Source: a virus (Duplodnaviria; Caudoviricetes). Taken from it: a stretch of DNA of 56,756 bases. How positions within the stretch are numbered: the stretch's first letter is position 1; every line of letters begins with the position of its first letter. Made by a program: the position numbers and the translations under genes. This document shows positions 1 to 56,756 of the stretch, one piece after another. The DNA is taken from the IMG/VR virus record IMGVR_UViG_3300049926_000118, positions 1 through 56,756 of that record. One strand, given 5' to 3'. The notes under the pieces are model-generated. The model had not been told where the DNA came from. It saw only the letters and a list, made by a program, of their open reading frames with translations, and did no database searches.

Positions 1-119
1 CTGAATTAAACACCTAAAAGTAACGTCAATAATAATTCGTATTAATTTCTTGAAAATTTCTTAAAAAAGTTTTATGTTAGTGTAAAGGCTAGAGTAAAGT
101 CTATTATAAACAAATAGGA

Positions 120-476
120 ATGAAAATGTTAAATCCACGTAAGGAAACAAAATCGCATACAAAGAATGATGAACATTATGCTACTAGGGGTGATCTTAGG
201 GATACTGAATATCGTCTAAACATCGCAATCCTTGAAACTAAACATGAAATCAAGGAAACAGAATTAATATTAAAAGCGGAAATAGTTAAGTTAGAAGGAT
301 CAATTTCTAATGTAGAAACTAAGTTAGAAGGATCAATTTCTAATGTAGAAACTAGATTGACAGGGGAAATAAAAGCCCTTCAGATACATAATAAGTGGAA
401 TATGACAATACAGGTAATTATCTTTACCGGTGTCTTTGCTCCTCTCTTAACACCTCTTAGTAAATTATTCTTATGA
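120..476 (+). CDS. Coiled-coil protein with C-terminal membrane anchor (DUF1640/CCDC90/Bdr-like)
   Basis: ATRGDL motif, 11-aa repeats KLEGSISNVET x2, hydrophobic C-terminus; AGGA upstream of ATG. Confidence 0.6.
   Translation: MKMLNPRKETKSHTKNDEHYATRGDLRDTEYRLNIAILETKHEIKETELILKAEIVKLEGSISNVETKLEGSISNVETRLTGEIKALQIHNKWNMTIQVIIFTGVFAPLLTPLSKLFL
288..353 (+). repeat. Perfect 33-bp tandem repeat x2 inside CDS
   Basis: aagttagaaggatcaatttctaatgtagaaact at 288-320 and 321-353. Confidence 0.95.
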
Positions 477-577
477 AAACTATGATTCAAGAGCATATTA
501 AAACTAAACCAAAATCAGAAATGTGAAGTTACATCTAAGACCCAAATATCATTTAATCCAATCACTTATTTAATAAC

Positions 578-864
578 ATGAAAGAAAAAGAAGGGAGATA
601 AAAATGATTTTAGATACGCACAAAGAAATAATACATTTAAAAGAATTAGGCTTTGATGAAAAGAAAGCCGAGGGGATAGTGCAATTACATGTTAAGACCA
701 GCGAACAGCTTGCTACAAAAGCTGATATTGCTCATCTAGAAGATATAATGAAATTTGACAGAACCCTATTAGTAGGAATATTTCTTATGATGCTGGTTTA
801 TTTAATAAAAACATTTGTTCACTAAATATGAAAGAAAAAGAAGGGAGATAAAAATGATTTTAGA
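578..864 (+). repeat. 37-bp direct repeat spanning RBS and start of two paralogous genes
   Basis: atgaaagaaaaagaagggagataaaaatgattttaga at 578-614 and 828-864, 250 bp apart. Confidence 0.95.
604..825 (+). CDS. DUF1640/CCDC90-like small membrane-anchored protein
   Basis: DTH..I..LKELGF.EKKAE.IV and LATKADI motifs, C-terminal TM segment, GGGAG RBS. Confidence 0.7.
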   Translation: MILDTHKEIIHLKELGFDEKKAEGIVQLHVKTSEQLATKADIAHLEDIMKFDRTLLVGIFLMMLVYLIKTFVH

Positions 865-1159
865 GACGCATAAAAAATATTACATAGAGCATTTAAAAGT
901 CATGGGGGCTACGCCAGAATTGGCGGAAGCAATAATAGAGCTTCATATAGAGGGTGGAGAGCATCTTGCAACTAAAGCAGATATTATTCACTTTGAAAAT
1001 GCAACCAAAGCCGATATTGCTCAGCTTGGATCAAAAATCGAGAAAATAGAAACTAAGATAGATACTAATAACAAGTGGGTTATGGCAGTCTTATCAACTA
1101 TACTCACCGTTTTACTTAGTGAAGGTATCGGTATTATCATAATATTGCTCAGTAAATAG
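854..1159 (+). CDS. DUF1640/CCDC90-like protein (paralog of 604..825)
   Basis: ATKADI twice, C-terminal TM; start moved from 815 to ATG 854, which follows the duplicated GGGAG RBS. Confidence 0.7.
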   Translation: MILETHKKYYIEHLKVMGATPELAEAIIELHIEGGEHLATKADIIHFENATKADIAQLGSKIEKIETKIDTNNKWVMAVLSTILTVLLSEGIGIIIILLSK

Positions 1160-1170
1160 GCAAGAAAACT

Positions 1171-1491
1171 ATGAAAGACAAAGAACTTTTGCTGAAAGCT
1201 ATCGATAATTACGATGTTTATACTCCAAAACAACGAGAAATCTTAAAAACTTTAATAGGGATTTCAGTTAATGATATAGCAATTATTACCCCTCGTGAAT
1301 TGACAAAGCTTCTAAATACGACTAAAGCCACTGTATATTATAGCCTAACACGTTTGAAAGAGGACGAAATTATAATAAACCAAAATGGAGAAAAAGAACG
1401 GTTCAGCATTCACCGCCTCAACAATACTAAATTAGATGATATCCTTACGGTCTACAAAAGAAAAACAGAATATTTTAAAAAAAATATCTAA
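1171..1491 (+). CDS. Winged-HTH transcriptional regulator
   Basis: TPKQREIL...TPRELTKLLNTTKATVYYSLTRLKEDEII helix-turn-helix pattern. Confidence 0.65.
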   Translation: MKDKELLLKAIDNYDVYTPKQREILKTLIGISVNDIAIITPRELTKLLNTTKATVYYSLTRLKEDEIIINQNGEKERFSIHRLNNTKLDDILTVYKRKTEYFKKNI

Positions 1492-1509
1492 ATACTTTAC
1501 AAAAAATAC

Positions 1510-1537
1510 TTGACTCTAATTAAACCAATGATATACT
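1510..1537 (+). promoter_or_regulatory. Sigma70-type promoter for the recombination operon
   Basis: TTGACT-16 bp-TATACT with extended -10 TG. Confidence 0.5.
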
Positions 1538-1564
1538 AATCTCATAAACAATTTATGAGGCAGT

Positions 1565-2062
1565 ATGAAAATTCAATCAAAAACACCACTTTTTAATTTT
1601 TGTAGTACAATTAATTTATTTAACAATAATAAATTAACTGATATGCAAGAATGGGAAAAACAAAGCGTTGAAAAAGCTAAGGTAAAACTTTATCCAACAT
1701 TCCACGAAAAAGCTCCGGTCATTCAAATGATCGATAACCTAGAGAATGTTCATAAGGCTTTTGTAGCTATGTCTAAAAGAGCTTATCTAAAGATGCTGGA
1801 AAGCGAAAGAGGAGCAGAGATACTGGTATCTGCAAAAAAATATCATATTGCTTATAACAAAGATGACATTGATTGGCTGCATCTTATCGATCAAATAGAG
1901 AATTATGAAGAACTATTGCAACAAGCAAAGAATAATAATTTGATTTGGGATCTCGAAAACTACGATCCGATTGGACTAAAACAATTAATTGAGGATGATA
2001 TCTCGCAGGAAAGAGAATGGTCTCGAGATCAAAACTCCGATTATTTAGAGACAAGAATATAA
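1565..2062 (+). CDS. Hypothetical protein
   Basis: 165-aa ORF with GAGG RBS. Confidence 0.6.
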   Translation: MKIQSKTPLFNFCSTINLFNNNKLTDMQEWEKQSVEKAKVKLYPTFHEKAPVIQMIDNLENVHKAFVAMSKRAYLKMLESERGAEILVSAKKYHIAYNKDDIDWLHLIDQIENYEELLQQAKNNNLIWDLENYDPIGLKQLIEDDISQEREWSRDQNSDYLETRI

Positions 2063-2122
2063 ATAATCGAAGTTTTGATATTTATCGCAAATAGTGAGTA
2101 AACGATAAAGATATTATAAATC

Positions 2123-2452
2123 ATGGTAGAAAAAAGGTCAAGTTGGATAGCTACATTTGTTAGTTACGAAGTTTTAGAAAAGTGGAAACCTCCATACTTA
2201 AGAAGATTGTTCTTTAAAAACTTAAGAGATGAAACAGGGCTTATCGTAAGAGAAGATATTTTTTTTATAGATGAATCCGAATCAATGAGAACAGGTCGTT
2301 TTCTGATTGGGGATGTAGTTAGTTTTTATGCTTACGGGGATTTGTCGGGAGTAGAATTTTATCATCTATATGAGGGGGATACAAAAAAATGGAGAAAGAA
2401 ATGGAAAAAAGTTCAAAAAAATGGAGGAAAAAATGAAGGAAGTAAATACTAA
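2123..2452 (+). CDS. Hypothetical protein
   Basis: 109-aa ORF overlapping start of next gene. Confidence 0.5.
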   Translation: MVEKRSSWIATFVSYEVLEKWKPPYLRRLFFKNLRDETGLIVREDIFFIDESESMRTGRFLIGDVVSFYAYGDLSGVEFYHLYEGDTKKWRKKWKKVQKNGGKNEGSKY

Positions 2453-3161
2453 TGTTATAGATAATTCTACAATGGGAGCAGCTTCTCTAGAAAAAGTCTT
2501 AATTACAGGAGATTTATCAAGCTTATCTTCTCATGAAAGAACGGTATATTACACAACATTATGCAAAAGCCTTGCTTTGAATCCACTAACAAAGCCATTT
2601 GATTACATAACTCTCAATGGAAAACTAACTCTCTATGCAAAACGTGATTGTACAGAACAACTTCGTAAGATCAATAGCGTGTCTATCGCTATTTCATCAA
2701 GAGAGGTATCAGAAGATTGTTATATCGTTACAGCGAAAGCTACAGACGGGACTGGGAGAACGGATGAGTCTATAGGAGCAGTTTCTATAAGCAATCTTAA
2801 AGGAGAAGCTCGTAGCAATGCAATGATGAAAGCGGAGACTAAAGCTAAAAGACGTGTAACACTATCGATTTGTGGCATGGGAATGTTAGATGAAGTCGAG
2901 GTTTCTAGTATACCACTATCTATGATTGAGATTCCTAACGAGGATGCTAGAAAACTTGAGGTAACCCTTTCGCATAAATTAAAGACCCTATGCGTAACCA
3001 ATGGTATATCAGCACGAGAATTCGCAAAGTTTCACAAAATCGAGGGTGATAAGCCTGAAACCGTAAAATATGGTGTAGATAATTTTGCTTTACTAAAGGA
3101 ACAATTTGAAACTTTCAGAAAAGAGCAATTTGTAGAAGTAGAAAATGAAAATACACACTGA
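2433..3161 (+). CDS. Putative phage single-strand annealing recombinase
   Basis: GDLSSL..ER..YY..LC..L.LNPLTKPF and AMMKAETKAKRRVTLSICG motifs; directly upstream of exonuclease; start placed at ATG 2433 after GGAGG. Confidence 0.6.
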   Translation: MKEVNTNVIDNSTMGAASLEKVLITGDLSSLSSHERTVYYTTLCKSLALNPLTKPFDYITLNGKLTLYAKRDCTEQLRKINSVSIAISSREVSEDCYIVTAKATDGTGRTDESIGAVSISNLKGEARSNAMMKAETKAKRRVTLSICGMGMLDEVEVSSIPLSMIEIPNEDARKLEVTLSHKLKTLCVTNGISAREFAKFHKIEGDKPETVKYGVDNFALLKEQFETFRKEQFVEVENENTH

Positions 3162-3780
3162 ACTTCAACAAGGATCTGACGAATGGCATAGAATGAAGCT
3201 TGGCAAAATATCCGCTTCATCATTTTATAAGCTACTTGGTACAAAAGCAGCTCGTAATAAATATCTTTATGAGTTAGTAAGTGAGAGAATTACTTCTTCT
3301 AAATCTGATAGCAAAGAATATGCAAATTTCCATATGCAGCGTGGTAATCAATTTGAAGATGTAGCTAGAGAAACTTACAAAGATAAAACCTTTTATGAAG
3401 TGCAACAGGTAGGACTAATCCAATTAAATGATGATGTAGTATGTTCTCCTGATGGATTAGTGGATGAAAACGGGTTAATAGAGATAAAAGTTCCTGATTC
3501 ATATAATTATATTGCTCAGGTTTTAGATATAGACCAAAACGGAATAAAGGGGATACCAAATGAATATTATACACAAATGCAAGTTAATTTATATATATCT
3601 AATCGTCAATGGTGTGACTATGTGCTATATAATCCAAAGCATGATGCTGTAGGAAATGGGATATTTACTCACAGAGTAGAAAGAGATATGGTATATAATG
3701 ATACTATCAAAATAGCTATTGAAGAAGGTGTAAAAACAATAAATCAATATATTATTGAGTACAAAGAAGCATTCAAATAA
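3145..3780 (+). CDS. YqaJ/lambda-exonuclease family protein
   Basis: QGSDEW...GKISAS, MQRG..FE, CSPDGLV, IEIKVP, YYTQMQ motifs. Confidence 0.9.
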   Translation: MKIHTELQQGSDEWHRMKLGKISASSFYKLLGTKAARNKYLYELVSERITSSKSDSKEYANFHMQRGNQFEDVARETYKDKTFYEVQQVGLIQLNDDVVCSPDGLVDENGLIEIKVPDSYNYIAQVLDIDQNGIKGIPNEYYTQMQVNLYISNRQWCDYVLYNPKHDAVGNGIFTHRVERDMVYNDTIKIAIEEGVKTINQYIIEYKEAFK

Positions 3781-4168
3781 AGTGAAAGAAGCTAAAGAAA
3801 GAATAGAGCAAATAAATATCAAGATAGGTAATAATTTGCTGAAAACTCGGCTTGCAGCTGGAGTTAATACTGCACAATTAAGTAAAAAAGTATATGTTAC
3901 GAGACAACAAATAACAAAATACGAATCTGGGATTAATCAAATTCCTATTGGTAGATTAGTTTTGATAGCAGAAGCATTAGAGGTTAATATAACATCTTTC
4001 TTTGATGGAATTTGCGATCTTTTTCCGGCAAAGAAAGTAAAAGCACGAAAAAGACTTTGCGCAGATATATCTCGTAATCTCGTAAAAATAAAAAATCATG
4101 ATACACAGAAAACTATACATAAAATAGTCAAAGAAATAGTAAATAGTCAGGATTTTCTTAAGGAATAA
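3755..4168 (+). CDS. XRE-family HTH regulator
   Basis: IGNNL..TR...G......L...V.VTRQQI.KYESG.N HTH_3 pattern. Confidence 0.85.
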   Translation: MSTKKHSNKVKEAKERIEQINIKIGNNLLKTRLAAGVNTAQLSKKVYVTRQQITKYESGINQIPIGRLVLIAEALEVNITSFFDGICDLFPAKKVKARKRLCADISRNLVKIKNHDTQKTIHKIVKEIVNSQDFLKE

Positions 4169-4328
4169 TATCTGTTAGCGTTGGTCTAGGAGCTTTATAT
4201 TCCGCACTTTGATTTTTAGCAATATTAAAAGATGCATATTCTTCGCTCTTAAAAAACTTTATAAAAAGAAATACAAATAGAATCATTAGTAGTATACGGA
4301 AAATTTCAATAGAGAATCTTGGAGACAT
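4158..4328 (-). CDS. Small single-TM hypothetical protein (not in ORF track)
   Basis: 56-aa ORF MSPRFSIEIFRILLMILFVFLFIKFF... read by hand. Confidence 0.3.
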   Translation of the reverse strand: MSPRFSIEIFRILLMILFVFLFIKFFKSEEYASFNIAKNQSAEYKAPRPTLTDIIP

Positions 4329-4398
4329 AAATATTTATAGAAGTTTAATGAATTAACATTTTATCATAAATATTATTTTATGGTGAAAAATAAAATTT

Positions 4399-4701
4399 TT
4401 AATATTCAGTTATTTCTATAGGATAAAGAGCTTCAACCTGCTTTTTCTTCAAGATATACATTGCAGTTTTCATTCCTTTTACATCTTCAAATGTTACTTC
4501 TCCATTAGTCCAAAATATGACAAAATCGCATATGTATTTTACATTCCCTGGCAAATGAAAAGGTACTTGTCTTAAGAAGAATAATACGTCTCCCGCTTTT
4601 ATAAGCAAAAGCAATGCTTGATATCTTTTAGCTTCTTTTTTAGAGTCAAACTTTATTCCGTCTAATTCCGTGCGAATTGCATGAAACTTATGTGTTGTCA
4701 T
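4399..4701 (-). CDS. DUF1064 family phage PD-(D/E)XK endonuclease
   Basis: KFHA.RTE.DGIKFDSKKEA.RY, YICDF, EDVKG motifs. Confidence 0.85.
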   Translation of the reverse strand: MTTHKFHAIRTELDGIKFDSKKEAKRYQALLLLIKAGDVLFFLRQVPFHLPGNVKYICDFVIFWTNGEVTFEDVKGMKTAMYILKKKQVEALYPIEITEY

Positions 4702-5099
4702 AAGCTAATTTCAAGTTTAATATGTCTACTAGCCATTCCCATTTCTCGCTGAGGATTCAAGTAATTTTTAATATTCTTGAGTACTTTGCAGGTTATACGA
4801 TTAGCTAGTTCATCTGAGATATCCTCATTTTTATTCTCCTCTTCTTTATGCTCGTGGACTACTTTTGGCTGATGAATTACTTTTGGAGTACTCGGTCTTG
4901 ATACCGGTTGTTTTTCCTGTATCATTTTAGCTAAAGAAAAAGGTTCTCTCTTATATTTATTTAAAAATGAAGAAGTATCATCTAATTCATCTTCATTTGA
5001 TTTCATAGAGGATGGTAATTTAATAGCTGCTAGAATAGGATTTACCCTTTTAACAGGTGTGACTTTTCTATGTATTGCGAATTGTTTAGCTCCTACCAT
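4698..5099 (-). CDS. Hypothetical phage protein
   Basis: 133-aa ORF overlapping DUF1064 gene by 4 nt. Confidence 0.55.
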   Translation of the reverse strand: MVGAKQFAIHRKVTPVKRVNPILAAIKLPSSMKSNEDELDDTSSFLNKYKREPFSLAKMIQEKQPVSRPSTPKVIHQPKVVHEHKEEENKNEDISDELANRITCKVLKNIKNYLNPQREMGMASRHIKLEISL

Positions 5100-5107
5100 A
5101 ATTTTAC

Positions 5108-7063
5108 CTATTGTTTAACCCATTGACCGTTTACTGCTTTAAATCCTCCAGCGATCATTCCTTTTATGCCCGATTGTGCAGTAGGTTCACTTGTAAAAAA
5201 AGGATTATCACCCAAATTCCTTTTAGCGCTAAAAGCACTAAGAGGACGAATTGGCATATTATTCATTGAATTTACCCAAGCTACATATTCAGGACTATTT
5301 CTTGAATATGTTTCAGCCCTTAAACCAGCCAATCTTTGGGTTTCTGCCGCCTGTGCTTGTTGCTGTTGTTGCGCTCGCATTTGCGCTTGTTGTGCTGTTT
5401 GTCTTTGAGCTTCTGCTGCTTGAGCAGCTTGTTGTTGCTGCTGCCTCGTTTGGAATACTCCTAACTGACGCTGTAAATCAGCTATAGTAGCATTGCTAGT
5501 ATTTAAATTTCTATTAGCATTTTGAGCTTCTTTTTGAGATTCACTATAATTTGTGTTTAATCCAGCTAATTGATCTAGTGATATATTTCTATTTTCTAAC
5601 CCTTTAAACACATCACCAAGAGCTCCTAACCGCCCCTCTTTAGAAATTGCACCACGCAAGTGAGGCCATTCCCAACCGGCTTCATTTTGGAAATTCTTAT
5701 ATAAATCTTCGTTTTCAGCCTGTTCATTACCAAACTTAGTAGCTCCAAGGTTGTTAGTACTTCTAATCTTATTAAGCATATCCTCATATTCTCTTTGAGT
5801 TTCGTCTCCATACATACCTAATTGTTTTAGCTTAGATTGTTGCTCTTGATGCCCTAGGGAGAGTTGTGATTTAGCGGCATCTTCTAATAATCTGCTTCTT
5901 TGCTCCATAGTTGATTTTGAGACTTCTCTTGCTCGATCTTCAGCAGTTTTGATGTGCAAAGGAGAACCGTATTGATTTGCTTGGATGAATTGGTTATTTA
6001 TTGCAGCAAGATCTCTTTTAAAGCGTTTCTCAGCAGCAGATTCTAAATTGCTTACTTGACCCTGCATTCTTTCAGGAACAGTACTCATTGCAGTATCTCC
6101 GACGCTCTGGTTAGCCATCATTTGTCTAATAAGATCTTTTTGTCTGTCATATTGAGAACCCTTAAATTTAGGACTCATCGACTCTAATGTACTATGAGAG
6201 GCTAAAATTTCTGGAGGAAGATCCGCCATTAATTTACCTGGATAAGACTGAGAAGGAATTCGAGAGTTTTCCCACTCGGACACAGGTTTATTTGTATCTA
6301 TCCCGTAAGCTTTGAGTGCTTGTAAAGCTTCTTTTCCTGATTGGGCTTGTAGTTCTGGTAAAGCATTAGGATCCATATTTCTGCTTAAAGGATTAAGCGA
6401 TTGTTGCAACATGTCCATTTTTCTAAATGGTAAATTTGCCTCTTGCTCAAATGCATTTTTATTAGCTGAATTTACTAGATTATTATAGCCATGTTTCTGA
6501 GCTCCGAATTGCTCTAATGATCCTACTAACCCTTTGCGCCTATCTTGTTTTTGTGCCTGTAAATTTCTAAGCTTATCTAGCAGAGCTTGATTACTTGATT
6601 GCTCTAGAACGCCGGCTGATCGCCGTAAGTCGCCCATCCGACCTGTGGTTTCATTGAGATTAGCTCCAATATCTTTATTCGACTTATTTAAGAACCTACT
6701 CGCATTCGGGTTATAAGCTCCTCCAAATTGGTTGCCTAGGATTCCAGATAACCCTCTTCTATTAAAATTCTGTTGCTGATTCCCTATATTATTAAGAGTT
6801 CCTTGCATCCCCATTGGGTTAATAGCTGGATTAGAGCGACCAAGCACTTGATTTATTTTACCTGAGTAAGGAGCGGGTTTTGCATTAAAGCCACTTTGTA
6901 ATGCTCGAGCTTTTTGAGTAAGGCTCGACATCGGAGAAATGGTTTGTCCACGATAAATGGGGGCATTAGTTCCTGCAAGTTTAGCTCTATCTCGAGTTAA
7001 AATTCTTGCTCCTTCGTTAAAAACCTCTTCCGGAGCTAAATCAGATGCATATCTTAATGTCAT
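5108..7063 (-). CDS. Putative internal virion/DNA ejection protein
   Basis: 651 aa, Q/A/N-rich helical composition, position at end of tail module. Confidence 0.55.
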   Translation of the reverse strand: MTLRYASDLAPEEVFNEGARILTRDRAKLAGTNAPIYRGQTISPMSSLTQKARALQSGFNAKPAPYSGKINQVLGRSNPAINPMGMQGTLNNIGNQQQNFNRRGLSGILGNQFGGAYNPNASRFLNKSNKDIGANLNETTGRMGDLRRSAGVLEQSSNQALLDKLRNLQAQKQDRRKGLVGSLEQFGAQKHGYNNLVNSANKNAFEQEANLPFRKMDMLQQSLNPLSRNMDPNALPELQAQSGKEALQALKAYGIDTNKPVSEWENSRIPSQSYPGKLMADLPPEILASHSTLESMSPKFKGSQYDRQKDLIRQMMANQSVGDTAMSTVPERMQGQVSNLESAAEKRFKRDLAAINNQFIQANQYGSPLHIKTAEDRAREVSKSTMEQRSRLLEDAAKSQLSLGHQEQQSKLKQLGMYGDETQREYEDMLNKIRSTNNLGATKFGNEQAENEDLYKNFQNEAGWEWPHLRGAISKEGRLGALGDVFKGLENRNISLDQLAGLNTNYSESQKEAQNANRNLNTSNATIADLQRQLGVFQTRQQQQQAAQAAEAQRQTAQQAQMRAQQQQQAQAAETQRLAGLRAETYSRNSPEYVAWVNSMNNMPIRPLSAFSAKRNLGDNPFFTSEPTAQSGIKGMIAGGFKAVNGQWVKQ

Positions 7064-7072
7064 AAATAACTC

Positions 7073-8713
7073 CTATTTTAAATAGCTGGACAAAGGTTTA
7101 GCTTTAGGAGGGAGCTTTACAGATCCACCTTTGTGCTTGCGAACATTTTTTACAAATGAGTTTAGTTTTTGAGCTCCTAACTTTCCAAATCGGGCAACAT
7201 CTTCTGGAGAAATGTAAAACTCCCCATTAGAAATAAGGGCATCGATTTTATCAGCTCCAGCTCTACTATTACCGTCCCCTAAGTCTGAAATAGTAGAAGC
7301 ATCTATAATGTAAGAATTATCAGGTAATCTAGTTCTTAAATTATCATCTTGACCACCTCCTATTCCGTCTATATAAGAAGATTCAAAAGGAGTTCCTCCA
7401 GACATCATCCCTTCTATCAAGCCACCCTCTTTAAACGGCAAAGGCTCTCCTGATAAGTTTGGATTATTGTAATAGCTAAACCATTTACCATATCTCTTTT
7501 GCTCTTCCGGTGTATGGCTCTTTCTGTATAGAGGATCAAGATTACCTAGACGCTCCTCGGGTAAGAATTTATTCCTTGCTATGCTTCTGTGCATTTTAGC
7601 CTCAGCAAGCAAATCAGCTTCTTTAGCAGCTCTTTCAGCCGGTGATAACATAAGGGCTTTTTCAAAGCGTTTTTGTTCAGCGGCTCTACTTTCGGGGGTA
7701 TCCTTTTTCGGACGATTTAGTAAAGATGCTGCTGTACTTCCAAGAGTTAAAAGATTTTTTGGCTTAGAAAGATAATCACCCGTATTGCCTAATAATCTGT
7801 CAAAAAAACTCTCTTCGGATTTCTTGCCTTTTTTAGATATTCTGTAATCTTCTTGATCCCCATATCCCGCCGTAGCACTTAATCTAGAACCTTTATTGGC
7901 GGATAATAGCGCAGGAAGAGCGGCTGTAGCGGCTAATTCGGATGAGCTCCCTCCGCCAGTTCCTAGTAATCTATTTAAAGATGTCATTATAGCATTATTA
8001 TTTCCATAATCGGTTAAAGTTGAACCAGCTCCTGACGCACCTAAGGAACTTAAGCCACTACCCGCAAGTCCAGCCAATGTTGGTGCAGCTGCACCCATAC
8101 CTAAACCTCTTAAAGCAGCAGCTCCAGCGTCTTTTCTACCTCGTACTTTTGATCCGGCTGCTCCCCCTAATGCACCTCCTAACACGCCACCCAATCCGGG
8201 TAGCAACATGTTTCCGAGTACAACTCCTGCAGCGGGACCAACAACGCTTTTAAACCATTTTCCAGGATTGCTAAATAAACCAAACTGAGGCAGTCCGGTT
8301 TTAGGATTAATGGTACCGCTTCCTCCCATCGATTTTAACATCATGGCTTCGAGTGGGTTTATGTGAGCTAATATAGTGTCTTCACCCTTTCCTTGTTGCC
8401 GTATCATTTCGGCTAACATGAAGTAAGGCTTATTTTGCATTGATTTCTGTTTCTTCTTTACCCCGCCACCATTAGCAAACCCTATAGGATTATAGTTTTG
8501 AGGAGCAAGTCCTGCGTTCATTTCGGCAGGTGGAACGGGATAAGGTATATTCTGCATCATGGGACTTTCAGGGTTATATGATGCAGAATAAGGATCTTGG
8601 GTATTATATACGGCATAAGGATCTTGGGGCATAGTTCTGTAACCGTTGGCATCCATATTCATATTGGGATCATTCGTATTTTGATAACCGTTATCGAATC
8701 TTGTATTAAACAT
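7073..8713 (-). CDS. Putative DNA ejection (pilot) protein
   Basis: FANGG/FKEGG motifs, DTILAHINP.EA.MLK.MGGSGTINPKTGLPQF, G/A-rich hydrophobic stretch, D.LGDGNS.AGA tail; motifs familiar from podovirus virion proteins. Confidence 0.6.
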   Translation of the reverse strand: MFNTRFDNGYQNTNDPNMNMDANGYRTMPQDPYAVYNTQDPYSASYNPESPMMQNIPYPVPPAEMNAGLAPQNYNPIGFANGGGVKKKQKSMQNKPYFMLAEMIRQQGKGEDTILAHINPLEAMMLKSMGGSGTINPKTGLPQFGLFSNPGKWFKSVVGPAAGVVLGNMLLPGLGGVLGGALGGAAGSKVRGRKDAGAAALRGLGMGAAAPTLAGLAGSGLSSLGASGAGSTLTDYGNNNAIMTSLNRLLGTGGGSSSELAATAALPALLSANKGSRLSATAGYGDQEDYRISKKGKKSEESFFDRLLGNTGDYLSKPKNLLTLGSTAASLLNRPKKDTPESRAAEQKRFEKALMLSPAERAAKEADLLAEAKMHRSIARNKFLPEERLGNLDPLYRKSHTPEEQKRYGKWFSYYNNPNLSGEPLPFKEGGLIEGMMSGGTPFESSYIDGIGGGQDDNLRTRLPDNSYIIDASTISDLGDGNSRAGADKIDALISNGEFYISPEDVARFGKLGAQKLNSFVKNVRKHKGGSVKLPPKAKPLSSYLK

Positions 8714-8992
8714 TTAAACCTCTATGTTTTGTGGCTCATTATTTAAAAGTAAGTAGACAGTCCTTGCCCATTCCTTCCAGTCCTTAAAATTGTCTTTTCT
8801 GGTTCCTTTGTAGACCGAGAACGGAGAAGGGACACGATTACGTCTAAATACCCCAGTTCCCGCTACAATAGCTGCCCATTCTTGCCATTTATCTTCATCT
8901 ACAAGAGCCGGTAGGTAAGAAGAAGAATTGTCTGCTACTAACGCTCCAGCCCAATTTTTTAAAGTTATATATTCAGGGTAAACTACTAACAT
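8714..8992 (-). CDS. Small phage tail-region protein
   Basis: 92 aa, WQEWA/WKEWA motifs, abuts both neighbours. Confidence 0.6.
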   Translation of the reverse strand: MLVVYPEYITLKNWAGALVADNSSSYLPALVDEDKWQEWAAIVAGTGVFRRNRVPSPFSVYKGTRKDNFKDWKEWARTVYLLLNNEPQNIEV

Positions 8993-10584
8993 TATCTACC
9001 ATCCCCCAGTCCTAATAAGAGCATGATCTGTCCCACTTCAAAGTTATCACTTGAGGAAAATTTTAGAGCTATATTGCGCCCTTGGGCTCTCGTATCAATT
9101 TTGTTCGTGGTATTTGTAAATGCTAGCTGTTGTTGCTGTATAGATGGACTTTGAGCATATTCTTTCGTTGAGATTGTAACGATAAAGTTAGCAGGACCAT
9201 CAGTCACGAAATCAGGCTCAATTCGCTGTATGTCAACCCATCTATTTACCAATTGAGCAGGCTGGCTTTGCTTTGAGAGCTTCGGAGGAAATGCCGTCCA
9301 AGAGAATAGAGGTGCTAAAAAATATGACGGTATAGGTTCGGTAACCGGAACGGCATTTACAATTCTTTCTTGAGCGGTATTAAACTCATGTCTCCATAGG
9401 TAATTTTGATTATCAGGATTAACCAGAGCAGTTCCATGCGTAGCCATAAATCCAAAATTATTAGAAAATGTACCAGCTTCTCTAGAGATAGGCGTATCGT
9501 ACCAAAAGTTTTCTCTCTTGTTGTAAACAATGGCTCTTGAATTGCCGGGAACGCCTTTTACAGGATAAAACCACCAAATTTCACCATATTTGGCATTTTT
9601 TACCCCGAATACTTGCTGTCTTCTGTCTAAGTCAAGATTATCAAAAAAGTAATTCTGATTTAGTCTATTCGGTAATTCGTCTACAATACCGTTGTACACA
9701 AAGAATCTATCTGTTCCGGGCCAAAAGAAAAAACCGTCATACTCAACCACGCATCGGCTAGATAAAATGGATGAGCCCGTAGAAATAGTCTCGGGCTTAA
9801 ATACCGTAGTTGCTTTACTATCAGGAGCAGGTCCGGTATTAGTTACACGAACTACAGAAGATAATGTCCAAAGCAATAAAGAAGGAACACTTGGACCACC
9901 TCGAATTGGACGACCAAAAATGATCTTATCCGAAGAGGCTGTAAAAATATTTACAGCAGGTAACTCAAATGGACTTTTTTCCGAGCTAAATTGAACAGTT
10001 CCATTAGAGCCAAATAAAAACATATAAGGTGACGCAAAACATAGATTGCCGTTGATTAACTGATTAAGTCCTACCATAGGAATCAGTTCGGCATTCACCT
10101 CATCTAGTGCTTTGTTAATTTCTTTCCGATAAAACTGGGCAGTAGTTGCTTGCTCATTTATATCTAAAGCATTACTAGTTTTCATGAATACGATATATGA
10201 TTTCGCAGGAGAACCAGGAGAAGCATCTCTCTGGATTGCATCTACAACAGTTTCTGTTTCCCACAAAGTATTTTTGCTGTCATGAATAGTCAGTAAGGGA
10301 TTTTGGGTTATAAGGTTTACATTTGAATCGGAACTAATTACCGCAAGCCCGGTGCTGTGACTCACAAAGGTTAAAACTTGAGTGTTCTGAGGGTTAGGAT
10401 AAATTTTTAAATTCGTCACGCCGGCAACACCACCTGTGTTTATCCCTTTCATACCTCCGATTTTTTTTATTTTATCCCGTTGGAATCTTACCCATTGAGC
10501 ATCGGTACAGTATGTCGATTGAAAAGTCGTGCCATCTCGCTGAACGCCTGAATTATAAATAAGAGGATATAAGGTAGCTGCCAT
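8992..10584 (-). CDS. Putative tail nozzle (P22 gp10 / tail tubular B-like)
   Basis: 530 aa beta-rich; GVQRDGT..., FFWPG..RFFVYNG, GEIWWFYP motifs; follows adaptor gene. Confidence 0.65.
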   Translation of the reverse strand: MAATLYPLIYNSGVQRDGTTFQSTYCTDAQWVRFQRDKIKKIGGMKGINTGGVAGVTNLKIYPNPQNTQVLTFVSHSTGLAVISSDSNVNLITQNPLLTIHDSKNTLWETETVVDAIQRDASPGSPAKSYIVFMKTSNALDINEQATTAQFYRKEINKALDEVNAELIPMVGLNQLINGNLCFASPYMFLFGSNGTVQFSSEKSPFELPAVNIFTASSDKIIFGRPIRGGPSVPSLLLWTLSSVVRVTNTGPAPDSKATTVFKPETISTGSSILSSRCVVEYDGFFFWPGTDRFFVYNGIVDELPNRLNQNYFFDNLDLDRRQQVFGVKNAKYGEIWWFYPVKGVPGNSRAIVYNKRENFWYDTPISREAGTFSNNFGFMATHGTALVNPDNQNYLWRHEFNTAQERIVNAVPVTEPIPSYFLAPLFSWTAFPPKLSKQSQPAQLVNRWVDIQRIEPDFVTDGPANFIVTISTKEYAQSPSIQQQQLAFTNTTNKIDTRAQGRNIALKFSSSDNFEVGQIMLLLGLGDGR

Positions 10585-11228
10585 CAGTCTTTATTCCTCT
10601 TGCTAGTTCTATCGGTATAACGACTAGTGGTATTTCCTAAAACTGCGTCAGCTTCTTCTTTGCAAATGCCTCGAAAGGTTGCAATACGCTCATCGTCTTT
10701 TAAATAAAGAGCTGCTTCGACAGCAGATTCGTACAAAAGCAAACGAGGATATCTATTAGCAATAAAATCCTGTTGGTTAGCTAAATTAAATTCTGGGAAT
10801 TTCAGATAAATTAATTCATATGGATAAGCTACAGCTGGGGTGGGGCTTAGAAAAATACGCCCTACTCCGGGTGTAGGCAAATCATAATCAGCATAAAATA
10901 TTGGATCACCCGTAACATTCTCGATTGGAGAATAAGTTTGACAGAACTCGTAACTCCTAGATAGAACATACACCCTAGTAGGAGTTGCTCCAGGAATCAC
11001 ATATGATAAACTAATAGTTTCTTGCCAGTCATCGGGTCTAGTAATAAAAGGCGAATTAACTGTAAAGGTAGGATTACCAGGCTGAAATACTTGAAAGCCA
11101 ATAGTCCTTGTTTTGCTATATATACTAAAAATAGCTCTAGTAATAAAATTAGGAATTTCTCCTATAAAAGAAGCATCATTCCTATTACAGAGAGATTGGA
11201 TTTGCGTTATAAGATCGGCATAATTCAT
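10584..11228 (-). CDS. Putative head-tail adaptor protein
   Basis: MNYADL...IQ....R.D...IP.FI..A, P.D, G.P.FYA, L.PTP...Y..EL.Y, YP.LLLY pattern. Confidence 0.65.
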   Translation of the reverse strand: MNYADLITQIQSLCNRNDASFIGEIPNFITRAIFSIYSKTRTIGFQVFQPGNPTFTVNSPFITRPDDWQETISLSYVIPGATPTRVYVLSRSYEFCQTYSPIENVTGDPIFYADYDLPTPGVGRIFLSPTPAVAYPYELIYLKFPEFNLANQQDFIANRYPRLLLYESAVEAALYLKDDERIATFRGICKEEADAVLGNTTSRYTDRTSKRNKD

Positions 11229-13406
11229 TTATTCGCCCTCCTTTTCTTGTCTACTAAAAGAGTAAGCGGTAGCTGGAATACCTATTTTTGTTAAAATAGA
11301 TTTTAAGCTCTCTTGAGTTTTGATACTGCCAACTGGAGTTAATAACGACTTAGCTATTTGTGGATCTAATAGCGCTTTTTCTAAGAGACTTATTATTTGT
11401 TGCTTCTCATATTTTTTTGTCATCTCAAATAACGGCGTTAAATATCTACCGCCGGGGATCTTGCTAGCAATTTTATTTGTAAGAGATTTTTTTATGGGAT
11501 TAGTAAGCCCTTCTAAAAGGGTAGTTTGAGATTGAGTGTTAGAACCAACTCCCCTACCCATCGTAGCAACCATATTACGTCTTTTTAAAACATCCTTTAC
11601 TTCATCTAGAACCTTTATTTGATCTTCATTAAAGATATATTTTAGTTTCTCTTTATTCTTCTTTAAGAAGTTATCTACCTTAGTATAAGAGAGACTAGAT
11701 TGTCCCGCAGCATTCACCGCCGAAAGCTCAGAACTATTTATTAGTTTATCAACTACCGAACCTCTTATTATATTTAGAGTTTTATTATCTGTGCCTATTT
11801 CCGAGATCAAGGCTTTAGTATCATTTACACTTCCTCGTAATATCATTTCCGGAATCTTTTCCGGAGAAGTTAGAAAATCATTATTATAGATATCCTTTTT
11901 TACAATTTTTTTAAGAAGTGGTTGTTTTTCAATGGCGTTTACAGGTTTTGATAACTTTGCATAAGCTTCTCTTGCAATTCTTTCTTCTGGAATTGCAGCC
12001 ATGTCTTTTAAAAGATTGGCTTTTGCTTCTGATAAAATATGAGCTACTTTTTTATTGCCAGAAGTTTTAGCAACATCAATTGTACCTGATATATCCTCAA
12101 GAGCCGAGATTATTTCAGGAGGAATAGGCTTATTTCCCATCCCTAATTCATTTCTAAGCTTTTCTTGGGTTTTAGGAGATAAATTTTTAAAATCTAATGC
12201 TTCCTTTCCCGCAATAGACAAAGTTGGATCTCCTTTAGAAGTGGATTTGCCTTTAACTACATTTTCAAGATAATTAAATGATTTAGCTATATTCCCTCGT
12301 GCAAATTTCCCTTTTTCCCGCAAGAAATTCTCGAAATTCGGAAGATCTACTCCTGTTCTCAAAGCATTTACTTCTTCATAAAGAGGAGTAGTAACATTAG
12401 ATCTAGTAGAAATTCTGTTTTGCAGTTCTTTGTCTAAATAATTTCTAATTGATTCCCCTTGTTGAGATGGTTCTAATCCTCTCTGAGGTGATAATTGATT
12501 TAATTCTTTTCTAAGGATATTTTCGGTGAGAGCTTCTTTTTCAGCAATAGCCGGAAAGTTAGGAGCTAAAGCTCGATGAAGACTTGAGATACCAGTATTA
12601 TTAGCTCTCTCCGCAGTTGTAAGATTCGCATTAAAAGGAGTTGGGGCATTTAGATTACCAAGTACTTTACCAATATTCTTTTCGCCTACCTTGTCTTTCA
12701 GAATATCGCCAGCAGCACTTCTAATTTTCTGTTCTTGACCAGCTTTAGTGAAATTATTCAATAAGTTACCGGCAACTTTCTTAGTATTTGATATTGCTCT
12801 TGAGCCGGTAGGTAAGGCAAATATGGAGAATAGATCAGCGGCTAAAGGATCGACTCCTCCTTCTTGCAAAACTCCGCTTGTACCACCTATTAAAGCCCCT
12901 TTACCAGCTGTATTAATAGCGGATAATGCCTTAGCTCCTTTTGAAGCTAACCCAAATGGACCAACTCCACCCGCAAATTCAGCTGCATTAGAAACGATTC
13001 TTTGTGCGGCAGTAGTTGGTCTAGGAGTTAGATCTATGCCTAATTTATTAGCTCCGGCATTTAGCCATTTTGATGGTCTATCAACATTTTCAGGACTGAA
13101 AAAATCATTTTCAGAGCCCATATCTATATTATTAGGTTTGCCCGCTTGTTCGCGTAAAAAACCTAATGTTTTTCTTCCTCCTCTTTCTACGGCATGTAAT
13201 AGATTAGCAGGCAAATCAGGGATAGAGGTCAGTCCTTGCAACGCAGATTTTCCTATGAGAGAACCCCATGAACTAAGATCGCCTAATGGATCCCACGAAT
13301 CACCTTCTTGGCTCTTTTTTTCAGGGGTTTCAATGGCATATTGTTCCCATTTACTAGGAGTAGTATTTTTTGATGGTTCAATGGCATATTGTTCCCATTT
13401 GCTCAT
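11229..13406 (-). CDS. Large putative ejection/internal virion protein
   Basis: 725 aa; N-terminal SKWEQYAIE x2, G/A-rich segment then long helical region. Confidence 0.55.
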   Translation of the reverse strand: MSKWEQYAIEPSKNTTPSKWEQYAIETPEKKSQEGDSWDPLGDLSSWGSLIGKSALQGLTSIPDLPANLLHAVERGGRKTLGFLREQAGKPNNIDMGSENDFFSPENVDRPSKWLNAGANKLGIDLTPRPTTAAQRIVSNAAEFAGGVGPFGLASKGAKALSAINTAGKGALIGGTSGVLQEGGVDPLAADLFSIFALPTGSRAISNTKKVAGNLLNNFTKAGQEQKIRSAAGDILKDKVGEKNIGKVLGNLNAPTPFNANLTTAERANNTGISSLHRALAPNFPAIAEKEALTENILRKELNQLSPQRGLEPSQQGESIRNYLDKELQNRISTRSNVTTPLYEEVNALRTGVDLPNFENFLREKGKFARGNIAKSFNYLENVVKGKSTSKGDPTLSIAGKEALDFKNLSPKTQEKLRNELGMGNKPIPPEIISALEDISGTIDVAKTSGNKKVAHILSEAKANLLKDMAAIPEERIAREAYAKLSKPVNAIEKQPLLKKIVKKDIYNNDFLTSPEKIPEMILRGSVNDTKALISEIGTDNKTLNIIRGSVVDKLINSSELSAVNAAGQSSLSYTKVDNFLKKNKEKLKYIFNEDQIKVLDEVKDVLKRRNMVATMGRGVGSNTQSQTTLLEGLTNPIKKSLTNKIASKIPGGRYLTPLFEMTKKYEKQQIISLLEKALLDPQIAKSLLTPVGSIKTQESLKSILTKIGIPATAYSFSRQEKEGE

Positions 13407-14602
13407 TACTTACCTACTATAGTAAGAGGTTCATCAGGATCATCCATAAATTCTTGCATTTTTTCTTTTGGAACACGGAATCTCCTACCATTAGCATTTT
13501 GCATTTCGACTACATCTATATTAGAAGTGTCTTGTGGAGATGTTTTTTGATCTAAGTTTTGTTGACCTTGAAGTTGTTTATTTTCCATTTCTTCTATATC
13601 AAGAGCCTCAATACTAAGCCCTAAATCAGAACTTAGTTTTGCTGCCTTATAGTAAAGATCCGACTCTTTCTTAATCTGTCTGACTTTTGTTTTTACAGTT
13701 TCGTAATCATCTGTTTTGATATCAGGAAAGAATGGCTTTAAGCGGTCATACATACCTTGACCCAATTTACCCCCTCCAGAAGTAAGAGCTTCCAAAGAAG
13801 TATTTAACCTCCCAAGTTGGGTAGATAAATTTTTTCTTGAGGCGGTTTCTTTTTGAAGAGATTCTTTTTTACCAAATTTACCAAAGAAGTCCTTAACTGG
13901 ATTAGCGATTTCTGAATAACCACCAATTGGTTGAAAAGAATTATCTTCTGTCAGTTTTTCTAATTCCTCCCAGGCTTTATCTATATTTTGAACTGCTAAA
14001 TATGTATTACTCGCCTTTTTTTTGTATGCGTTTGCTTGCCTTTGCTCTATTCCATCCAACTTGCGAAAATTTTGACCATTTAACTCCACAAGACCACTTT
14101 GACCTCTAGAGTTCGTCATCAAATCATGATAACGGCGTTGCTCTCCTAGTTGCCGTTCCGCATGTTGTCTATGCCAAGCTCTATCTTCTTCTTGAGCTTG
14201 TCGTGCTTGCTCAGCTTTCTGATAAGCTAATATTTGATTAGCGATTGCCTGATTTTCTGCCATGGCAGCATTTTCAGATTGGTCATAAGTTTTAAGAGCC
14301 GGCGATAAAGCGCGTCCTATCGATCCTAAATTGTTCAAAAACCCTTTTTCTTTAGGCATTTGTGACATACTATCGCCAAATGCTAGCAGAGAATTATTGA
14401 ATGCATTCTCTTGTTGCTGTTTGTTCATTCCAAGAGATTCCCTTGCGCTTGCAATAGCTTTTTGGATACCCGAATCAAAAGGGTTATAAGAATCTTGTCC
14501 GGGCTTCGGTGCTTGTGAACCTTGTTGAGATTGTTGCTGCATACCAGTCGTCTGATTTGACAACTGGTTATTTTGCAGATAATTCATTAGAGATGGGTTC
14601 AT
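13406..14602 (-). CDS. Putative ejection/internal virion protein
   Basis: 398 aa Q/N-rich coiled coil, overlaps next gene by 1 nt. Confidence 0.5.
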   Translation of the reverse strand: MNPSLMNYLQNNQLSNQTTGMQQQSQQGSQAPKPGQDSYNPFDSGIQKAIASARESLGMNKQQQENAFNNSLLAFGDSMSQMPKEKGFLNNLGSIGRALSPALKTYDQSENAAMAENQAIANQILAYQKAEQARQAQEEDRAWHRQHAERQLGEQRRYHDLMTNSRGQSGLVELNGQNFRKLDGIEQRQANAYKKKASNTYLAVQNIDKAWEELEKLTEDNSFQPIGGYSEIANPVKDFFGKFGKKESLQKETASRKNLSTQLGRLNTSLEALTSGGGKLGQGMYDRLKPFFPDIKTDDYETVKTKVRQIKKESDLYYKAAKLSSDLGLSIEALDIEEMENKQLQGQQNLDQKTSPQDTSNIDVVEMQNANGRRFRVPKEKMQEFMDDPDEPLTIVGK

Positions 14603-14610
14603 TTATCCCC

Positions 14611-15576
14611 CTAAAATGTAAACCAGGCCGTACCGGTTGAATACAACCTAGCAGAACCATAATTTGCAGTAATTGCTATAGTTGCAGCACCATCTATAGT
14701 CTCTGCCGCATTTCCATCAATAGTAATATTATTAGTATTTGCCCCTCCGCTTTCATCTTTGATTGTAAGAATTTGACCTACACTAGTATTTGCAACGGCT
14801 GGTAAAGTAATAGTACGGAGGGCAGCAGTACTGGTTACCCCGACAATAACGTCTGTAACTAAAACGGTATAATCCGCGGCAGTAGTAGTGCGCTTTAGAA
14901 CAAAACTATCATCTGTATTAACTCTTTGCCATACCCCATTACTTCTAACTCTTATAGCGTTAAGAACAGTATTAAAAAATACGAAACCTTCGACTTGGTT
15001 ACCAGCCTCAGCCTCAACATCATTCGCTCCCCTGGGTAGGGTAAGAGGTGAACCACTTGTAAGATCTGCACCAGTTGCTGTTAGAAGACTAGTATTAAGA
15101 GTTTCCCAGTTTGTAGATCTTCTGATTCTTATAACGTTTAAAGCTGTATTATAATAAATTTCTCCAACTGTACTGTTACCACTTGTCGGATCGGCTGCAA
15201 GAGATTGCATTATAAGATTTCCGTCCCGATTGATAGGCGAAGTATAAACAGAGACATAAGCTCCATTTACTCCGGTTGTAAGTCTATCAGTAGTTGAGTC
15301 ATAATAAATTGCCCCATTGACTACTGCTGGTGCATTTGCTGTAGTTAAAATAGGCGCATTAAGCGAAGTTGCAGCACCGGTAGCTAGATTAGTCCACGCC
15401 CCATTCTCATAAGCTTGAAAAGTATTAGTCGTAGTATTATAAATTACAAGTCCATTTCTTACGGTAGGGATTGCGTCTCTTTGAGCAGTCGTTAATTGAT
15501 CGACATAAAAGCCCTTTTCTTTATTTCGGGCATCTGATTTAATTTCTAAATTTGAAACACGTGTAATTGGTGCCAT
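14611..15576 (-). CDS. Fibre/spike-like virion protein
   Basis: Repeated G.I(Y/F)(Y/F)NT..N....Y..G.W units, T/A-rich; C-terminal TITLP....GQ...IKDE.G.A.TNNITI domain. Confidence 0.6.
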   Translation of the reverse strand: MAPITRVSNLEIKSDARNKEKGFYVDQLTTAQRDAIPTVRNGLVIYNTTTNTFQAYENGAWTNLATGAATSLNAPILTTANAPAVVNGAIYYDSTTDRLTTGVNGAYVSVYTSPINRDGNLIMQSLAADPTSGNSTVGEIYYNTALNVIRIRRSTNWETLNTSLLTATGADLTSGSPLTLPRGANDVEAEAGNQVEGFVFFNTVLNAIRVRSNGVWQRVNTDDSFVLKRTTTAADYTVLVTDVIVGVTSTAALRTITLPAVANTSVGQILTIKDESGGANTNNITIDGNAAETIDGAATIAITANYGSARLYSTGTAWFTF

Positions 15577-15664
15577 AAAAGCCTCTTAAATTTGTTAAAT
15601 TTCAAGATTCTTTCAGGATAAGAACTAGATAACCAAGGAACGATTTTAAGTTTCGTCGAAACTA
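15577..15664 (-). promoter_or_regulatory. Conserved leader element, copy 1 (candidate cis-regulatory RNA)
   Basis: Highly similar to 19825-19913; core (minus) TAGTTTCGACGAAACTTAAAATCGTTCCTTGGTTAT. Confidence 0.75.
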
Positions 15665-16057
15665 TTCTGTAGGCGGTGGTGGTACCGGTACTGGTAAATC
15701 ATTAAGCGTAATATAACTAATGTTACAATCAAATATTTGCGTGTAGCCGTTAGAGTAAATAGCTAAACTTTCACTTATAGATGGTACATCTTTATATTCT
15801 AAATGAAATTCACCGCATTCTTTTATTAAATCTCTTCGCTCATATGGCTCAAACGGAAATTGATTATCTTCATAAGTAATCGTTGTGATACCATCATTGC
15901 GAGTATTCTTTAAATTAACTAAAATTTTATCACTAGTTCTATTAGTTACTCTTAAACTAAGAACTATTATTGGGTGAGTATTTGCTGTTAAAAGAGTAGT
16001 TTCAACATCTTTTAGACCAGAAAATCTTTTAGGAAGATAATCAACAAATACTCCCAT
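15662..16057 (-). CDS. Small putative virion protein
   Basis: 131 aa beta-rich, GGAG-like context, inside structural operon. Confidence 0.55.
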   Translation of the reverse strand: MGVFVDYLPKRFSGLKDVETTLLTANTHPIIVLSLRVTNRTSDKILVNLKNTRNDGITTITYEDNQFPFEPYERRDLIKECGEFHLEYKDVPSISESLAIYSNGYTQIFDCNISYITLNDLPVPVPPPPTE

Positions 16058-16061
16058 TTCA

Positions 16062-16307
16062 CTACATTAAACTATTTTCATTAGCTTCATTTTTAAGCGG
16101 AATTATTCCCTTTATTTCTAAAGCACTTTGTCCGATTCTATCGCAAAGTCTATGTAAAAATTCGGTAGCATCAGCTGGCGCATTAGGACTAGAAACTTGC
16201 GGAAATAAATTTACTAAAGCTTGAGCATCAACTGCAAACTCATTAAAGCTTTTATTATTTTGATTCAGAGTGTCTTTTTGTTTTTGTAAAATCGCTTCGT
16301 AATCCAT
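16062..16307 (-). CDS. Hypothetical protein
   Basis: 81-aa ORF in operon orientation. Confidence 0.5.
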   Translation of the reverse strand: MDYEAILQKQKDTLNQNNKSFNEFAVDAQALVNLFPQVSSPNAPADATEFLHRLCDRIGQSALEIKGIIPLKNEANENSLM

Positions 16308-16382
16308 TATTCTCTCTTTCTTAGGTTAATATCTCATTAAATATAACATCTTTTTTTTATAAAGCATTTATTTTTTTAAAAT

Positions 16383-16628
16383 TTAGGATTGCGGCGGAGT
16401 CTCGTCAACTATAATCTCATCAAGAATTGCATTATTGCTTTCTAATTCAATTATACTAGCTTGATAAGCTGTTATTTGAGTTTCAAACTCTTCAATAGCA
16501 GCTGTGTAGTCGCTTATTAAAGTTTCATTATTTTCAATAGAATCATTTAAGCTACTTATCTGGTCTGTGATTTGTTGCTTTTGTGTGTTAAGTACTGCAA
16601 TTTTTTCTTCTGGTGTTGAGTTAGACAT
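16383..16628 (-). CDS. Acidic coiled-coil protein (possible fibre assembly helper)
   Basis: Clear heptad pattern, AAGGT RBS, directly after long fibre gene. Confidence 0.55.
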   Translation of the reverse strand: MSNSTPEEKIAVLNTQKQQITDQISSLNDSIENNETLISDYTAAIEEFETQITAYQASIIELESNNAILDEIIVDETPPQS

Positions 16629-16638
16629 ATTATTACCT

Positions 16639-19600
16639 TTAATTATTTATTTGTTGTTTTAATATTTTTATTTCATTGTTTAGTTCTTTTACCGCATTAA
16701 TTAGAGCGTATGTTAAAGCTGTCCCATCATACATGCGCATATCGGATATATCTCCCTTCTGTATTTTTTCAACAATACATTCAGGGAATATGTCTTCTAT
16801 CTCTTGGGCTATTATTCCGATATTTATTTTGGCTTTTTCGGATTCTGGATAACCACTTCTATCGTTATATTTAAATTTTCTTGTTTGAATTTGTATTATT
16901 TCAGCTAAACCATGTTCATAATCTCCCACTACATCTTTTATTCTTGCGTCAGAAAAAGCAACCCACCCACCCGCTCCAATTTTAGAGGCGTTAGCACTAT
17001 TAACAGTTAATAATTGATCTGGTGCTGCAGTGCCGATGCCGAGTCTGCCGTTGCCTTTTAACCGCATTAATTCATTTGAGGTTGTAGTAGAAGTTCCTGC
17101 GTAGAAAACAAAATTTTCTGTAGCATTTGATGCTACTTGAAATCTAAATATATTACCATTTACTCCTAGACCGGTAAATTGATGATCGTTACCAAATGAG
17201 TCATATAATACTATTTTTCTATTTGCGATAGTGTTGGCAAACTGAAGAGGAGCCTGGGGAGTCGAGGTGCCTATGCCTACAGATACTCCGGAACCTCCAA
17301 GTACCAGACAGTTGCTTGCTCCTACAGATGCTTGATATCCTATAGCTGTAGCATTGGTTAGATTATTTGCGGATGCATCTGCTTCGGCGCCTAAGAATAA
17401 ACAATTATTATATGTTGTCTGACTTGAACCGCTCCTAAGACCAAAGCATGAATTAAAACTACCTGAGGTAGCGAACTGCAAGCTACCACGACCAAAAGAA
17501 CTGTTCCCTGACCCAAGAGCCATAGAGTTAGCACTAAAGGAGCCGAAAGCACAGTTATCATCCCCGTTAACACTAGATTCAAGAGATTGAGCTCCAAATG
17601 AAGAATTCTCTAAACCTAAATTATTAGAGTATAAGCTTCGGTACCCAAATGAAGAATTATAATTAGCAGGACCTGAGTTGTTATAGAGCGATTGCACTCC
17701 AAATGCACTATTATAACTACCTAGAGTATTTAAAGCGAGCCCTAGAGCTCCAAAGGAGGAATTTGATATACCAGTAGTATTCTGGTTTAAAGAGGCGCTC
17801 CCTACGCCTGTATTATTACTACCATTTGTGAGTGATGCTAAACTATTTATCCCAACACCAGTATTCGATGTGCCTGTAAGAGTAAGATTCCCTGCTAAAG
17901 TACCAATAAAAAAATTATTAATGGCATTATCTAGTATTCTAGTAGGATTGCCTGGTGAATAATAATCAGTACCGGCTATACCAATAGTCAAAACACCAGT
18001 TGTAGTAGTATTCTTAAGTAATCCTGTAGCTAGACTACCAAGTATTTGAGCATTTGTTAATGTAGCATTTGCAGTTTGTATAATATATTTTGCAGCAGCC
18101 GGAGCTATCCCTGCACCTGAAATAGAAGTATCAACATAGTTTTTAGTAGCTGCATCTTGTGCTAATGTAGGATTAAGTAAATTAATGATCTTCTGACTAC
18201 CTAAACTAACACTAGCAGTAGGAGCAGCAAATTGATCCAATCTAAATGCTGTTACGGCGGAATTGAAATTAGTGATCTGAGAAGTTGTAATATTAGTTAA
18301 AGTAGTAGCAATTGTTGTTCCGAGCGCTCCACTACCTGTTACAGCCCCACTCACTGTAATTGTTCTAGTGTCAACATAGTTTTTAGTAGCTGCATCTTGT
18401 GCTAATGTAGGGTCAAGTAAACTAATGATCTTCTGGCTATTAAGATTAAGACTAGTAATCGGCGCAGCAAATTGGTCAAGTCTAAAAGCAGCAACAGCGG
18501 AATTAAAATTAGTAATTTGAGAAGTGGTTATATTAGTTAAAGTAGTAGCAATTGTTGTTCCCAAAGCTCCTGTTCCCGTGACTGCTCCGCTTAATGTAAT
18601 ACTTCTAGTATCGACATAATTCTTTGTAGCTGCTTGCTGAGCTGTTGTGGGATCGAGTAAATTGATAATGTTTTTGCTGTTTAGATCTAAATTAGCTACC
18701 GGAGCTTTAATTTGATCCAACGTCATATTTAAGGTAGTTGTGATAGGACTAGTAACTAATCCTGAGCCGGTTACATTTCCATTTAAAGTAATTGTAGCTG
18801 TTGGAATACCGCTAACTGCAGCATCTACATAAGCCTTAGTAGTAGCATTTGTTGAAGATAAAGGATCTGCAACCGTAAGAGTGTTATTAGTATTAAATAA
18901 AGCAAACTTACGCCAATTTGTACCATCATATCCATCGAATGTAGTAGTATCGGTATTAAATAATATCATACCGTTAGTACCGTCTATTCCGCTTACCATC
19001 TGTAAGGCATTTCTTTCGGCTGTCGTCAATCTAGAAAGAAGCAATGCGCCACTATCAGAATGTATTTCTAATAATGCAGATTCACTTGTAGAGTTCCCTA
19101 AACTTCCTATTTCACTGGTAAATACAGAACAGATTTGAGTATTATAAGGAAAAAACCTAACCGATGTTAATGTATCAACATAAATACTAGACACATCATT
19201 TATAAACCTAATATGCCCTAGATTCCCTATTTCATTAACTGTAGCATTGGAAGCTCCTAGAGCATTAGCGAATCTAAGTAATGGAGCGGGATTAGGAACT
19301 TGATTTATACTAACACCGCTATCTTTTATTACTTTTCCACCTCCGGCATCAAAAATAACGATATTATTTTCTATACCAGTACCTGTATTAGTAACTAAGT
19401 TATCTGTAACTAATGCACTTTCTTGTACATTTTTACCAACTCCGGTGAAAGCAAGTAACTTAGTTGCAGTTGCAGCTCCTGGCGCAATTACTACATTGTC
19501 TTTTGCAATTCCACTATCAGCTATTAGTGTTCCAGTATTATTGCCAAAACTAGTTAGATTATCTATAGCAGATACTATAGGACCAATTACATTGCCCCCC

Positions 19601-19824
19601 CCTGTTCCTACCGGAATTGGCTGCACCTTGTTTTGTACTACTGCTTCTAATTGATCGGTATCTATATTATACCATATTCCACCGTTTACTTTTGTAGTAG
19701 CCGGAATAACTGCAATTTGATTGGTATTAAGGGTAGGAACATAAAGTCCATTATTTGGATTACCAGAATTTTGAGCAGTCGTTACAGCTAAACTTGTAAA
19801 TCTAGTGATTGGTGGATTTGCCAT
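16639..19824 (-). CDS. Long tail fibre with C-terminal intramolecular chaperone (peptidase S74)
   Basis: FSDARIKD and IGIIAQEIEDIFPE motifs; ATK.YVD repeats; N.AFG..SL 14-aa repeats; GIGT..P motifs. Confidence 0.85.
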   Translation of the reverse strand: MANPPITRFTSLAVTTAQNSGNPNNGLYVPTLNTNQIAVIPATTKVNGGIWYNIDTDQLEAVVQNKVQPIPVGTGGGNVIGPIVSAIDNLTSFGNNTGTLIADSGIAKDNVVIAPGAATATKLLAFTGVGKNVQESALVTDNLVTNTGTGIENNIVIFDAGGGKVIKDSGVSINQVPNPAPLLRFANALGASNATVNEIGNLGHIRFINDVSSIYVDTLTSVRFFPYNTQICSVFTSEIGSLGNSTSESALLEIHSDSGALLLSRLTTAERNALQMVSGIDGTNGMILFNTDTTTFDGYDGTNWRKFALFNTNNTLTVADPLSSTNATTKAYVDAAVSGIPTATITLNGNVTGSGLVTSPITTTLNMTLDQIKAPVANLDLNSKNIINLLDPTTAQQAATKNYVDTRSITLSGAVTGTGALGTTIATTLTNITTSQITNFNSAVAAFRLDQFAAPITSLNLNSQKIISLLDPTLAQDAATKNYVDTRTITVSGAVTGSGALGTTIATTLTNITTSQITNFNSAVTAFRLDQFAAPTASVSLGSQKIINLLNPTLAQDAATKNYVDTSISGAGIAPAAAKYIIQTANATLTNAQILGSLATGLLKNTTTTGVLTIGIAGTDYYSPGNPTRILDNAINNFFIGTLAGNLTLTGTSNTGVGINSLASLTNGSNNTGVGSASLNQNTTGISNSSFGALGLALNTLGSYNSAFGVQSLYNNSGPANYNSSFGYRSLYSNNLGLENSSFGAQSLESSVNGDDNCAFGSFSANSMALGSGNSSFGRGSLQFATSGSFNSCFGLRSGSSQTTYNNCLFLGAEADASANNLTNATAIGYQASVGASNCLVLGGSGVSVGIGTSTPQAPLQFANTIANRKIVLYDSFGNDHQFTGLGVNGNIFRFQVASNATENFVFYAGTSTTTSNELMRLKGNGRLGIGTAAPDQLLTVNSANASKIGAGGWVAFSDARIKDVVGDYEHGLAEIIQIQTRKFKYNDRSGYPESEKAKINIGIIAQEIEDIFPECIVEKIQKGDISDMRMYDGTALTYALINAVKELNNEIKILKQQINN
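18131..18850 (-). repeat. About 80-aa (240-bp) tandem modules in tail fibre
   Basis: tcaacatagt/tcgacataat anchors at 18131, 18371, 18611; degenerate fourth near 18824. Confidence 0.85.
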
Positions 19825-19913
19825 AAAATCATCTTAAATTTTTTAAATTCTAAGATTCTTTCAAGGACAAGAATTGTATAACCAAGGAACGATTTTAAGT
19901 TTCGTCGAAACTA
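19825..19913 (-). promoter_or_regulatory. Conserved leader element, copy 2
   Basis: Same core as copy 1; extended -10 TGATATAAT on minus strand at 19931-19923 immediately upstream. Confidence 0.75.
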
Positions 19914-19984
19914 ATAATATTTATTATATCAAATTTTTTAAAAAATGATTAAAAAAATAAATATAAAGATGAAAAAATTAGTCT

Positions 19985-20111
19985 AATTAGATAGACATAA
20001 TAAATAGCTTATGCTACTAATTTTATTAGACAATAATTAGTCTCAATCCCTAGTTATTGTCTAATACGACTTGTCATTTTCATTCTTACATTGACGAGTC
20101 GTAGTTTTTTT
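19985..20111 (+). ncRNA. Candidate three-hairpin small RNA ending in intrinsic terminator
   Basis: Inverted repeats 19985-20022, 20024-20066, 20065-20103, then T7; mismatches are G-U only on plus strand. Confidence 0.35.
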
Positions 20112-20113
20112 AA

Positions 20114-21229
20114 TTAAATTGCTACAGATAAATTCATATCACTTACCGTGACGTTATCGGTATTATCAGAAGTTATAAATACCTCTACAAAATCAGTTGC
20201 AACAAAACTTACGGGTGTTCTAACTGTTAGACTTAAGGGTTTTGCGACCGTCAATTGATAATTATAATTTGCAGCCGGAACCAAAGAACCATTTTTATAA
20301 ATCATAATACCTAATGTTGCACTGAGAGTAGCAGCACTTGCAGATAAATCTACGCTCACCATCGCAGTGATAGGATCCGGTCCTCCATATTGTAATTTAT
20401 TAACAGCTGGCATAGTAAAACTAATAAGGGTACCAGAAATGGTTGTACCTACAATTTTAGTTGGGGTATTAGCAACTACAGAGGTGGCAGTATTATTCCC
20501 ACTCATATATAAAGATGCTAAAACTCCTGTAAGTGTATTACTTGCAGCAGTTAATTGTCCTCTTGAATTGACTGTAAAACTTCCAGTATAAGTACCTGGT
20601 GTTACCGCTGTATCGGTGATATCTATTGTACCTGAAGTAGTAATTGTCCCACCTGATAATCCTGCACCCGCTGTAATTGATGTTACTGTTCCACTCCCGT
20701 TGGTTGTCCAAATTGGTAAAGCTGCTGCGCCTTGAGAAGTTAGAACCTGACCGGTAGAACCTAGACTAGTTACGCTTTGCAAATTTCCTGTTGATGTAGT
20801 TCCGCCGCATATTAAGGCATAAGCAGTTGTACTTACTATTCCTGTGCCACCATATGGAACAGTGATAGTATTGCCATTCCAGGTGCTATTGGTAATAGGT
20901 TGACTATTCATATTGAGAGTAGCAAGTATACTAATACCGCTATTATCAAATTTCATTATATCTGTACCTGTGCTTTGTGCGTTTACGAAACTTTGCAATG
21001 TCAAAGAGCCATAAGTATCGGTACTCGTAGTTACATGACTCCACCTAAAACCAGAAAATAAATTATTTCTAATTTCCTGATTGAATTGAGAAGGAATCGA
21101 AATACTTGGAATAAAACTATTAGTTATCTGAAAAGTAGATAAGGATTGAGTATAATTAAATTGTTGCGTAGCTCCTAAGATATTCAACCCAGGATTGATA
21201 CCCGCTACTGTGATGGTACTCATTGGCAT
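20114..21229 (-). CDS. Fibre-like virion protein
   Basis: T/G/S-rich; WNG.TI.V.YGGTG, GQVLTS.G, GTVTSITAG.GL.GG.IT, TV.S.GQ.T.A motifs; AGGAG RBS. Confidence 0.65.
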   Translation of the reverse strand: MPMSTITVAGINPGLNILGATQQFNYTQSLSTFQITNSFIPSISIPSQFNQEIRNNLFSGFRWSHVTTSTDTYGSLTLQSFVNAQSTGTDIMKFDNSGISILATLNMNSQPITNSTWNGNTITVPYGGTGIVSTTAYALICGGTTSTGNLQSVTSLGSTGQVLTSQGAAALPIWTTNGSGTVTSITAGAGLSGGTITTSGTIDITDTAVTPGTYTGSFTVNSRGQLTAASNTLTGVLASLYMSGNNTATSVVANTPTKIVGTTISGTLISFTMPAVNKLQYGGPDPITAMVSVDLSASAATLSATLGIMIYKNGSLVPAANYNYQLTVAKPLSLTVRTPVSFVATDFVEVFITSDNTDNVTVSDMNLSVAI

Positions 21230-21256
21230 AGTATTATCTCCTTTTAATATTTTTTT

Positions 21257-21296
21257 ACGAAATAGAGCAAATCGCGGCGAAATGCAGCAAATCGCG
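21257..21296. repeat. Imperfect 20-bp tandem repeat x2, intergenic
   Basis: acgaaatagagcaaatcgcg / gcgaaatgcagcaaatcgcg. Confidence 0.75.
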
Positions 21297-21299
21297 TAA

Positions 21300-21962
21300 T
21301 TAATTTGCCCATATAATCTCTACGTTATCGTTTAATAGATCATATACCCACTTAGCATTTACCGCGTCGTAATCTGCTAGAGGAGAAGGAGCAATATTCT
21401 CTATTCTTGCGTTGTTTATATCTAAATTGGCATTTATCACCAATGTAGGTATACCTGCATCCGTTGCTGCTCCTGGAAGACCAGCTAATCCTTTTTGACC
21501 ATTACGCCCACTAGGACCACCTGTAACAAAGAAAATAGGAGTTATATTAAATATAGGATTTAAAGCTAGCGTATTTTCTATTTCTATTTTAATTAGGGAT
21601 ACTAACTTTGCTTCTACCGGTCTTCCTTCATTATTTCCTATCCATGCATTACCAAGACCTAAAGGTGGTAAGTTATTTATTTGAATATTTGGGAATGCTG
21701 TAGCTTGATCCAGAGAGTTACCTATCCATAGATTATTAAAAAGTAGCGGAGGAAAAAACGCTCCAACCGGTGTTTCAACAGGACGATTCATAGCATCCCC
21801 TACCCAAAAATAATTATGAGTAAGATTAGGTAATGAACCAAAAGGAATAAATGCCGAAGGTATAGCAATTCCATTGACATCACCTACTAAAACCTTAGTT
21901 GGATCACATAATATTCTCCCAGTTACTGGTGAAATAAAATTATATAGAACCTCATACGCCAT
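21300..21962 (-). CDS. Virion protein with short collagen-like segment
   Basis: Three P.L.....W(V/I)G(D/N) repeats, GPSGRNGQKGLAGLPG, DAVNAKWV motif. Confidence 0.55.
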   Translation of the reverse strand: MAYEVLYNFISPVTGRILCDPTKVLVGDVNGIAIPSAFIPFGSLPNLTHNYFWVGDAMNRPVETPVGAFFPPLLFNNLWIGNSLDQATAFPNIQINNLPPLGLGNAWIGNNEGRPVEAKLVSLIKIEIENTLALNPIFNITPIFFVTGGPSGRNGQKGLAGLPGAATDAGIPTLVINANLDINNARIENIAPSPLADYDAVNAKWVYDLLNDNVEIIWAN

Positions 21963-22304
21963 TTAATTGCCTCCCCAATTATAACTATTAAGGAGTTCTT
22001 CTAATTCCTTGTAAGGAAGGGCTATATTGTTATTAGGAGGATTAGGGATTGGAGGTCTTGGGTTTTCTATAGGAACCGGATCTTTCTTTATCATAGGGGG
22101 TCTATTTTGTTCATTTGGAATATCAACAAAAGGTTTGCCTACTAAAAGCCTAGTCCAGATCTTATTATTACCGCACCACTCCATCTGTTTAACTAAATCT
22201 TTGTGATTAAAAACGAAACCACTTCTCTGACAAATGCCTAATGCATCCGGATTTTTTGGATCTATATTTACATATTTTCCTTTGTATTTTCTGGAAAATG
22301 CCAT
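21963..22304 (-). CDS. Small conserved-type phage head-region protein
   Basis: ALGICQRSGF...DL..Q.EW motif; position after adaptor. Confidence 0.6.
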   Translation of the reverse strand: MAFSRKYKGKYVNIDPKNPDALGICQRSGFVFNHKDLVKQMEWCGNNKIWTRLLVGKPFVDIPNEQNRPPMIKKDPVPIENPRPPIPNPPNNNIALPYKELEELLNSYNWGGN

Positions 22305-22309
22305 ATCAC

Positions 22310-23371
22310 CTACTCATAATAAGAACTTACATCGCCGAAGATATTTAGCGGTGTCGTTTCTGAATCTTCTTTGGTCGCACTTTCAAACGACATATCGGCT
22401 TGTATCCCAAGCATCTGAGATCTTTCTGGACTAAACTTTATTGCTAATTCCCAAGCCAAACGCCAGATCAAAGCAGGATAAAACCGTGAAGGAATTTGCA
22501 CGCCGTTTGTATAAAGCATTCCAGTATCTTGAATCATCTTCTTATAAGAATACTGCAAACAGTTATAATCAGGTGTTGGAATAGGCCATAGTGTTAAAAC
22601 CGGCAATATTTGACGGTCTATATAAAAAATACTTGGACGAGATGCCTGATATTTATTTGTATAAGAATAATAATCATCACGACTTATGTTAGAAATAGGT
22701 AAGTCTTGAATATTATTATTAAAAAATATTTCCTGAATATTTAAAGTAGCTCCGCCAGTTTCTCTTATTCTATAAGCTCTTGCATTCACAGAAATTGGAA
22801 CATCAAACCAATTATTAACTCCGGCAGAATAAGATTGTTTTGGTATATCAAATAACAATGACCAAACCATATTATTGTCGGCTGCCTCAACCGAAATTGT
22901 ATATTGCTGATTCGTCTCGGAAGTAATTCCAATAAAATTAATTTGTGATGTTACACCATCCCCATAATCATACGAAATATATCCATTAGCAGCATTTTGA
23001 GTACAAGCGGTAGTAGGATCGCCATCAAATGCATATGCAGCCACTCCTCCTGCCGAACTAAAAGCAACTCCTGTCGCTGTTACTTGTCTGCTTGATGTCC
23101 TAAGATTAGCTTGAATAACATTACTAACACTTACATCGAGGAGATATTGACCTTGCAATGGTACTAATGGAAGATAAGCTTTCTCAAGAGTCCATAGATT
23201 TACAGACTTATTCATCCATTCTAAAAAGATCAGATCAATGCTTCTTTTAGCCGATTCCAATTTAACCGGCTCAACAAATTCACCTGAGATACCTATTTTC
23301 TCAAAAGCCTCTCTAATGATGAGCTCAATCTGTATAGACTGAAAATTAAAAGTACCGGAGGTCGGAAGCAT
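22310..23371 (-). CDS. Putative head completion/adaptor protein with inserted beta-sandwich
   Basis: TSGTFNF...IIREAFE..G, W.N..VNLWT, RPS.FY, LWP.P, P.RFYPAL motifs; central AFDGD..T...ARAYRI discoidin-like insert. Confidence 0.6.
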   Translation of the reverse strand: MLPTSGTFNFQSIQIELIIREAFEKIGISGEFVEPVKLESAKRSIDLIFLEWMNKSVNLWTLEKAYLPLVPLQGQYLLDVSVSNVIQANLRTSSRQVTATGVAFSSAGGVAAYAFDGDPTTACTQNAANGYISYDYGDGVTSQINFIGITSETNQQYTISVEAADNNMVWSLLFDIPKQSYSAGVNNWFDVPISVNARAYRIRETGGATLNIQEIFFNNNIQDLPISNISRDDYYSYTNKYQASRPSIFYIDRQILPVLTLWPIPTPDYNCLQYSYKKMIQDTGMLYTNGVQIPSRFYPALIWRLAWELAIKFSPERSQMLGIQADMSFESATKEDSETTPLNIFGDVSSYYE

Positions 23372-23389
23372 TGTTTCATCTCTTTATTA

Positions 23390-23620
23390 TTAACGATTAA
23401 AACGCTTTAGCGTTCTATCTAAGTTAGCCTCTTTTCTTATTGTTCGATTTTTAGAATGTTCTGCTTTTTCTAGTTTTTTCTCTGGAATTTTTTTATCTGC
23501 AGGAACTCCTAAAGCTCTATGGAGTACGCCTTTTTTTTCCGGGTCAATAGCTGATTGAATCCATTTCTTTGGATTCATACTTTGTGACATCATTTGTTTT
23601 GTAGCTCTACTACGTGCCAT
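23390..23620 (-). CDS. Small basic phage protein
   Basis: KKWIQSAI...G.LHRALGVP..KKIP..KL motif; GAGG RBS. Confidence 0.65.
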   Translation of the reverse strand: MARSRATKQMMSQSMNPKKWIQSAIDPEKKGVLHRALGVPADKKIPEKKLEKAEHSKNRTIRKEANLDRTLKRFNR

Positions 23621-23629
23621 ATAATCCTC

Positions 23630-24292
23630 TTAGACTTGAATGAAATTCATACGAATACTATTAGCTATTGTCGTTTGGTCTCCTTCGATCAGGATAACAA
23701 TAGAATGGCAAGGGATTACATTAACAGGAGGTAAAATATACTGAGCGTCAGTGGATAATGTTTTTATAATAAAAACATTAGAATCTAATGCATCTGTAAA
23801 TTTTATTCCGTTTTGAGCAATATTATCTAAAGTATTTACTATAACTGTCGGAATACTATTTGTTGTTAATTTGAATGTGCTTAGTGAGTAATTAATTACT
23901 GCACGCTGTAGATTGATATTAAGCAGTGGAAAATATCCGGAATGACCTGTACCTATACTTATACCGTTTGCAGCACCTGTTGCAGAAATAGAAGTGATAA
24001 CATCATAAATTTCATCCCCATATTTAGTAGTGGCATTTGGACCTGTAATTACTTCTGTAATTTTTTCTCCGTTTTGCAAGCCATTGATAGTAAAAGTCAC
24101 ACCCGATAAATTATTAGCTGAGCTGAGTGAGATTGATCTGCTATAACCATGCGTTAGAAAATTTACTTCAGAAGCAATTTCATTAGTTAGATTTCCGTTT
24201 AATGTTAAATTACCTGCTCCGGTTATATTCTGTACTTTACATACATCTGATGTATTGCCGGCTGGAAAAGTATAGGTTAAATAGCGACGCAT
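23630..24292 (-). CDS. Putative minor capsid/decoration protein (paralog A)
   Basis: Shares LTLNG.L, RS.S, LSGVTF...G.QNG...TE.I.GP, YD.I.SI, GTG.SGY.PL with next gene. Confidence 0.55.
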   Translation of the reverse strand: MRRYLTYTFPAGNTSDVCKVQNITGAGNLTLNGNLTNEIASEVNFLTHGYSRSISLSSANNLSGVTFTINGLQNGEKITEVITGPNATTKYGDEIYDVITSISATGAANGISIGTGHSGYFPLLNINLQRAVINYSLSTFKLTTNSIPTVIVNTLDNIAQNGIKFTDALDSNVFIIKTLSTDAQYILPPVNVIPCHSIVILIEGDQTTIANSIRMNFIQV

Positions 24293-24295
24293 TAT

Positions 24296-24940
24296 TTACT
24301 CCTGCAAAAATGTGAAATTAAAACTATCAGTATCAATAGAGCTATTTATTTTTAACAAAAGAAAGTTAGTAATAGCTGTGGAATTTTTTATTGTAGAAAC
24401 CGTTAGATTCTCAACCCCGCTTACCGGAAATAATGTTTGAGTACTAAATGGTATAAAATTTGTATTAATTGAAGCTAATGTCTCAAACATTGTGTAATTA
24501 ACGCTGGTAATTGCTTTTAGCAAAACAGAAAAAGAGTAATTAATTGCAGGTGCATTAACATTCGTAGATATAAGCGGCAGATAACCGGATGTACCAGTTC
24601 CCACCATTACATTAGTCACCGCTCCATTTGTAGTGATAGATTCTATAATATCATAATATTTAGCACCATAAACTGTTCCGCTAGCTGGTCCTGCTATAGA
24701 TTCGGTAACTAAAGCTCCATTTTGAAATCCTAGAACAATAAAAGTAACTCCACTAAGTCCAGAACCGGTGATAGAAACCGACCTTATCATATCATTAGCT
24801 ATGAATGATATTTGGTTAGGTATACTGGTATTAGACAATGTGCCATTTAATGTTAAAGTAGCCGCTGCTCCATACGTTTGTGAAGCGCATACAGCGGCTT
24901 TATCAACAACAGGCCACGCTAGTTCTAAAAAAATTGACAT
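24296..24940 (-). CDS. Putative minor capsid/decoration protein (paralog B)
   Basis: Tandem paralog of 23630..24292, downstream of major capsid gene. Confidence 0.55.
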   Translation of the reverse strand: MSIFLELAWPVVDKAAVCASQTYGAAATLTLNGTLSNTSIPNQISFIANDMIRSVSITGSGLSGVTFIVLGFQNGALVTESIAGPASGTVYGAKYYDIIESITTNGAVTNVMVGTGTSGYLPLISTNVNAPAINYSFSVLLKAITSVNYTMFETLASINTNFIPFSTQTLFPVSGVENLTVSTIKNSTAITNFLLLKINSSIDTDSFNFTFLQE

Positions 24941-25032
24941 CGATTATTTTAATCTCTAAAGTTAATCGCCAATGTCATGTTACTTACCTTGATCCAACTG
25001 GTAGTATCCTTTATGACATTGGCACAATTCAA

Positions 25033-25950
25033 TTAAGCACCAGGTGATCCAAAAAGTGCACGCGGATTGGATATCCCGAATGAATATCTTTCCAGCGCAG
25101 AGAACTTAACACTTTTCGTATCAAAGTCTGCATAAGCATCCGTTTCAACAGCCTGACGTTGCATGTGCTTCATACCGCTGAGTGCGTTTGTAAGCATGAA
25201 AAAAGCACCTGAACGAGTTAAGAATTCATTAACACGATAACCATTTGGTATATAATTATTTTTGTTTAATGCATTAATATCGTTGTTAGCTGTTTCAGGA
25301 CGGAATGCAGAATCAAGTAATCTCGATGCTGCAAATTGCTCATCAGGATGCACAATCAATTTATCGATTTTAAGTGCAACTCTTAAACCTGACCAAGATC
25401 TAGTTTTTTGGGATAAAATTATCATTGCTTCTAATGCTCCCTCTCCAAAATCGATGGTAGCACCACCTCCCGCAACTAATAAATTAGAATAACTTCCGTT
25501 ATCAATTGGTTGGGTGGCCGAACAAGCCGGTTGACCGGTTCCGTACGCATAAGCCGGATTAAAGGCGTTATTTAAGATATTTGCTCCAAGTTGGTTTTTA
25601 GTATCCTTTAGCGAAGCTTTAAGAGCCCTTGCTTCATTAAAGAATTGATTCTTATACTGGTTATCGTCTACGGCGATTTTGGTCACTGCAAACGAATTTG
25701 CCACGAGAAGGTGACGATACACATTTTTGACCCTTTGACCCATAGTATCTACTGGGATTGGCGCACCTTCTGAAACAATAGAAGCTGCTCCTAAACTTCT
25801 CATTTCGATATCATATTCCTCAGCCATTGAAGACTGAGTTGTCTTAAATATTTCTGCCCATTGTTCGCCATAACTATCTTGATCTACAAGAATCTCATCT
25901 AATCCTGGACGTAACAGATCTCTAATTTGAGCTAAATTAACAATACTCAT
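25033..25950 (-). CDS. Major capsid protein (HK97 fold)
   Basis: LLRPGL, W.EIF....S....E, EG..I..D, ILNNAF, LIVHP, NDINA, ERYSFG.SNPR..FGSPGA; AGGAG RBS. Confidence 0.85.
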   Translation of the reverse strand: MSIVNLAQIRDLLRPGLDEILVDQDSYGEQWAEIFKTTQSSMAEEYDIEMRSLGAASIVSEGAPIPVDTMGQRVKNVYRHLLVANSFAVTKIAVDDNQYKNQFFNEARALKASLKDTKNQLGANILNNAFNPAYAYGTGQPACSATQPIDNGSYSNLLVAGGGATIDFGEGALEAMIILSQKTRSWSGLRVALKIDKLIVHPDEQFAASRLLDSAFRPETANNDINALNKNNYIPNGYRVNEFLTRSGAFFMLTNALSGMKHMQRQAVETDAYADFDTKSVKFSALERYSFGISNPRALFGSPGA

Positions 25951-25970
25951 TTATTCTTCTCCTTTTTTAT

Positions 25971-26951
25971 TTATGCAAATGTTTGACCAGGCGTTCCAGC
26001 TTTAAAGACATGGTTATTAATCGTCACAAGCAACGTCAAAAATGGAGTTGTTTGCAAAGTCTTGCCAGGTCTAATAATATTCTTGGTTGAATAGCCAATA
26101 GCTTTGAGTGGTAATGTGACTACCGTGTGATCGTAATCATTACCTGCGTTGAATGAACCATCGCCTGTAAAAGTATTAGTAGCATTTTTACCGTAAGTAC
26201 TTACACAAAGATAAGCTCCTGAAAGACCGCTCTTAACATCGCCGCCATATGGATTTGTACCAAAGACTGTAACAGCTGTACCATCCGCAGCAGCCGTCAT
26301 CGTACTGACAGGATTATTAGTATATTTAGCGCCAGTAGGGTTAGCTGGATCTATAGGAATAGTATTGAAATTTATTCCACCACCTCCCATGATACTAAAA
26401 TTACTGCCTATTCCCGATGTTTTAGCAGCTGTTGCTGATGTTCCAGGGAAGAATGGAGCTGAAGTTAAACCTGCGACACCGGCACCTGTAAAATCAGCAG
26501 CAGCGGCATTAATATAAGTAGAAGCTTGTACTTCCCATACTACATTTGGATCATCGTTAACATATGCTGTTATTGATGTGCCCGGATATATAAGAGTATT
26601 GGCAGGCCAGAACGGAGATCTTACTAATTGATTATTAACATCATAATATTCACAATCTTGAAACACTCCTAAGACGGGAAATGTTTGCGCAAAAGTATTA
26701 GCGGTACCCGCTACATTTTGAGTAAAGGCAGGCAAGTAAACATTAATCGTATTAACGCCGCCATCTGCGCCTGCTGCTGCTAGTGTTGATAAACGGACTA
26801 AATCGCCGTTAAAAAGAGAAACATCATAACCGACTGGAGCATTTCCACCAGTATTAGGTATAGAGTAAACTGTTCTTCTTTCTACCCAAGTTGATCCTGT
26901 ATTGTTGTAAAGCGCACGCAGTCCGAATGGACCGTTTGTACCATAAGCCAT
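25971..26951 (-). CDS. Putative capsid-associated (decoration) protein
   Basis: N.PFGLR, F.GD.V, LGVF..CEY, V.DDP.VV.EVQ, V.INNH motifs; directly upstream of major capsid gene. Confidence 0.65.
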   Translation of the reverse strand: MAYGTNGPFGLRALYNNTGSTWVERRTVYSIPNTGGNAPVGYDVSLFNGDLVRLSTLAAAGADGGVNTINVYLPAFTQNVAGTANTFAQTFPVLGVFQDCEYYDVNNQLVRSPFWPANTLIYPGTSITAYVNDDPNVVWEVQASTYINAAAADFTGAGVAGLTSAPFFPGTSATAAKTSGIGSNFSIMGGGGINFNTIPIDPANPTGAKYTNNPVSTMTAAADGTAVTVFGTNPYGGDVKSGLSGAYLCVSTYGKNATNTFTGDGSFNAGNDYDHTVVTLPLKAIGYSTKNIIRPGKTLQTTPFLTLLVTINNHVFKAGTPGQTFA

Positions 26952-27163
26952 AAAAAACCTCTTAATAATTAAAAAATTAACTAAATAAAATCTTTTATGG
27001 AAAGAATTGAATAACCGAAGAACGATTTTAGGTTTCGTCGAAACTATAATTATTAAAAAGTTGAAGTAGAGATATAAAACCTCCGGTAAGACTTGGTTGT
27101 CTTGACAATCATTTTTTTACAAAAAAATAATAAAAAACTACGATTTTAAGTTTCGCTCAACTG
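26952..27163 (-). promoter_or_regulatory. Conserved leader element, copy 3 (ends 27046) plus partial copy 4 (27140-27162)
   Basis: Minus TAGTTTCGACGAAACCTAAAATCGTTCTTCGGTTAT and AGTTGAGCGAAACTTAAAATCGT; TATAAT at 27187-27182. Confidence 0.7.
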
Positions 27164-27237
27164 TATTTAAATGATTATTTTATTATAATTAAGAATATTC
27201 ACTATAACAACTAAATTCCTAATCTTTTTTTTAATTT

Positions 27238-28383
27238 TTATGTAGGTAACCATATCGTGCCCCAAATTCCATCAGGAGAATACGGAACTAAAACGCCGCT
27301 ACCATCTATAACTGCTATTGTTAATGTTCCGGGAGTTTTTAGAGTTACGTATACATGATTGGCAGTAGGCGTCCCACCGTTACTTCCTGAGCCAAAATTT
27401 ACAGCGTAATTAGCTGAGGCAAGAGGTGTAGTAAATGTAATAATATAAGTACCATTACTACCCGTAACTGAAGCTACATTATATTGACTTAGCTGCACTA
27501 TAGTATTACCCACTGGTATTACAGAGGTATTAGTAAAGTTAAATATTACTTTGGGAGTTGTAGGGCTTACAAATGATCCACCTATTGTTAATGAACCGGT
27601 TAGCGTTAGATTATTACCGCTGGTAATATTAGCACTCGTATCTATTTGCATTCCATTAATACTGACTTTACCAGTTCCAGCACTACTTAGCTGGATACCG
27701 CCATTAGTCACATTAGTAGTAATAACCTCACCACTTAGTTGCAAATCTCCGACCGCTACTGAAGTTAGATCTACTATTGTTTTACCTAGCGAAATAATTG
27801 GATCACTAGAAACTCCATCCCCATTATTTATGCTAATATTTTCTCCCGCTACTAAATCACGTGTCGTATAAGTCAGGGATGGACTAGTAGTTTTTGCAAC
27901 TAAAAATCCCGGTACACTAACATTAGATGTTAAATTAGAAATGGAAGTTGGTAACTTAAAATCTATTGTTCCACCTGGAGGGGTTAGAACTCCTCCCGTA
28001 ATAACAATACTATTGTTAGTACTTTTAGTTTCAACTGAATTTATCGCACTAGTTCCGGCGGCAAAAGGTACAAGTCCCCATATACCATTTGCTGTAGAAA
28101 TATCAGTTAAAAATAAGTAATAAGCTTCTCCGGCTAAAACTGTAGTTATACTAGTTACGCCATCATTTTTCATGATCTGAAATGTATTAGCGGAAATATT
28201 ATTAAAAATAACAGTCCACCCCGGACTTGCTAATGTAGCATCGGGCAATATTATTTTAAAATTACCCGTACTAGCATTAACATTATTGATATCATAAATT
28301 ATCGGAGGTTGTTGGAATGAGAACGGCCAACTTAATGTTATATCATTAGTTAAGTTAATCTGTTGGTACGAACTTTGAGCCAT
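27238..28383 (-). CDS. Fibre-like/minor virion protein
   Basis: 381 aa T/S/G-rich; LPDA....PGW, N.DGVSSDP, YNVASV....G.Y.ITF.TP...ANY motifs. Confidence 0.55.
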   Translation of the reverse strand: MAQSSYQQINLTNDITLSWPFSFQQPPIIYDINNVNASTGNFKIILPDATLASPGWTVIFNNISANTFQIMKNDGVTSITTVLAGEAYYLFLTDISTANGIWGLVPFAAGTSAINSVETKSTNNSIVITGGVLTPPGGTIDFKLPTSISNLTSNVSVPGFLVAKTTSPSLTYTTRDLVAGENISINNGDGVSSDPIISLGKTIVDLTSVAVGDLQLSGEVITTNVTNGGIQLSSAGTGKVSINGMQIDTSANITSGNNLTLTGSLTIGGSFVSPTTPKVIFNFTNTSVIPVGNTIVQLSQYNVASVTGSNGTYIITFTTPLASANYAVNFGSGSNGGTPTANHVYVTLKTPGTLTIAVIDGSGVLVPYSPDGIWGTIWLPT

Positions 28384-28385
28384 AA

Positions 28386-28814
28386 TTAATAACGTCTTGA
28401 TTGTGAGTTGTAAAGGTGCCCTTCGTCACTAATTTGCACCTCTAAGGCTTTGGTCTGTTCTATAGTATTTTTATGATGTTGCTGATCTTCATATTCACTA
28501 TATTTTTCATGACGTTCCATAAGTAGACAACCATTTACATATATAAATTTTTCAGACAAAGGATTTTCACCTAGTGGATCTATATATTTTGCAGTAGTTC
28601 TCGAAGCATCCACTAGTTCCCATTTTTTTCTCCGCAAACGTTCGATTTGATTGTCGCTTGTGCCTCTTATATTATGACGTCCCCAATGATAGCGATATCC
28701 TTCACGATACACACCGGGTGGCAAATCATATGGGTTAATATATTCAAAATTATATTCAGGGCGTAAGTCTGAATCTCTTACTTCTTCATCTCTTTCTGTG
28801 CGTAGTTTTTTCAT
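28386..28814 (-). CDS. Conserved-type phage head-region protein
   Basis: PP....GY.Y.W.R, WE.V, I.V.G.LLM motif; follows scaffold. Confidence 0.6.
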   Translation of the reverse strand: MKKLRTERDEEVRDSDLRPEYNFEYINPYDLPPGVYREGYRYHWGRHNIRGTSDNQIERLRRKKWELVDASRTTAKYIDPLGENPLSEKFIYVNGCLLMERHEKYSEYEDQQHHKNTIEQTKALEVQISDEGHLYNSQSRRY

Positions 28815-29851
28815 AAATAACCTTGTGATTTTTTTAATAGATTAGCTTTTCGTTTAGCCCATGCCTCTTCACTGATACCACCTCTTTGAGCCATATCTTT
28901 TTCAAATGGAGTTAAGAATATTTTCTGTGGCTTGGTGGGCGTACTATGAAGTGAATTACTATAAGAATTTCTGACTGAGCCTACATTGCTAATAGATCCT
29001 ATATTTTTTTGGGTTTTAGCCGTTCTTTTTTTGCTTTTTAGATCTTCTATATAGTCATCAATGGCTTCAAAATAGTCATCAGAGAAATAAACGTCCGTGT
29101 TGCCGGATTTATCTATCTTGGAATCTAATTCATGAATAAACTCGCCAACCTCTTCTGTTAATTCCGGATCATAATGTCTAGAATTATGTTGTAATTCTTT
29201 ATGAGTACTTAACCATTTCTGAGCAATTTGCTGTTCATGCCCTTCATTATTTTGGTATGATGGATTAGGTTCTTGCTGTTTTTGAGGTTGAGTACTTTCG
29301 TAAGCTGACCATTTCTCAAGTTCCATAATATTATTAAGAGCTCGACTTACATTCATCCCAGCTTCAATTACGCCATCAGCATCTCCATCATCGATTGCTT
29401 TTCTTTGAAGCTGTTTTGCTTTCTCTAATTCAGAATAAACATTTTTTCCGTATTGGTACGTGCCAGCTGCTTCTGCTTGTTTAAGCAATTCTTTTAAGCG
29501 GACATTTTCTTCTAGAGCTAATCTTTTTTCTTCTAGAGCTATCCTTGTTTCCGCTTGCGCTTTAAACCTTCTTTTTTTCTCTTTCCAAGCTTTTTCAGGT
29601 TTTTTAATAAAATCTTTTAAAGGGTCCTTCTGGGAGTTTTCTTCTTCCCCTTCTTCTTCAAACTCATCTTCGGTTTCTTCATCTTCAGAATGAGCCTCTC
29701 CTTGAGGGTCTTCTTCTTGAGGATTTTCTTCAACTTCTCCGCTGTTTTTTATACGTTCTATTTCTTTAAAAGCGGCTTCAATTTCAGCAAAACCTCTATT
29801 ATCTTCGAGGTTTAGTTGGTCGCTCTCAAAACTATCATTTTTATCTGTCAT
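28811..29851 (-). CDS. Putative capsid scaffolding protein
   Basis: Acidic N-terminus, coiled coil, A.DDGD.D, C-terminal LT..EK.MA...G.SEE; between portal and capsid. Confidence 0.65.
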   Translation of the reverse strand: MTDKNDSFESDQLNLEDNRGFAEIEAAFKEIERIKNSGEVEENPQEEDPQGEAHSEDEETEDEFEEEGEEENSQKDPLKDFIKKPEKAWKEKKRRFKAQAETRIALEEKRLALEENVRLKELLKQAEAAGTYQYGKNVYSELEKAKQLQRKAIDDGDADGVIEAGMNVSRALNNIMELEKWSAYESTQPQKQQEPNPSYQNNEGHEQQIAQKWLSTHKELQHNSRHYDPELTEEVGEFIHELDSKIDKSGNTDVYFSDDYFEAIDDYIEDLKSKKRTAKTQKNIGSISNVGSVRNSYSNSLHSTPTKPQKIFLTPFEKDMAQRGGISEEAWAKRKANLLKKSQGYL

Positions 29852-29865
29852 AAATTTTAACTCTT

Positions 29866-30297
29866 TTAATCACAAGAAATTCTACTAATTACTCTCGGGT
29901 CATCTACTCGCTGTACCAATCTGTCTTCCCATATAGTTGCTGAAGTAAGACCTTTATGAGCATAAGTATGGGCGGATGCCCGTGGGAACATTACCCAGTC
30001 GCCTACCTGACAATAAGGACCGGTGAACTTATATCGTTCGGTATCCTTGTAACAACCAGGAGCCATCTTCACGACAAGCCCTACGAAGTTTATGAATTTA
30101 TGATCTTGATTGGCTTTTCCGATAGTTTCCTCGGATAAGAATAAACCGCCCGAAGTTTTAATCACAATTTTGGGTTTGTATATTCTAACTACCACTTGAT
30201 AACCAACGGGATGAGACTCCTTGTATGTTTCATTTACTAATTCGTCTAAATCGTAATTTTCAAAGTCAATTCCGGAATCATCTTCGTAATTAATCAT
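29866..30297 (-). CDS. Phage co-chaperonin (GroES/Cpn10-like)
   Basis: PVGYQVVVR, KTSGGLFL, G.VVKM.P.CY, CQVGDWVMF; start moved to ATG 30297 after AGGAG. Confidence 0.75.
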   Translation of the reverse strand: MINYEDDSGIDFENYDLDELVNETYKESHPVGYQVVVRIYKPKIVIKTSGGLFLSEETIGKANQDHKFINFVGLVVKMAPGCYKDTERYKFTGPYCQVGDWVMFPRASAHTYAHKGLTSATIWEDRLVQRVDDPRVISRISCD

Positions 30298-30469
30298 TAA
30301 TTTCTCCTTTAAATATATTTCTACATATCTCAATAGCCGTCTCAAAACCTGCAATTTGACCTACTAAAAACTTATATTGAGCAAAATCACGAACTCCGTT
30401 TTGAGTCACGGATCTCTCATACTTCTCTTTTTCTGTTTTTAATTCGTGTAACAAACTAATGACTGACAT
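30290..30469 (-). CDS. Small phage protein (not in ORF track)
   Basis: 59 aa MSVISLLHELKTEKEKYERSVTQNGVRDFAQYKFLVGQIAGFETAIEICRNIFKGEIND; exactly fills the gap. Confidence 0.7.
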   Translation of the reverse strand: MSVISLLHELKTEKEKYERSVTQNGVRDFAQYKFLVGQIAGFETAIEICRNIFKGEIND

Positions 30470-30712
30470 TTACATGAACTCACTTAAAGATTTCTTTTTC
30501 ATAGATCTTGGCATTCCTTGAGCTGTTGCCTCTTCATGCCTGATTTTGGCTACTCCGCCCATAGCAAACTTCTTCGCTGATTTTTTACAATCCTTACCAC
30601 CACTCATAGATTTCATGGTCTTTTCGGCTAAGTCTCTCATTGAATCTGGTTTGTTTTGATATCCGGCTTTCATACCCTTAGATTTCATAGACTTCTTCAT
30701 TGTTTTCTCCAT
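30470..30712 (-). CDS. Small K/M-rich basic phage protein
   Basis: KKFAMGG motif; overlaps portal end. Confidence 0.6.
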   Translation of the reverse strand: MEKTMKKSMKSKGMKAGYQNKPDSMRDLAEKTMKSMSGGKDCKKSAKKFAMGGVAKIRHEEATAQGMPRSMKKKSLSEFM

Positions 30713-33101
30713 TTTTGATTAATTCAGTTTCTGCTTTTAGTTGCGCTAGTTTCTCGTTAGACTCGATTTTGGCTTTTTCTTTCTCGACTGCTAACTGAGC
30801 TTTTGATAGGTCGGCTTCGGTTTTTAGCTGTGCTATCTCTTCGTTTGATTCGATTTTGGCTTTTTCTTTTTCAAAATCTAATTGCGCTTTGAAGATGGCT
30901 GTTTCTGTTTTTTGATCTTCTATTCTCTCCCTAGCTTCAACTTCGGCTTGTTGCTGTTGAATATCAGCTAGTATCAATTCTTCAGGAGATGGAGAGGATG
31001 GTTGATTTTCTTGGTTTTCCTCTAATGATCCGGCTATAGCAACTGCGATTTGATTCTGAACTTGAGGATCTAATATTTGCTCTAATGGAGGCATCTCCAT
31101 TCCTAGTAATTGCTGCATTTGCATTAGGTATTCTAATGCTTCATGTTCTTTTATATGAGCCATTACAGCGGGAGCAGTTTCCGGATAGTCTTGAGCGAAT
31201 AATCCGTGAACTAATTTATGAGCAGCATGATCTTGCCAAATAGCAGCTTTGACAGGTTCATTTTTCATAATATTTAAGTTTTCGCTAACAGGATCTAACG
31301 GCAAGATTTCTTGTTCTTCCGGTGGAGCGGGTAATATCTGATCTATCTGACTAGCATCTAACCCTTGAGCTTCATAGTTTTTCTTGAAAACCTCTCTCAT
31401 ATCATGTAACTCAGGAGCTTGCATCGCCGTTCTTAAAAGCGATTCTGCTTTTATTATCCTTTGTATTGACGAGCCGGCAGCTGGATCTGAAACCGGAATA
31501 ATCATTACTTCATCAACGAAATCCTCAGATGTAATAACCTTTCTTTCTTTCCCAAAATTAAACTCTTCCGTTTGTAGAGTTTTTTTGAAAATATTATTTA
31601 ATAGCTGTAGTTCCTTGCTAAAAGAATTATGTATAGAACTAGAAACGGCGGATTGAATTTTATTATTTGTTTCGAGTAAAGCTAATGTTGTGCCGACAGG
31701 AATATCTTCTTTTGAACTAAGCATCCCCAGTTCGCTTGTAGAAGCTAACTTCTCACATTCCTGTATCATTTCTAATCTAAGCTCACGAAGAGCATTAGAA
31801 GGCTCAGAATAAGGTAATGGCATTAATGCATCGGTAAGAGGCAATCCATTAGTATCTACCTCGATCCATTCTCCTGGACCAACTATTATAGTACTATCTT
31901 GTTGCTTAAACCCTTTGGCTCTCAATCCGGCGGGCATATTCTTGAATATACCGGCATCAATTAACATGCGTTGTATAGAAGTTAAAGAAATAGCATTAGT
32001 GCCTATTAGATGAGCTAAACCGTTCCCATAAATACCGAACCCGGGCAAATAATTATATTGAACAAAATACTCTCTTTGCTTTTTATCCTCATCGTCTTCA
32101 TCCCAATTGCGTGAAATAGATAGTATTTCTTTAGAAGCTTTATCTATAGTTACAATATAGGGAAGAGATACGATACTATCACTTTGAGAGTCTTTATTTT
32201 CTTCAGTAAAATCATCAAGTGTTAAATATGCATGAATTTCATAAATTGGAAATAAAGAGCGTTTTTTGTATTCGCTAAGATCTACTTTTTCTTTCCTTTC
32301 AGAAGACTGGTTTGAGCTATCGTCGTTATCACCAATTTCGGAATTTTTTAAATAAGGAAGATCAACATCAAGAAATATTTTATTTTGCTGATTGAGAATA
32401 ATTTCTCTTTTAGAAAGATGTAAAATATGAGTCAGCCTACTTGACTCTAGAATAGAAGTGCAATCAGCATCTATTACAAAATTTTCGGGCATGATAAAAC
32501 GACTTAACGGTCGTTTTAATAACTTATCGAAATATACTTTTTTAAATATTGTGCCACAAAAACCTAGATTAAGTAAAAATCTATCGCAATCAGGATAATA
32601 AGCGCTATCTTTGACTGTTAAATAATAATTTAAATAGTCTGTATTTAACTCGGCTTTTCGGTCTGTTTCTTCATTGCTATTACCGTTAATTTTAAATCCA
32701 GCTGGTCCACTTAAGGGATAAAGTTCGGGTTTATTAGTAGCGAAAAAACGGATTACGGCTGTAGAGAACGTTGTATCAAATGTCCTTGTACCTTGTTTAT
32801 ATCCCTTTAATTCAGAAGCTTCTAAGTCAAAGCCAAGATATGCTTTTGCTTTTTCAATAGGATCAAGCCATTTTTGGCGAACTACTATATCTTCTTCAAT
32901 ACCTTCCAATAGAAAGGTAGATAGTTTTTTTCTTGCTTCTTCAGGGAATTTTTCAGCTATATTCTCATAAAAATCTGTATTTTCAGATTCTTCTATAGCG
33001 GGACTAGAGCCAATTTCATATACCGAAGACCCGTCTTCTAAGTCTTCAATTTTTCTTATATCTTCATCAGAAGTTTTCATGTATATATGAATAACCCTCA
33101 A
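30678..33101 (-). CDS. Portal protein
   Basis: FYENIAE, ELYP..GP, G..FKKVYFD, YFVQYNYLPGFGIYG.GL.HLIG, LIDAG...N.PAG, PVGTTLALLE; start may be ATG 33080. Confidence 0.85.
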   Translation of the reverse strand: MRVIHIYMKTSDEDIRKIEDLEDGSSVYEIGSSPAIEESENTDFYENIAEKFPEEARKKLSTFLLEGIEEDIVVRQKWLDPIEKAKAYLGFDLEASELKGYKQGTRTFDTTFSTAVIRFFATNKPELYPLSGPAGFKINGNSNEETDRKAELNTDYLNYYLTVKDSAYYPDCDRFLLNLGFCGTIFKKVYFDKLLKRPLSRFIMPENFVIDADCTSILESSRLTHILHLSKREIILNQQNKIFLDVDLPYLKNSEIGDNDDSSNQSSERKEKVDLSEYKKRSLFPIYEIHAYLTLDDFTEENKDSQSDSIVSLPYIVTIDKASKEILSISRNWDEDDEDKKQREYFVQYNYLPGFGIYGNGLAHLIGTNAISLTSIQRMLIDAGIFKNMPAGLRAKGFKQQDSTIIVGPGEWIEVDTNGLPLTDALMPLPYSEPSNALRELRLEMIQECEKLASTSELGMLSSKEDIPVGTTLALLETNNKIQSAVSSSIHNSFSKELQLLNNIFKKTLQTEEFNFGKERKVITSEDFVDEVMIIPVSDPAAGSSIQRIIKAESLLRTAMQAPELHDMREVFKKNYEAQGLDASQIDQILPAPPEEQEILPLDPVSENLNIMKNEPVKAAIWQDHAAHKLVHGLFAQDYPETAPAVMAHIKEHEALEYLMQMQQLLGMEMPPLEQILDPQVQNQIAVAIAGSLEENQENQPSSPSPEELILADIQQQQAEVEARERIEDQKTETAIFKAQLDFEKEKAKIESNEEIAQLKTEADLSKAQLAVEKEKAKIESNEKLAQLKAETELIKNGENNEEVYEI

Positions 33102-33202
33102 ATTTTTTTTGTGGCGTAAACTCTAAGGGATATTCAGCAGCGTCCAAACTATCGAATATCCTTTAGCAAAGCACATATACAACTAATGTACTTATTTATT
33201 AT

Positions 33203-33235
33203 TTTATAATAATGAACTTTTTAATATATGGTTGA
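33203..33235 (-). promoter_or_regulatory. 33-bp element upstream of portal, duplicated upstream of terL (candidate late promoter)
   Basis: 31/33 identical to 36321-36353. Confidence 0.6.
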
Positions 33236-33559
33236 TTTTTCTGATAAAATTGTAAAATTTTTTATAAAGCTAGATAATTTCAGTATTTTGAATAGAGAAA
33301 AGCATTCTCTTACGGTTGGAACTACGATAGTAATTAATGAGTCTAAGGGTATTTCTCGTAATCCAATGCATCCTGCAATATTAACTAAAGAAAAACGCTT
33401 GCCTGTTTTCTTTTTTGTAGAAACCATAGATACACCTGCTCACTATGATAGTTTTTCTCAACATGGTTTGCCTAGATTATTTCCTTCTAAAGAAGATCTC
33501 CAATCTTTAAATGCGTTTAAAAAAAAATTAGATAAACTTTTTACTAAAGCTTTCTATAA

Positions 33560-34750
33560 CTAATAGATTCTTACCTCTTCTCTTCCATAAGGAGGAATAG
33601 GACGCTCATCTCTCGGATTAAGAACGAATTGTCCGTCACGTAGTCTCGTTAAAGCTTGAGACATAGTATCTACTAGATCATTACTAGCAGCAGTAGGAAA
33701 CCTGGCGCACGCTTCTAAAAACTCATCGGCAAATGGTACTAACCTATCATAATTGGGAGCTTTCGCAATTAACCACACTCGCCCCCCTTCTATTAGAGGA
33801 GTAATATAACGAGCTCGAGGAATTTTTTTGGTTGTCGGAATAAATGGTATAGTTCTTATACCGGATCTATTCAGATCTGCAATTAACGGGTCTCCGGAAG
33901 CCTTTGCCTCAATAAGACACATATCTACGGGTCGAGGTGCTCCATTTGGTGGTAAAATTCCAGTATCTCGATAATCATAAAATAGTCTTTTCGCTCTTTC
34001 TCTAACTTCCGGATATTCTAATTTACCACGCCACATAGAAAGTAATATTATATTTTCGATATGGTTATGGTCGTAAAACACTCCCCAGGTAGTGCATGCC
34101 GAAAAGGCTGCTAGCTTATCCCCTTTTAATGCCGTATCCCAACTTTGTAGCACAAACTCGATCTCTGGAAGGGTATTACTTTTCCACCAACAGAACCAAG
34201 CCTTTTTGAATAACCCCCCTTCGGCTGGACTAGGTAACTGCTGAAGTTGCGCTGCAGATCTATATTGAGACCCAAGGTCATTTTTTAAACTTTGGACGGC
34301 TTTTGCATCAAATTTTTCGGGCCACAATAATTCTCCTTCTTCAGTCCTAGGATCTTCCCACACTTTACCATTTGTAGAAGGAAGAACTACAGTCTTATTA
34401 TGACGAGCTGATTCATATTCCATTGGAAGAATTAACTTAGTCCATTCTTTTGATTCGTCATTATTTAGTATCAATCCAGTTATATCTTCTTCATGTATTC
34501 TTTGCTGTACAACAATACGACAGTCGTTTTTACGATCATTTAGACGAGTAGACCAAATCGTATTCCACCAATCTATTCTATTGGCTCTATAAATATCTGA
34601 ACTGCCATCAGCTGCGTTGTTTGGGTCATCACAGTTATGGACTAAAATATTGTTTGCAAAATAATTATTATTGTCTTTTATCTTTAAATTATAAACATAT
34701 CTTGAGCTATTTTTTTTTCTTTTAATACTTTTAATAACTCTTCTTTGCAT
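33560..34750 (-). CDS. terL: Terminase large subunit C-terminal part preceded by split intein C-fragment
   Basis: First 39 aa end VYNL......YFANNILVHN/C; then CDDP, QQRIHE.D, QSWDTA, IEAKASG, NDLVD..SQ; GAGGT RBS. Confidence 0.92.
   Translation of the reverse strand: MQRRVIKSIKRKKNSSRYVYNLKIKDNNNYFANNILVHNCDDPNNAADGSSDIYRANRIDWWNTIWSTRLNDRKNDCRIVVQQRIHEEDITGLILNNDESKEWTKLILPMEYESARHNKTVVLPSTNGKVWEDPRTEEGELLWPEKFDAKAVQSLKNDLGSQYRSAAQLQQLPSPAEGGLFKKAWFCWWKSNTLPEIEFVLQSWDTALKGDKLAAFSACTTWGVFYDHNHIENIILLSMWRGKLEYPEVRERAKRLFYDYRDTGILPPNGAPRPVDMCLIEAKASGDPLIADLNRSGIRTIPFIPTTKKIPRARYITPLIEGGRVWLIAKAPNYDRLVPFADEFLEACARFPTAASNDLVDTMSQALTRLRDGQFVLNPRDERPIPPYGREEVRIY
34634..34750 (-). mobile_element. 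Split intein IntC (39 aa)
   Basis: Intein blocks F/G with terminal HN followed by Cys+1; strongly basic. Confidence 0.9.
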
Positions 34751-35508
34751 TGGTACCTCGATTTCTTTCCATGATGCTTATTATGACATCTCTCACATAG
34801 CGTTATCAAATTATCATCTGAATTATTATGTTTGTTAAAATCAATATGATGTACACTTAAATTTTTATCACATTCCTTTTCTTCAATATTACATAATTGA
34901 CATCTATAATTATCTCTTTTTCTTATCTCATCCCTAATAATACGCCAATTAACAGCGTATCCATGATATACATAACCAGATTGTCCATTTACATAATTTG
35001 AATTTAATTCTTCTTTCATAAATATAGAATGATGTTTATCCGCGCAGACACGAGAACAAAAATTCTTTTTGCCAACTTTTCTTTTTGTAATTCGTAAAGA
35101 GATTTTACATATAGTACATGTATCATGTAAATCTTGAAAAAGCGGATGTCCAAATAATTCATTATGTTTCCAATAACACTGTTTTGAACAAAAGACCTGA
35201 CTTAAACTCAGAGAGTTTTTTATTCTAAATTCTTTGTTGCATAATTTGCATAATTTGTTACATCCCACCCCTTTCCAAGAAGGATTATTTTTACCTACTT
35301 GATATTTATCCCAACAAGATTTTGTACAAAATGGATGGGAAGTCTTAAAACTTTCCCCCTTCCTTTTAGTAAACTTTATTTTACACAAAGTGCAATTAGC
35401 AGTGCGTTTTTGTTCTCCTTCCTTAACTAAACATTCCTTAGAACAAAATGTTCTTTTTTTAAAAAACTTAATTTCTTTTTTACAAAACCGACATTGCGAT
35501 ATCACCAT
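34684..35508 (-). CDS. Free-standing HNH homing endonuclease with tandem Cys-rich zinc-binding repeats
   Basis: Four CxxC...FC(S/T)xxC units; RDNYRCQLC...VHHIDFNKHNN...NLITLC..CH..HH; AAGGA RBS. Confidence 0.9.
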   Translation of the reverse strand: MVISQCRFCKKEIKFFKKRTFCSKECLVKEGEQKRTANCTLCKIKFTKRKGESFKTSHPFCTKSCWDKYQVGKNNPSWKGVGCNKLCKLCNKEFRIKNSLSLSQVFCSKQCYWKHNELFGHPLFQDLHDTCTICKISLRITKRKVGKKNFCSRVCADKHHSIFMKEELNSNYVNGQSGYVYHGYAVNWRIIRDEIRKRDNYRCQLCNIEEKECDKNLSVHHIDFNKHNNSDDNLITLCERCHNKHHGKKSRYQCKEELLKVLKEKKIAQDMFII

Positions 35509-36286
35509 TTTTTATATCCTTAGCTAATACATATCCCATATTTTCAATAAAAATAGGATGATCTGCCGTACATTCTAATGTAGAACCATCATCAAATTCT
35601 ATTACTAGTAATTCTTCACATAAATTCTTTTCATAAGCTTCAATTTCCTTATATTCCAGAATTTCAGTTTGATGGTTATAACTTAAAATTTGACAATCAA
35701 GTTGCTTCTCAACAATTTGACCAATAGAAATGTTTCCTAAGGAAGATAATACCATTATAGTATAAGGAAAGCAAACAAGCATACTACCACCCTCGCCTGT
35801 AGTGCCGCTTCCAGAAGATGTAGCGATACGATAACCGGATGCCGTATTATCAAATCTTTTTTTTGTATTCTGATCTTTTAATAATTGAAAACGATCGCCC
35901 CAATTTTTTTGAAACCATGGTGATAATATAAGTGCTCTGCATTTTTGACTATCTCTAGAAGCTAAACTAAAGCTATAGGAAGCATATAAAAATCTTTCGC
36001 TAGGATTCTGTAGCCAAACCCAAGCCGGAAAGGCTATAGAAACTAGTGTTGATTTACTACAACGAGGAGGCATATTAATAAGTAGATTCTTTATCTGCCT
36101 ATTTGCGACAGCTTCTAAATGCTCACAAATTACTTTTAAGTGCCATCCTTCGACAAAAGGTGTATTTCCCTCTATCCACGGCCAAGCTTGCTTTAAAAAC
36201 TCATAAAGCGACATTTCCGCTAGTAAAGCCAGTCTTTCTTCTTGAAGTTGTTGTAATTCGAGTGGGGTTATTGATCTAGATAACAA
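35480..36286 (-). CDS. terL: Terminase large subunit N-terminal part followed by split intein N-fragment
   Basis: Walker A NMPPRCSKST, ASYS..LA, TGEGG then CFP... and ECTADHPIF (intein blocks A and B). Confidence 0.92.
   Translation of the reverse strand: MLSRSITPLELQQLQEERLALLAEMSLYEFLKQAWPWIEGNTPFVEGWHLKVICEHLEAVANRQIKNLLINMPPRCSKSTLVSIAFPAWVWLQNPSERFLYASYSFSLASRDSQKCRALILSPWFQKNWGDRFQLLKDQNTKKRFDNTASGYRIATSSGSGTTGEGGSMLVCFPYTIMVLSSLGNISIGQIVEKQLDCQILSYNHQTEILEYKEIEAYEKNLCEELLVIEFDDGSTLECTADHPIFIENMGYVLAKDIKNGDIAMSVL
35483..35773 (-). mobile_element. Split intein IntN (97 aa)
   Basis: Begins CFPYT, contains TADH block B, ends AKDIKNGDIAMSVL-stop; strongly acidic. Confidence 0.9.
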
Positions 36287-36320
36287 AATGCTAAAATTTC
36301 ACCGTACAAATGCCTAAGTA

Positions 36321-36353
36321 TTTATAATAACGAACTTTTTAATAAATGGTTGA
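36321..36353 (-). promoter_or_regulatory. 33-bp element upstream of terL (candidate late promoter)
   Basis: Minus TCAACCATTTATTAAAAAGTTCGTTATTATAAA; duplicate at 33203-33235. Confidence 0.6.
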
Positions 36354-36437
36354 AATTTCGGTGAGAATAATTTTTAGTCGAGTTCGGATGAGTATTCTTC
36401 GTTGTTTATCATGTCTCTATCCTTTCTTAGCAAAAAC

Positions 36438-36473
36438 CACTAGGGAAAGGTAGAAAATTATCTTTTCCTAGTG
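36438..36473. terminator. Terminator-like hairpin downstream of OMP gene
   Basis: cactagggaaaggta...tatcttttcctagtg imperfect inverted repeat. Confidence 0.45.
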
Positions 36474-36483
36474 AAATCAAATT

Positions 36484-37191
36484 TTACAAATCAAAACGTG
36501 TTGCTAGAGACAAATTATGCCCCTGATATTTATTACTCCTATTGGTATCGGTTTTGACTTTCCCTGAATATTTCCAGATATACGCTACTTCAATATTAAA
36601 GTTTTTACAAACACTTATATCCGTACCAACTGTAAAGGCGTAAGAAAAAGCTTTTTTATTCTTATTAGCTTTAGATGTAAAAATAGTTGGTAAAGTAATA
36701 GTATGACCATTAGTAATGGTGTTCTCAAATCTATCAAACGTCTTTTCTTTTATTTTACTTGAACCAGCTCCTGCTCCTAAAAATACTTTGAATTTAGAAC
36801 CTTTTATAATATCAATATAACCATTTAGCATTATAGATTGAATATTAGTAGTTCGTTTTATCGATCTAGTACCAGTATTTAAAAGATTGCCATCTAAAAA
36901 CTCAAAATTATTGCCTTTAGTAGCAAAATTGATATTGGAGTTCTCGAAAACAAAATCTATTCTAGAAAAAGAATTAGTATAATAACCTATACCTACCCCT
37001 AGAGTTGAAGAAGGGTTTGATTTTTGATTTAGCGTAAAATTAATATCAGAATCAATAGTTTCGATATCAGAGGTTTTATTTAAAGTAGCGATAGTTTTTA
37101 AATAAAATTTCTTTTCTAAATCATTGGCAAATGCCGAGTTATTTAATAAGAACAAAATACCCAAAAAGGCTATTATTTTATTCTGTAACAT
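36484..37191 (-). CDS. Outer-membrane beta-barrel protein (opacity/porin-like)
   Basis: Signal peptide ending AFA, G.GIGYY....R.D, MLNGY.D, FLGAGAG, FSY....G, terminal RFDL. Confidence 0.8.
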   Translation of the reverse strand: MLQNKIIAFLGILFLLNNSAFANDLEKKFYLKTIATLNKTSDIETIDSDINFTLNQKSNPSSTLGVGIGYYTNSFSRIDFVFENSNINFATKGNNFEFLDGNLLNTGTRSIKRTTNIQSIMLNGYIDIIKGSKFKVFLGAGAGSSKIKEKTFDRFENTITNGHTITLPTIFTSKANKNKKAFSYAFTVGTDISVCKNFNIEVAYIWKYSGKVKTDTNRSNKYQGHNLSLATRFDL

Positions 37192-37281
37192 AAGAAATTC
37201 TCTATAATATTTGTATCTACTATTATATCATAGTTAATATGAAAAATGTACTTTAATCAAAAAAATAGTTATTTGTTTTTA

Positions 37282-37506
37282 TCACCCATATTGTATATAT
37301 CCTCTATACTTACGTCTTTGCTTAATTTGTTTTATTACGGTCTCAGTTTCCTCTGAGCTATTACAAAATACTATCTTGTAACCCCCTAGATTACCGCCTG
37401 TTTTGCCCCATATGAGTATTACATCTGTATTACCGAATAATGTAGGTTGAAGCATAATTTTATAATATTTATGCTGATTAGTCCAAAGTAATGATTCAGA
37501 ATGCAT
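37282..37506 (-). CDS. WGR-domain protein
   Basis: YY...LQPTLFG...V...WG..G and K.RGY motifs. Confidence 0.75.
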   Translation of the reverse strand: MHSESLLWTNQHKYYKIMLQPTLFGNTDVILIWGKTGGNLGGYKIVFCNSSEETETVIKQIKQRRKYRGYIQYG

Positions 37507-37687
37507 GATCCAAATATTTTAGTTTAAATTTTAAAATACCAGCTTCTTTTATTAAAATTTCTAGAGTATTTAGGGCGTCAGAAAGCTGCTCTGGATTGCA
37601 ATAATTATCTCTTTCAACTATTTTTATAAAATTCATTACTTGCATTAACTTTACAACAGCGATTTCACTTCTATCTTCTAATGACAT
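37496..37687 (-). CDS. Hypothetical protein, paralog of N-terminus of 37689..38033
   Basis: MSLED..EI..V...Q..NFIK..E..NY..PEQ shared. Confidence 0.55.
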   Translation of the reverse strand: MSLEDRSEIAVVKLMQVMNFIKIVERDNYCNPEQLSDALNTLEILIKEAGILKFKLKYLDHAF

Positions 37688-37688
37688 A

Positions 37689-38033
37689 TTATTTACCTTC
37701 CTTTTGTTCTTCGTCTTTTAAATATTTTTCTATAGATGCTATTAGCACACCAGTCATCTCAACTCCATTACTTGATGTTCTCGTTTTAAATCTTTTCTTT
37801 AATTCAAGGGGAATATTAAAAATTATTGTAACTATTTCCTCTTCGTTTTTTAATGAACTCACTAACTTGTGCTCCAAAATAGATAATTCTTCTACTACAG
37901 TTGCTATTTTTTTTCGAGCATCATGAAATTGTTCGGGATCATAATTATTCATTTCAATGCTCTTTATGAAGTTTATTAACTGATTTATTTGAACGGTTGT
38001 AATTTCTTTGCTATCTTCTAATGACATAATCAT
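37689..38033 (-). CDS. Protein with C-terminal ribbon-helix-helix (ParG-like)
   Basis: IIFNIPLELKKRFK.......MT.VLI..IEKYL. Confidence 0.6.
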   Translation of the reverse strand: MIMSLEDSKEITTVQINQLINFIKSIEMNNYDPEQFHDARKKIATVVEELSILEHKLVSSLKNEEEIVTIIFNIPLELKKRFKTRTSSNGVEMTGVLIASIEKYLKDEEQKEGK

Positions 38034-38248
38034 TTATTCTCCTTTTTTTCAGCTTCTTTTATATATTTTTCTGCGTACGATAATATGATATCTGTTACTG
38101 TAGTATTATTATTGAGAGCTATTGTTTTTAATCTTTTTTTTAATGTATAAGATATATTGATAGTTAACCTATCCATTGGCTCCTGTTGCATTAATTTAAT
38201 AGCTTTTTCTTTATCACGAGAAGGCCTTTCGGTTTTAAATAATCTCAT
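38030..38248 (-). CDS. ParG-like RHH centromere-binding protein
   Basis: RLTINIS..LKKRLK.IA.....TVTDII; ATGA-coupled to parA. Confidence 0.7.
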   Translation of the reverse strand: MRLFKTERPSRDKEKAIKLMQQEPMDRLTINISYTLKKRLKTIALNNNTTVTDIILSYAEKYIKEAEKKENK

Positions 38249-38907
38249 ATCAATATTTTCTTCATTTCATTTACAATATTTGTGATTTCTTCTATAGCCT
38301 GTGTATTACCTGTATCAAAAACAGTTTTTCCTTGAGATACATTTTCCATATAGGCAACTCTTTGTGTAGTAGAACTCTCCATAACAGGTAACCCTAATTC
38401 CCTAAGAGCAGGAAATACTTCTTTACCTAAAGAGGTATTTGCTATTTTACGATTAACGCAAAAATAAGCTTTAGGCTTGCCATCCATTGCTTCTTGTCTT
38501 GCTTTTATGATATCAACTAAATCTATAGTAGCCAAAATATCATATGGCGAAGGTTGAACAGGTACGATTATAAGATCAGAGCATTTAATAGCCGCTATAG
38601 CCATTTCTCTTATTTGCGGAACTCCATCGATAATGACCCAATCAAACCCACCGGATATTTTTTTTAAATCCTTTTCTAGAGTAGGTCTATCCATCCCTAT
38701 TACTGTTAATTCACTATTGCCAGCATTATGCCAATCTCTAGCGGAACCTTGCGTATCCGAATCGACAAGTAATACTTTGCTACCACTTAAATGTAACTTA
38801 GTAGCTATATTAGTAGCTAAGGTAGTTTTTCCCACTCCTCCTTTTTGATTTAGAAGAGCAACTACAAAAGGTAATTGATGACTATGCCATATAATATCTG
38901 GACTCAA
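38245..38907 (-). CDS. parA: Type Ib ParA partition ATPase
   Basis: NQKGGVGKTT, VDSD.QGSA.DW, VIIDG.P, PVQPSPYD; no N-terminal HTH; AAGGAG RBS before TTG. Confidence 0.92.
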   Translation of the reverse strand: MSPDIIWHSHQLPFVVALLNQKGGVGKTTLATNIATKLHLSGSKVLLVDSDTQGSARDWHNAGNSELTVIGMDRPTLEKDLKKISGGFDWVIIDGVPQIREMAIAAIKCSDLIIVPVQPSPYDILATIDLVDIIKARQEAMDGKPKAYFCVNRKIANTSLGKEVFPALRELGLPVMESSTTQRVAYMENVSQGKTVFDTGNTQAIEEITNIVNEMKKILI

Positions 38908-38954
38908 AATATTTCTCCTTTATTTAATCATGATAATACGATAGTAGGATCTAT

Positions 38955-39048
38955 CATACACGTATGCAGTAATATTACAACAGTAATATGCACATACACT
39001 TGTATATTAGTGCATTTACAGATCAATATATTCGTGTGCACATATATG
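38955..39048. promoter_or_regulatory. Candidate par centromere/operator upstream of parA
   Basis: Degenerate short repeats (cagtaatat x2, catacac x2, tgcacata x2). Confidence 0.35.
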
Positions 39049-39184
39049 TTATAATATCTCAATAGATTTTAAAGTTGCAAAAATACACATAATCATCAAA
39101 ATAATTGTTCTGGCTTAGGTTTTGAATTTGGATCCTTTTTAAAGTTATAGTTTATTGGAAATAAACAACAGATAAGGAATAGAC

Positions 39185-40513
39185 ATGCTAATCACTTCTA
39201 GAAATAAAGGAAGATATTTAACTAAAAACCAAAAACAATCTGCCGCCTTATTACAGATAGGTACTTTCTTAGAGTACTTTGATTTAATGCTATATGTACA
39301 TATGTCGGTAGTTTTAAATGAGTTGTTTTTTCCTAAGACCGACTCTTACACTTCCCAGCTAATAACAGCATCTACTTTTTGCACTACTTTTGTTTTAAGA
39401 CCATTTGGAGCTCTCTTTTTTGGATATTTAGGAGATACACGAGGGCGTAAATTAACTGTGGTGATAACCACATTTGCAATGGCTATAGCATGTTTGGTTA
39501 TGGGTTTTCTTCCTACATACGCAGAGATAGGAATTCAAGCTACTTATATAATGATATTATGTAAAATAGTGCAGGGGATGTCATCCATGGAGGAAGCTGT
39601 AGGTGCAGAGATATATTTAACTGAATCATCGAGTCCTCCAATTCAATACCCACTTGTTAATTCTATTACTATTTGTTCGGCATTAGGTGGAACATGTGCC
39701 CTAGGTGTAGCGGCGTTAGTAACTAATTATAACTTTAATTGGAGATGGGCGTTTTTTGCCGGTACAGTAATTGCATTAGCTGGAACAATTGCAAGATCAA
39801 CCCTGAGAGAGACCCCTGAATTTATTGAAGCAAAACGCAATCAAACCAAAAAAGTTGCTAAATTAAATGAGAGGAAAAATAAAAAGAAAGTTGTTGATCG
39901 AAAAGAAAAGATCCATAAGAAAACAATGCTATATTATTTTCTTATCCAATGCGCCAGACCCGTACTGTTCTATTTTTCATATGTATATAGCATAGATATA
40001 TTAAAAGGTAGTTTTCACTGTAGTACTGACTATATAGTTGTATATCTTTTTTATCTAGCCTTAGTAGATCTAGTTGGAATAATCATACCTACTTACTTAA
40101 GTTATAGAATTGATCCTCTAAAGATATTAAAGGTAAAAACCTATATCTTTGGAGTATTTATTTTATTCTTCCCGTATCTTCTAACAAAAGCCAGTTCGCC
40201 ATTAGAGCTGTTTTATATTCAAAGCTTTTTTGTTTTATTTCGTATTGATAGCTCACCTGCAGCTCCTATATTTTATAGCCATTTCCCGGTACTCAAAAGA
40301 TTTACCTATGCCGGGGTTATGTATGCCGTTTCAAGAGCTCTTTTGTATATAATAACATCATATGGTTTTGTAATTCTCATAAAATATCTTGGATATAGTG
40401 GAATGTTAGTTATAATGCTACCTACGATAATAGGCTTTTATTTTTCTATCAGATATTTTCAGAAACTGACTAGAGAAAAAGAAGTGGAACGGAAACTAAA
40501 AAGCTTTATTTAG
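39185..40513 (+). CDS. MFS transporter, ProP-like (MHS family)
   Basis: GTFLEYFD.MLY, RPFGALFFGYLGD..GRK, LPTYAEIG, WRWAF, LRETPEF; about 12 TM segments. Confidence 0.9.
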   Translation: MLITSRNKGRYLTKNQKQSAALLQIGTFLEYFDLMLYVHMSVVLNELFFPKTDSYTSQLITASTFCTTFVLRPFGALFFGYLGDTRGRKLTVVITTFAMAIACLVMGFLPTYAEIGIQATYIMILCKIVQGMSSMEEAVGAEIYLTESSSPPIQYPLVNSITICSALGGTCALGVAALVTNYNFNWRWAFFAGTVIALAGTIARSTLRETPEFIEAKRNQTKKVAKLNERKNKKKVVDRKEKIHKKTMLYYFLIQCARPVLFYFSYVYSIDILKGSFHCSTDYIVVYLFYLALVDLVGIIIPTYLSYRIDPLKILKVKTYIFGVFILFFPYLLTKASSPLELFYIQSFFVLFRIDSSPAAPIFYSHFPVLKRFTYAGVMYAVSRALLYIITSYGFVILIKYLGYSGMLVIMLPTIIGFYFSIRYFQKLTREKEVERKLKSFI

Positions 40514-40519
40514 GTATAT

Positions 40520-40681
40520 ATGCAATACACAGGAACTACTAATTATATTCTTAATGTAGAATCCTACGATGGTAAAGTAAAAAAATATAAGTTGCCTATA
40601 ACATTAAGAGATAGAATATTTCTTACGTCCGAGACAGTTAATTTTGGCAAAGAACTACAAGAACTAATTGATAAGGAATAA
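40520..40681 (+). CDS. Small hypothetical protein (not in ORF track)
   Basis: 53 aa MQYTGTTNYILNVESYDGK... after AGGT. Confidence 0.35.
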   Translation: MQYTGTTNYILNVESYDGKVKKYKLPITLRDRIFLTSETVNFGKELQELIDKE

Positions 40682-40719
40682 TTTCAGTTGTTCGGGATTA
40701 TCGAATAACTAAAATTAAG

Positions 40720-41175
40720 TTATTTTCTTAATTTTAGAAGGTCAGCCACTTGTGCAACTAGCTTTTTACATTCGTTTTGAACATATTTGATATCTCTATA
40801 AATATCATTTTTTAATTTATGTTTTAAACTTTGTTTTGAATAAATAAAGTTGTACTCTTCTGCAAATTGAAAAGGTGCTAAATCACGTGCGTGCCCGCAA
40901 TCAAAACCAATAGCAAATGAAGAATTAATATATTTAAATGTGAGTTCGTCACAGAAACTAACTCCCCCATGGACATCAAAATCGTCAATTATTGATACTA
41001 ATAATTCTATCTCTTCCTTAGTTATTATTACATATCCACATAAAAACCCTAATTCAACACTTCTATTAATACAATAATCCAATCCCGTGTTTTTATCAGT
41101 ATAGTAAGCAAAATCAGGCTCGTCTTTCCAGGGATATGCTACACCTTGTTCGTCATATTCAGGTAATTTTATCAT
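40720..41175 (-). CDS. Conserved-type phage hypothetical protein
   Basis: G.LCGYV, VHGGV.F, IGFDC.H..D motifs. Confidence 0.7.
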   Translation of the reverse strand: MIKLPEYDEQGVAYPWKDEPDFAYYTDKNTGLDYCINRSVELGFLCGYVIITKEEIELLVSIIDDFDVHGGVSFCDELTFKYINSSFAIGFDCGHARDLAPFQFAEEYNFIYSKQSLKHKLKNDIYRDIKYVQNECKKLVAQVADLLKLRK

Positions 41176-41214
41176 TCTTGTTCTTCTAATAGCATTTCTA
41201 ATTCTTTAGCTACT

Positions 41215-41709
41215 TTATCTAAATTCATAGTATTCATTCATAGTATTCATCAAATAATTCATATAAAACTCAGCTGCACTAGGTGGAATGCCAAAATATT
41301 CTCCTATCTTCTTACAACTAAAGTTTGATTTTTCAGCTAATTCCTGACCAATTTTAACAAAAGTTTCTCTTGGCATTAAAAAAGCGCACGCGCGTAATGT
41401 TGCTATATCATTAGCCGGAGTTTCTTCTTCAAAAAACAAATTCATTACTATCATAGTTATGACAGTATTTATGTGTAGAAGATCCATTTTCTTGTTAATT
41501 ATTGGTTTTCGTGGTGTATAAATAGTTATACAAAATACTCCATTTTCTCTTCCTATTTTACCTCCTAGAGAATCAGCAATTTCTTCAATTATCTTTATGT
41601 CCAGTTCTTCTGCGAACTCTCTAATAGGAAACGGATAAGTATCCTTGTATTTCTCAAAGATTTCCTTCTCTCTAAGAGACATCCTAGCTACAATATCGGC
41701 TCTATCCAT
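41215..41709 (-). CDS. ImmA/IrrE-like protein lacking the HEXXH motif
   Basis: P.PI..FAEEL.I, A.AFLMP, ..YFG(I/V)...A pattern; expected HELGH position reads TMIVM. Confidence 0.5.
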   Translation of the reverse strand: MDRADIVARMSLREKEIFEKYKDTYPFPIREFAEELDIKIIEEIADSLGGKIGRENGVFCITIYTPRKPIINKKMDLLHINTVITMIVMNLFFEEETPANDIATLRACAFLMPRETFVKIGQELAEKSNFSCKKIGEYFGIPPSAAEFYMNYLMNTMNEYYEFR

Positions 41710-41835
41710 ATTATTTACTTCCTTTTAAGAATTGCAACTTTGTACAAAGAACTTTTCTTATAAATCATATTATGTTATATCTCAAGACTTAAATTAGTAT
41801 AAAAACTCTTATGAAAATTTTGATTAACTTAATAA

Positions 41836-42036
41836 GTGAACCAAAATAATAATATATTATCTTCCTTATCAATCAATTATCCTGCTGATTTAGCTAATAA
41901 TCTTTACAATAAATGGCAATACGAAGGATATGTAAAAGCTTCAAAATATAAGATATTTCATCCGATAATGAGAGATAATTTTGTTGATGACTATATTGAG
42001 AAGCAACTAAGGGAATTTTTCAGCAAGGAAAAATAA
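41836..42036 (+). CDS. Hypothetical protein
   Basis: 66-aa ORF, first of a plus-strand cluster. Confidence 0.35.
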   Translation: MNQNNNILSSLSINYPADLANNLYNKWQYEGYVKASKYKIFHPIMRDNFVDDYIEKQLREFFSKEK

Positions 42037-42045
42037 GAAGGATGA

Positions 42046-42279
42046 ATGATGAATTTTAGAGAATTTATAATATGTACAGTCATAACGACTTTAATAATTG
42101 TTTTTATTATTAGCTGTTTGGTATATTTTCCTCTTTACATGTTATTTGATGCTCCAAAGTGGGTATTTAAAGCGATATGGTGGTTCAATTTTTTGTATTT
42201 TGGTTTAGATGTGATTAGACATAATTATAAAAAATATAAAATTAAAACTCCAATAAATAAAGAATCATCAAATGATTAG
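42046..42279 (+). CDS. Small two-TM membrane protein
   Basis: Two hydrophobic segments, basic tail, AAGGA RBS. Confidence 0.55.
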   Translation: MMNFREFIICTVITTLIIVFIISCLVYFPLYMLFDAPKWVFKAIWWFNFLYFGLDVIRHNYKKYKIKTPINKESSND

Positions 42280-42715
42280 TAGATTAATGTATAATGTAGA
42301 AATAACATGCACCCCCACTTATTTTGGCGATAAAGATTTGGCGATAAAAGAATTTTATGGTATTTTAAAAAATCGTCAACACGAAGTAGTAAATAAAATA
42401 GGTATCACATTAGTTTATTTAGGAATAAAGCCGGTTGATATAGCATGCGCATTGGGAACTTATGTAAATAATAAAAAAGAGAAACTTTATGTGAGAGCTT
42501 CTATAAGGGGGAGGGGATTATCGTATAATCTTTATGATTTTGAATATATAAAAGAACAAGTTGAAAAAACCTTAAGTGAAGAGTACTCCTTCAGACCAGG
42601 AGAATTATCTGTAAATGTATATTTAAACGAAATAAATTTATTAACTTACAGGATAGAATCTTTAAAAGCATGGTTTAACTATATCCGGTATGGTTTAACT
42701 GCACTAGAACCCTAA
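42272..42715 (+). CDS. Hypothetical protein
   Basis: 147-aa ORF overlapping upstream gene by 8 nt. Confidence 0.55.
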   Translation: MISRLMYNVEITCTPTYFGDKDLAIKEFYGILKNRQHEVVNKIGITLVYLGIKPVDIACALGTYVNNKKEKLYVRASIRGRGLSYNLYDFEYIKEQVEKTLSEEYSFRPGELSVNVYLNEINLLTYRIESLKAWFNYIRYGLTALEP

Positions 42716-42740
42716 TTCTTAAAACCTACTAATCTTAAAT

Positions 42741-43046
42741 ATGACAAACGAAGAAGAATATTACCAAAAAATCATTATAAATCACAACAGCTTGAGAATA
42801 AGTGAGCAATTCAATAACTTAAAAAGGTTTTTGAATATGTATAATTCCTTACTACATGATGCAATAGCTTGGAATAGTTATGAGGAGGAATTTTATACGC
42901 TTGTAATAAACCAGATAAAAGACCAATTAGATAATATTGCACAACTTAATGATCTTATTGAGGATAACTGGATAAAATTAGATAGATTTTTGGAGAAAGA
43001 AAAAGAGATCGCACAAGATAAAAACGCACCTAACAAAAAAAGATGA
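42741..43046 (+). CDS. Hypothetical helical protein
   Basis: 101-aa ORF, ATGA-coupled to next. Confidence 0.5.
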   Translation: MTNEEEYYQKIIINHNSLRISEQFNNLKRFLNMYNSLLHDAIAWNSYEEEFYTLVINQIKDQLDNIAQLNDLIEDNWIKLDRFLEKEKEIAQDKNAPNKKR

Positions 43047-43390
43047 TTATGAAAAGGAAAATGAAGATTCCAAAAAAAACTACTACTGATTTTGTTACAT
43101 ATAAAAAAGCTTTGAGCATGTTAGAGGAGAGTATGCCTTGTATACCTATATCTAATATTGAAGATTTATTGCAACAAGAGGTAGAAAATGGAAGGCTACC
43201 AATTTATGAATTAGTAAGAGCCGATAAATTAGGTAATCCTTGCACAGAGAGATTTCAGCAAATGAGTGCTGAATTTCTTGCTTATCGTACTCCTACTACA
43301 TTTTTAGTTTGTTTGGCATATGTAAGAGTTGATGATTTGCAAAAAGCTTTTGAGCAGATAAATAAATCTAAAAAAGAATTAACTTCTTAA
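43043..43390 (+). CDS. Hypothetical protein
   Basis: 115-aa ORF. Confidence 0.5.
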   Translation: MIMKRKMKIPKKTTTDFVTYKKALSMLEESMPCIPISNIEDLLQQEVENGRLPIYELVRADKLGNPCTERFQQMSAEFLAYRTPTTFLVCLAYVRVDDLQKAFEQINKSKKELTS

Positions 43391-43580
43391 CCCAAATACC
43401 CTACTAAAAAGATCGACTTTCCATAAGGTAGGTTATGTAATAGTTTTTGGTTAAAACTTTTTAACGAATTGTCTTGGTTTTTTAGATATGGTGAGTCTGA
43501 TATAATGAGTTTTAGAAGGGGGCGTGACTTAACTGCAGCTACCACGCCTAAAAATATTTTAGGCTAATTAATTGAACGTG

Positions 43581-43790
43581 TCAATTATAAAGTTGCGTAA
43601 TCTTTTTAATAACCCAATCAATAAGCAACCCACTAATAATTATCTTCATAAAGATATCCAGTTGTTCTTTGTCAAAAAAATGGACTATCTCGGGAGATAT
43701 TACATGCCACAATACTATAATAAACCCTATTATAAGGAATAAATACCATCCTATTACAAACAATTTATATAAAAATTCTTTAAGGCTCAT
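43581..43790 (-). CDS. Small two-TM membrane protein
   Basis: Two hydrophobic helices. Confidence 0.5.
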   Translation of the reverse strand: MSLKEFLYKLFVIGWYLFLIIGFIIVLWHVISPEIVHFFDKEQLDIFMKIIISGLLIDWVIKKITQLYN

Positions 43791-44050
43791 TTTAATGATT
43801 TATTATCAGCTAAATCTTCGATGAAAAATTCTAATATCATATCTATTCTCCTTAAATTATTAACTTAGCAATACTCCTACATCTCTAACTTCCTCTAGGA
43901 GTCTTTGCTTTTTTTCCTCTTCTTTCAATCAGTAAAATCTTTCAAGAGCTTCATTCGGAGATAATTCTGATACAGAAACCTTACTCCAATCGTCATCTTT
44001 TATTGTTTTAACTTTCTTAGGTTTGTTCATAAAGTTCTCCAGCCCATTTT

Positions 44051-44137
44051 ACGACGCCGTGTCGAGTTAACTCAATCCTGCAATACGACGCAGTCACGGC
44101 GCGTGAGTATTATAGCATTCTTTAATTGGCTTCTCAA
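44051..44137 (-). promoter_or_regulatory. Sigma70 promoter followed by GC-rich structured leader
   Basis: TTGAGA-17-TATAAT with TG extension (44137-44109); three-stem junction 44055-44101. Confidence 0.55.
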
Positions 44138-44167
44138 GATCCTATTTAATATTTCTTTTTCTAACCC

Positions 44168-44461
44168 TTATTGATATTCATTTGCTAACTCCTTATCTAC
44201 TTTTTTAAGATATTCTTCTAAATTTATTATCTTGAAGGAAGATATATCTTTCCCAGTATAAAAAATACGTATTTTAAAATAAATACCTTTAATTTTAATT
44301 TCTTTTGATAGAACTGATATTTTATGAATAGTCTTTCCCTGTTTTTCATAAGAGTTGAGCTCTTTTTCTAGAGAAAATTCTAGTTTATTAAATAAAGTTT
44401 CTATACATTCTATAGTATCTTCATTTAAAAAACCAATATCATGATTTTTATCGTCGCTCAT
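44168..44461 (-). CDS. Hypothetical protein
   Basis: 97-aa ORF with AAGGA RBS. Confidence 0.5.
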   Translation of the reverse strand: MSDDKNHDIGFLNEDTIECIETLFNKLEFSLEKELNSYEKQGKTIHKISVLSKEIKIKGIYFKIRIFYTGKDISSFKIINLEEYLKKVDKELANEYQ

Positions 44462-44468
44462 TTAGTCC

Positions 44469-44597
44469 TTATTCAGTAAATTTTTTTATCATGCTATTTA
44501 ATTTTCTTATTTCTTTAGTGTTGTCTAAAATCAGAGACAAAAGCGATGTGAATCCTACAGTTAATATTAATATTACTACCTTAAAACCATTATTCAT
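44469..44597 (-). CDS. Small single-TM protein (not in ORF track)
   Basis: 42 aa MNNGFKVVILILTVGFTSLLSLILDNTKEIRKLNSMIKKFTE; abuts upstream stop. Confidence 0.45.
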   Translation of the reverse strand: MNNGFKVVILILTVGFTSLLSLILDNTKEIRKLNSMIKKFTE

Positions 44598-44771
44598 CTA
44601 CGTATCCCTCGGCATTTGGTGCGCTACCTGTTCTATGCGATTAAGTATGCAGTCTATCCTTCTATTAAACTTTTTAAAATCAGCGTATATCTCATTAATC
44701 CTTGTTGCAAATATAATAGAGGCTAGAAGTATTCCGAGCAAAAAAACTGTCGTCATCTTTAGGTAATCCAT
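44598..44771 (-). CDS. Small single-TM protein (not in ORF track)
   Basis: 57 aa MDYLKMTTVFLLGILLASIIFATRINE...; GAGGAG RBS. Confidence 0.5.
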   Translation of the reverse strand: MDYLKMTTVFLLGILLASIIFATRINEIYADFKKFNRRIDCILNRIEQVAHQMPRDT

Positions 44772-44783
44772 TTATGCATCTCC

Positions 44784-45542
44784 TCAAGATATAGCACATT
44801 TATCAGAATCTTCAACAGGACTCTCTGGTGCTACCTCACCTGCAAGAGATGTCTCATTATGAGGTGCATTAAGGGTAAGATCAGAAATCTCAGGCACATC
44901 CTGCTCATTGTCATAAGGAGGAGGAACGGCAATATTAACTTTATTATCTCCCTCTTGTTCTGAGGTTTCATTGGGTAGTTTAGTTTCTTCCGGCGCCTTT
45001 CTAGCTTTTTCTAGTTCCAGCTTTAATGCTTCGTTTTCTTCGGTAATACGTTGAATGGTTTCATCATCAACTTTGTTTTTTTCTAAAACTATATCATGTC
45101 TCCTTTTTAAGGAGGTGTCTTCTTTTACTAACTGTTTGTTACGTTCTAATTCTTCTCGTTGTAACTCTTCAGCTTTTATTCGATCTCGTTGCTCGGCTTC
45201 TAGCTGTTCCTTTGCCACTTGTTTAATCCGTTCTAATTCTTCTTGATGGCGTTGATGAGACTTTTCTCTTGCCGTTTTTTCTAAGCTATATAATTCTGCT
45301 GCTTTTTCTTTTTCGGCTCTTTCCTTAATAAGAGCGATATTATCCGGTGCAGGATATACAATAGTCTTTTGAATATATATAGGTGTAGGAGACGGAACCA
45401 ATGATTGTACAGGTAACTTAACTGTAGCACTCGGTTTCTCCTCTGATGATCTTCTTGCTATTTGGGCTGCAATAGCTTTCTCTTGCTGTTCTCTCTCTCT
45501 GATAGCTTTTGCAGCGTGTTGTTGTAAAAGTGCTTTGCTCAT
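44784..45542 (-). CDS. Coiled-coil protein with PPPY motif and C-terminal CaaX box (candidate eukaryote-targeted effector)
   Basis: E/K/R-rich coiled coil, VPPPYD, acidic tail ending DKCAIS-stop; GGGAG RBS. Confidence 0.6.
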   Translation of the reverse strand: MSKALLQQHAAKAIREREQQEKAIAAQIARRSSEEKPSATVKLPVQSLVPSPTPIYIQKTIVYPAPDNIALIKERAEKEKAAELYSLEKTAREKSHQRHQEELERIKQVAKEQLEAEQRDRIKAEELQREELERNKQLVKEDTSLKRRHDIVLEKNKVDDETIQRITEENEALKLELEKARKAPEETKLPNETSEQEGDNKVNIAVPPPYDNEQDVPEISDLTLNAPHNETSLAGEVAPESPVEDSDKCAIS

Positions 45543-45763
45543 AAAACTCCCTCATTCTGCATTTTTTGTTTAAGATCATTCCATAGTTCGATAGTTTTTT
45601 TAAATGATGGATTAGTAGTATTGGGCTGACCACAAATATGACCTAACGCAAATCCTTTCGCAAAAAACTCAGCGGCTTCTCCAACAAGACCCGATACTGT
45701 TGCCATAGTAAATCCTTCGGCTATTAGTTTTTCTTCTTCTCTGGTTAGATTGTATGTACTCAT
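45539..45763 (-). CDS. Hypothetical protein
   Basis: 74 aa, 4-nt overlaps with both neighbours. Confidence 0.55.
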   Translation of the reverse strand: MSTYNLTREEEKLIAEGFTMATVSGLVGEAAEFFAKGFALGHICGQPNTTNPSFKKTIELWNDLKQKMQNEGVL

Positions 45764-46080
45764 AAACTATCTCCATATTCTATACCTAAGTATTGGAATG
45801 TTATTTTGCATACTTCAATAAAAAGTTCATCAGTTAAAGTAACTGTTCCTTTGTTTAAGGTAAAACCTTTTATATAACCAGTGAAATATGCATGAGCTTC
45901 TTTATTATTATCTAATAACTCGTGAAATTTATCTACCATAGTTTTTGTCTGTTCACTCATAGCATGTGTATAGCCCGCTGCCCAGATTTCCTTTGCCTCA
46001 CTAGAAAGTGATGCGGGTGCTAGCCATAGACCTTGTGCTTTTGGTGCGTAGATATCGTTATTGTCCATTTCCATGCTCAT
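45760..46080 (-). CDS. Hypothetical protein
   Basis: 106 aa; weak resemblance to 45539..45763. Confidence 0.55.
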   Translation of the reverse strand: MSMEMDNNDIYAPKAQGLWLAPASLSSEAKEIWAAGYTHAMSEQTKTMVDKFHELLDNNKEAHAYFTGYIKGFTLNKGTVTLTDELFIEVCKITFQYLGIEYGDSL

Positions 46081-46508
46081 GATATAATATAAAAATGGGC
46101 TATTTCCCCCTTAAGCAAATAACCCATTTTTTATGGTATAGAAATTTAGGAGGATTGTAAATTATATTTCGAGGAGGGTTATTGACAATCTCCATTATCT
46201 ATAGCATATTTCAACCATGATAGTTAGAATTAAACTTTTTCATATTTCTCTCTATTTACACTAAATGATCTAAATAGTTAAAGTATACTATACATAAATG
46301 ACCTAAATAGTTTATAAACCGAATAGATTGAATAAATACTTACCTAATTTTAATGTAGAGCACACCCCCAACAGAAAAAGGGGAGCAAGTATAAAAAACA
46401 TAAAGCTAATACCGGCTAGTATCTTTGTAGATTCATCAAAAGCATTTTTCCAATTCATATTATCACCTTATCTAAATCTTGTGTATCCATTGTTGGCGCA
46501 TAAAACTC

Positions 46509-46778
46509 CTAATAATCGTCAATTATTTTATCTATTAACTTTTCGGCTGTATCTTTATTGAGTCCGTTTGCAGTTATAAAGTCATCGTTTAATACTTTGG
46601 TTTTTAGTATTATCCTCATATACTCCTTATCATGTAAGTTGCGTTTCATCTCTTTAAAATATTCAATCATTGCAGATTTTTCTTTATCCGAAAGTTTTGG
46701 GTCTGCATGTACTGAGTATAATTCCGAATCCGGGTTAATTCCATCCTCTACAAATGCTCGAAAAGAAATATCATTCAT
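46509..46778 (-). CDS. Hypothetical protein
   Basis: 89-aa charged ORF. Confidence 0.5.
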   Translation of the reverse strand: MNDISFRAFVEDGINPDSELYSVHADPKLSDKEKSAMIEYFKEMKRNLHDKEYMRIILKTKVLNDDFITANGLNKDTAEKLIDKIIDDY

Positions 46779-46971
46779 ATCAATTTATTGATTTATTGAT
46801 TTAATTAATACAACTAGCATTATAACGTAAATTTAAATATTCGCTAGCATCTTTAGCTTGGTCTTTTGGATTTACTATACGCCAGTCAAGACGATCATAG
46901 TATAATATGTTTCCTAACAACCCTGCGTCAGTAACAATAGAATTGATTAAATCTTGTTTTTCTGTGTCCAT

Positions 46972-47529
46972 TCATTCCTTATTATTACTAATTATACTAT
47001 TGATCACACCGAACTTCTCTTTTAATTGATCCGGACTCATTTGCCTAAAGTTATTGCCGTTATCAGTAGTACCATTTTCAATATTAGCTTGGGTTACTGC
47101 TAATGCTGCTAATTGAGACGCTTCTTGTGTAGATAACTCGCCACTACTTATACCTTGCCATACCGCTTCTAAACGATTAGCTGGCGTCTCTTTATGTTTA
47201 GTCTCTATTCTAGTTTTAAAGTACTGATAGCGATTCTTCATTACAGTCGACCAGTATCCAAAATTAAAATTATCTGCATTAATTTGAGGGTATTTCTCAA
47301 ACTTTCGAGCACCAATACATAGGGCTATGTCGTATGCTTCCTTGAAATTCTCGTGATCTCTAAGCCAATTATAGAAAGTTTTTCGAGTTATTAAAGCTTC
47401 CGCACAAAAAGCATATAGAGATTCCTCATTTGCAAATACTTTATATAGTAAAGCTATATGCTTCTCTTCGTCATATGGAGTTGGTCTCCCTCTTTTAAAA
47501 TGCTCTATGAATTCTTTTTCGTTAGTCAT
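46972..47529 (-). CDS. Putative terminase small subunit
   Basis: GRPTPY, HTH-like ITRKTFYNW...H..F.EAY, W...MKNR; start placed at ATG 47529. Confidence 0.65.
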   Translation of the reverse strand: MTNEKEFIEHFKRGRPTPYDEEKHIALLYKVFANEESLYAFCAEALITRKTFYNWLRDHENFKEAYDIALCIGARKFEKYPQINADNFNFGYWSTVMKNRYQYFKTRIETKHKETPANRLEAVWQGISSGELSTQEASQLAALAVTQANIENGTTDNGNNFRQMSPDQLKEKFGVINSIISNNKE

Positions 47530-47629
47530 GTTATTGAATAAATTATTACTTAATTTACGATTATACACTATATAGTGGGTGAAGTGTGTAAAAATAAGTT
47601 CTAATACTAGATATAGTATTATACCCAAG

Positions 47630-47666
47630 GAAAAAGGGAGGGTACAAAATGTGCCCTCCCTTTTTC
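47630..47666. terminator. Bidirectional intrinsic terminator-like hairpin
   Basis: gaaaaagggagggtaca-aaa-tgtgccctccctttttc. Confidence 0.7.
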
Positions 47667-47784
47667 TTTAAAAATATTTTCATTTATTTTTAAAATACCT
47701 ATTGACACTGTCCTTGATGTAGGATAATGTGAACTTGGAGTTGCGAATGTTTGCATTCATTAATATATAAAAATAGGAAATAAT

Positions 47785-48300
47785 ATGAAAAAAGAAACAC
47801 TAGAAAAAATAAACCCTATCCTCAATAAGCATTTTAATAAATTAAATGAAATAGCTATTACAGCAATCAGTGATGAAGATAAAAAGCAATTAATCGATGA
47901 TATAAGAAATGATCTTGATTATGATAAAAATAAGCTGTCGGATATCGACTTATTAAACATAGGTATTGGACCATATGCAGCAGGTTTAATAGTAGATTTA
48001 AACAAAGAAGCCTTTGAAATCTTAGTAAGAGGGGTGGATATCAGGCTTTATTATAAAACACCTAAAATTAATTACACCTTTATGACTAATGCTGCTAAGT
48101 ATGGTTGTTATTATAAGGTTGAGTCATTAATAAAGAATCATGTATGTTCACCTAAGGATATTAGTGCAGCATTAACTCATATTATGTATGTAAATTCAGG
48201 AGTTGGAGGAGGATTACCACCTTATAAAAAGATCATCGAGCTATTAAAAGATAGCTACTATTTTTGTTATGACGAAGAAAATAAAAGATATTATATATAA
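47785..48300 (+). CDS. Hypothetical protein, possible degenerate ankyrin-like repeat
   Basis: TFMTNAAKYGCYYKVESLIK resembles an ankyrin helix pair; AGGA RBS. Confidence 0.5.
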   Translation: MKKETLEKINPILNKHFNKLNEIAITAISDEDKKQLIDDIRNDLDYDKNKLSDIDLLNIGIGPYAAGLIVDLNKEAFEILVRGVDIRLYYKTPKINYTFMTNAAKYGCYYKVESLIKNHVCSPKDISAALTHIMYVNSGVGGGLPPYKKIIELLKDSYYFCYDEENKRYYI

Positions 48301-48444
48301 AGAGTTGTAAACAGTTGCCTTAAGCTAGGACTCAGTATATCGCAATATCTAAGACACCCCGCATGGAGCGGACGTTCACTTAAGGCATGTATATACTATA
48401 CCTCAAGACTTTTCATTAATCTACTTGGTATTTTATCATCCATA

Positions 48445-48861
48445 TCAAAAGGGTATTTCATCGTCATTAAGATCATGATGAAATACAGCTGCCTTAGGCG
48501 CAGGTTTGATATCCTCTTTGCTTTCTGTGAATGCTAATATTCTAGGGAATCCATTGATACTTACTTTAAATGACGCAGCCGGTTTCCCTTCTTTGTCAAT
48601 GTAAGCATCGCAACGGGGAATTCCCTCAAGATAAAGTGGCATTCCTTTTTTGATATATTGTTTTATATAATTAGCAACAGACTCAATTCCTGTTTGGCAC
48701 TCATACCATGTCGTAGTTTTTATTTCTTCATTAGTGTTTTTATCTTTCCTTTTAGTTGTTACCGATAATGAAAAGGTAACAAAGTTCGGATTGTTTGATG
48801 ATGGTGCAATAGGATCTTTCCCCACATAACCAAAAAGCTCTATTTTTGCAGATGTTATCAT
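48445..48861 (-). CDS. ssb: Single-stranded DNA-binding protein
   Basis: L.G.VGKDP, FSL.VT, TTWY, KKG..LYLEG, C-terminal DDEIPF. Confidence 0.92.
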   Translation of the reverse strand: MITSAKIELFGYVGKDPIAPSSNNPNFVTFSLSVTTKRKDKNTNEEIKTTTWYECQTGIESVANYIKQYIKKGMPLYLEGIPRCDAYIDKEGKPAASFKVSINGFPRILAFTESKEDIKPAPKAAVFHHDLNDDEIPF

Positions 48862-50621
48862 TTTACCTCTTCGATATTTATTGGTTGTTTCATTAATCTG
48901 TTTATGGTTTCTTCGTCCAATCTTTTAAATTTTCCTATTCCTGATTCGTATAAAATTGGTTTCTCACAATTATTCTCGTAAATGAGCTCAACATTTATTT
49001 TTAGCTGTTTTACAGCTTCTTCTATCAAGTTAGAATAGTTGCTATCTACCCAATCAATCATAAATTTAGTTCCAGTGAAAAGCAGTTTATTAGACCCTAT
49101 GTTTTGAGAAGGTTTTAATTTAGCAAACCAACTTGATAGCACAAGGTTAGCATCTTTATCAGATCTAAAATGTTTTTGGGCGAATTCTTTAAATTGTTTC
49201 CATAACTCGTTTTCATCGGAATCGTAATATTTCTCTTTAGCCGCTACAATTGCAACCTTTTCTCCGTAAACTTCTCTTATGCATGTTCGCAATAGTCCCT
49301 TGTCGGCTTCTTCAATTAATTCGCCAAATTTTGTTTTAACTTCGATAGCTCCATGGGGATACAATCTTCTATTCCATTCCGGTAATTTTTTTATACTACA
49401 ATTTTTGATTATCTCTTGCCCTTTGACGGTGCCGAATTTTTGTAAAATTACAGTATCTAGGTTATTATTTTGCATTTTTATTTCCGATTTTTCTGGAATT
49501 AATACGAGTTTTTCTACGTCTTCTACAGGATGACTAGCTTTGATTTGGTTTAAAACAATCTCAAGCTCAAGAGGTGTTAACTCCACCATTCTTCGCAAGT
49601 AAAGTTTTGCTAATCGATCTTTAATAACTAATGATTTGTAAGAAGTGAGCAAGTTATAAGCCTTTTTTTCCTCAAGTACACAAGCTAGTTTTTTCTTGAA
49701 ATGTAACTCGGGAGATACTTCAAGGGAGTATTCTACTTTCTCAAGATATTTGAATATTCGCCGATTTTCCTTATCTTCGTCCGTTAGATTTGCTTTGATT
49801 CTAAATGTTTCGTTATTAGTTTTTACTGCATCTCTCATTTCCTTTTTATATGCTATGGTCATATAGCTAAGAAAACCTTTTTTGCTATAAAAAACAGCTG
49901 AGCTATCTCGTGACATATCGAGTAATATCTGGTTTTGAATATTTAAATTGAACGGACGCCCCGATAAAGTTTTAAATCTATCTGCATCTTCTGGTGATAA
50001 TGGATAAAAATCTTTTAAACTTTTTCCTAAAAAATTAGATTTTTGAGATTCTTCCACAAGAGGAATATTTTCAACTATTTCGATAGATCTATCTTTAAGG
50101 TTTTCTAAAGGGTTTTCTTCTTCTATATATAAGGGGGCGTTCTTTTTAGGACGGCTAGGCGTTCTTTTTAGGACGCTTACCCGTTCTTTCTCCATACTTT
50201 GAGATGAATAAAATAACTTAGGATCTTCTAAAATAATTTCAGTATTTTGGGTGAATTCTATAGTAAATCCATCTCGGTACTTTCTTCCTTCAATTATGAT
50301 AGATTGATGATATTGGATATTAAATAAATCTCTTAACTCGTTATGAGTTCTCTTATTTTGACTGATGCCAACTTCAGTAAGATCATAAATATCCTTATGA
50401 TCTTTAAATATAATGCCATTGAGACTATTACTAATCATATTATAGTAATTAGCTAATAAGATACGGGCTACTCTTGATAATGGTTTATTAGAATCATTTG
50501 CACGTAGGATATATCTAAAATCCCTAGAGATTATATCAAACTTACTCTTCTGCTCGCCTGTCTTCTTGTTGATATAGTGAATATTGTTGTATTCCGGTCT
50601 AATTTTAATTGTCTTACTCAT
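48858..50621 (-). CDS. Replication initiator with C-terminal DnaA_N-like domain (Rickettsia-plasmid type)
   Basis: L.DFYPL..ED...F..LSGR.F.LN..NQIL, F.SK..F.SYM core; C-terminal W..F......SWF..L...F..DWV..NY...I; coupled to ssb; internal direct repeats. Confidence 0.7.
   Translation of the reverse strand: MSKTIKIRPEYNNIHYINKKTGEQKSKFDIISRDFRYILRANDSNKPLSRVARILLANYYNMISNSLNGIIFKDHKDIYDLTEVGISQNKRTHNELRDLFNIQYHQSIIIEGRKYRDGFTIEFTQNTEIILEDPKLFYSSQSMEKERVSVLKRTPSRPKKNAPLYIEEENPLENLKDRSIEIVENIPLVEESQKSNFLGKSLKDFYPLSPEDADRFKTLSGRPFNLNIQNQILLDMSRDSSAVFYSKKGFLSYMTIAYKKEMRDAVKTNNETFRIKANLTDEDKENRRIFKYLEKVEYSLEVSPELHFKKKLACVLEEKKAYNLLTSYKSLVIKDRLAKLYLRRMVELTPLELEIVLNQIKASHPVEDVEKLVLIPEKSEIKMQNNNLDTVILQKFGTVKGQEIIKNCSIKKLPEWNRRLYPHGAIEVKTKFGELIEEADKGLLRTCIREVYGEKVAIVAAKEKYYDSDENELWKQFKEFAQKHFRSDKDANLVLSSWFAKLKPSQNIGSNKLLFTGTKFMIDWVDSNYSNLIEEAVKQLKINVELIYENNCEKPILYESGIGKFKRLDEETINRLMKQPINIEEVK
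50136..50175. repeat. Intragenic iteron-like repeats (candidate origin)
   Basis: ggcgttctttttaggacg at 50136-50153 and 50158-50175 (22-bp period), partial third at 50181. Confidence 0.7.
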
Positions 50622-50670
50622 TTTAATTCCTACTCTTTTTTAAAATTTTTAATTAGGTATAAAAAAGTGA

Positions 50671-50765
50671 TTGACAATTTGACGCACAAAAACTATTCTG
50701 AAGTCGGACTTGCTTTAGTTTTTGGGGGATTTCTGGTGCGTCAAAAAATCCCTTCACTTTTCTTT
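50671..50765 (+). ncRNA. Candidate counter-transcribed antisense RNA with its promoter
   Basis: TTGACA-17-TATTCT (50671-50699), hairpin gggattt...aaatccc, then T-rich tail; antisense to initiator leader. Confidence 0.5.
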
Positions 50766-51035
50766 CTTATTTCTTTTTCTTATTTCCTTTTCTTTTTCAA
50801 TAGCAGATCTCAAGTTTTTTCTGCACATCGATGTCTCTTCTATTGAATCCGACAAAAGAAACAATACCGTACGACACTTCTTACTACAGACTTCTAGTTG
50901 CTCGGTTAATCTCTTACTATTCTCAGTCATAGGTTGGTTACGTTCGTCTTTAAAAAATCTCAAATCATCATCTATCGTAAGCCATGTACAGGCACTTGAG
51001 ATAAATTTGCGCATGTCTTCAATTGTTAAGTGCAT
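50754..51035 (-). CDS. Hypothetical protein
   Basis: 93 aa, AAGGAG RBS, overlapping operon. Confidence 0.55.
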   Translation of the reverse strand: MHLTIEDMRKFISSACTWLTIDDDLRFFKDERNQPMTENSKRLTEQLEVCSKKCRTVLFLLSDSIEETSMCRKNLRSAIEKEKEIRKRNKKEK

Positions 51036-51204
51036 TTTGCTCCTTCAACTTATCAATTAGATCAAGTAATGTAGTAAACTCACTTTTAAAAGCAGCTGAT
51101 CCCATAAAAGCAGGGTATCTTCCCTTACTCATTCTTTTTATTCTTGTAGCTACTGTTAATAAGTCGGTGATATCTAATTTTTCCTGCATTTCAATTTTCT
51201 TCAT
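51019..51204 (-). CDS. Hypothetical protein
   Basis: 61 aa, overlapping operon. Confidence 0.45.
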   Translation of the reverse strand: MKKIEMQEKLDITDLLTVATRIKRMSKGRYPAFMGSAAFKSEFTTLLDLIDKLKEQNALNN

Positions 51205-51478
51205 TGTTTTTATCTTGCAAGCCGCATCTTTTCTTGATGTCAGAAATTGCGCTTTGAATTATTTTTACATATCTTTTCTTCGAGAGAAGTTCTAGGCTAT
51301 CCAAGTTCCTTTCTAGAGATGTTATCATTTCCACTTCCTCCCATCCGATTACTCGAATGTCTTTGTCGTCTCCATCCTTATCATCAAAGTAAAAATCATC
51401 ATTTATTTGTTCTAACAAAGTGCGTATAGCTGCTATTTTTTTATCGTGTTCAAGGATATCGTCAAGATTTTCTAGCAT
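51191..51478 (-). CDS. Hypothetical acidic protein
   Basis: 95 aa, GGAGG RBS. Confidence 0.55.
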   Translation of the reverse strand: MLENLDDILEHDKKIAAIRTLLEQINDDFYFDDKDGDDKDIRVIGWEEVEMITSLERNLDSLELLSKKRYVKIIQSAISDIKKRCGLQDKNNEEN

Positions 51479-51617
51479 TTTTTATCCTCCATCATAAATT
51501 CCAATTCGTCTAATAGTTCAATAATTGAGTTTACGCATTCGTACGCTTCTTCATGTTCATGATCGATACCCTCTTTTATTGCTCCTAGTAAACTGATCGC
51601 AGTTTCAATTTTTTCTT

Positions 51618-51950
51618 TCATATGATGCCTTTTAATTCTTTAAACCAAAAATCATGAGTTAATTCGATGTAAAAACTATTATCATTTAGTCTGTTACCTC
51701 TCGTCAGTAGTTTAAATCTCTCGAGTTCAACCAAAGCTTTTCTAATACTTTCATAACCATAACTAAGTTTATTTTTTAAATACTTATAGCTAACTAATAA
51801 TGTTGTTTCATCCTCCTCAAGAGACATTTTTATTAATTCTCGATATAAACAAATAGCTCTTTCGCTTTCTAATTCTTTTAAAAGTGCAGCAATTATCAAA
51901 TAATTACTAAATATTGTGTTCAGTTTTAAAAAAGCATCTTGTGTTGCCAT
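51618..51950 (-). CDS. Winged-HTH protein
   Basis: VSYKYL...L....ESIRKALVELE...LL.R pattern typical of replication-protein HTHs. Confidence 0.6.
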   Translation of the reverse strand: MATQDAFLKLNTIFSNYLIIAALLKELESERAICLYRELIKMSLEEDETTLLVSYKYLKNKLSYGYESIRKALVELERFKLLTRGNRLNDNSFYIELTHDFWFKELKGII

Positions 51951-52072
51951 AAAAAATCTGTTAATTTATATTATAACTCCACTAAAATAATACCGCTTGA
52001 CAACGTTAAACGGCTATCTTATTGGAGTTTAGACCAAAAAAAAGGGTGGAAATCTCGAAAAAGATTAAAATC

Positions 52073-52144
52073 ATTTTTTTGTCTCTAACAATTTTTTTGT
52101 CTCTAACAATTTTTTTGTGTCGAACAATTTTTTTGTGTCGAACA
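52073..52144. repeat. Four 18-bp tandem repeats
   Basis: atttttttgtctctaaca x2 then atttttttgtgtcgaaca x2. Confidence 0.92.
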
Positions 52145-52235
52145 AAGTAAAAAAGGGTGTGGCGCATAAAATTGTTTTCTTTTAGTTTTAGATGTGCTTT
52201 GGTGGCGTTGATCTAAAACGGTTATTAAAAAAATT

Positions 52236-52267
52236 AGATGCCTACTTCATGTAGGCATCTTTTTTTT
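52236..52267 (+). terminator. Intrinsic terminator (possibly bidirectional)
   Basis: agatgcctac-ttcat-gtaggcatct followed by T-run. Confidence 0.75.
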
Positions 52268-52415
52268 ATTTCAAATGATATTATTGAAAATTATTTAAGA
52301 TAGCAAGTTGATTTTTTAACCATTGAAATATAAATAGAATCAGTATGAAAAAATTATATTGATATTTTTTATAAAATGGCAGATTGTTATGTATGCTCAA
52401 TCAACTTAAAATTAA

Positions 52416-52865
52416 TTGTATATTATGTTTAAAATATTCCAAAAAAATGTAGAAAACAAAGAAAAATCTAAAGTAAAAAGCTCACCTAATGAGATTGATA
52501 AGGAAGTCAGTAAAAACTTAAAATCTAGAAGAATATTGTTGGGTTTGATCCAAAAAGATATAGCTAAGGAGGTTGGTGTAACTATCCAACAAGTACAAAA
52601 ATATGAAAAGGGAATAAATAGAATTGCAGCTGGAACATTATTCGGATTAGCCCAATTTTTAAAGGTGCCAATTGATTACTTCTACCAACAAAGCGATAAG
52701 GGGCTCATAGGAGGCGATAATTTTTCTTCGGAGGGGGGGGGGGTGCCTTGCGAACATTCTTCTTCTAGTAACGCGCAAACAATTACATTAGTAAGGGAAT
52801 TTAGAAAGATAAAAAATCCACGAGATAGAAGAAAAGTTATAGACATGATAAAAATGGTAAATTGA
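52416..52865 (+). CDS. XRE-family HTH regulator (candidate repressor)
   Basis: PNEID..V...LK.RR...G..Q...A..VGVT.QQVQKYEKG.NRI; divergent from replication operon. Confidence 0.88.
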   Translation: MYIMFKIFQKNVENKEKSKVKSSPNEIDKEVSKNLKSRRILLGLIQKDIAKEVGVTIQQVQKYEKGINRIAAGTLFGLAQFLKVPIDYFYQQSDKGLIGGDNFSSEGGGVPCEHSSSSNAQTITLVREFRKIKNPRDRRKVIDMIKMVN

Positions 52866-52874
52866 TCTATCTTT

Positions 52875-53525
52875 TTACGAATGAAAAGTTACATCAGTTT
52901 CATGATGCTGCCCTACTACTTCAATAGGAACTTCTTCGATCGTAGTAGATAATATAGGAGCTTCGTCTTTTTGCTCTTGTAGTTCTTTTATTACCATATC
53001 TTTGAAAGGGGGCAGTGGTGATGGTTCAGCAATTCTAGCTAGCGTTAAAATTCCTTCGCCAAATAAAAAATCTATATAGCCATTTAGATCTAGATCCAAG
53101 CTGGAAACATGAATTTTAACTTTTCCCATTTGAAAACTCTCGACAAAAGCCAATTTTTTAATAAATAAAATTGCTAAACGTGGGGGGGATTCCACCACAT
53201 ATCCAAAATCCTCAGTATCCTGGCAACCAATAATGCCGGAAAAATTTGCATAATAACCCGTTTTTCCATTGTAGTGATATCCGTGAGGAGTATTTACTCT
53301 TACAATCCCTGAATAAAGATCTAAATCTAATTGATTATTTCCTTTATCAAATATCAACTTTATTGCTTCAGAAGAAAACCTAACAAAAATAGCTCCTCCC
53401 TCCACCATTGAATCGTTTATCCTAATTGTCCCTTTAATAAGATCAATCAAATCTACTAGGGAAACTTTTTTGCCCTGGGTAGCAATATGTGCATAGTGAT
53501 ATTTTATTTCCATTGATTTAGACAT
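52875..53525 (-). CDS. Hypothetical protein with acidic C-terminal tail
   Basis: 216 aa, GGAGG RBS. Confidence 0.6.
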   Translation of the reverse strand: MSKSMEIKYHYAHIATQGKKVSLVDLIDLIKGTIRINDSMVEGGAIFVRFSSEAIKLIFDKGNNQLDLDLYSGIVRVNTPHGYHYNGKTGYYANFSGIIGCQDTEDFGYVVESPPRLAILFIKKLAFVESFQMGKVKIHVSSLDLDLNGYIDFLFGEGILTLARIAEPSPLPPFKDMVIKELQEQKDEAPILSTTIEEVPIEVVGQHHETDVTFHS

Positions 53526-53586
53526 AATTTATCCTCCATTCTTTATAACATCTAACATCATTATTTTATTCTGTGCAACCATTAAT

Positions 53587-54459
53587 TTATAATAATCCTA
53601 ATCCATTTATTGCATCTGTTACGGATTTAAAACCATTGAAAGGCGGAAGCTCATGCGTAATATTCTTCTTAGGTTTAACATAAATATTGCTCGAAATTCC
53701 AGTTTTTGGATTAATTACTCGCTGAACTATAGTTTTTTTGAATGAAAACTCAATAGTTAATACTTTACGTCCTTCCTTAAATTCCTTGAAGGTTAGACCA
53801 TAATCATAAATTTTATTTATTTCTTGACGGGCGTGCTCAAAGGTTCTTCTTTTAAAGTCTTTATATTCCTTCAATTTATCTCCAACCGCAAATATTTCTC
53901 TTAGTTCTTCAACTGATTTTCTTATCCAACCCGTTTCTTTGAATTCTTGGATTAATTCATATAAACGGGTAGTATATAAGCTATGAAAGCCGCTTACTTC
54001 TTTTAGGTTATATAATACGAATTTTTGTTTAGCTTCTTGTGCTAGATAAGGCATTATATCATCGGTGAACTTTATAGTTATACGACCTTCCTTTTCGCAG
54101 TATTTTGCTGTGGAACATACATTAACTTCCAAAATTTCATCTAATTCAATTTTGTTCAAGAAGATACTAGTTTTCATCAGCTTCTTACATGCCTTCTTTA
54201 ACAAACCATAACTATCTGATATAGGAACATCAAACATCTGGCTAAACTCTTTTGCGGTCAATACATGTTCTCTCTGTAATTGCTCCGGCTGTAGATATTT
54301 ACCATATCCATCAACTCCACCTACCTTAGTCACCAAATGCAAAAATACTTTATAGTCAGAGTGAGTAAGATCGCCAAAGTTAGCATTATTCAGCTTCTTA
54401 TCTTTATAGACTTTTGGTGTTTTAGAATTTAAAACCGGAAGGAAGTTACTTTTTTTCAT
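53587..54459 (-). CDS. Plasmid replication initiator, Rep_3 (RepB) family
   Basis: Y..LK.A...LM, I.FT..IMPYL, Y.L.E...F.S.YT.RLYEL, FK.R....A..EIN, K.GRKV..I.F; iterons upstream. Confidence 0.9.
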   Translation of the reverse strand: MKKSNFLPVLNSKTPKVYKDKKLNNANFGDLTHSDYKVFLHLVTKVGGVDGYGKYLQPEQLQREHVLTAKEFSQMFDVPISDSYGLLKKACKKLMKTSIFLNKIELDEILEVNVCSTAKYCEKEGRITIKFTDDIMPYLAQEAKQKFVLYNLKEVSGFHSLYTTRLYELIQEFKETGWIRKSVEELREIFAVGDKLKEYKDFKRRTFEHARQEINKIYDYGLTFKEFKEGRKVLTIEFSFKKTIVQRVINPKTGISSNIYVKPKKNITHELPPFNGFKSVTDAINGLGLL

Positions 54460-54541
54460 TATTTAATCTTGATATATCTAATAGCGTCAAATTATCTTCC
54501 ATCACTTTTAATGTCAATGGTTATTTTTGAGAAATTTTCTA

Positions 54542-54824
54542 TGTGAATAACCTAACCTTTTCGAATAGGAAAAAGTCCTATTTTAGGTGGAAAAAAGTCC
54601 CATTTTAGATTATGCATAATTTTACTATTTACATTCCTTATATCTTATGACTTCTAAGGCAAAATTTTGCTATATTTCTTAGGTGGAAAAAAGTCCCAGT
54701 TAGGTAGGAAAAAGTCCCATTTACCACCCAGAATACCTTATACCATAAGCCCTGCAAGGCGCCTATAAATACTTATAAAACTATATATAAAAGATATATG
54801 AAAGGGATAACTTTGGTGGATAAC
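54542..54824. repeat. Plasmid origin: four iterons plus DnaA-box-like sites
   Basis: ttaggt(g/a)g(a/g)aaaaagtccca at 54583, 54679, 54700 and partial at 54566; tgtgaataa 54542 and ggtggataa near 54816; AT-rich tract. Confidence 0.8.
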
Positions 54825-54901
54825 TAAAAATCTAGAAACATTTATTAAAATCCGCTAAGGTATAGATTAGGTCTTAAGTGATCATTCAAGAGGAGAAGTA
54901 T

Positions 54902-55156
54902 ATGTTAATTGATACACTTGATGCAGTAAAGAAGTTACGTGCAGCTAATATTCCTGAAGAACAAGCAGAAGCGATTACTAGCATCATTGCCAATATAGAT
55001 GATACAGTTGCTACGAAAGCAGATATTAAAATGCTAGAAACCAAGATTGATACAGATATTAAGATGCTAGAAACCAAGATTGATATTCAAACATCGTGGT
55101 TAATTAGATCCGCATTTGTGATTATCGGGCTCTTGATAAAAATAGCCTTTTTTTAA
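54902..55156 (+). CDS. DUF1640/CCDC90-like protein
   Basis: IDTL..VKKL..A..PEEQAEAI, VATKADI, DIKMLETKID x2 (33-bp repeat 55021-55086), C-terminal TM; start at ATG 54902 after GAGGAG. Confidence 0.8.
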   Translation: MLIDTLDAVKKLRAANIPEEQAEAITSIIANIDDTVATKADIKMLETKIDTDIKMLETKIDIQTSWLIRSAFVIIGLLIKIAFF

Positions 55157-55245
55157 GATTTGGTTTAATTTGTGAGAGAAAATGAAAAAAGAAAAAAAAT
55201 GTTATACGCTAGTGGAAAAAAACAAGTTTCAGTTAGAAGTCTTAT

Positions 55246-55383
55246 ATGATAGAGTTACAAGAAGATATTGAGGATTACAATGATGCCGTTAGGATCTCAA
55301 CAATGAATAACCACTCTCTTTCTTTGGAACAAGTGATTAAAGATTTAGGGTTAAAAGACGAATTGGACAATTGGAATAGGTGA
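55246..55383 (+). CDS. Mini-protein resembling C-terminal half of RelB/DUF6290-type antitoxin (not in ORF track)
   Basis: 45 aa MIELQEDIEDYNDAVRISTMNNHSLSLEQVIKDLGLKDELDNWNR; ED.EDY..A and SLE.V.K.LGL motifs. Confidence 0.55.
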   Translation: MIELQEDIEDYNDAVRISTMNNHSLSLEQVIKDLGLKDELDNWNR

Positions 55384-55601
55384 TAACTGTGAAAAATATT
55401 GAGGAAACTTTATTTGTGGCGTCTAATAGGAAGCTAAGCGAGTCACTCATTGAAGGACTGAATACACCTTATGAAGAATGCACGACAATTTCTATCAAAA
55501 ATTCCAATAGACTAGGAATATTTAAAAATAAAATCAAAGTGGCTGATGACTTTGACGAATGGCCAGATGATATAACTACAATTTTAGGGGTTGAAGATTA
55601 A
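55380..55601 (+). CDS. Fusion of YefM/Phd-like and VapB/DUF2281-like antitoxin C-termini
   Basis: IEETLF......ES..EGL.TP.EEC followed by R.G.FK.KIK.ADDFDE.P; GTGA overlap with upstream stop. Confidence 0.6.
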   Translation: MITVKNIEETLFVASNRKLSESLIEGLNTPYEECTTISIKNSNRLGIFKNKIKVADDFDEWPDDITTILGVED

Positions 55602-55604
55602 ATT

Positions 55605-55733
55605 ATGAAAAAGGGTTACTCTATCGAGTGGGATGAGTTTAAAAAAGCATTAGACGATGATCCCAAAATGCAAGAAATAATAAAAACTATTTTGAAACAT
55701 GAGACAAAAAATGAAAGTAACCAAAAAATGTAA
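55605..55733 (+). CDS. Mini-protein resembling N-terminal arm of HigA-like antitoxin (not in ORF track)
   Basis: 42 aa MKKGYSIEWDEFKKALDDDPKMQEII...; WDEFKK.L..DP motif, no HTH. Confidence 0.4.
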   Translation: MKKGYSIEWDEFKKALDDDPKMQEIIKTILKHETKNESNQKM

Positions 55734-55872
55734 ACTATGCCTTAAGTATAGTGGATATAATAAAGATACTTTAAAAGCCATAGAAGAATCAAGGCAAGGA
55801 ATAGATATTAAGGCATTTTCCTCAATTGAAAAAATGTTTAAGGAATTAAATAGCAATGAGGAAGGCATCTAA
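55711..55872 (+). CDS. Mini-protein resembling C-terminal half of DinJ/RelB antitoxin (not in ORF track)
   Basis: 53 aa ...YNKDTLKAIEESRQGIDIKAFSSIEKMFKELN; N.(D/E)T..AIEE...G.....F.S...MF.EL motif. Confidence 0.6.
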   Translation: MKVTKKCKLCLKYSGYNKDTLKAIEESRQGIDIKAFSSIEKMFKELNSNEEGI

Positions 55873-55936
55873 CAAAGTAATACACTGTTACAGCTACATA
55901 TAACTAACTTCTTTTATTAATTTTTGTTCTGAATGA

Positions 55937-55993
55937 AGTCAATACTTATATTGACTATTTTACAGAATTAGTCAATACTTATATTGACTAATT
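55937..55993. promoter_or_regulatory. Two identical palindromic operators
   Basis: AGTCAATA-CTTA-TATTGACT at 55937-55956 and 55970-55989, directly upstream of HTH gene. Confidence 0.8.
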
Positions 55994-56008
55994 TAGAAAG
56001 GGTTTTAT

Positions 56009-56461
56009 ATGGATTGGGGTTTAAGACAAATTACTTGCGGGCAATTATCAGTGCAAATCTTGCCTCTTAAAGAGGTTGTAAGACCTAGCATAGGTTGGAT
56101 AAAAACTATACGAAAAGTTTTAGGTATGACCAGCCAACAACTAGGCAAGAGGTGCGGAATCAGTAAACAGCGGGTCTTACGAATAGAACAAGACGAGGTA
56201 TTGGGAGTAATTACATTAGCTACTTTAGAAAAACTAGCTAAGCAATTAGATTGTGAACTAGTATATGGTCTTGTGCCTAAAAAGGATTTTAAGCGAACAA
56301 TTTTAGTCCAAGCTGGAAAAAAAGCAAGAGAGAGAATAGAAAGGGTTTCTCATACAATGGTTCTTGAAAACCAAGGAATAAGTGAGAAGGAGGAAAGACA
56401 ACAACTTGAACTATTAATGAAACAGATATTAGATAAAAATATAAAATCTTTATGGGATTAA
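56009..56461 (+). CDS. Mobile mystery protein A (XRE HTH)
   Basis: P..GWIKTIR..LGMT..QL..R.G....RV..IE..E..G..TL.TL...A..L.C.LVY.LVP, V.HTM.LENQ, LWD end. Confidence 0.88.
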   Translation: MDWGLRQITCGQLSVQILPLKEVVRPSIGWIKTIRKVLGMTSQQLGKRCGISKQRVLRIEQDEVLGVITLATLEKLAKQLDCELVYGLVPKKDFKRTILVQAGKKARERIERVSHTMVLENQGISEKEERQQLELLMKQILDKNIKSLWD

Positions 56462-56489
56462 AAAATGAAATTCGTTTACCCAACCTTAA

Positions 56490-56756
56490 TTAAAGATAAG
56501 TACTATCATGGTCAGCAAACAAATTCAGTAATACAAAATAAGCTCCATCTCGATAAGCCGTACCTCGATATTTTTGAGAAAACCTAAATGAATATAGATT
56601 GTTTCCTTTTGACGTTGTTCTAGAGGTGATTAGTTCCCACCTTATACCCTTATCTTTGTATAATCCTTCCCAATCTAATTGCCTAATTTTCTTTAAAGTA
56701 TTTAATAGAGCACGTTGTTCTAATTTTTCTAAATTAAATAACTTTTCTTGAAAACT
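56490..56756 (-). CDS. RelE/ParE-like toxin, 5' end outside window (not in ORF track)
   Basis: Open 88 codons SFQEKLFNLEK...LYKDKGIRWE...YSFRFSQKYR..AYRDG...LL....DHDSTYL-stop. Confidence 0.55.
   Translation of the reverse strand, partial: SFQEKLFNLEKLEQRALLNTLKKIRQLDWEGLYKDKGIRWELITSRTTSKGNNLYSFRFSQKYRGTAYRDGAYFVLLNLFADHDSTYL

Follow-up and report, generated by a model that had tools for sequence, protein, structure and literature searches.

A probable podovirus-type phage-plasmid of a Megaira-related Rickettsiales host with a split terminase gene

The metagenomic contig IMGVR_UViG_3300049926_000118 (56,756 bp, the whole IMG/VR record, in the following called the window) is probably a near-complete temperate phage of the podovirus type, which would be maintained as a low-copy plasmid, and not integrated, in a Megaira-related intracellular Rickettsiales host. 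It combines a complete short-tailed module with replication, partition and cargo genes of the Rickettsia/Megaira type, and a phage-plasmid is therefore the most likely interpretation. The packaging and virion block comprises approximately 31 kb (5108-36286), and the other ~25 kb contain Rickettsiaceae-type plasmid functions. Both the plasmid state and the production of virions are deduced here from gene content. The host assignment is the most likely one judging from likeness to plasmid genes, a class of genes prone to horizontal transfer; soil metagenomes were sampled, and they are linked to no host genome.

Packaging and virion genes

A preliminary description of this DNA had reported an intact-looking head, portal, terminase and short-tail module. 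All of these genes were found, but the large terminase subunit (TerL) is distributed over three ORFs and does not exist as one intact ORF. The genes described in this section are located on the minus strand. The portal protein (807 aa, 30678-33101) was assigned by phrog_1216 (E 5e-19), tblastn and a tree. For the major capsid protein (25033-25950), direct Pfam, PHROG and PDB searches gave no match. Its classification as Mu gpT-like comes from annotated homologs, which are gp57 of CRP-902 ('major head subunit', 36% over 303 aa, E 3e-51) and a protein of pBealeia1 ('Mu-like prophage major head subunit gpT family protein', 44% over 302 aa). The interval between portal and capsid is a head-assembly block (25971-30354, proteins of 326, 381, 142 and 346 aa) with syntenic homologs in Megaera plasmids, pBealeia1, a second, independent contig (G001) and a complete phage genome (G003). 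A GroES-like protein is encoded at 29866-30354 (phrog_3188 co-chaperonin GroES, E 8e-9).

The podovirus-like character proposed earlier is supported by a pair of adaptor and nozzle genes and by the portal, for which CRP-901/902 and HTVC023P/027P are the named phages of highest identity in tblastn. The adaptor (10584-11228) matches Pfam SU10_adaptor above the cut-off (E 1.8e-14) and the SU10 adaptor structure 7z47 (E 0.0016), and the nozzle (8992-10584) matches phrog_3287 (E 2.5e-25) and 'nozzle gp16' in PDB 8zkk/8zkm (E ~6e-8). The tail fibre (1061 aa, 16639-19824) was identified by Peptidase_S74 (E 7e-10) and by PHROG families of tail fibres and tail spikes; it carries a C-terminal intramolecular chaperone domain, and its gene contains a 240-nt tandem repeat (D1). 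The interval 11229-15576 encodes another three proteins of the tail or virion (725, 398 and 321 aa), with homologs on the Megaera plasmids as well as in G001 and G003; one of them (14611-15576) matches the baseplate protein phrog_20556 (E 1e-7). The N-terminal part of the protein at 22310-23371 (phrog_12985) is similar to the CRP-902 'tail adaptor' gp54 (42% identity over 93 aa), and a Megaera plasmid protein annotated 'Discoidin domain-containing' matches over 352 aa (42%). Two large conserved proteins of 651 and 546 aa (5108-8713), for which the Pfam search was empty, have homologs at the same position in CP113869.1 (30-38%), G001 (64-76%) and G003 (29-47%) and may be internal or ejection proteins. 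A candidate small terminase subunit (46972-47628) matches phrog_1482 (E 1.4e-7) and, below the cut-off, Pfam Sf6_terminase (E 4e-4). This weak candidate is located ~10 kb away from TerL.

A repeated leader or promoter element of 77 nt (D2) is present in three copies (15588-15664, on the minus strand, 19837-19913 and 26970-27046), each directly upstream of a late gene. It begins with the palindrome AGTTTCGACGAAACT, which is confined to these three sites in the contig, a count reached by none of 100 shuffles. Partial copies of the element occur at three equivalent positions of G001.

TerL (33560-36286) consists of an N-fragment with a split-intein half, an HNH endonuclease and a C-fragment with the other half. 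The N-fragment (35480-36286) comprises an N-extein of ~171 aa ending in GGSMLV and, after it, the N-terminal split-intein half of 97 aa, with Cys as its first residue. Matches were obtained to Intein_splicing and PT-HINT in Pfam and to the NrdJ-1 and DnaE split inteins in PDB (best E 3e-7); Cys172, Thr240 and His243 are invariant across 16 aligned homologs. The C-fragment (33560-34750) starts with a 39-aa C-terminal intein half ending in ILVHN, which covers positions 122-155 of the 155 of the Intein_splicing profile (E 7e-6), and continues with the C-extein from CDDPNN. Compared with the uninterrupted TerL of pPCS109, the extein junction is seamless and collinear. [quoted passage not shown] Homologous ORFs (41-43%) occur at the equivalent place in three relatives (L101, L103 and L104), and the split arrangement was found again in relatives; G001 has no counterpart of 34630-35778. 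Upon induction, protein trans-splicing is predicted to unite the two TerL halves at the Walker B site. The DNA would then enter gpT-like capsids by way of the portal, and the predicted particle would bear an adaptor-nozzle tail and fibres.

Plasmid-type replication, partition and cargo genes

Rep_3 with iterons and a second initiator with SSB were both described before and are borne out by the profile searches. The Rep_3 initiator gene (53587-54459, minus strand) shows Rep3_N (E 5e-29) and Rep3_C (E 8e-14) and is 64% identical to its counterpart on the Ca. Megaera polyxenophila plasmid CP113873.1, the next best match being at 28%. Upstream of it are four iterons in two tandem pairs (54567-54722). 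The contig contains five matches to the iteron, these four and one at 9966, and none of 100 shuffles reached five. The second initiator (587 aa, 48858-50621, minus strand) contains DnaA_N (E 2e-6, above the cut-off) and adjoins an SSB gene (48445-48861, minus strand; E 8e-11). All 42 matching PLSDB records of this initiator belong to Rickettsia (31) or Ca. Megaera/Megaira (11), and together with the SSB it forms a candidate second replicon (48445-50621). An 18-nt sequence is repeated four times in tandem between divergent genes (52073-52144; four matches, reached by 0 of 100 shuffles) and is a candidate second origin, centromere or operator.

Of the proposed ParA and RHH partners, ParA (38245-38907, minus strand) was verified by Pfam (AAA_31, E 9e-24; CbiA, E 1e-14) and is 68% identical to its counterpart on a Megaera plasmid, 67% to that on a Bandiella contig and 86% to that of G001. 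Its putative RHH centromere-binding partner (72 aa, 38030-38248, minus strand) is an ESM Atlas lead for which the Pfam search was empty. The partition region (37282-38907, minus strand) also holds a WGR-domain protein (37282-37506; E 2e-8) and two further small ORFs. Regulators of the Cro/CI type with HTH_3 domains are encoded at 3755-4168 (plus strand, E 3.5e-9), 52416-52865 (plus strand, E 3e-13) and 56009-56461 (E 2e-9). The first of them belongs to a recombination and early module (2370-4168, plus strand) together with a YqaJ-type exonuclease (3145-3780; E 5e-25, 88% identical in G001) and a putative single-strand annealing protein (2370-3161), for which the ESM Atlas led to viral clusters only, one with Rad52_Rad22 in 20% of its members. 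A DUF1064 protein (4399-4701, minus strand; Pfam E 7.6e-17) is 87% identical in G001.

The cargo genes comprise an outer-membrane protein, a transporter, a MazG-like pyrophosphatase (40720-41175, minus strand; phrog_2164, E 2e-21) and DUF1640/CCDC90-like coiled-coil paralogs. The outer-membrane protein (36484-37191, minus strand), previously called opacity-like, is better termed a Rickettsia Adr-like beta-barrel, as it matches NCBIfam Rick_Adr over its full length (E 2e-34; residues 7-235 on profile positions 7-224 of 224; 119 bits, below the cut-off of 210). It is 80% identical to the G001 copy. The ProP-like MFS transporter (39185-40513, plus strand) matches Sugar_tr (E 1e-20) and MFS_1 (E 2e-17), and its 11 best tblastn matches are plasmids of Megaera/Megaira, Rickettsia or Paracaedibacter (44-52%). 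Three DUF1640-like paralogs with shared DNA repeats (D6-D8) are encoded at 120-476, 604-825 and 815-1159 (plus strand), and a fourth at 54878-55156. The earlier family label has matches to PF07798, but these are below the Pfam cut-off (604-825, E 0.016; 54878-55156, E 1e-5). The paralogs have a C-terminal hydrophobic segment, read as a membrane helix, and the fourth copy is 30% identical to a DUF1640 protein of the Megaera plasmid CP113869.1.

In the resident state, replication would start from Rep_3 bound to the four iterons, from a second origin fired by the DnaA_N initiator with SSB, or from both, while ParA and its putative small RHH partner would segregate the copies. The three Cro/CI-type regulators may silence the late genes, for which the three palindrome-headed leaders would serve as a common element. 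The Adr-like protein, the ProP-like transporter, the MazG-like enzyme and the DUF1640-like membrane proteins would be expressed as cargo and could alter the surface and transport of the host.

Relatives and alternative interpretations

The assumed Rickettsiales-type host is in line with Rep_3, the MFS transporter, the DnaA_N initiator and the Adr-like protein, none of which has its best matches outside Rickettsiales/Holosporales, and with the portal tree. There, the contig falls into a clade of 16 rows (SH-aLRT 100) with all six named symbiont elements, among which Megaira, Bandiella and Bealeia are represented by plasmids or contigs. The mix of modules seen in the window also exists on closed circular plasmids of Megaera polyxenophila (CP113869.1, 64.4 kb, and pPCS109) and Bealeia (pBealeia1, 57.5 kb), and in a Bandiella contig ParA adjoins TerL and portal. 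G001 is collinear with 2963-40323 (43 of the 90 ORFs matched) and follows the order early module, virion block, TerL, Adr-like protein, ParA and MFS. The packaging and virion block corresponds gene by gene, and in collinear order, to complete ~58-kb genomes of phages with terminal repeats. Distant kinship of the virion block is seen to podoviruses like HTVC023P, whose type is termed Podoviridae in PMC9599517, and CRP-901.

The alternative that survives best, though unlikely, is that a podovirus living in a virulent or carrier state on a Rickettsiales-like host has borrowed plasmid genes and forms no stable plasmid prophage, with Rep_3 as its own replication initiator and ParA for transient carriage. 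Two complete related genomes with terminal repeats, G002 and G003, contain neither Rep_3 nor ParA nor an integrase, and CRP-901/902 are strictly lytic in their authors' judgement (PMC10149686). The very high depth in Logan run X1 (contigs spanning ~19884-41840 and 41811-56756 at depths 224 and 210) is expected for a replicating phage. However, two initiators of plasmid type together with ParA and its partner, three regulators of the CI/Cro type and cargo for host interaction exceed the usual content of lytic phages, and three complete symbiont genomes include the mix in the form of stably assembled circular plasmids. A further relative, G004, encodes a tyrosine integrase; since G002, G003 and G004 differ in lifestyle genes, lifestyle is not transferable by homology within this group.

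Ranked behind this, and likewise improbable, is a domesticated or decaying phage-derived plasmid which no longer makes infectious particles, like the Megaera plasmid relatives with their IS256, group II introns and truncated genes. None of the five endolysin families tested matched and no holin was recognised, so lytic release is unsupported. TerL is split, the small subunit is weak and displaced, and our capsid query found no match in the Megaera venefica and Bandiella genomes. On the other hand, of the 29 ORFs matched in G003 (57,948 bp, 127-bp terminal repeat), the 27 located in 5108-36286 all have uninterrupted full-length reading frames and keep their order, Pfam scans of the contig ORFs revealed no IS or intron-related families, and CheckV completeness is 100%. 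The fractured TerL is conserved with invariant catalytic residues in many relatives, which points to function and not decay.

An integrated prophage with integrase and att sites beyond the contig ends is very improbable. IMG/VR classes the record as linear, and neither end repeats nor a circular overlap were found at the termini, which also counts against the phage-plasmid interpretation. One ORF is truncated at the right end, where Logan contigs of both runs extend 30 nt beyond 56756, and G004 has its integrase. Against an integrated prophage, the genes at either end are of the element's own type (DUF1640-like paralogs on both sides, plus an HTH regulator), no chromosomal genes are present within 56.8 kb, and the size agrees with complete relatives (57.9 and 58.2 kb) at the CheckV value given above. 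As had been noted before, integrase, tape measure and sheath were not recognised: a tyrosine integrase was searched for and not found in the contig, nor were recombinase, transposase, tape-measure or sheath families in 80 Pfam or 30 PHROG protein submissions.

That assembly fused a phage with an unrelated plasmid into a chimera, as the metagenomic origin and the GC difference (~0.35-0.41 in the virion block vs 0.29-0.34 elsewhere) could suggest, is hardly credible, because the module joins recur in G001, on the closed Megaera and Bealeia plasmids and, at even depth, in independent soil-metagenome contigs of two Logan runs from two studies (X1, and X2 covering ~28016-37398).

The preliminary description had regarded the element as a possible new lineage and extrachromosomal phages of Rickettsiaceae as barely described. 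This claim of novelty goes too far, as homologous phage modules are deposited on Megaera polyxenophila and Bealeia plasmids and a phage of Megaira, MAnkyphage, is cited in PMC10925606. Two portal results weigh against the proposed reading: a homolog was detected in just 3 of 301 sampled Rickettsiales genomes, and among the five closest genome-contig portal matches, one is labelled as a Saccharibacteria bin (L019, a 2,973-bp contig).

Virion genes and plasmid functions on one contig

From its gene content, the window is best filed as a podovirus-type phage-plasmid of intracellular Rickettsiales, for which a plasmid state is predicted. The components listed in a preliminary description were recovered with PHROG, Pfam and PDB searches, namely a virion set, a Rep_3 initiator with iterons, ParA and a second initiator accompanied by SSB. 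The packaging and virion genes (TerL, portal, capsid, adaptor, nozzle and fibre) are all present in a minus-strand block at 5108-36286. The portal protein matches phrog_1216 (E 5e-19) and the adaptor matches the Pfam family SU10_adaptor (E 1.8e-14, above the cut-off) as well as the SU10 adaptor 7z47 (E 0.0016). The nozzle was assigned by phrog_3287 and the PDB entries for 'nozzle gp16' (8zkk/8zkm, E ~6e-8), the tail fibre by PHROG and a Peptidase_S74 chaperone domain, and a GroES-like protein by PHROG. The capsid gene (25033-25950, minus strand) gave no direct match in Pfam, PHROG or PDB; its product shares 36% identity across 303 aa with the protein annotated as major head subunit in phage CRP-902, and 44% with a 'Mu-like gpT' protein of pBealeia1, a symbiont plasmid. 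In short-tailed phages, the tail hub consists of adaptor and nozzle. The presence of both, together with CRP-901/902 and HTVC023P/027P as nearest named phages, agrees with the podovirus-like character proposed before. No tape-measure, sheath or tube families were found in 30 PHROG and 80 Pfam submissions. The tyrosine integrase family PF00589 was not found in the window (control positive in 14 of 14 genomes) and the 80 Pfam submissions of window ORFs contained no recombinase or transposase families, so that the reported absence of integrase, tape measure and sheath stands.

The virion block appears complete, as judged by comparison with G003, a related IMG/VR record of 57,948 bp with a 127-bp terminal repeat. 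Of the window ORFs, 29 have a match in G003; 27 of these span 5108-36286 with their order kept, and outside this block G003 matches only HTH regulators of the window. The call for TerS is weak, the candidate lying ~10 kb from TerL. None of five endolysin families searched was found in the window, which also holds no clear holin candidate. A 133-aa ORF (4698-5099) was considered as endolysin and set aside, its sequence looking charged and of low complexity. The tail-fibre gene contains a 240-nt tandem duplication (18127-18606, 82% identical), and the duplicated segment corresponds to repeated domains matching a PHROG 'head decoration' family.

Replication is represented by Rep_3 (53587-54459, minus strand; Rep3_N E 5e-29, Rep3_C E 8e-14) with origin repeats, and by a second initiator of the DnaA_N type. 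Four 17-nt iteron cores, arranged in two tandem pairs, are located at 54567-54722, which is 108-263 nt upstream of Rep_3. The iteron pattern is matched five times in the window, once outside this array, where 0.45 matches would be expected by chance; 0 of 100 shuffles reached five. The second initiator is a 587-aa protein with a DnaA_N domain above the Pfam cut-off and is followed by SSB; a PDB sequence search with it gave no match. Partition is represented by ParA (38245-38907, minus strand), which has a clear Pfam match. The 72-aa ORF after ParA has no Pfam match; in the ESM Atlas it falls to Arc, CopG and omega-like clusters (scores 0.92-0.93) and its neighbours there have TM values of 0.57-0.66 across residues ~24-72. 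We regard it as a lead only, a candidate partition partner of ParA. Four tandem 18-nt repeats were observed at 52073-52144, in the divergent intergenic region separating an HTH regulator from a small unassigned ORF; their role may be that of a second origin, of a centromere or of an operator.

The window is no chimera, as G001 and Logan contigs share its module joins and closed circular plasmids combine the same phage module with plasmid-type genes. G001, a much closer relative than these plasmids, is a 37,188-bp fragment (estimated 68% complete) that came up when TerL N-fragments were used as queries. Its genes are collinear with those at window positions 2963-40323, and it matches 43 of the 90 window ORFs, with identities of 88% for YqaJ, 69% for the nozzle, 55% for the capsid, 68% for the portal, 76-88% for TerL, 80% for an outer-membrane protein related to Adr, 86% for ParA and 92% for an MFS transporter. 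Contigs of one sequencing run (X1) cover ~19884-41840 at depth 224 and 41811-56756 at depth 210, and a contig from another study (X2) covers ~28016-37398 at ~99% identity.

The window is the whole of an IMG/VR virus record, a single 56,756-bp contig that is classed 'linear' (no end repeats) and has a CheckV completeness of 100. No exact terminal direct repeat of 10-400 nt was found at the window ends, nor an inverted copy of the first 12-20 nt. The right end cuts one minus-strand ORF, and in X1 and in X2 one contig extends 30 nt beyond position 56756. The GC content is 0.34 for the whole window, 0.35-0.41 in the virion block and 0.29-0.34 elsewhere. Searches of the window for tRNAs and Rfam families were negative. 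Megablast gave no match for 24 kb of the window in the phage collection and none for 23.8 kb in the plasmid collection. A sigma-70 promoter scan stayed at chance level (54 found, 53.6 expected) and a terminator scan was near chance. Window sequence occurs in soil metagenomes, in six runs from three studies, one of which is possibly the source; four of these runs (X3-X6) hold diverged relatives with 0.16-0.25 of the window words each. On an X3 contig of a diverged relative (depth ~9), position 55921 is followed, after 27 other letters, by position 40712. A ~15-kb circle formed by the plasmid-type block alone, or a rearrangement of it, would give such a join, which was seen in one contig of one run.

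Lifestyle genes vary in the wider group. G002 and G003, both complete records with terminal repeats, have the same virion block and lack Rep_3, ParA and an integrase; the fragment G004, again with the same virion block, carries a tyrosine integrase, and G001 carries ParA. Support for the plasmid reading therefore comes from the gene content of the window and from its symbiont relatives; group membership adds none. Between an HTH regulator and DUF1064, G001 has small RHH-like and RelE/ParE-like ORFs (G001 2420-2915) that are missing at this place in the window. A 45-aa window ORF (55246-55383) is 55% identical to part of the RHH-like ORF.

A split intein in the terminase gene

The terminase had been described as intact-looking. 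TerL is indeed present, yet it consists of three ORFs across 33560-36286 on the minus strand and bears a split intein. In the N-fragment (35480-36286) the N-extein ends with GGSMLV and is followed by a 97-aa Hint N-half, which starts with Cys and contains TADH. A zinc-finger-rich HNH protein of 274 aa (34684-35508) is encoded in another frame and overlaps its neighbours by 29 and 67 nt. The C-fragment (33560-34750) returns to the first frame, with a 39-aa Hint C-half ending in ILVHN and then CDDPNN. Aligned with the uninterrupted TerL of pPCS109, a Megaera plasmid, the exteins meet exactly at the Walker B motif, neither overlapping nor leaving a gap. For the N-half, a PDB sequence search returned NrdJ-1 (E 3e-7) and DnaE split inteins; for the C-fragment it gave no match, and Pfam Intein_splicing covers both halves. 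The seamless extein junction and the matches of the intein halves argue that the split intein is real.

An assembly error is dismissed as the origin of the split, since the N-fragment recurs, its intein residues are invariant, relatives show the same layout and empty alleles exist. Databases hold 117 homologs of the N-fragment; ~39 of them, 253-295 aa long, extend over 88% or more of its length and contain the intein half. All 16 aligned N-fragments have Cys172, Thr240 and His243, and they share one end point. The three-ORF layout with a homologous HNH protein (41-43% identity) was found in the related loci L101, L103 and L104. The intein site is empty in G001 and in the related locus L105, where the counterpart of window 34630-35778 is absent.

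Judged from these features, the window TerL is a 'fractured gene' with a canonical split intein in Walker B, and trans-splicing of its products is predicted. The co-oriented halves have Cys1, TxxH, a terminal HN and Cys+1, and a free-standing HNH gene lies between them, overlapping the downstream start. The dimensions fall within those in the available part of the fractured-gene study of Dassa et al. (2009; PMC2677866), in which the IntN measures 88-105 aa (here 97), the IntC 33-54 aa (here 39) and the overlap of endonuclease and downstream ORF 6-69 nt (here 67). The endonuclease differs in type: the same part of that paper names only GIY-YIG and Vsr-like enzymes and predicts HNH as possible. 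The sole terminase locus described there is gp17-like (Myoviridae) and has an unusual split point, whereas the window TerL is split canonically. With the TerL locus, the fractured-gene catalogue gains a canonical split intein accompanied by an HNH endonuclease, for which empty and occupied alleles are both available. In three more distant IMG/VR loci (L109, L113 and L119) a single open TerL frame of ~900 aa runs across the intein position, and in L109 and L119 an HNH-like match lies inside this long frame in a different reading frame. These may be contiguous inteins or a read-through of the fractured gene.

Related elements and host signals

A phage module like that of the window is located on the Megaera polyxenophila plasmids CP113869.1 (NDG2, 64.4 kb, circular) and pPCS109 (AP017967.1). 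TerL, portal, GroES-like protein, capsid, adaptor, nozzle and the large virion proteins follow the window order with 27-58% identity, the portal being only 43% identical. ParA (68% identity; a Ca. Bandiella numerosa contig has a copy with 67%), the DnaA-like initiator, the MFS transporter, DUF1640 proteins, the YqaJ exonuclease and an OMP adjoining TerL are shared as well. The Megaera plasmids carry IS256, group II introns, toxin-antitoxin pairs and methylases, whereas the window is free of such insertions; many IS-type 'integrase' genes occur on pPCS109 and none in the window, and their TerL is uninterrupted in contrast to the split gene of the window. For Rep_3 with its iterons the closest homolog lies on a different Megaera plasmid, CP113873.1. 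The preliminary description had suggested a new lineage. This novelty was overstated, as the module is already on Megaera and Bealeia plasmids; what holds is that the full-text articles searched contain no description of these elements as phage-plasmids, and MAnkyphage, a phage of Megaira, may overlap with this lineage. In the parts available of PMC13134042, PMC11909080, PMC9560607, PMC10847448 and PMC13689365, plasmids and phages are mentioned only generally.

The second symbiont relative, pBealeia1 of Ca. Bealeia paramacronuclearis (Holosporales, NZ_CP133271.1), is circular and with 57.5 kb close to the window in size. It shares the portal clade (37% identity), the capsid, the GroES-like protein, the adaptor, the YqaJ exonuclease and a ParA-like ATPase, and has in addition a RecD-like helicase and a primase-like protein of the PriCT-2 type. 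At 21.3-22.0 kb it carries a TerL that appears fragmented. Six genes of pBealeia1 (2344-4635 and 30825-39255) are annotated as RebB R-body proteins. Since they share this plasmid with the portal/capsid/GroES module, R-body genes ride on an element of this phage lineage. A 2026 paper states, in the part available, that direct evidence for a link of R-bodies to phage-like particles is lacking (PMC13689365). A RebB search gave no match in the window; its control had no match anywhere, which makes this result uninformative.

The nearest named phages are marine. Compared with HTVC023P pelagiphages and CRP-901 roseophages, the window has identities of 31-34% for the portal, 28-38% for TerL and 36% for the capsid; by tblastn the best portal values are 31-32% over 96% of the query for CRP-901/902 and 32-34% for HTVC023P/027P. 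Both types, with genomes of 52-61 kb, have GroES-like protein, adaptor and tail fibre in similar order, and the window contains a structural and packaging module that is homologous to theirs and syntenic with it. Their clade is sister to that of the window in the portal tree. The HTVC023P type is placed in the Podoviridae in the accessible text of PMC9599517. Phages of these types have their own primase-polymerase and helicase and were judged lytic, according to the excerpt of PMC10149686. No window ORF matches the replication genes of CRP-902; the window has plasmid initiators, ParA and symbiont-type cargo instead.

The classical phage-plasmids P1, N15 and SSU5 follow the same lifestyle logic of virion genes, replicon and partition without integrase, with no sequence relationship to the window seen. 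Phage-plasmids of these types are mostly myo- or siphoviruses of free-living Enterobacteria and Firmicutes, unlike the window as a podovirus-type element of an obligate intracellular lineage. Among phages of Rickettsiales, Wolbachia WO integrates, and MAnkyphage is a further example. The 18 phage records matching the portal include no Wolbachia phages, and the phage records listed for portal or TerL include no Megaira phages. MAnkyphage is a phage of Megaira polyxenophila, from Megaira inside Cryptomonas, as given in the available part of PMC10925606; the three plasmid records matching the portal include no Cryptomonas-hosted Megaera polyxenophila plasmids.

The host is inferred to be an intracellular Rickettsiales-type bacterium, on the basis of genes of mobile elements, and the earlier host reading is supported by similarities of its plasmid genes, of the Adr-like OMP and of the portal. 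Rep_3 is 64% identical over 91% of its length to the copy on the Ca. Megaera polyxenophila plasmid, the next match having 28%. The best 11 matches of the MFS transporter are on Megaera/Megaira, Rickettsia and Paracaedibacter plasmids (44-52%), followed by values of at most 30%. The DnaA_N protein has 42 matching records in PLSDB, of which 31 belong to Rickettsia and the other 11 to Ca. Megaera/Megaira; identities are 24-47%, and the alignments cover 28-67% of the query. The window thereby has the Rickettsia/Megaira plasmid backbone of a DnaA_N initiator of this restricted type and ParA. Among species-representative genomes, the closest portals (44-45%) are those of Bandiella numerosa, Megaera venefica, two Rickettsiales MAGs and one Saccharibacteria-binned contig, the remaining nine matches having 30-33%. 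In a quick maximum-likelihood portal tree (39 rows, with a long-branch warning), the window lies inside a 16-row clade (SH-aLRT 100) with all six named symbiont elements; the order of branching there is Bealeia, the window and then the other members, with the marine phages on the opposite side. Of 301 genomes sampled from the order to which Megaera venefica belongs, 3 have a portal homolog, so that the lineage is rare in this sample. The 2,973-bp contig binned as Ca. Saccharibacteria (CAITDW010000215.1) has a portal 44% identical to that of the window, as close as the Rickettsiales copies; its label is probably a binning error.

Regulation, cargo and possible role of the lineage

Three Cro/CI-type HTH proteins are encoded in the window. 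A 77-nt element headed by a 15-nt palindrome occurs in exactly three copies (15588-15664, 19837-19913 and 26970-27046), each directly upstream of a late gene. G001 has partial copies at the three corresponding positions (13501-13526, 17480-17547 and 24451-24467); none was found in G003, and the palindrome is absent from 100 loci searched. Most simply, the element would be a late promoter or operator common to these genes.

The cargo comprises the Adr-like OMP (36484-37191, minus strand), the MFS transporter (39185-40513, plus strand), a MazG-like protein, a WGR protein and four DUF1640-like membrane proteins, the latter located at both contig ends. Ank_2 was not found in the window. The Adr-like OMP matches NCBIfam Rick_Adr (NF052636) over its full length with E 2e-34 and 119 bits against a cut-off of 210, which by the NCBI rule makes it a predicted related beta-barrel outside the Rick_Adr family; for nine of ten window proteins NCBIfam gave nothing useful. 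In PLSDB the OMP matches only rhizobial and Methylobacterium records (25-29%), so no shared plasmid gene is seen there.

Rickettsiales and Holosporales are obligate intracellular bacteria that are hard to manipulate genetically, and besides the integrating WO, most of the mobile elements known from them are conjugative plasmids and islands. An intact phage with replication and partition of the Rickettsia plasmid type, if the window is one, would mean virion-mediated gene flow in these lineages, would account for the phage genes on several deposited Megaira and Bealeia plasmids and would tie R-body plasmids to a defined phage lineage. It is possible, if rather doubtful, that one podovirus-type phage-plasmid lineage moves between the unrelated, obligately intracellular Rickettsiaceae, Midichloriaceae and Holosporaceae of protists and ferries host-interaction cargo from one to another, this cargo being the Adr-like surface protein and transporters in the window and the R-body genes on pBealeia1. 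If true, the lineage would be the genetic identity behind the long-observed link of phage-like particles, plasmids and killer traits in protist endosymbionts, and a natural DNA-delivery vehicle for bacteria with almost no genetic tools. According to annotations, the MFS homolog on Rickettsia and Megaera plasmids adjoins a SpoT or HD-domain (p)ppGpp gene, whereas the MFS gene of the window (region 39185-41175) adjoins the gene of the MazG-like pyrophosphatase.

Follow-up and report, generated by a model that had tools for sequence, protein, structure and literature searches.

Headless antitoxin-like tails from four type II families lined up beside the plasmid-type origin of a putative phage-plasmid

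In toxin-antitoxin (TA) systems of type II, antitoxins ordinarily combine a DNA-binding or dimerization head with a C-terminal tail that neutralizes a toxin encoded next door. The stretch at positions 55246-55872 of the viral DNA considered here raises the question of why tails resembling those of several antitoxin families should stand in a row, with neither the heads nor the toxins that would be expected to accompany them. An earlier note on this DNA had read the stretch as a compact cassette of minimal antidotes, able to disarm the TA toxins of a host or of competitors without repressing their promoters. Orphan antitoxins on mobile elements have been widely suspected of such an anti-addiction or anti-defence role, which has rarely been shown, and the locus is an unusually clean test case, with four tails from four families, no heads, no toxins and a virus that also appears to be a plasmid.

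The element and its gene pool

The window, which is the whole stretch of DNA that was analysed, is a complete IMG/VR virus record of 56,756 bases that is classed as linear. It encodes a portal, a virion structural protein and a tail-fibre protein together with a replication initiator of the Rep3 type and iteron-like repeats (Table 1), that is to say phage structural genes and a plasmid replication module on one replicon, albeit one whose record is classed as linear. A terminase, ParA, an MFS transporter and a DnaA-like gene are common to the window and to a 57-kb plasmid of Candidatus Megaera polyxenophila (Rickettsiaceae), with 24-62% protein identity between the shared genes. The element is taken to be a phage-plasmid that belongs to the gene pool of Megaera-like (Rickettsia-like) symbionts, the assignment to this host being putative. 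The sole related phage-plasmid found, L004, has a Rep protein that is 63% identical and carries different genes upstream of rep, as well as an intact RHH-RelE pair further on.

Table 1. Coordinates of the array, of its surroundings and of the phage genes in the window.
Feature	Position	Strand	Remark
Virion structural protein	8992-10584		
Tail-fibre protein	16639-19824		
Portal	30678-33101		
Rep3-type plasmid replication initiator (rep)	53587-54459	-	Rep3_N, E 5e-29; Rep3_C, E 8e-14
Iteron-like direct repeats, upstream of rep	54568-54722		Repeat family D1
Gene upstream of the array, 92 aa	54878-55156	+	phrog_17872; kept next to rep in L004
ORF1, 45 aa: RHH/RelB(CopG)-type antitoxin C-terminal tail	55246-55383	+	Homology 55237-55359
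Shine-Dalgarno match AGGTGAT, 7 nt, overlapping the ORF1 stop	55377-55383	+	In-frame GTG at 55389 follows after 5 nt
ORF2, 73 aa	55380-55601	+	
ORF2 first half, residues 5-36: YefM-type tail	55392-55487	+	Corresponds to residues ~46-75 of 79 in P0002
ORF2 second half, residues 39-73 and stop: VapC-binding Phd/VapB-type tail	55494-55601	+	Fused in frame
ORF3, 42 aa: non-antitoxin-like	55605-55733	+	One same-length homologue, P0005, 71% identity
ORF4, 53 aa: residues 17-53 a DinJ/RelB-type RHH antitoxin tail	55711-55872	+	Residues 17-53 at 55759-55869
Palindrome, twice repeated	55937-55995		Precedes mobile mystery protein A
Mobile mystery protein A (HTH, antitoxin-like)	56009-56461	+	TIGR02612, 144.8 bits (cut-off 122.6)
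88-aa ORF	56490-56756	-	Lead for a ParE/RelE-like protein

Downstream of the array, the gene for mobile mystery protein A is followed by just a 40-aa ORF, with no Fic-type partner B, and constitutes another toxin-less unit in the window. The 88-aa ORF at the end of the window gave matches with an atlas score of 0.89, with the MAG6450 family (E 0.004) and with phrog_8366 (E 4e-4), while for its single-sequence model (pLDDT 60.5) the fold search gave nothing at E 0.001 or better; sequence searches of the PDB with this ORF, with ORF2 and with ORF4 returned nothing meaningful. No toxin family was detected in the 49 small ORFs that were scanned out of the 70 in the window, the remaining 21 being those of the structural block and of the array region, the latter of which was scanned separately with Pfam. 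A direct repeat (55171-55202 and 55700-55731, 75% identical) is at chance level by our estimate.

Full-length relatives of the array segments, which here are referred to as parents, occur with an adjacent toxin in the same gene pool, as an RHH-RelE pair, as a Phd-VapC pair (on the Megaera NDG2 plasmid CP113870.1 and in L009) and as an RHH antitoxin followed by a YafQ-like ORF. The same pool also holds decaying TA loci, such as that of the Rickettsiales MAG L010, in which the Phd gene is spread over two frames and VapC is reduced to its last 55 aa. The tails of the intact parents are 49-78% identical to those of the array and their stops lie at or near equal positions, but the parents begin with an RHH or Phd/YefM domain and are followed directly by a toxin gene, whereas the window has neither.

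Make-up and expression signals of the array

The four plus-strand ORFs lie at the coordinates given by the earlier note, and their junctions are as it described: ORF1 and ORF2 share a GTGA overlap, ORF2 and ORF3 are separated by a gap of 3 nt, and ORF3 and ORF4 overlap by 23 nt. An alternative ATG upstream of ORF4, at 55699, would lengthen it to 57 aa. Plus-strand ORFs of at least 40 aa cover 99.5% of 55246-55872, a proportion matched in none of 2000 mononucleotide shuffles (mean cover 12%); the packing of ORFs in this stretch is not due to chance.

Over 41 aa, ORF1 shares 58.5% identity (local search, E 1e-12) with residues ~36-76 of an 82-aa CopG/RHH antitoxin, and at the DNA level 74% over 103 nt; this antitoxin directly precedes RelE on the Megaera plasmids pPCS201 and p1_M_poly_crypto. 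Its match to the NCBIfam RelB_antitoxin profile (E 0.047, far below the cut-off) covers profile positions 36-69 of 69. The RHH head is absent: Pfam gave no RHH match, the ORF starts at about residue 38 of the parent, its frame is closed four codons before the ATG and a DNA comparison found nothing similar to the first 105 nt of the parent gene. Also absent is a RelE/ParE toxin gene directly after ORF1, where ORF2 follows by way of the GTGA overlap. The possible scar of a lost toxin that had been suspected in another frame at the end of ORF1 (the 'NWTI' motif) amounts to ~15 nt at most and can be aligned in two ways, a weak rival alignment giving its bases to a YefM-type gene instead of RelE.

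ORF2 joins two tails. Its first half has 78% identity with the C-terminal end of the 79-aa Phd/YefM protein P0002, which ends exactly where ORF2 continues. Its second half shows 67% identity with the tail of P0003, another 79-aa protein of the Phd family, and 57-66% with those Phd tails that precede VapC in Megaera, L009 and L021; its stop codon occupies the position of the stop in the parent. The NCBIfam TA_VapB profile gave a C-terminal match to ORF2 with E 1.2e-4, below the cut-off. The Phd/YefM head (PF02604 or TIGR01552) is missing, since no Pfam family was found in ORF2, whereas the phd_fam profile matches both P0002 and P0003; what the initial 36 residues of ORF2 align with is the C-terminus of P0002 and not a head domain. 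Neither a YoeB-type nor a VapC-type toxin comes after the tails, the first running into the second and the second being followed by ORF3, which has no PIN likeness.

The earlier note had proposed modelling the array peptides in complex with toxins, and this was done for one tail. Residues 36-73 of ORF2 with the VapC of L009, a non-cognate partner, scored 0.42 against a best value of 0.08 in three controls, to be read against a pass mark that 58 of 80 solved complexes and two of 110 mismatched pairs attain, the pass coming at 0.60 or less in only seven of the 80 but in both of those mismatches. At least 91% of the contacts agreed between the runs, and the pLDDT of the partner was at least 63. 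The prediction lends weak support to binding of a VapC-type toxin by the ORF2 tail, and since this is a textbook family the pass may reflect likeness rather than binding.

The antitoxin-like part of ORF4 is 49% identical to residues ~46-84 of a 90-aa RHH antitoxin of Megaera pPCS148, which is followed on that plasmid by a YafQ-like ORF cut to 61 aa. It matches the Pfam RelB profile (PF04221) at positions 48-82 of 82 with E 0.0061 and 16.9 bits, against a cut-off of 22.4. The first 16 residues of ORF4 are without relatives and unlike any RHH. No toxin of the YafQ/RelE type lies after ORF4, the promoter/operator region of mobile mystery protein A being found there instead.

ORF3 stands apart from its neighbours. 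It gave no match in Pfam, NCBIfam or PHROGs, including to a DNA-binding domain of the HTH_3 type, and none in the structure and atlas search or in phage records. A HMMER search against 1.84 billion representatives returned only P0005, also of 42 aa, and a chance-like 2228-aa repeat protein, and a pattern scan of metagenomes for a locus of the P0005 type found none. The start region of ORF3 resembles that of rep at 23 of 27 nt. Two origins for ORF3 were considered and set aside. One is a fragment of a tail-assembly chaperone, after an unproven likeness (52% identity over 30 aa) to the C-terminal end of the 104-aa ORF in front of the tape-measure gene of L006; this ORF was missing from the whole-library search with ORF3 at E 1e-3 or better, and it has no PHROG match better than E 0.2. 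The other takes the ATG of ORF3 for a former VapC start, as the succession of a stop, a short gap and ATGAA resembles the Phd/VapC junction of Megaera, and likewise the rep start; the resemblance is too short and too AT-rich to decide.

Taken together, ORF1, ORF2 and ORF4 correspond, as judged by homology, to the C-terminal toxin-binding parts of four type II antitoxins. Of the five antitoxin segments named in the earlier note, those of RelB type (ORF1), of YefM/Phd type fused to VapB type (ORF2) and of DinJ type (ORF4) have homologues that bear them out, the last of these in the tail of an antitoxin preceding a YafQ-like ORF. The HigA-like N-terminal arm ascribed to ORF3 found no such backing, as no profile matched and the whole-library search revealed no link to HigA. 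It is the homologues that decide here, because the profile searches yielded just the sub-threshold matches of ORF1 and ORF2 in NCBIfam and of ORF4 in Pfam, and nothing in PHROGs. The observation that no RHH, Phd or HTH domain is present and that no toxin intervenes was confirmed, with Pfam detecting none in the four ORFs and the upstream frames being closed. ORF1, ORF2 and ORF4 are orphan antitoxins in the sense of being antitoxin-derived and lacking a cognate toxin in cis.

The four tails begin at parent residues ~36 of 82, 46 of 79, 42 of 79 and 46 of 90, in every case no more than ~10 residues from where the DNA-binding or dimerization head ends, and in three of the four the stop coincides with that of the parent. 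They contain no internal stop or frameshift. Stretches of 29, 6, 3 and 25 nt separate successive homologous segments, which leaves no room for further heads or toxins. At random junctions in DNA of the same composition a start precedes a stop in just 0.34 of cases, and all the fragments of the array lie in ORFs.

With regard to expression, the in-frame GTG at 55389 is likely to be the true start of ORF2, given the Shine-Dalgarno match in front of it, and would yield a protein of 70 aa. Among 29 long genes surveyed in the same way, a 7-nt match was seen in one, a match of at least 4 nt in 18 and a 3-nt match in 11; those of ORF1, ORF3 and ORF4 are of 3 nt only. Promoter-like sites were not above chance (seven, against 11.7 expected).

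Short pieces of different gene families adjoin here in a contig derived from a metagenome, as would be the case if reads from several TA loci had been merged into a chimera during assembly. Such an artefact is scarcely credible, as run X2, which is independent, yielded a contig (record 4) that covers 54400-55936 and differs only at 55460 in ORF2, by a synonymous G>A, and two further studies provided contigs of 151-188 nt that are identical to the core of ORF2 and bridge the ORF1/ORF2 and ORF2/ORF3 junctions with no differences. Coverage of the array in runs X3 and X4 is confined to 55308-55645 and 55425-55612, respectively, and the lack of cover elsewhere is no sign that the rest is missing from them; in X3 the core of ORF2 may be more conserved than its flanks, a comparison that draws on short contigs of unequal depth.

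Decay of a TA cluster or antidote in trans

The array may be a relic, left by successive deletions in a TA cluster and kept translatable in its tails by a deletion ratchet, an explanation to which we would give an even chance. The former cluster would have comprised at least four type II operons, of the RHH/RelB-RelE, YefM, Phd/VapB-VapC and DinJ-YafQ types, and would have adjoined the plasmid-type origin of a phage-plasmid of the Megaera/Rickettsiaceae pool. Each of the presumed deletions would have taken out one toxin gene and, with it, the promoter and the DNA-binding head of the next antitoxin, and would have been survivable only with the next tail still translated and working, because the toxin belonging to that tail was still present. 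A survival filter of this kind would leave tails with a start codon, with coupling or an in-frame fusion and with clean cuts near the domain border, and would need no present function of the tails. Once the last toxin had been lost, the tails would have no task in cis and would probably be awaiting loss, although if translated they would still bind their cognate toxins.

On the other hand, the tails may act in trans, soaking up toxins of the RelE, YoeB, VapC and YafQ types that belong to the host or to competing plasmids, and so blocking TA-mediated abortive infection, or post-segregational killing upon the displacement of a rival plasmid, without binding to operators. We see this as a possibility that falls short of being probable. 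It is somewhat doubtful, in more specific terms, that an operon of headless tails, with a two-headed peptide for a YoeB-type and a VapC-type toxin at once, serves as a broad antidote to TA-based abortive infection and to the addiction systems of rival plasmids.

Much of what argues for an antidote also weighs against a relic. Exactly the toxin-binding part of four antitoxins has been retained and nothing else, with breakpoints at domain borders that keep the reading alive; were the cuts uniformly distributed, four of them near the ends of heads would be expected with a probability of roughly (10/45)^4, a post-hoc estimate. The fragments are translatable without interruption, include an in-frame fusion and a GTGA coupling, and all lie in ORFs even though only the above fraction of random junctions would suit, and the 7-nt match in front of ORF2 is of the strongest class. 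A phage genome is expected to be economical and to shed useless DNA. The array recurs in X2 unchanged but for one synonymous site and the core of ORF2 is identical in two more studies. The length of ORF3, moreover, is kept in its homologue. In favour of the antidote, the closest annotated parents reside on plasmids of the likely host genus, which would be natural competitors, and the predicted complex of the ORF2 tail with VapC points weakly the same way. There is precedent as well, since plasmid-borne orphan antitoxins have been proposed to inhibit the TA systems of competitors or of host defence (PMC11541004 and PMC7354431, in the portions available), and the disordered C-terminal domain of an RHH-type antitoxin is described as binding the toxin groove (PMC8706911, available text).

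The distribution of the array tells a different story. No second array came to light in the databases covered, and L004 has other genes at the site. ORF1, ORF2 and ORF4 are singletons in their own length ranges among 5.8 billion clustered proteins, pattern scans of IMG/VR for the tail ORFs and for the array gave no further case, and a scan of JGI metagenomes returned ordinary Phd-VapC pairs only. That no second case of the fusion or of a truncated tail ORF was seen counts against a maintained antidote and is as expected of a relic. With only 49-59% identity to the known Megaera antitoxin tails, cross-neutralization of the corresponding Megaera toxins is doubtful. Isolated antitoxin tails are usually disordered and protease-labile, a further difficulty for peptides that would have to work without heads. 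A member without antitoxin likeness in mid-array, ORF3, suits decay better than it suits an antidote, as do the weak ribosome-binding sites of ORF1 and ORF4, the equally short match of ORF3 and the lack of promoter-like sites above chance. Decay of TA loci is, in addition, documented in the gene pool by pPCS148 and L010, and within the window by mobile mystery protein A without its partner. The presence in that pool of full-length parents with a toxin beside them, for each family of fragments, also speaks for a relic, as do the genes that the window has in common with a Megaera plasmid. Most of the orphan antitoxins screened in Klebsiella were likewise judged to be degraded remnants of intact systems, according to the accessible part of that study (PMC7354431).

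A role unrelated to toxins, for which the small ORFs would have been recruited from antitoxin debris, can be imagined with ORF3 at its centre, for instance the control of replication or lysogeny by small regulators encoded next to the origin. ORF3 does have a homologue of the same length, whereas ORF1, ORF2 and ORF4 have none in their length ranges; its start region resembles that of rep; and the array comes directly after a conserved origin-adjacent gene, with no terminator-like site found between that 92-aa gene and the array. Nothing points to a particular function, however, ORF3 being without family, structure or atlas matches, and antitoxin parents fully explain the sequences of ORF1, ORF2 and ORF4, which makes recruitment improbable.

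The reading as an antidote, if true, would make the array the first type II 'toxin sponge' and would mean that mobile elements strip antitoxins down to neutralizing peptides. Rescue of cells from the cognate toxins by the tails would establish that minimal disordered peptides suffice for counter-defence against type II TA systems, that such peptides can be fused and that they can arise when TA operons undergo serial deletion. If there were no rescue, the locus would record the decay of a TA cluster in which the antidote must outlive the toxin, and decay of this kind would explain an over-representation of antitoxin tails in TA debris.

Comparison with known systems

The idea that orphan antitoxins serve as anti-addiction or anti-defence devices is not new and is exemplified by the four orphan antitoxins of the Bartonella plasmid pVbh and by orphan hipB genes in the leading regions of plasmids, as far as the available portions of the two sources go (PMC7354431; PMC11541004). 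No description of an array of headless tails was found in the literature covered; the supplement of PMC11541004 may say more on orphan antitoxins. Like such orphans and like anti-addiction modules, the array has no adjacent cognate toxin, is carried by a mobile element and may be proposed to neutralize toxins encoded elsewhere. The known orphan antitoxins are, in the parts of those reports that were available, whole proteins with a DNA-binding domain that occur singly, whereas here four headless tails are distributed over three ORFs, with one fusion. Among anti-addiction modules, a chromosomal ccd locus is reportedly an experimentally studied example.

Phages are also known to carry substitutes for antitoxins, such as Dmd of T4, which counters RnlA and LsoA, the orphan DarG-like enzymes directed against DarTG1 and an antitoxin mimic of ICP1 (all as given in the partial texts of the sources). 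The resemblance would lie in a virus that has a toxin-neutralizing protein and no toxin of its own and that defeats a TA-based defence. To judge from the same partial texts, these substitutes are single folded proteins that have been tested experimentally, whereas the peptides of the array are candidate type II tails from four families that are presumed to be disordered.

Degraded type II loci, finally, such as the Klebsiella orphans (in the available text), L010 and pPCS148, share with the array the loss of the toxin, the persistence of antitoxin sequence and, for the last two, a gene pool in which TA pairs and gene decay both abound. Ordinary TA remnants differ in being random pieces, such as ends of toxins or whole but frameshifted antitoxins, whereas the pieces kept in the array are intact tails in ORFs with cuts near domain borders. 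What is new here, if real, is a row of headless tails from four antitoxin families, two of them fused into one peptide.

Plasmid-type origin and phage genes

The iteron-like repeats and the Rep3 initiator gene constitute a plasmid-type origin, in a record that also holds phage structural genes (see the table below). The start region of ORF3, the orphan 42-aa ORF of the antitoxin-tail array (55594-55620), and that of rep on the opposite strand (54444-54470) are alike at 23 of 27 nt. The two may have in common an AT-rich sequence context for initiation, or a small duplication may lie behind the likeness. A 33-nt tandem duplication (55020-55085) lies within the 92-aa gene adjacent to the origin.

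Features of the window discussed in this part
Feature	Position	Strand	Remarks
Large terminase, two separate ORFs	33560-34750 and 35480-36286	-
MFS transporter gene	39185-40513		46% identity to Megaera-plasmid MFS transporter
Iteron-like repeats	54568-54722		Immediately upstream of Rep3 initiator gene (53587-54459); at least 4 copies, units of ~17-21 nt
Mobile mystery protein A	56009-56461		Region considered: 55937-56587
88-aa ORF	56490-56756	-	Incomplete, reaches record end

The large terminase of the window is probably intein-bearing or split in some other way. Its two ORFs match successive parts of a single terminase gene of a Megaera plasmid (49% identity for the first listed and 62% for the second) and are separated by a 274-aa ORF; Intein_splicing gave a weak match in this region (E = 6.9e-6), which fell under the cut-off. 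The phage-plasmid also carries an MFS transporter gene.

Array region in other runs and the record end

Two 151-nt contigs from the freshwater run X3 show no difference from the core of the array, comprising the end of ORF1, ORF2 and the start of ORF3 (55308-55645). A contig of the same run across the neighbouring 92-aa gene is diverged, with 12 differences and a 21-nt gap at the duplication. Because their depths are unequal, the array-core contigs and the 92-aa-gene contig may originate from different elements.

A 26-nt palindromic repeat occurs twice upstream of the mobile mystery protein A gene; run X2, from another study, is missing one 33-nt copy. The Fic-type partner B expected beside the gene is absent, the sole downstream feature being a 40-aa ORF with no family match.

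The ParE/RelE likeness of the 88-aa ORF is only a lead, drawn from an atlas score of 0.89 and a predicted helix-helix-three-strand order (pLDDT 60.5); clusters of 92-104-aa hypothetical proteins include this ORF. Any upstream partner would fall outside the contig.

Phd-VapC pairs in other contigs

Phd-VapC pairs occur on DNA outside the window. The pair on a Rickettsiales MAG chromosome (L010:3001-3618) is decaying, with the Phd antitoxin spread over two frames and the VapC open frame reduced to its last 55 aa. Another (L009:3001-4284), adjoined by a MazE-MazF-like pair, lies on a 6.4-kb contig binned as Saccharibacteria, which may be wrongly binned or a piece of a mobile element. P0003, a 79-aa Phd-family protein, is 77% identical to the L009 Phd antitoxin and 76% identical to the Megaera Phd.
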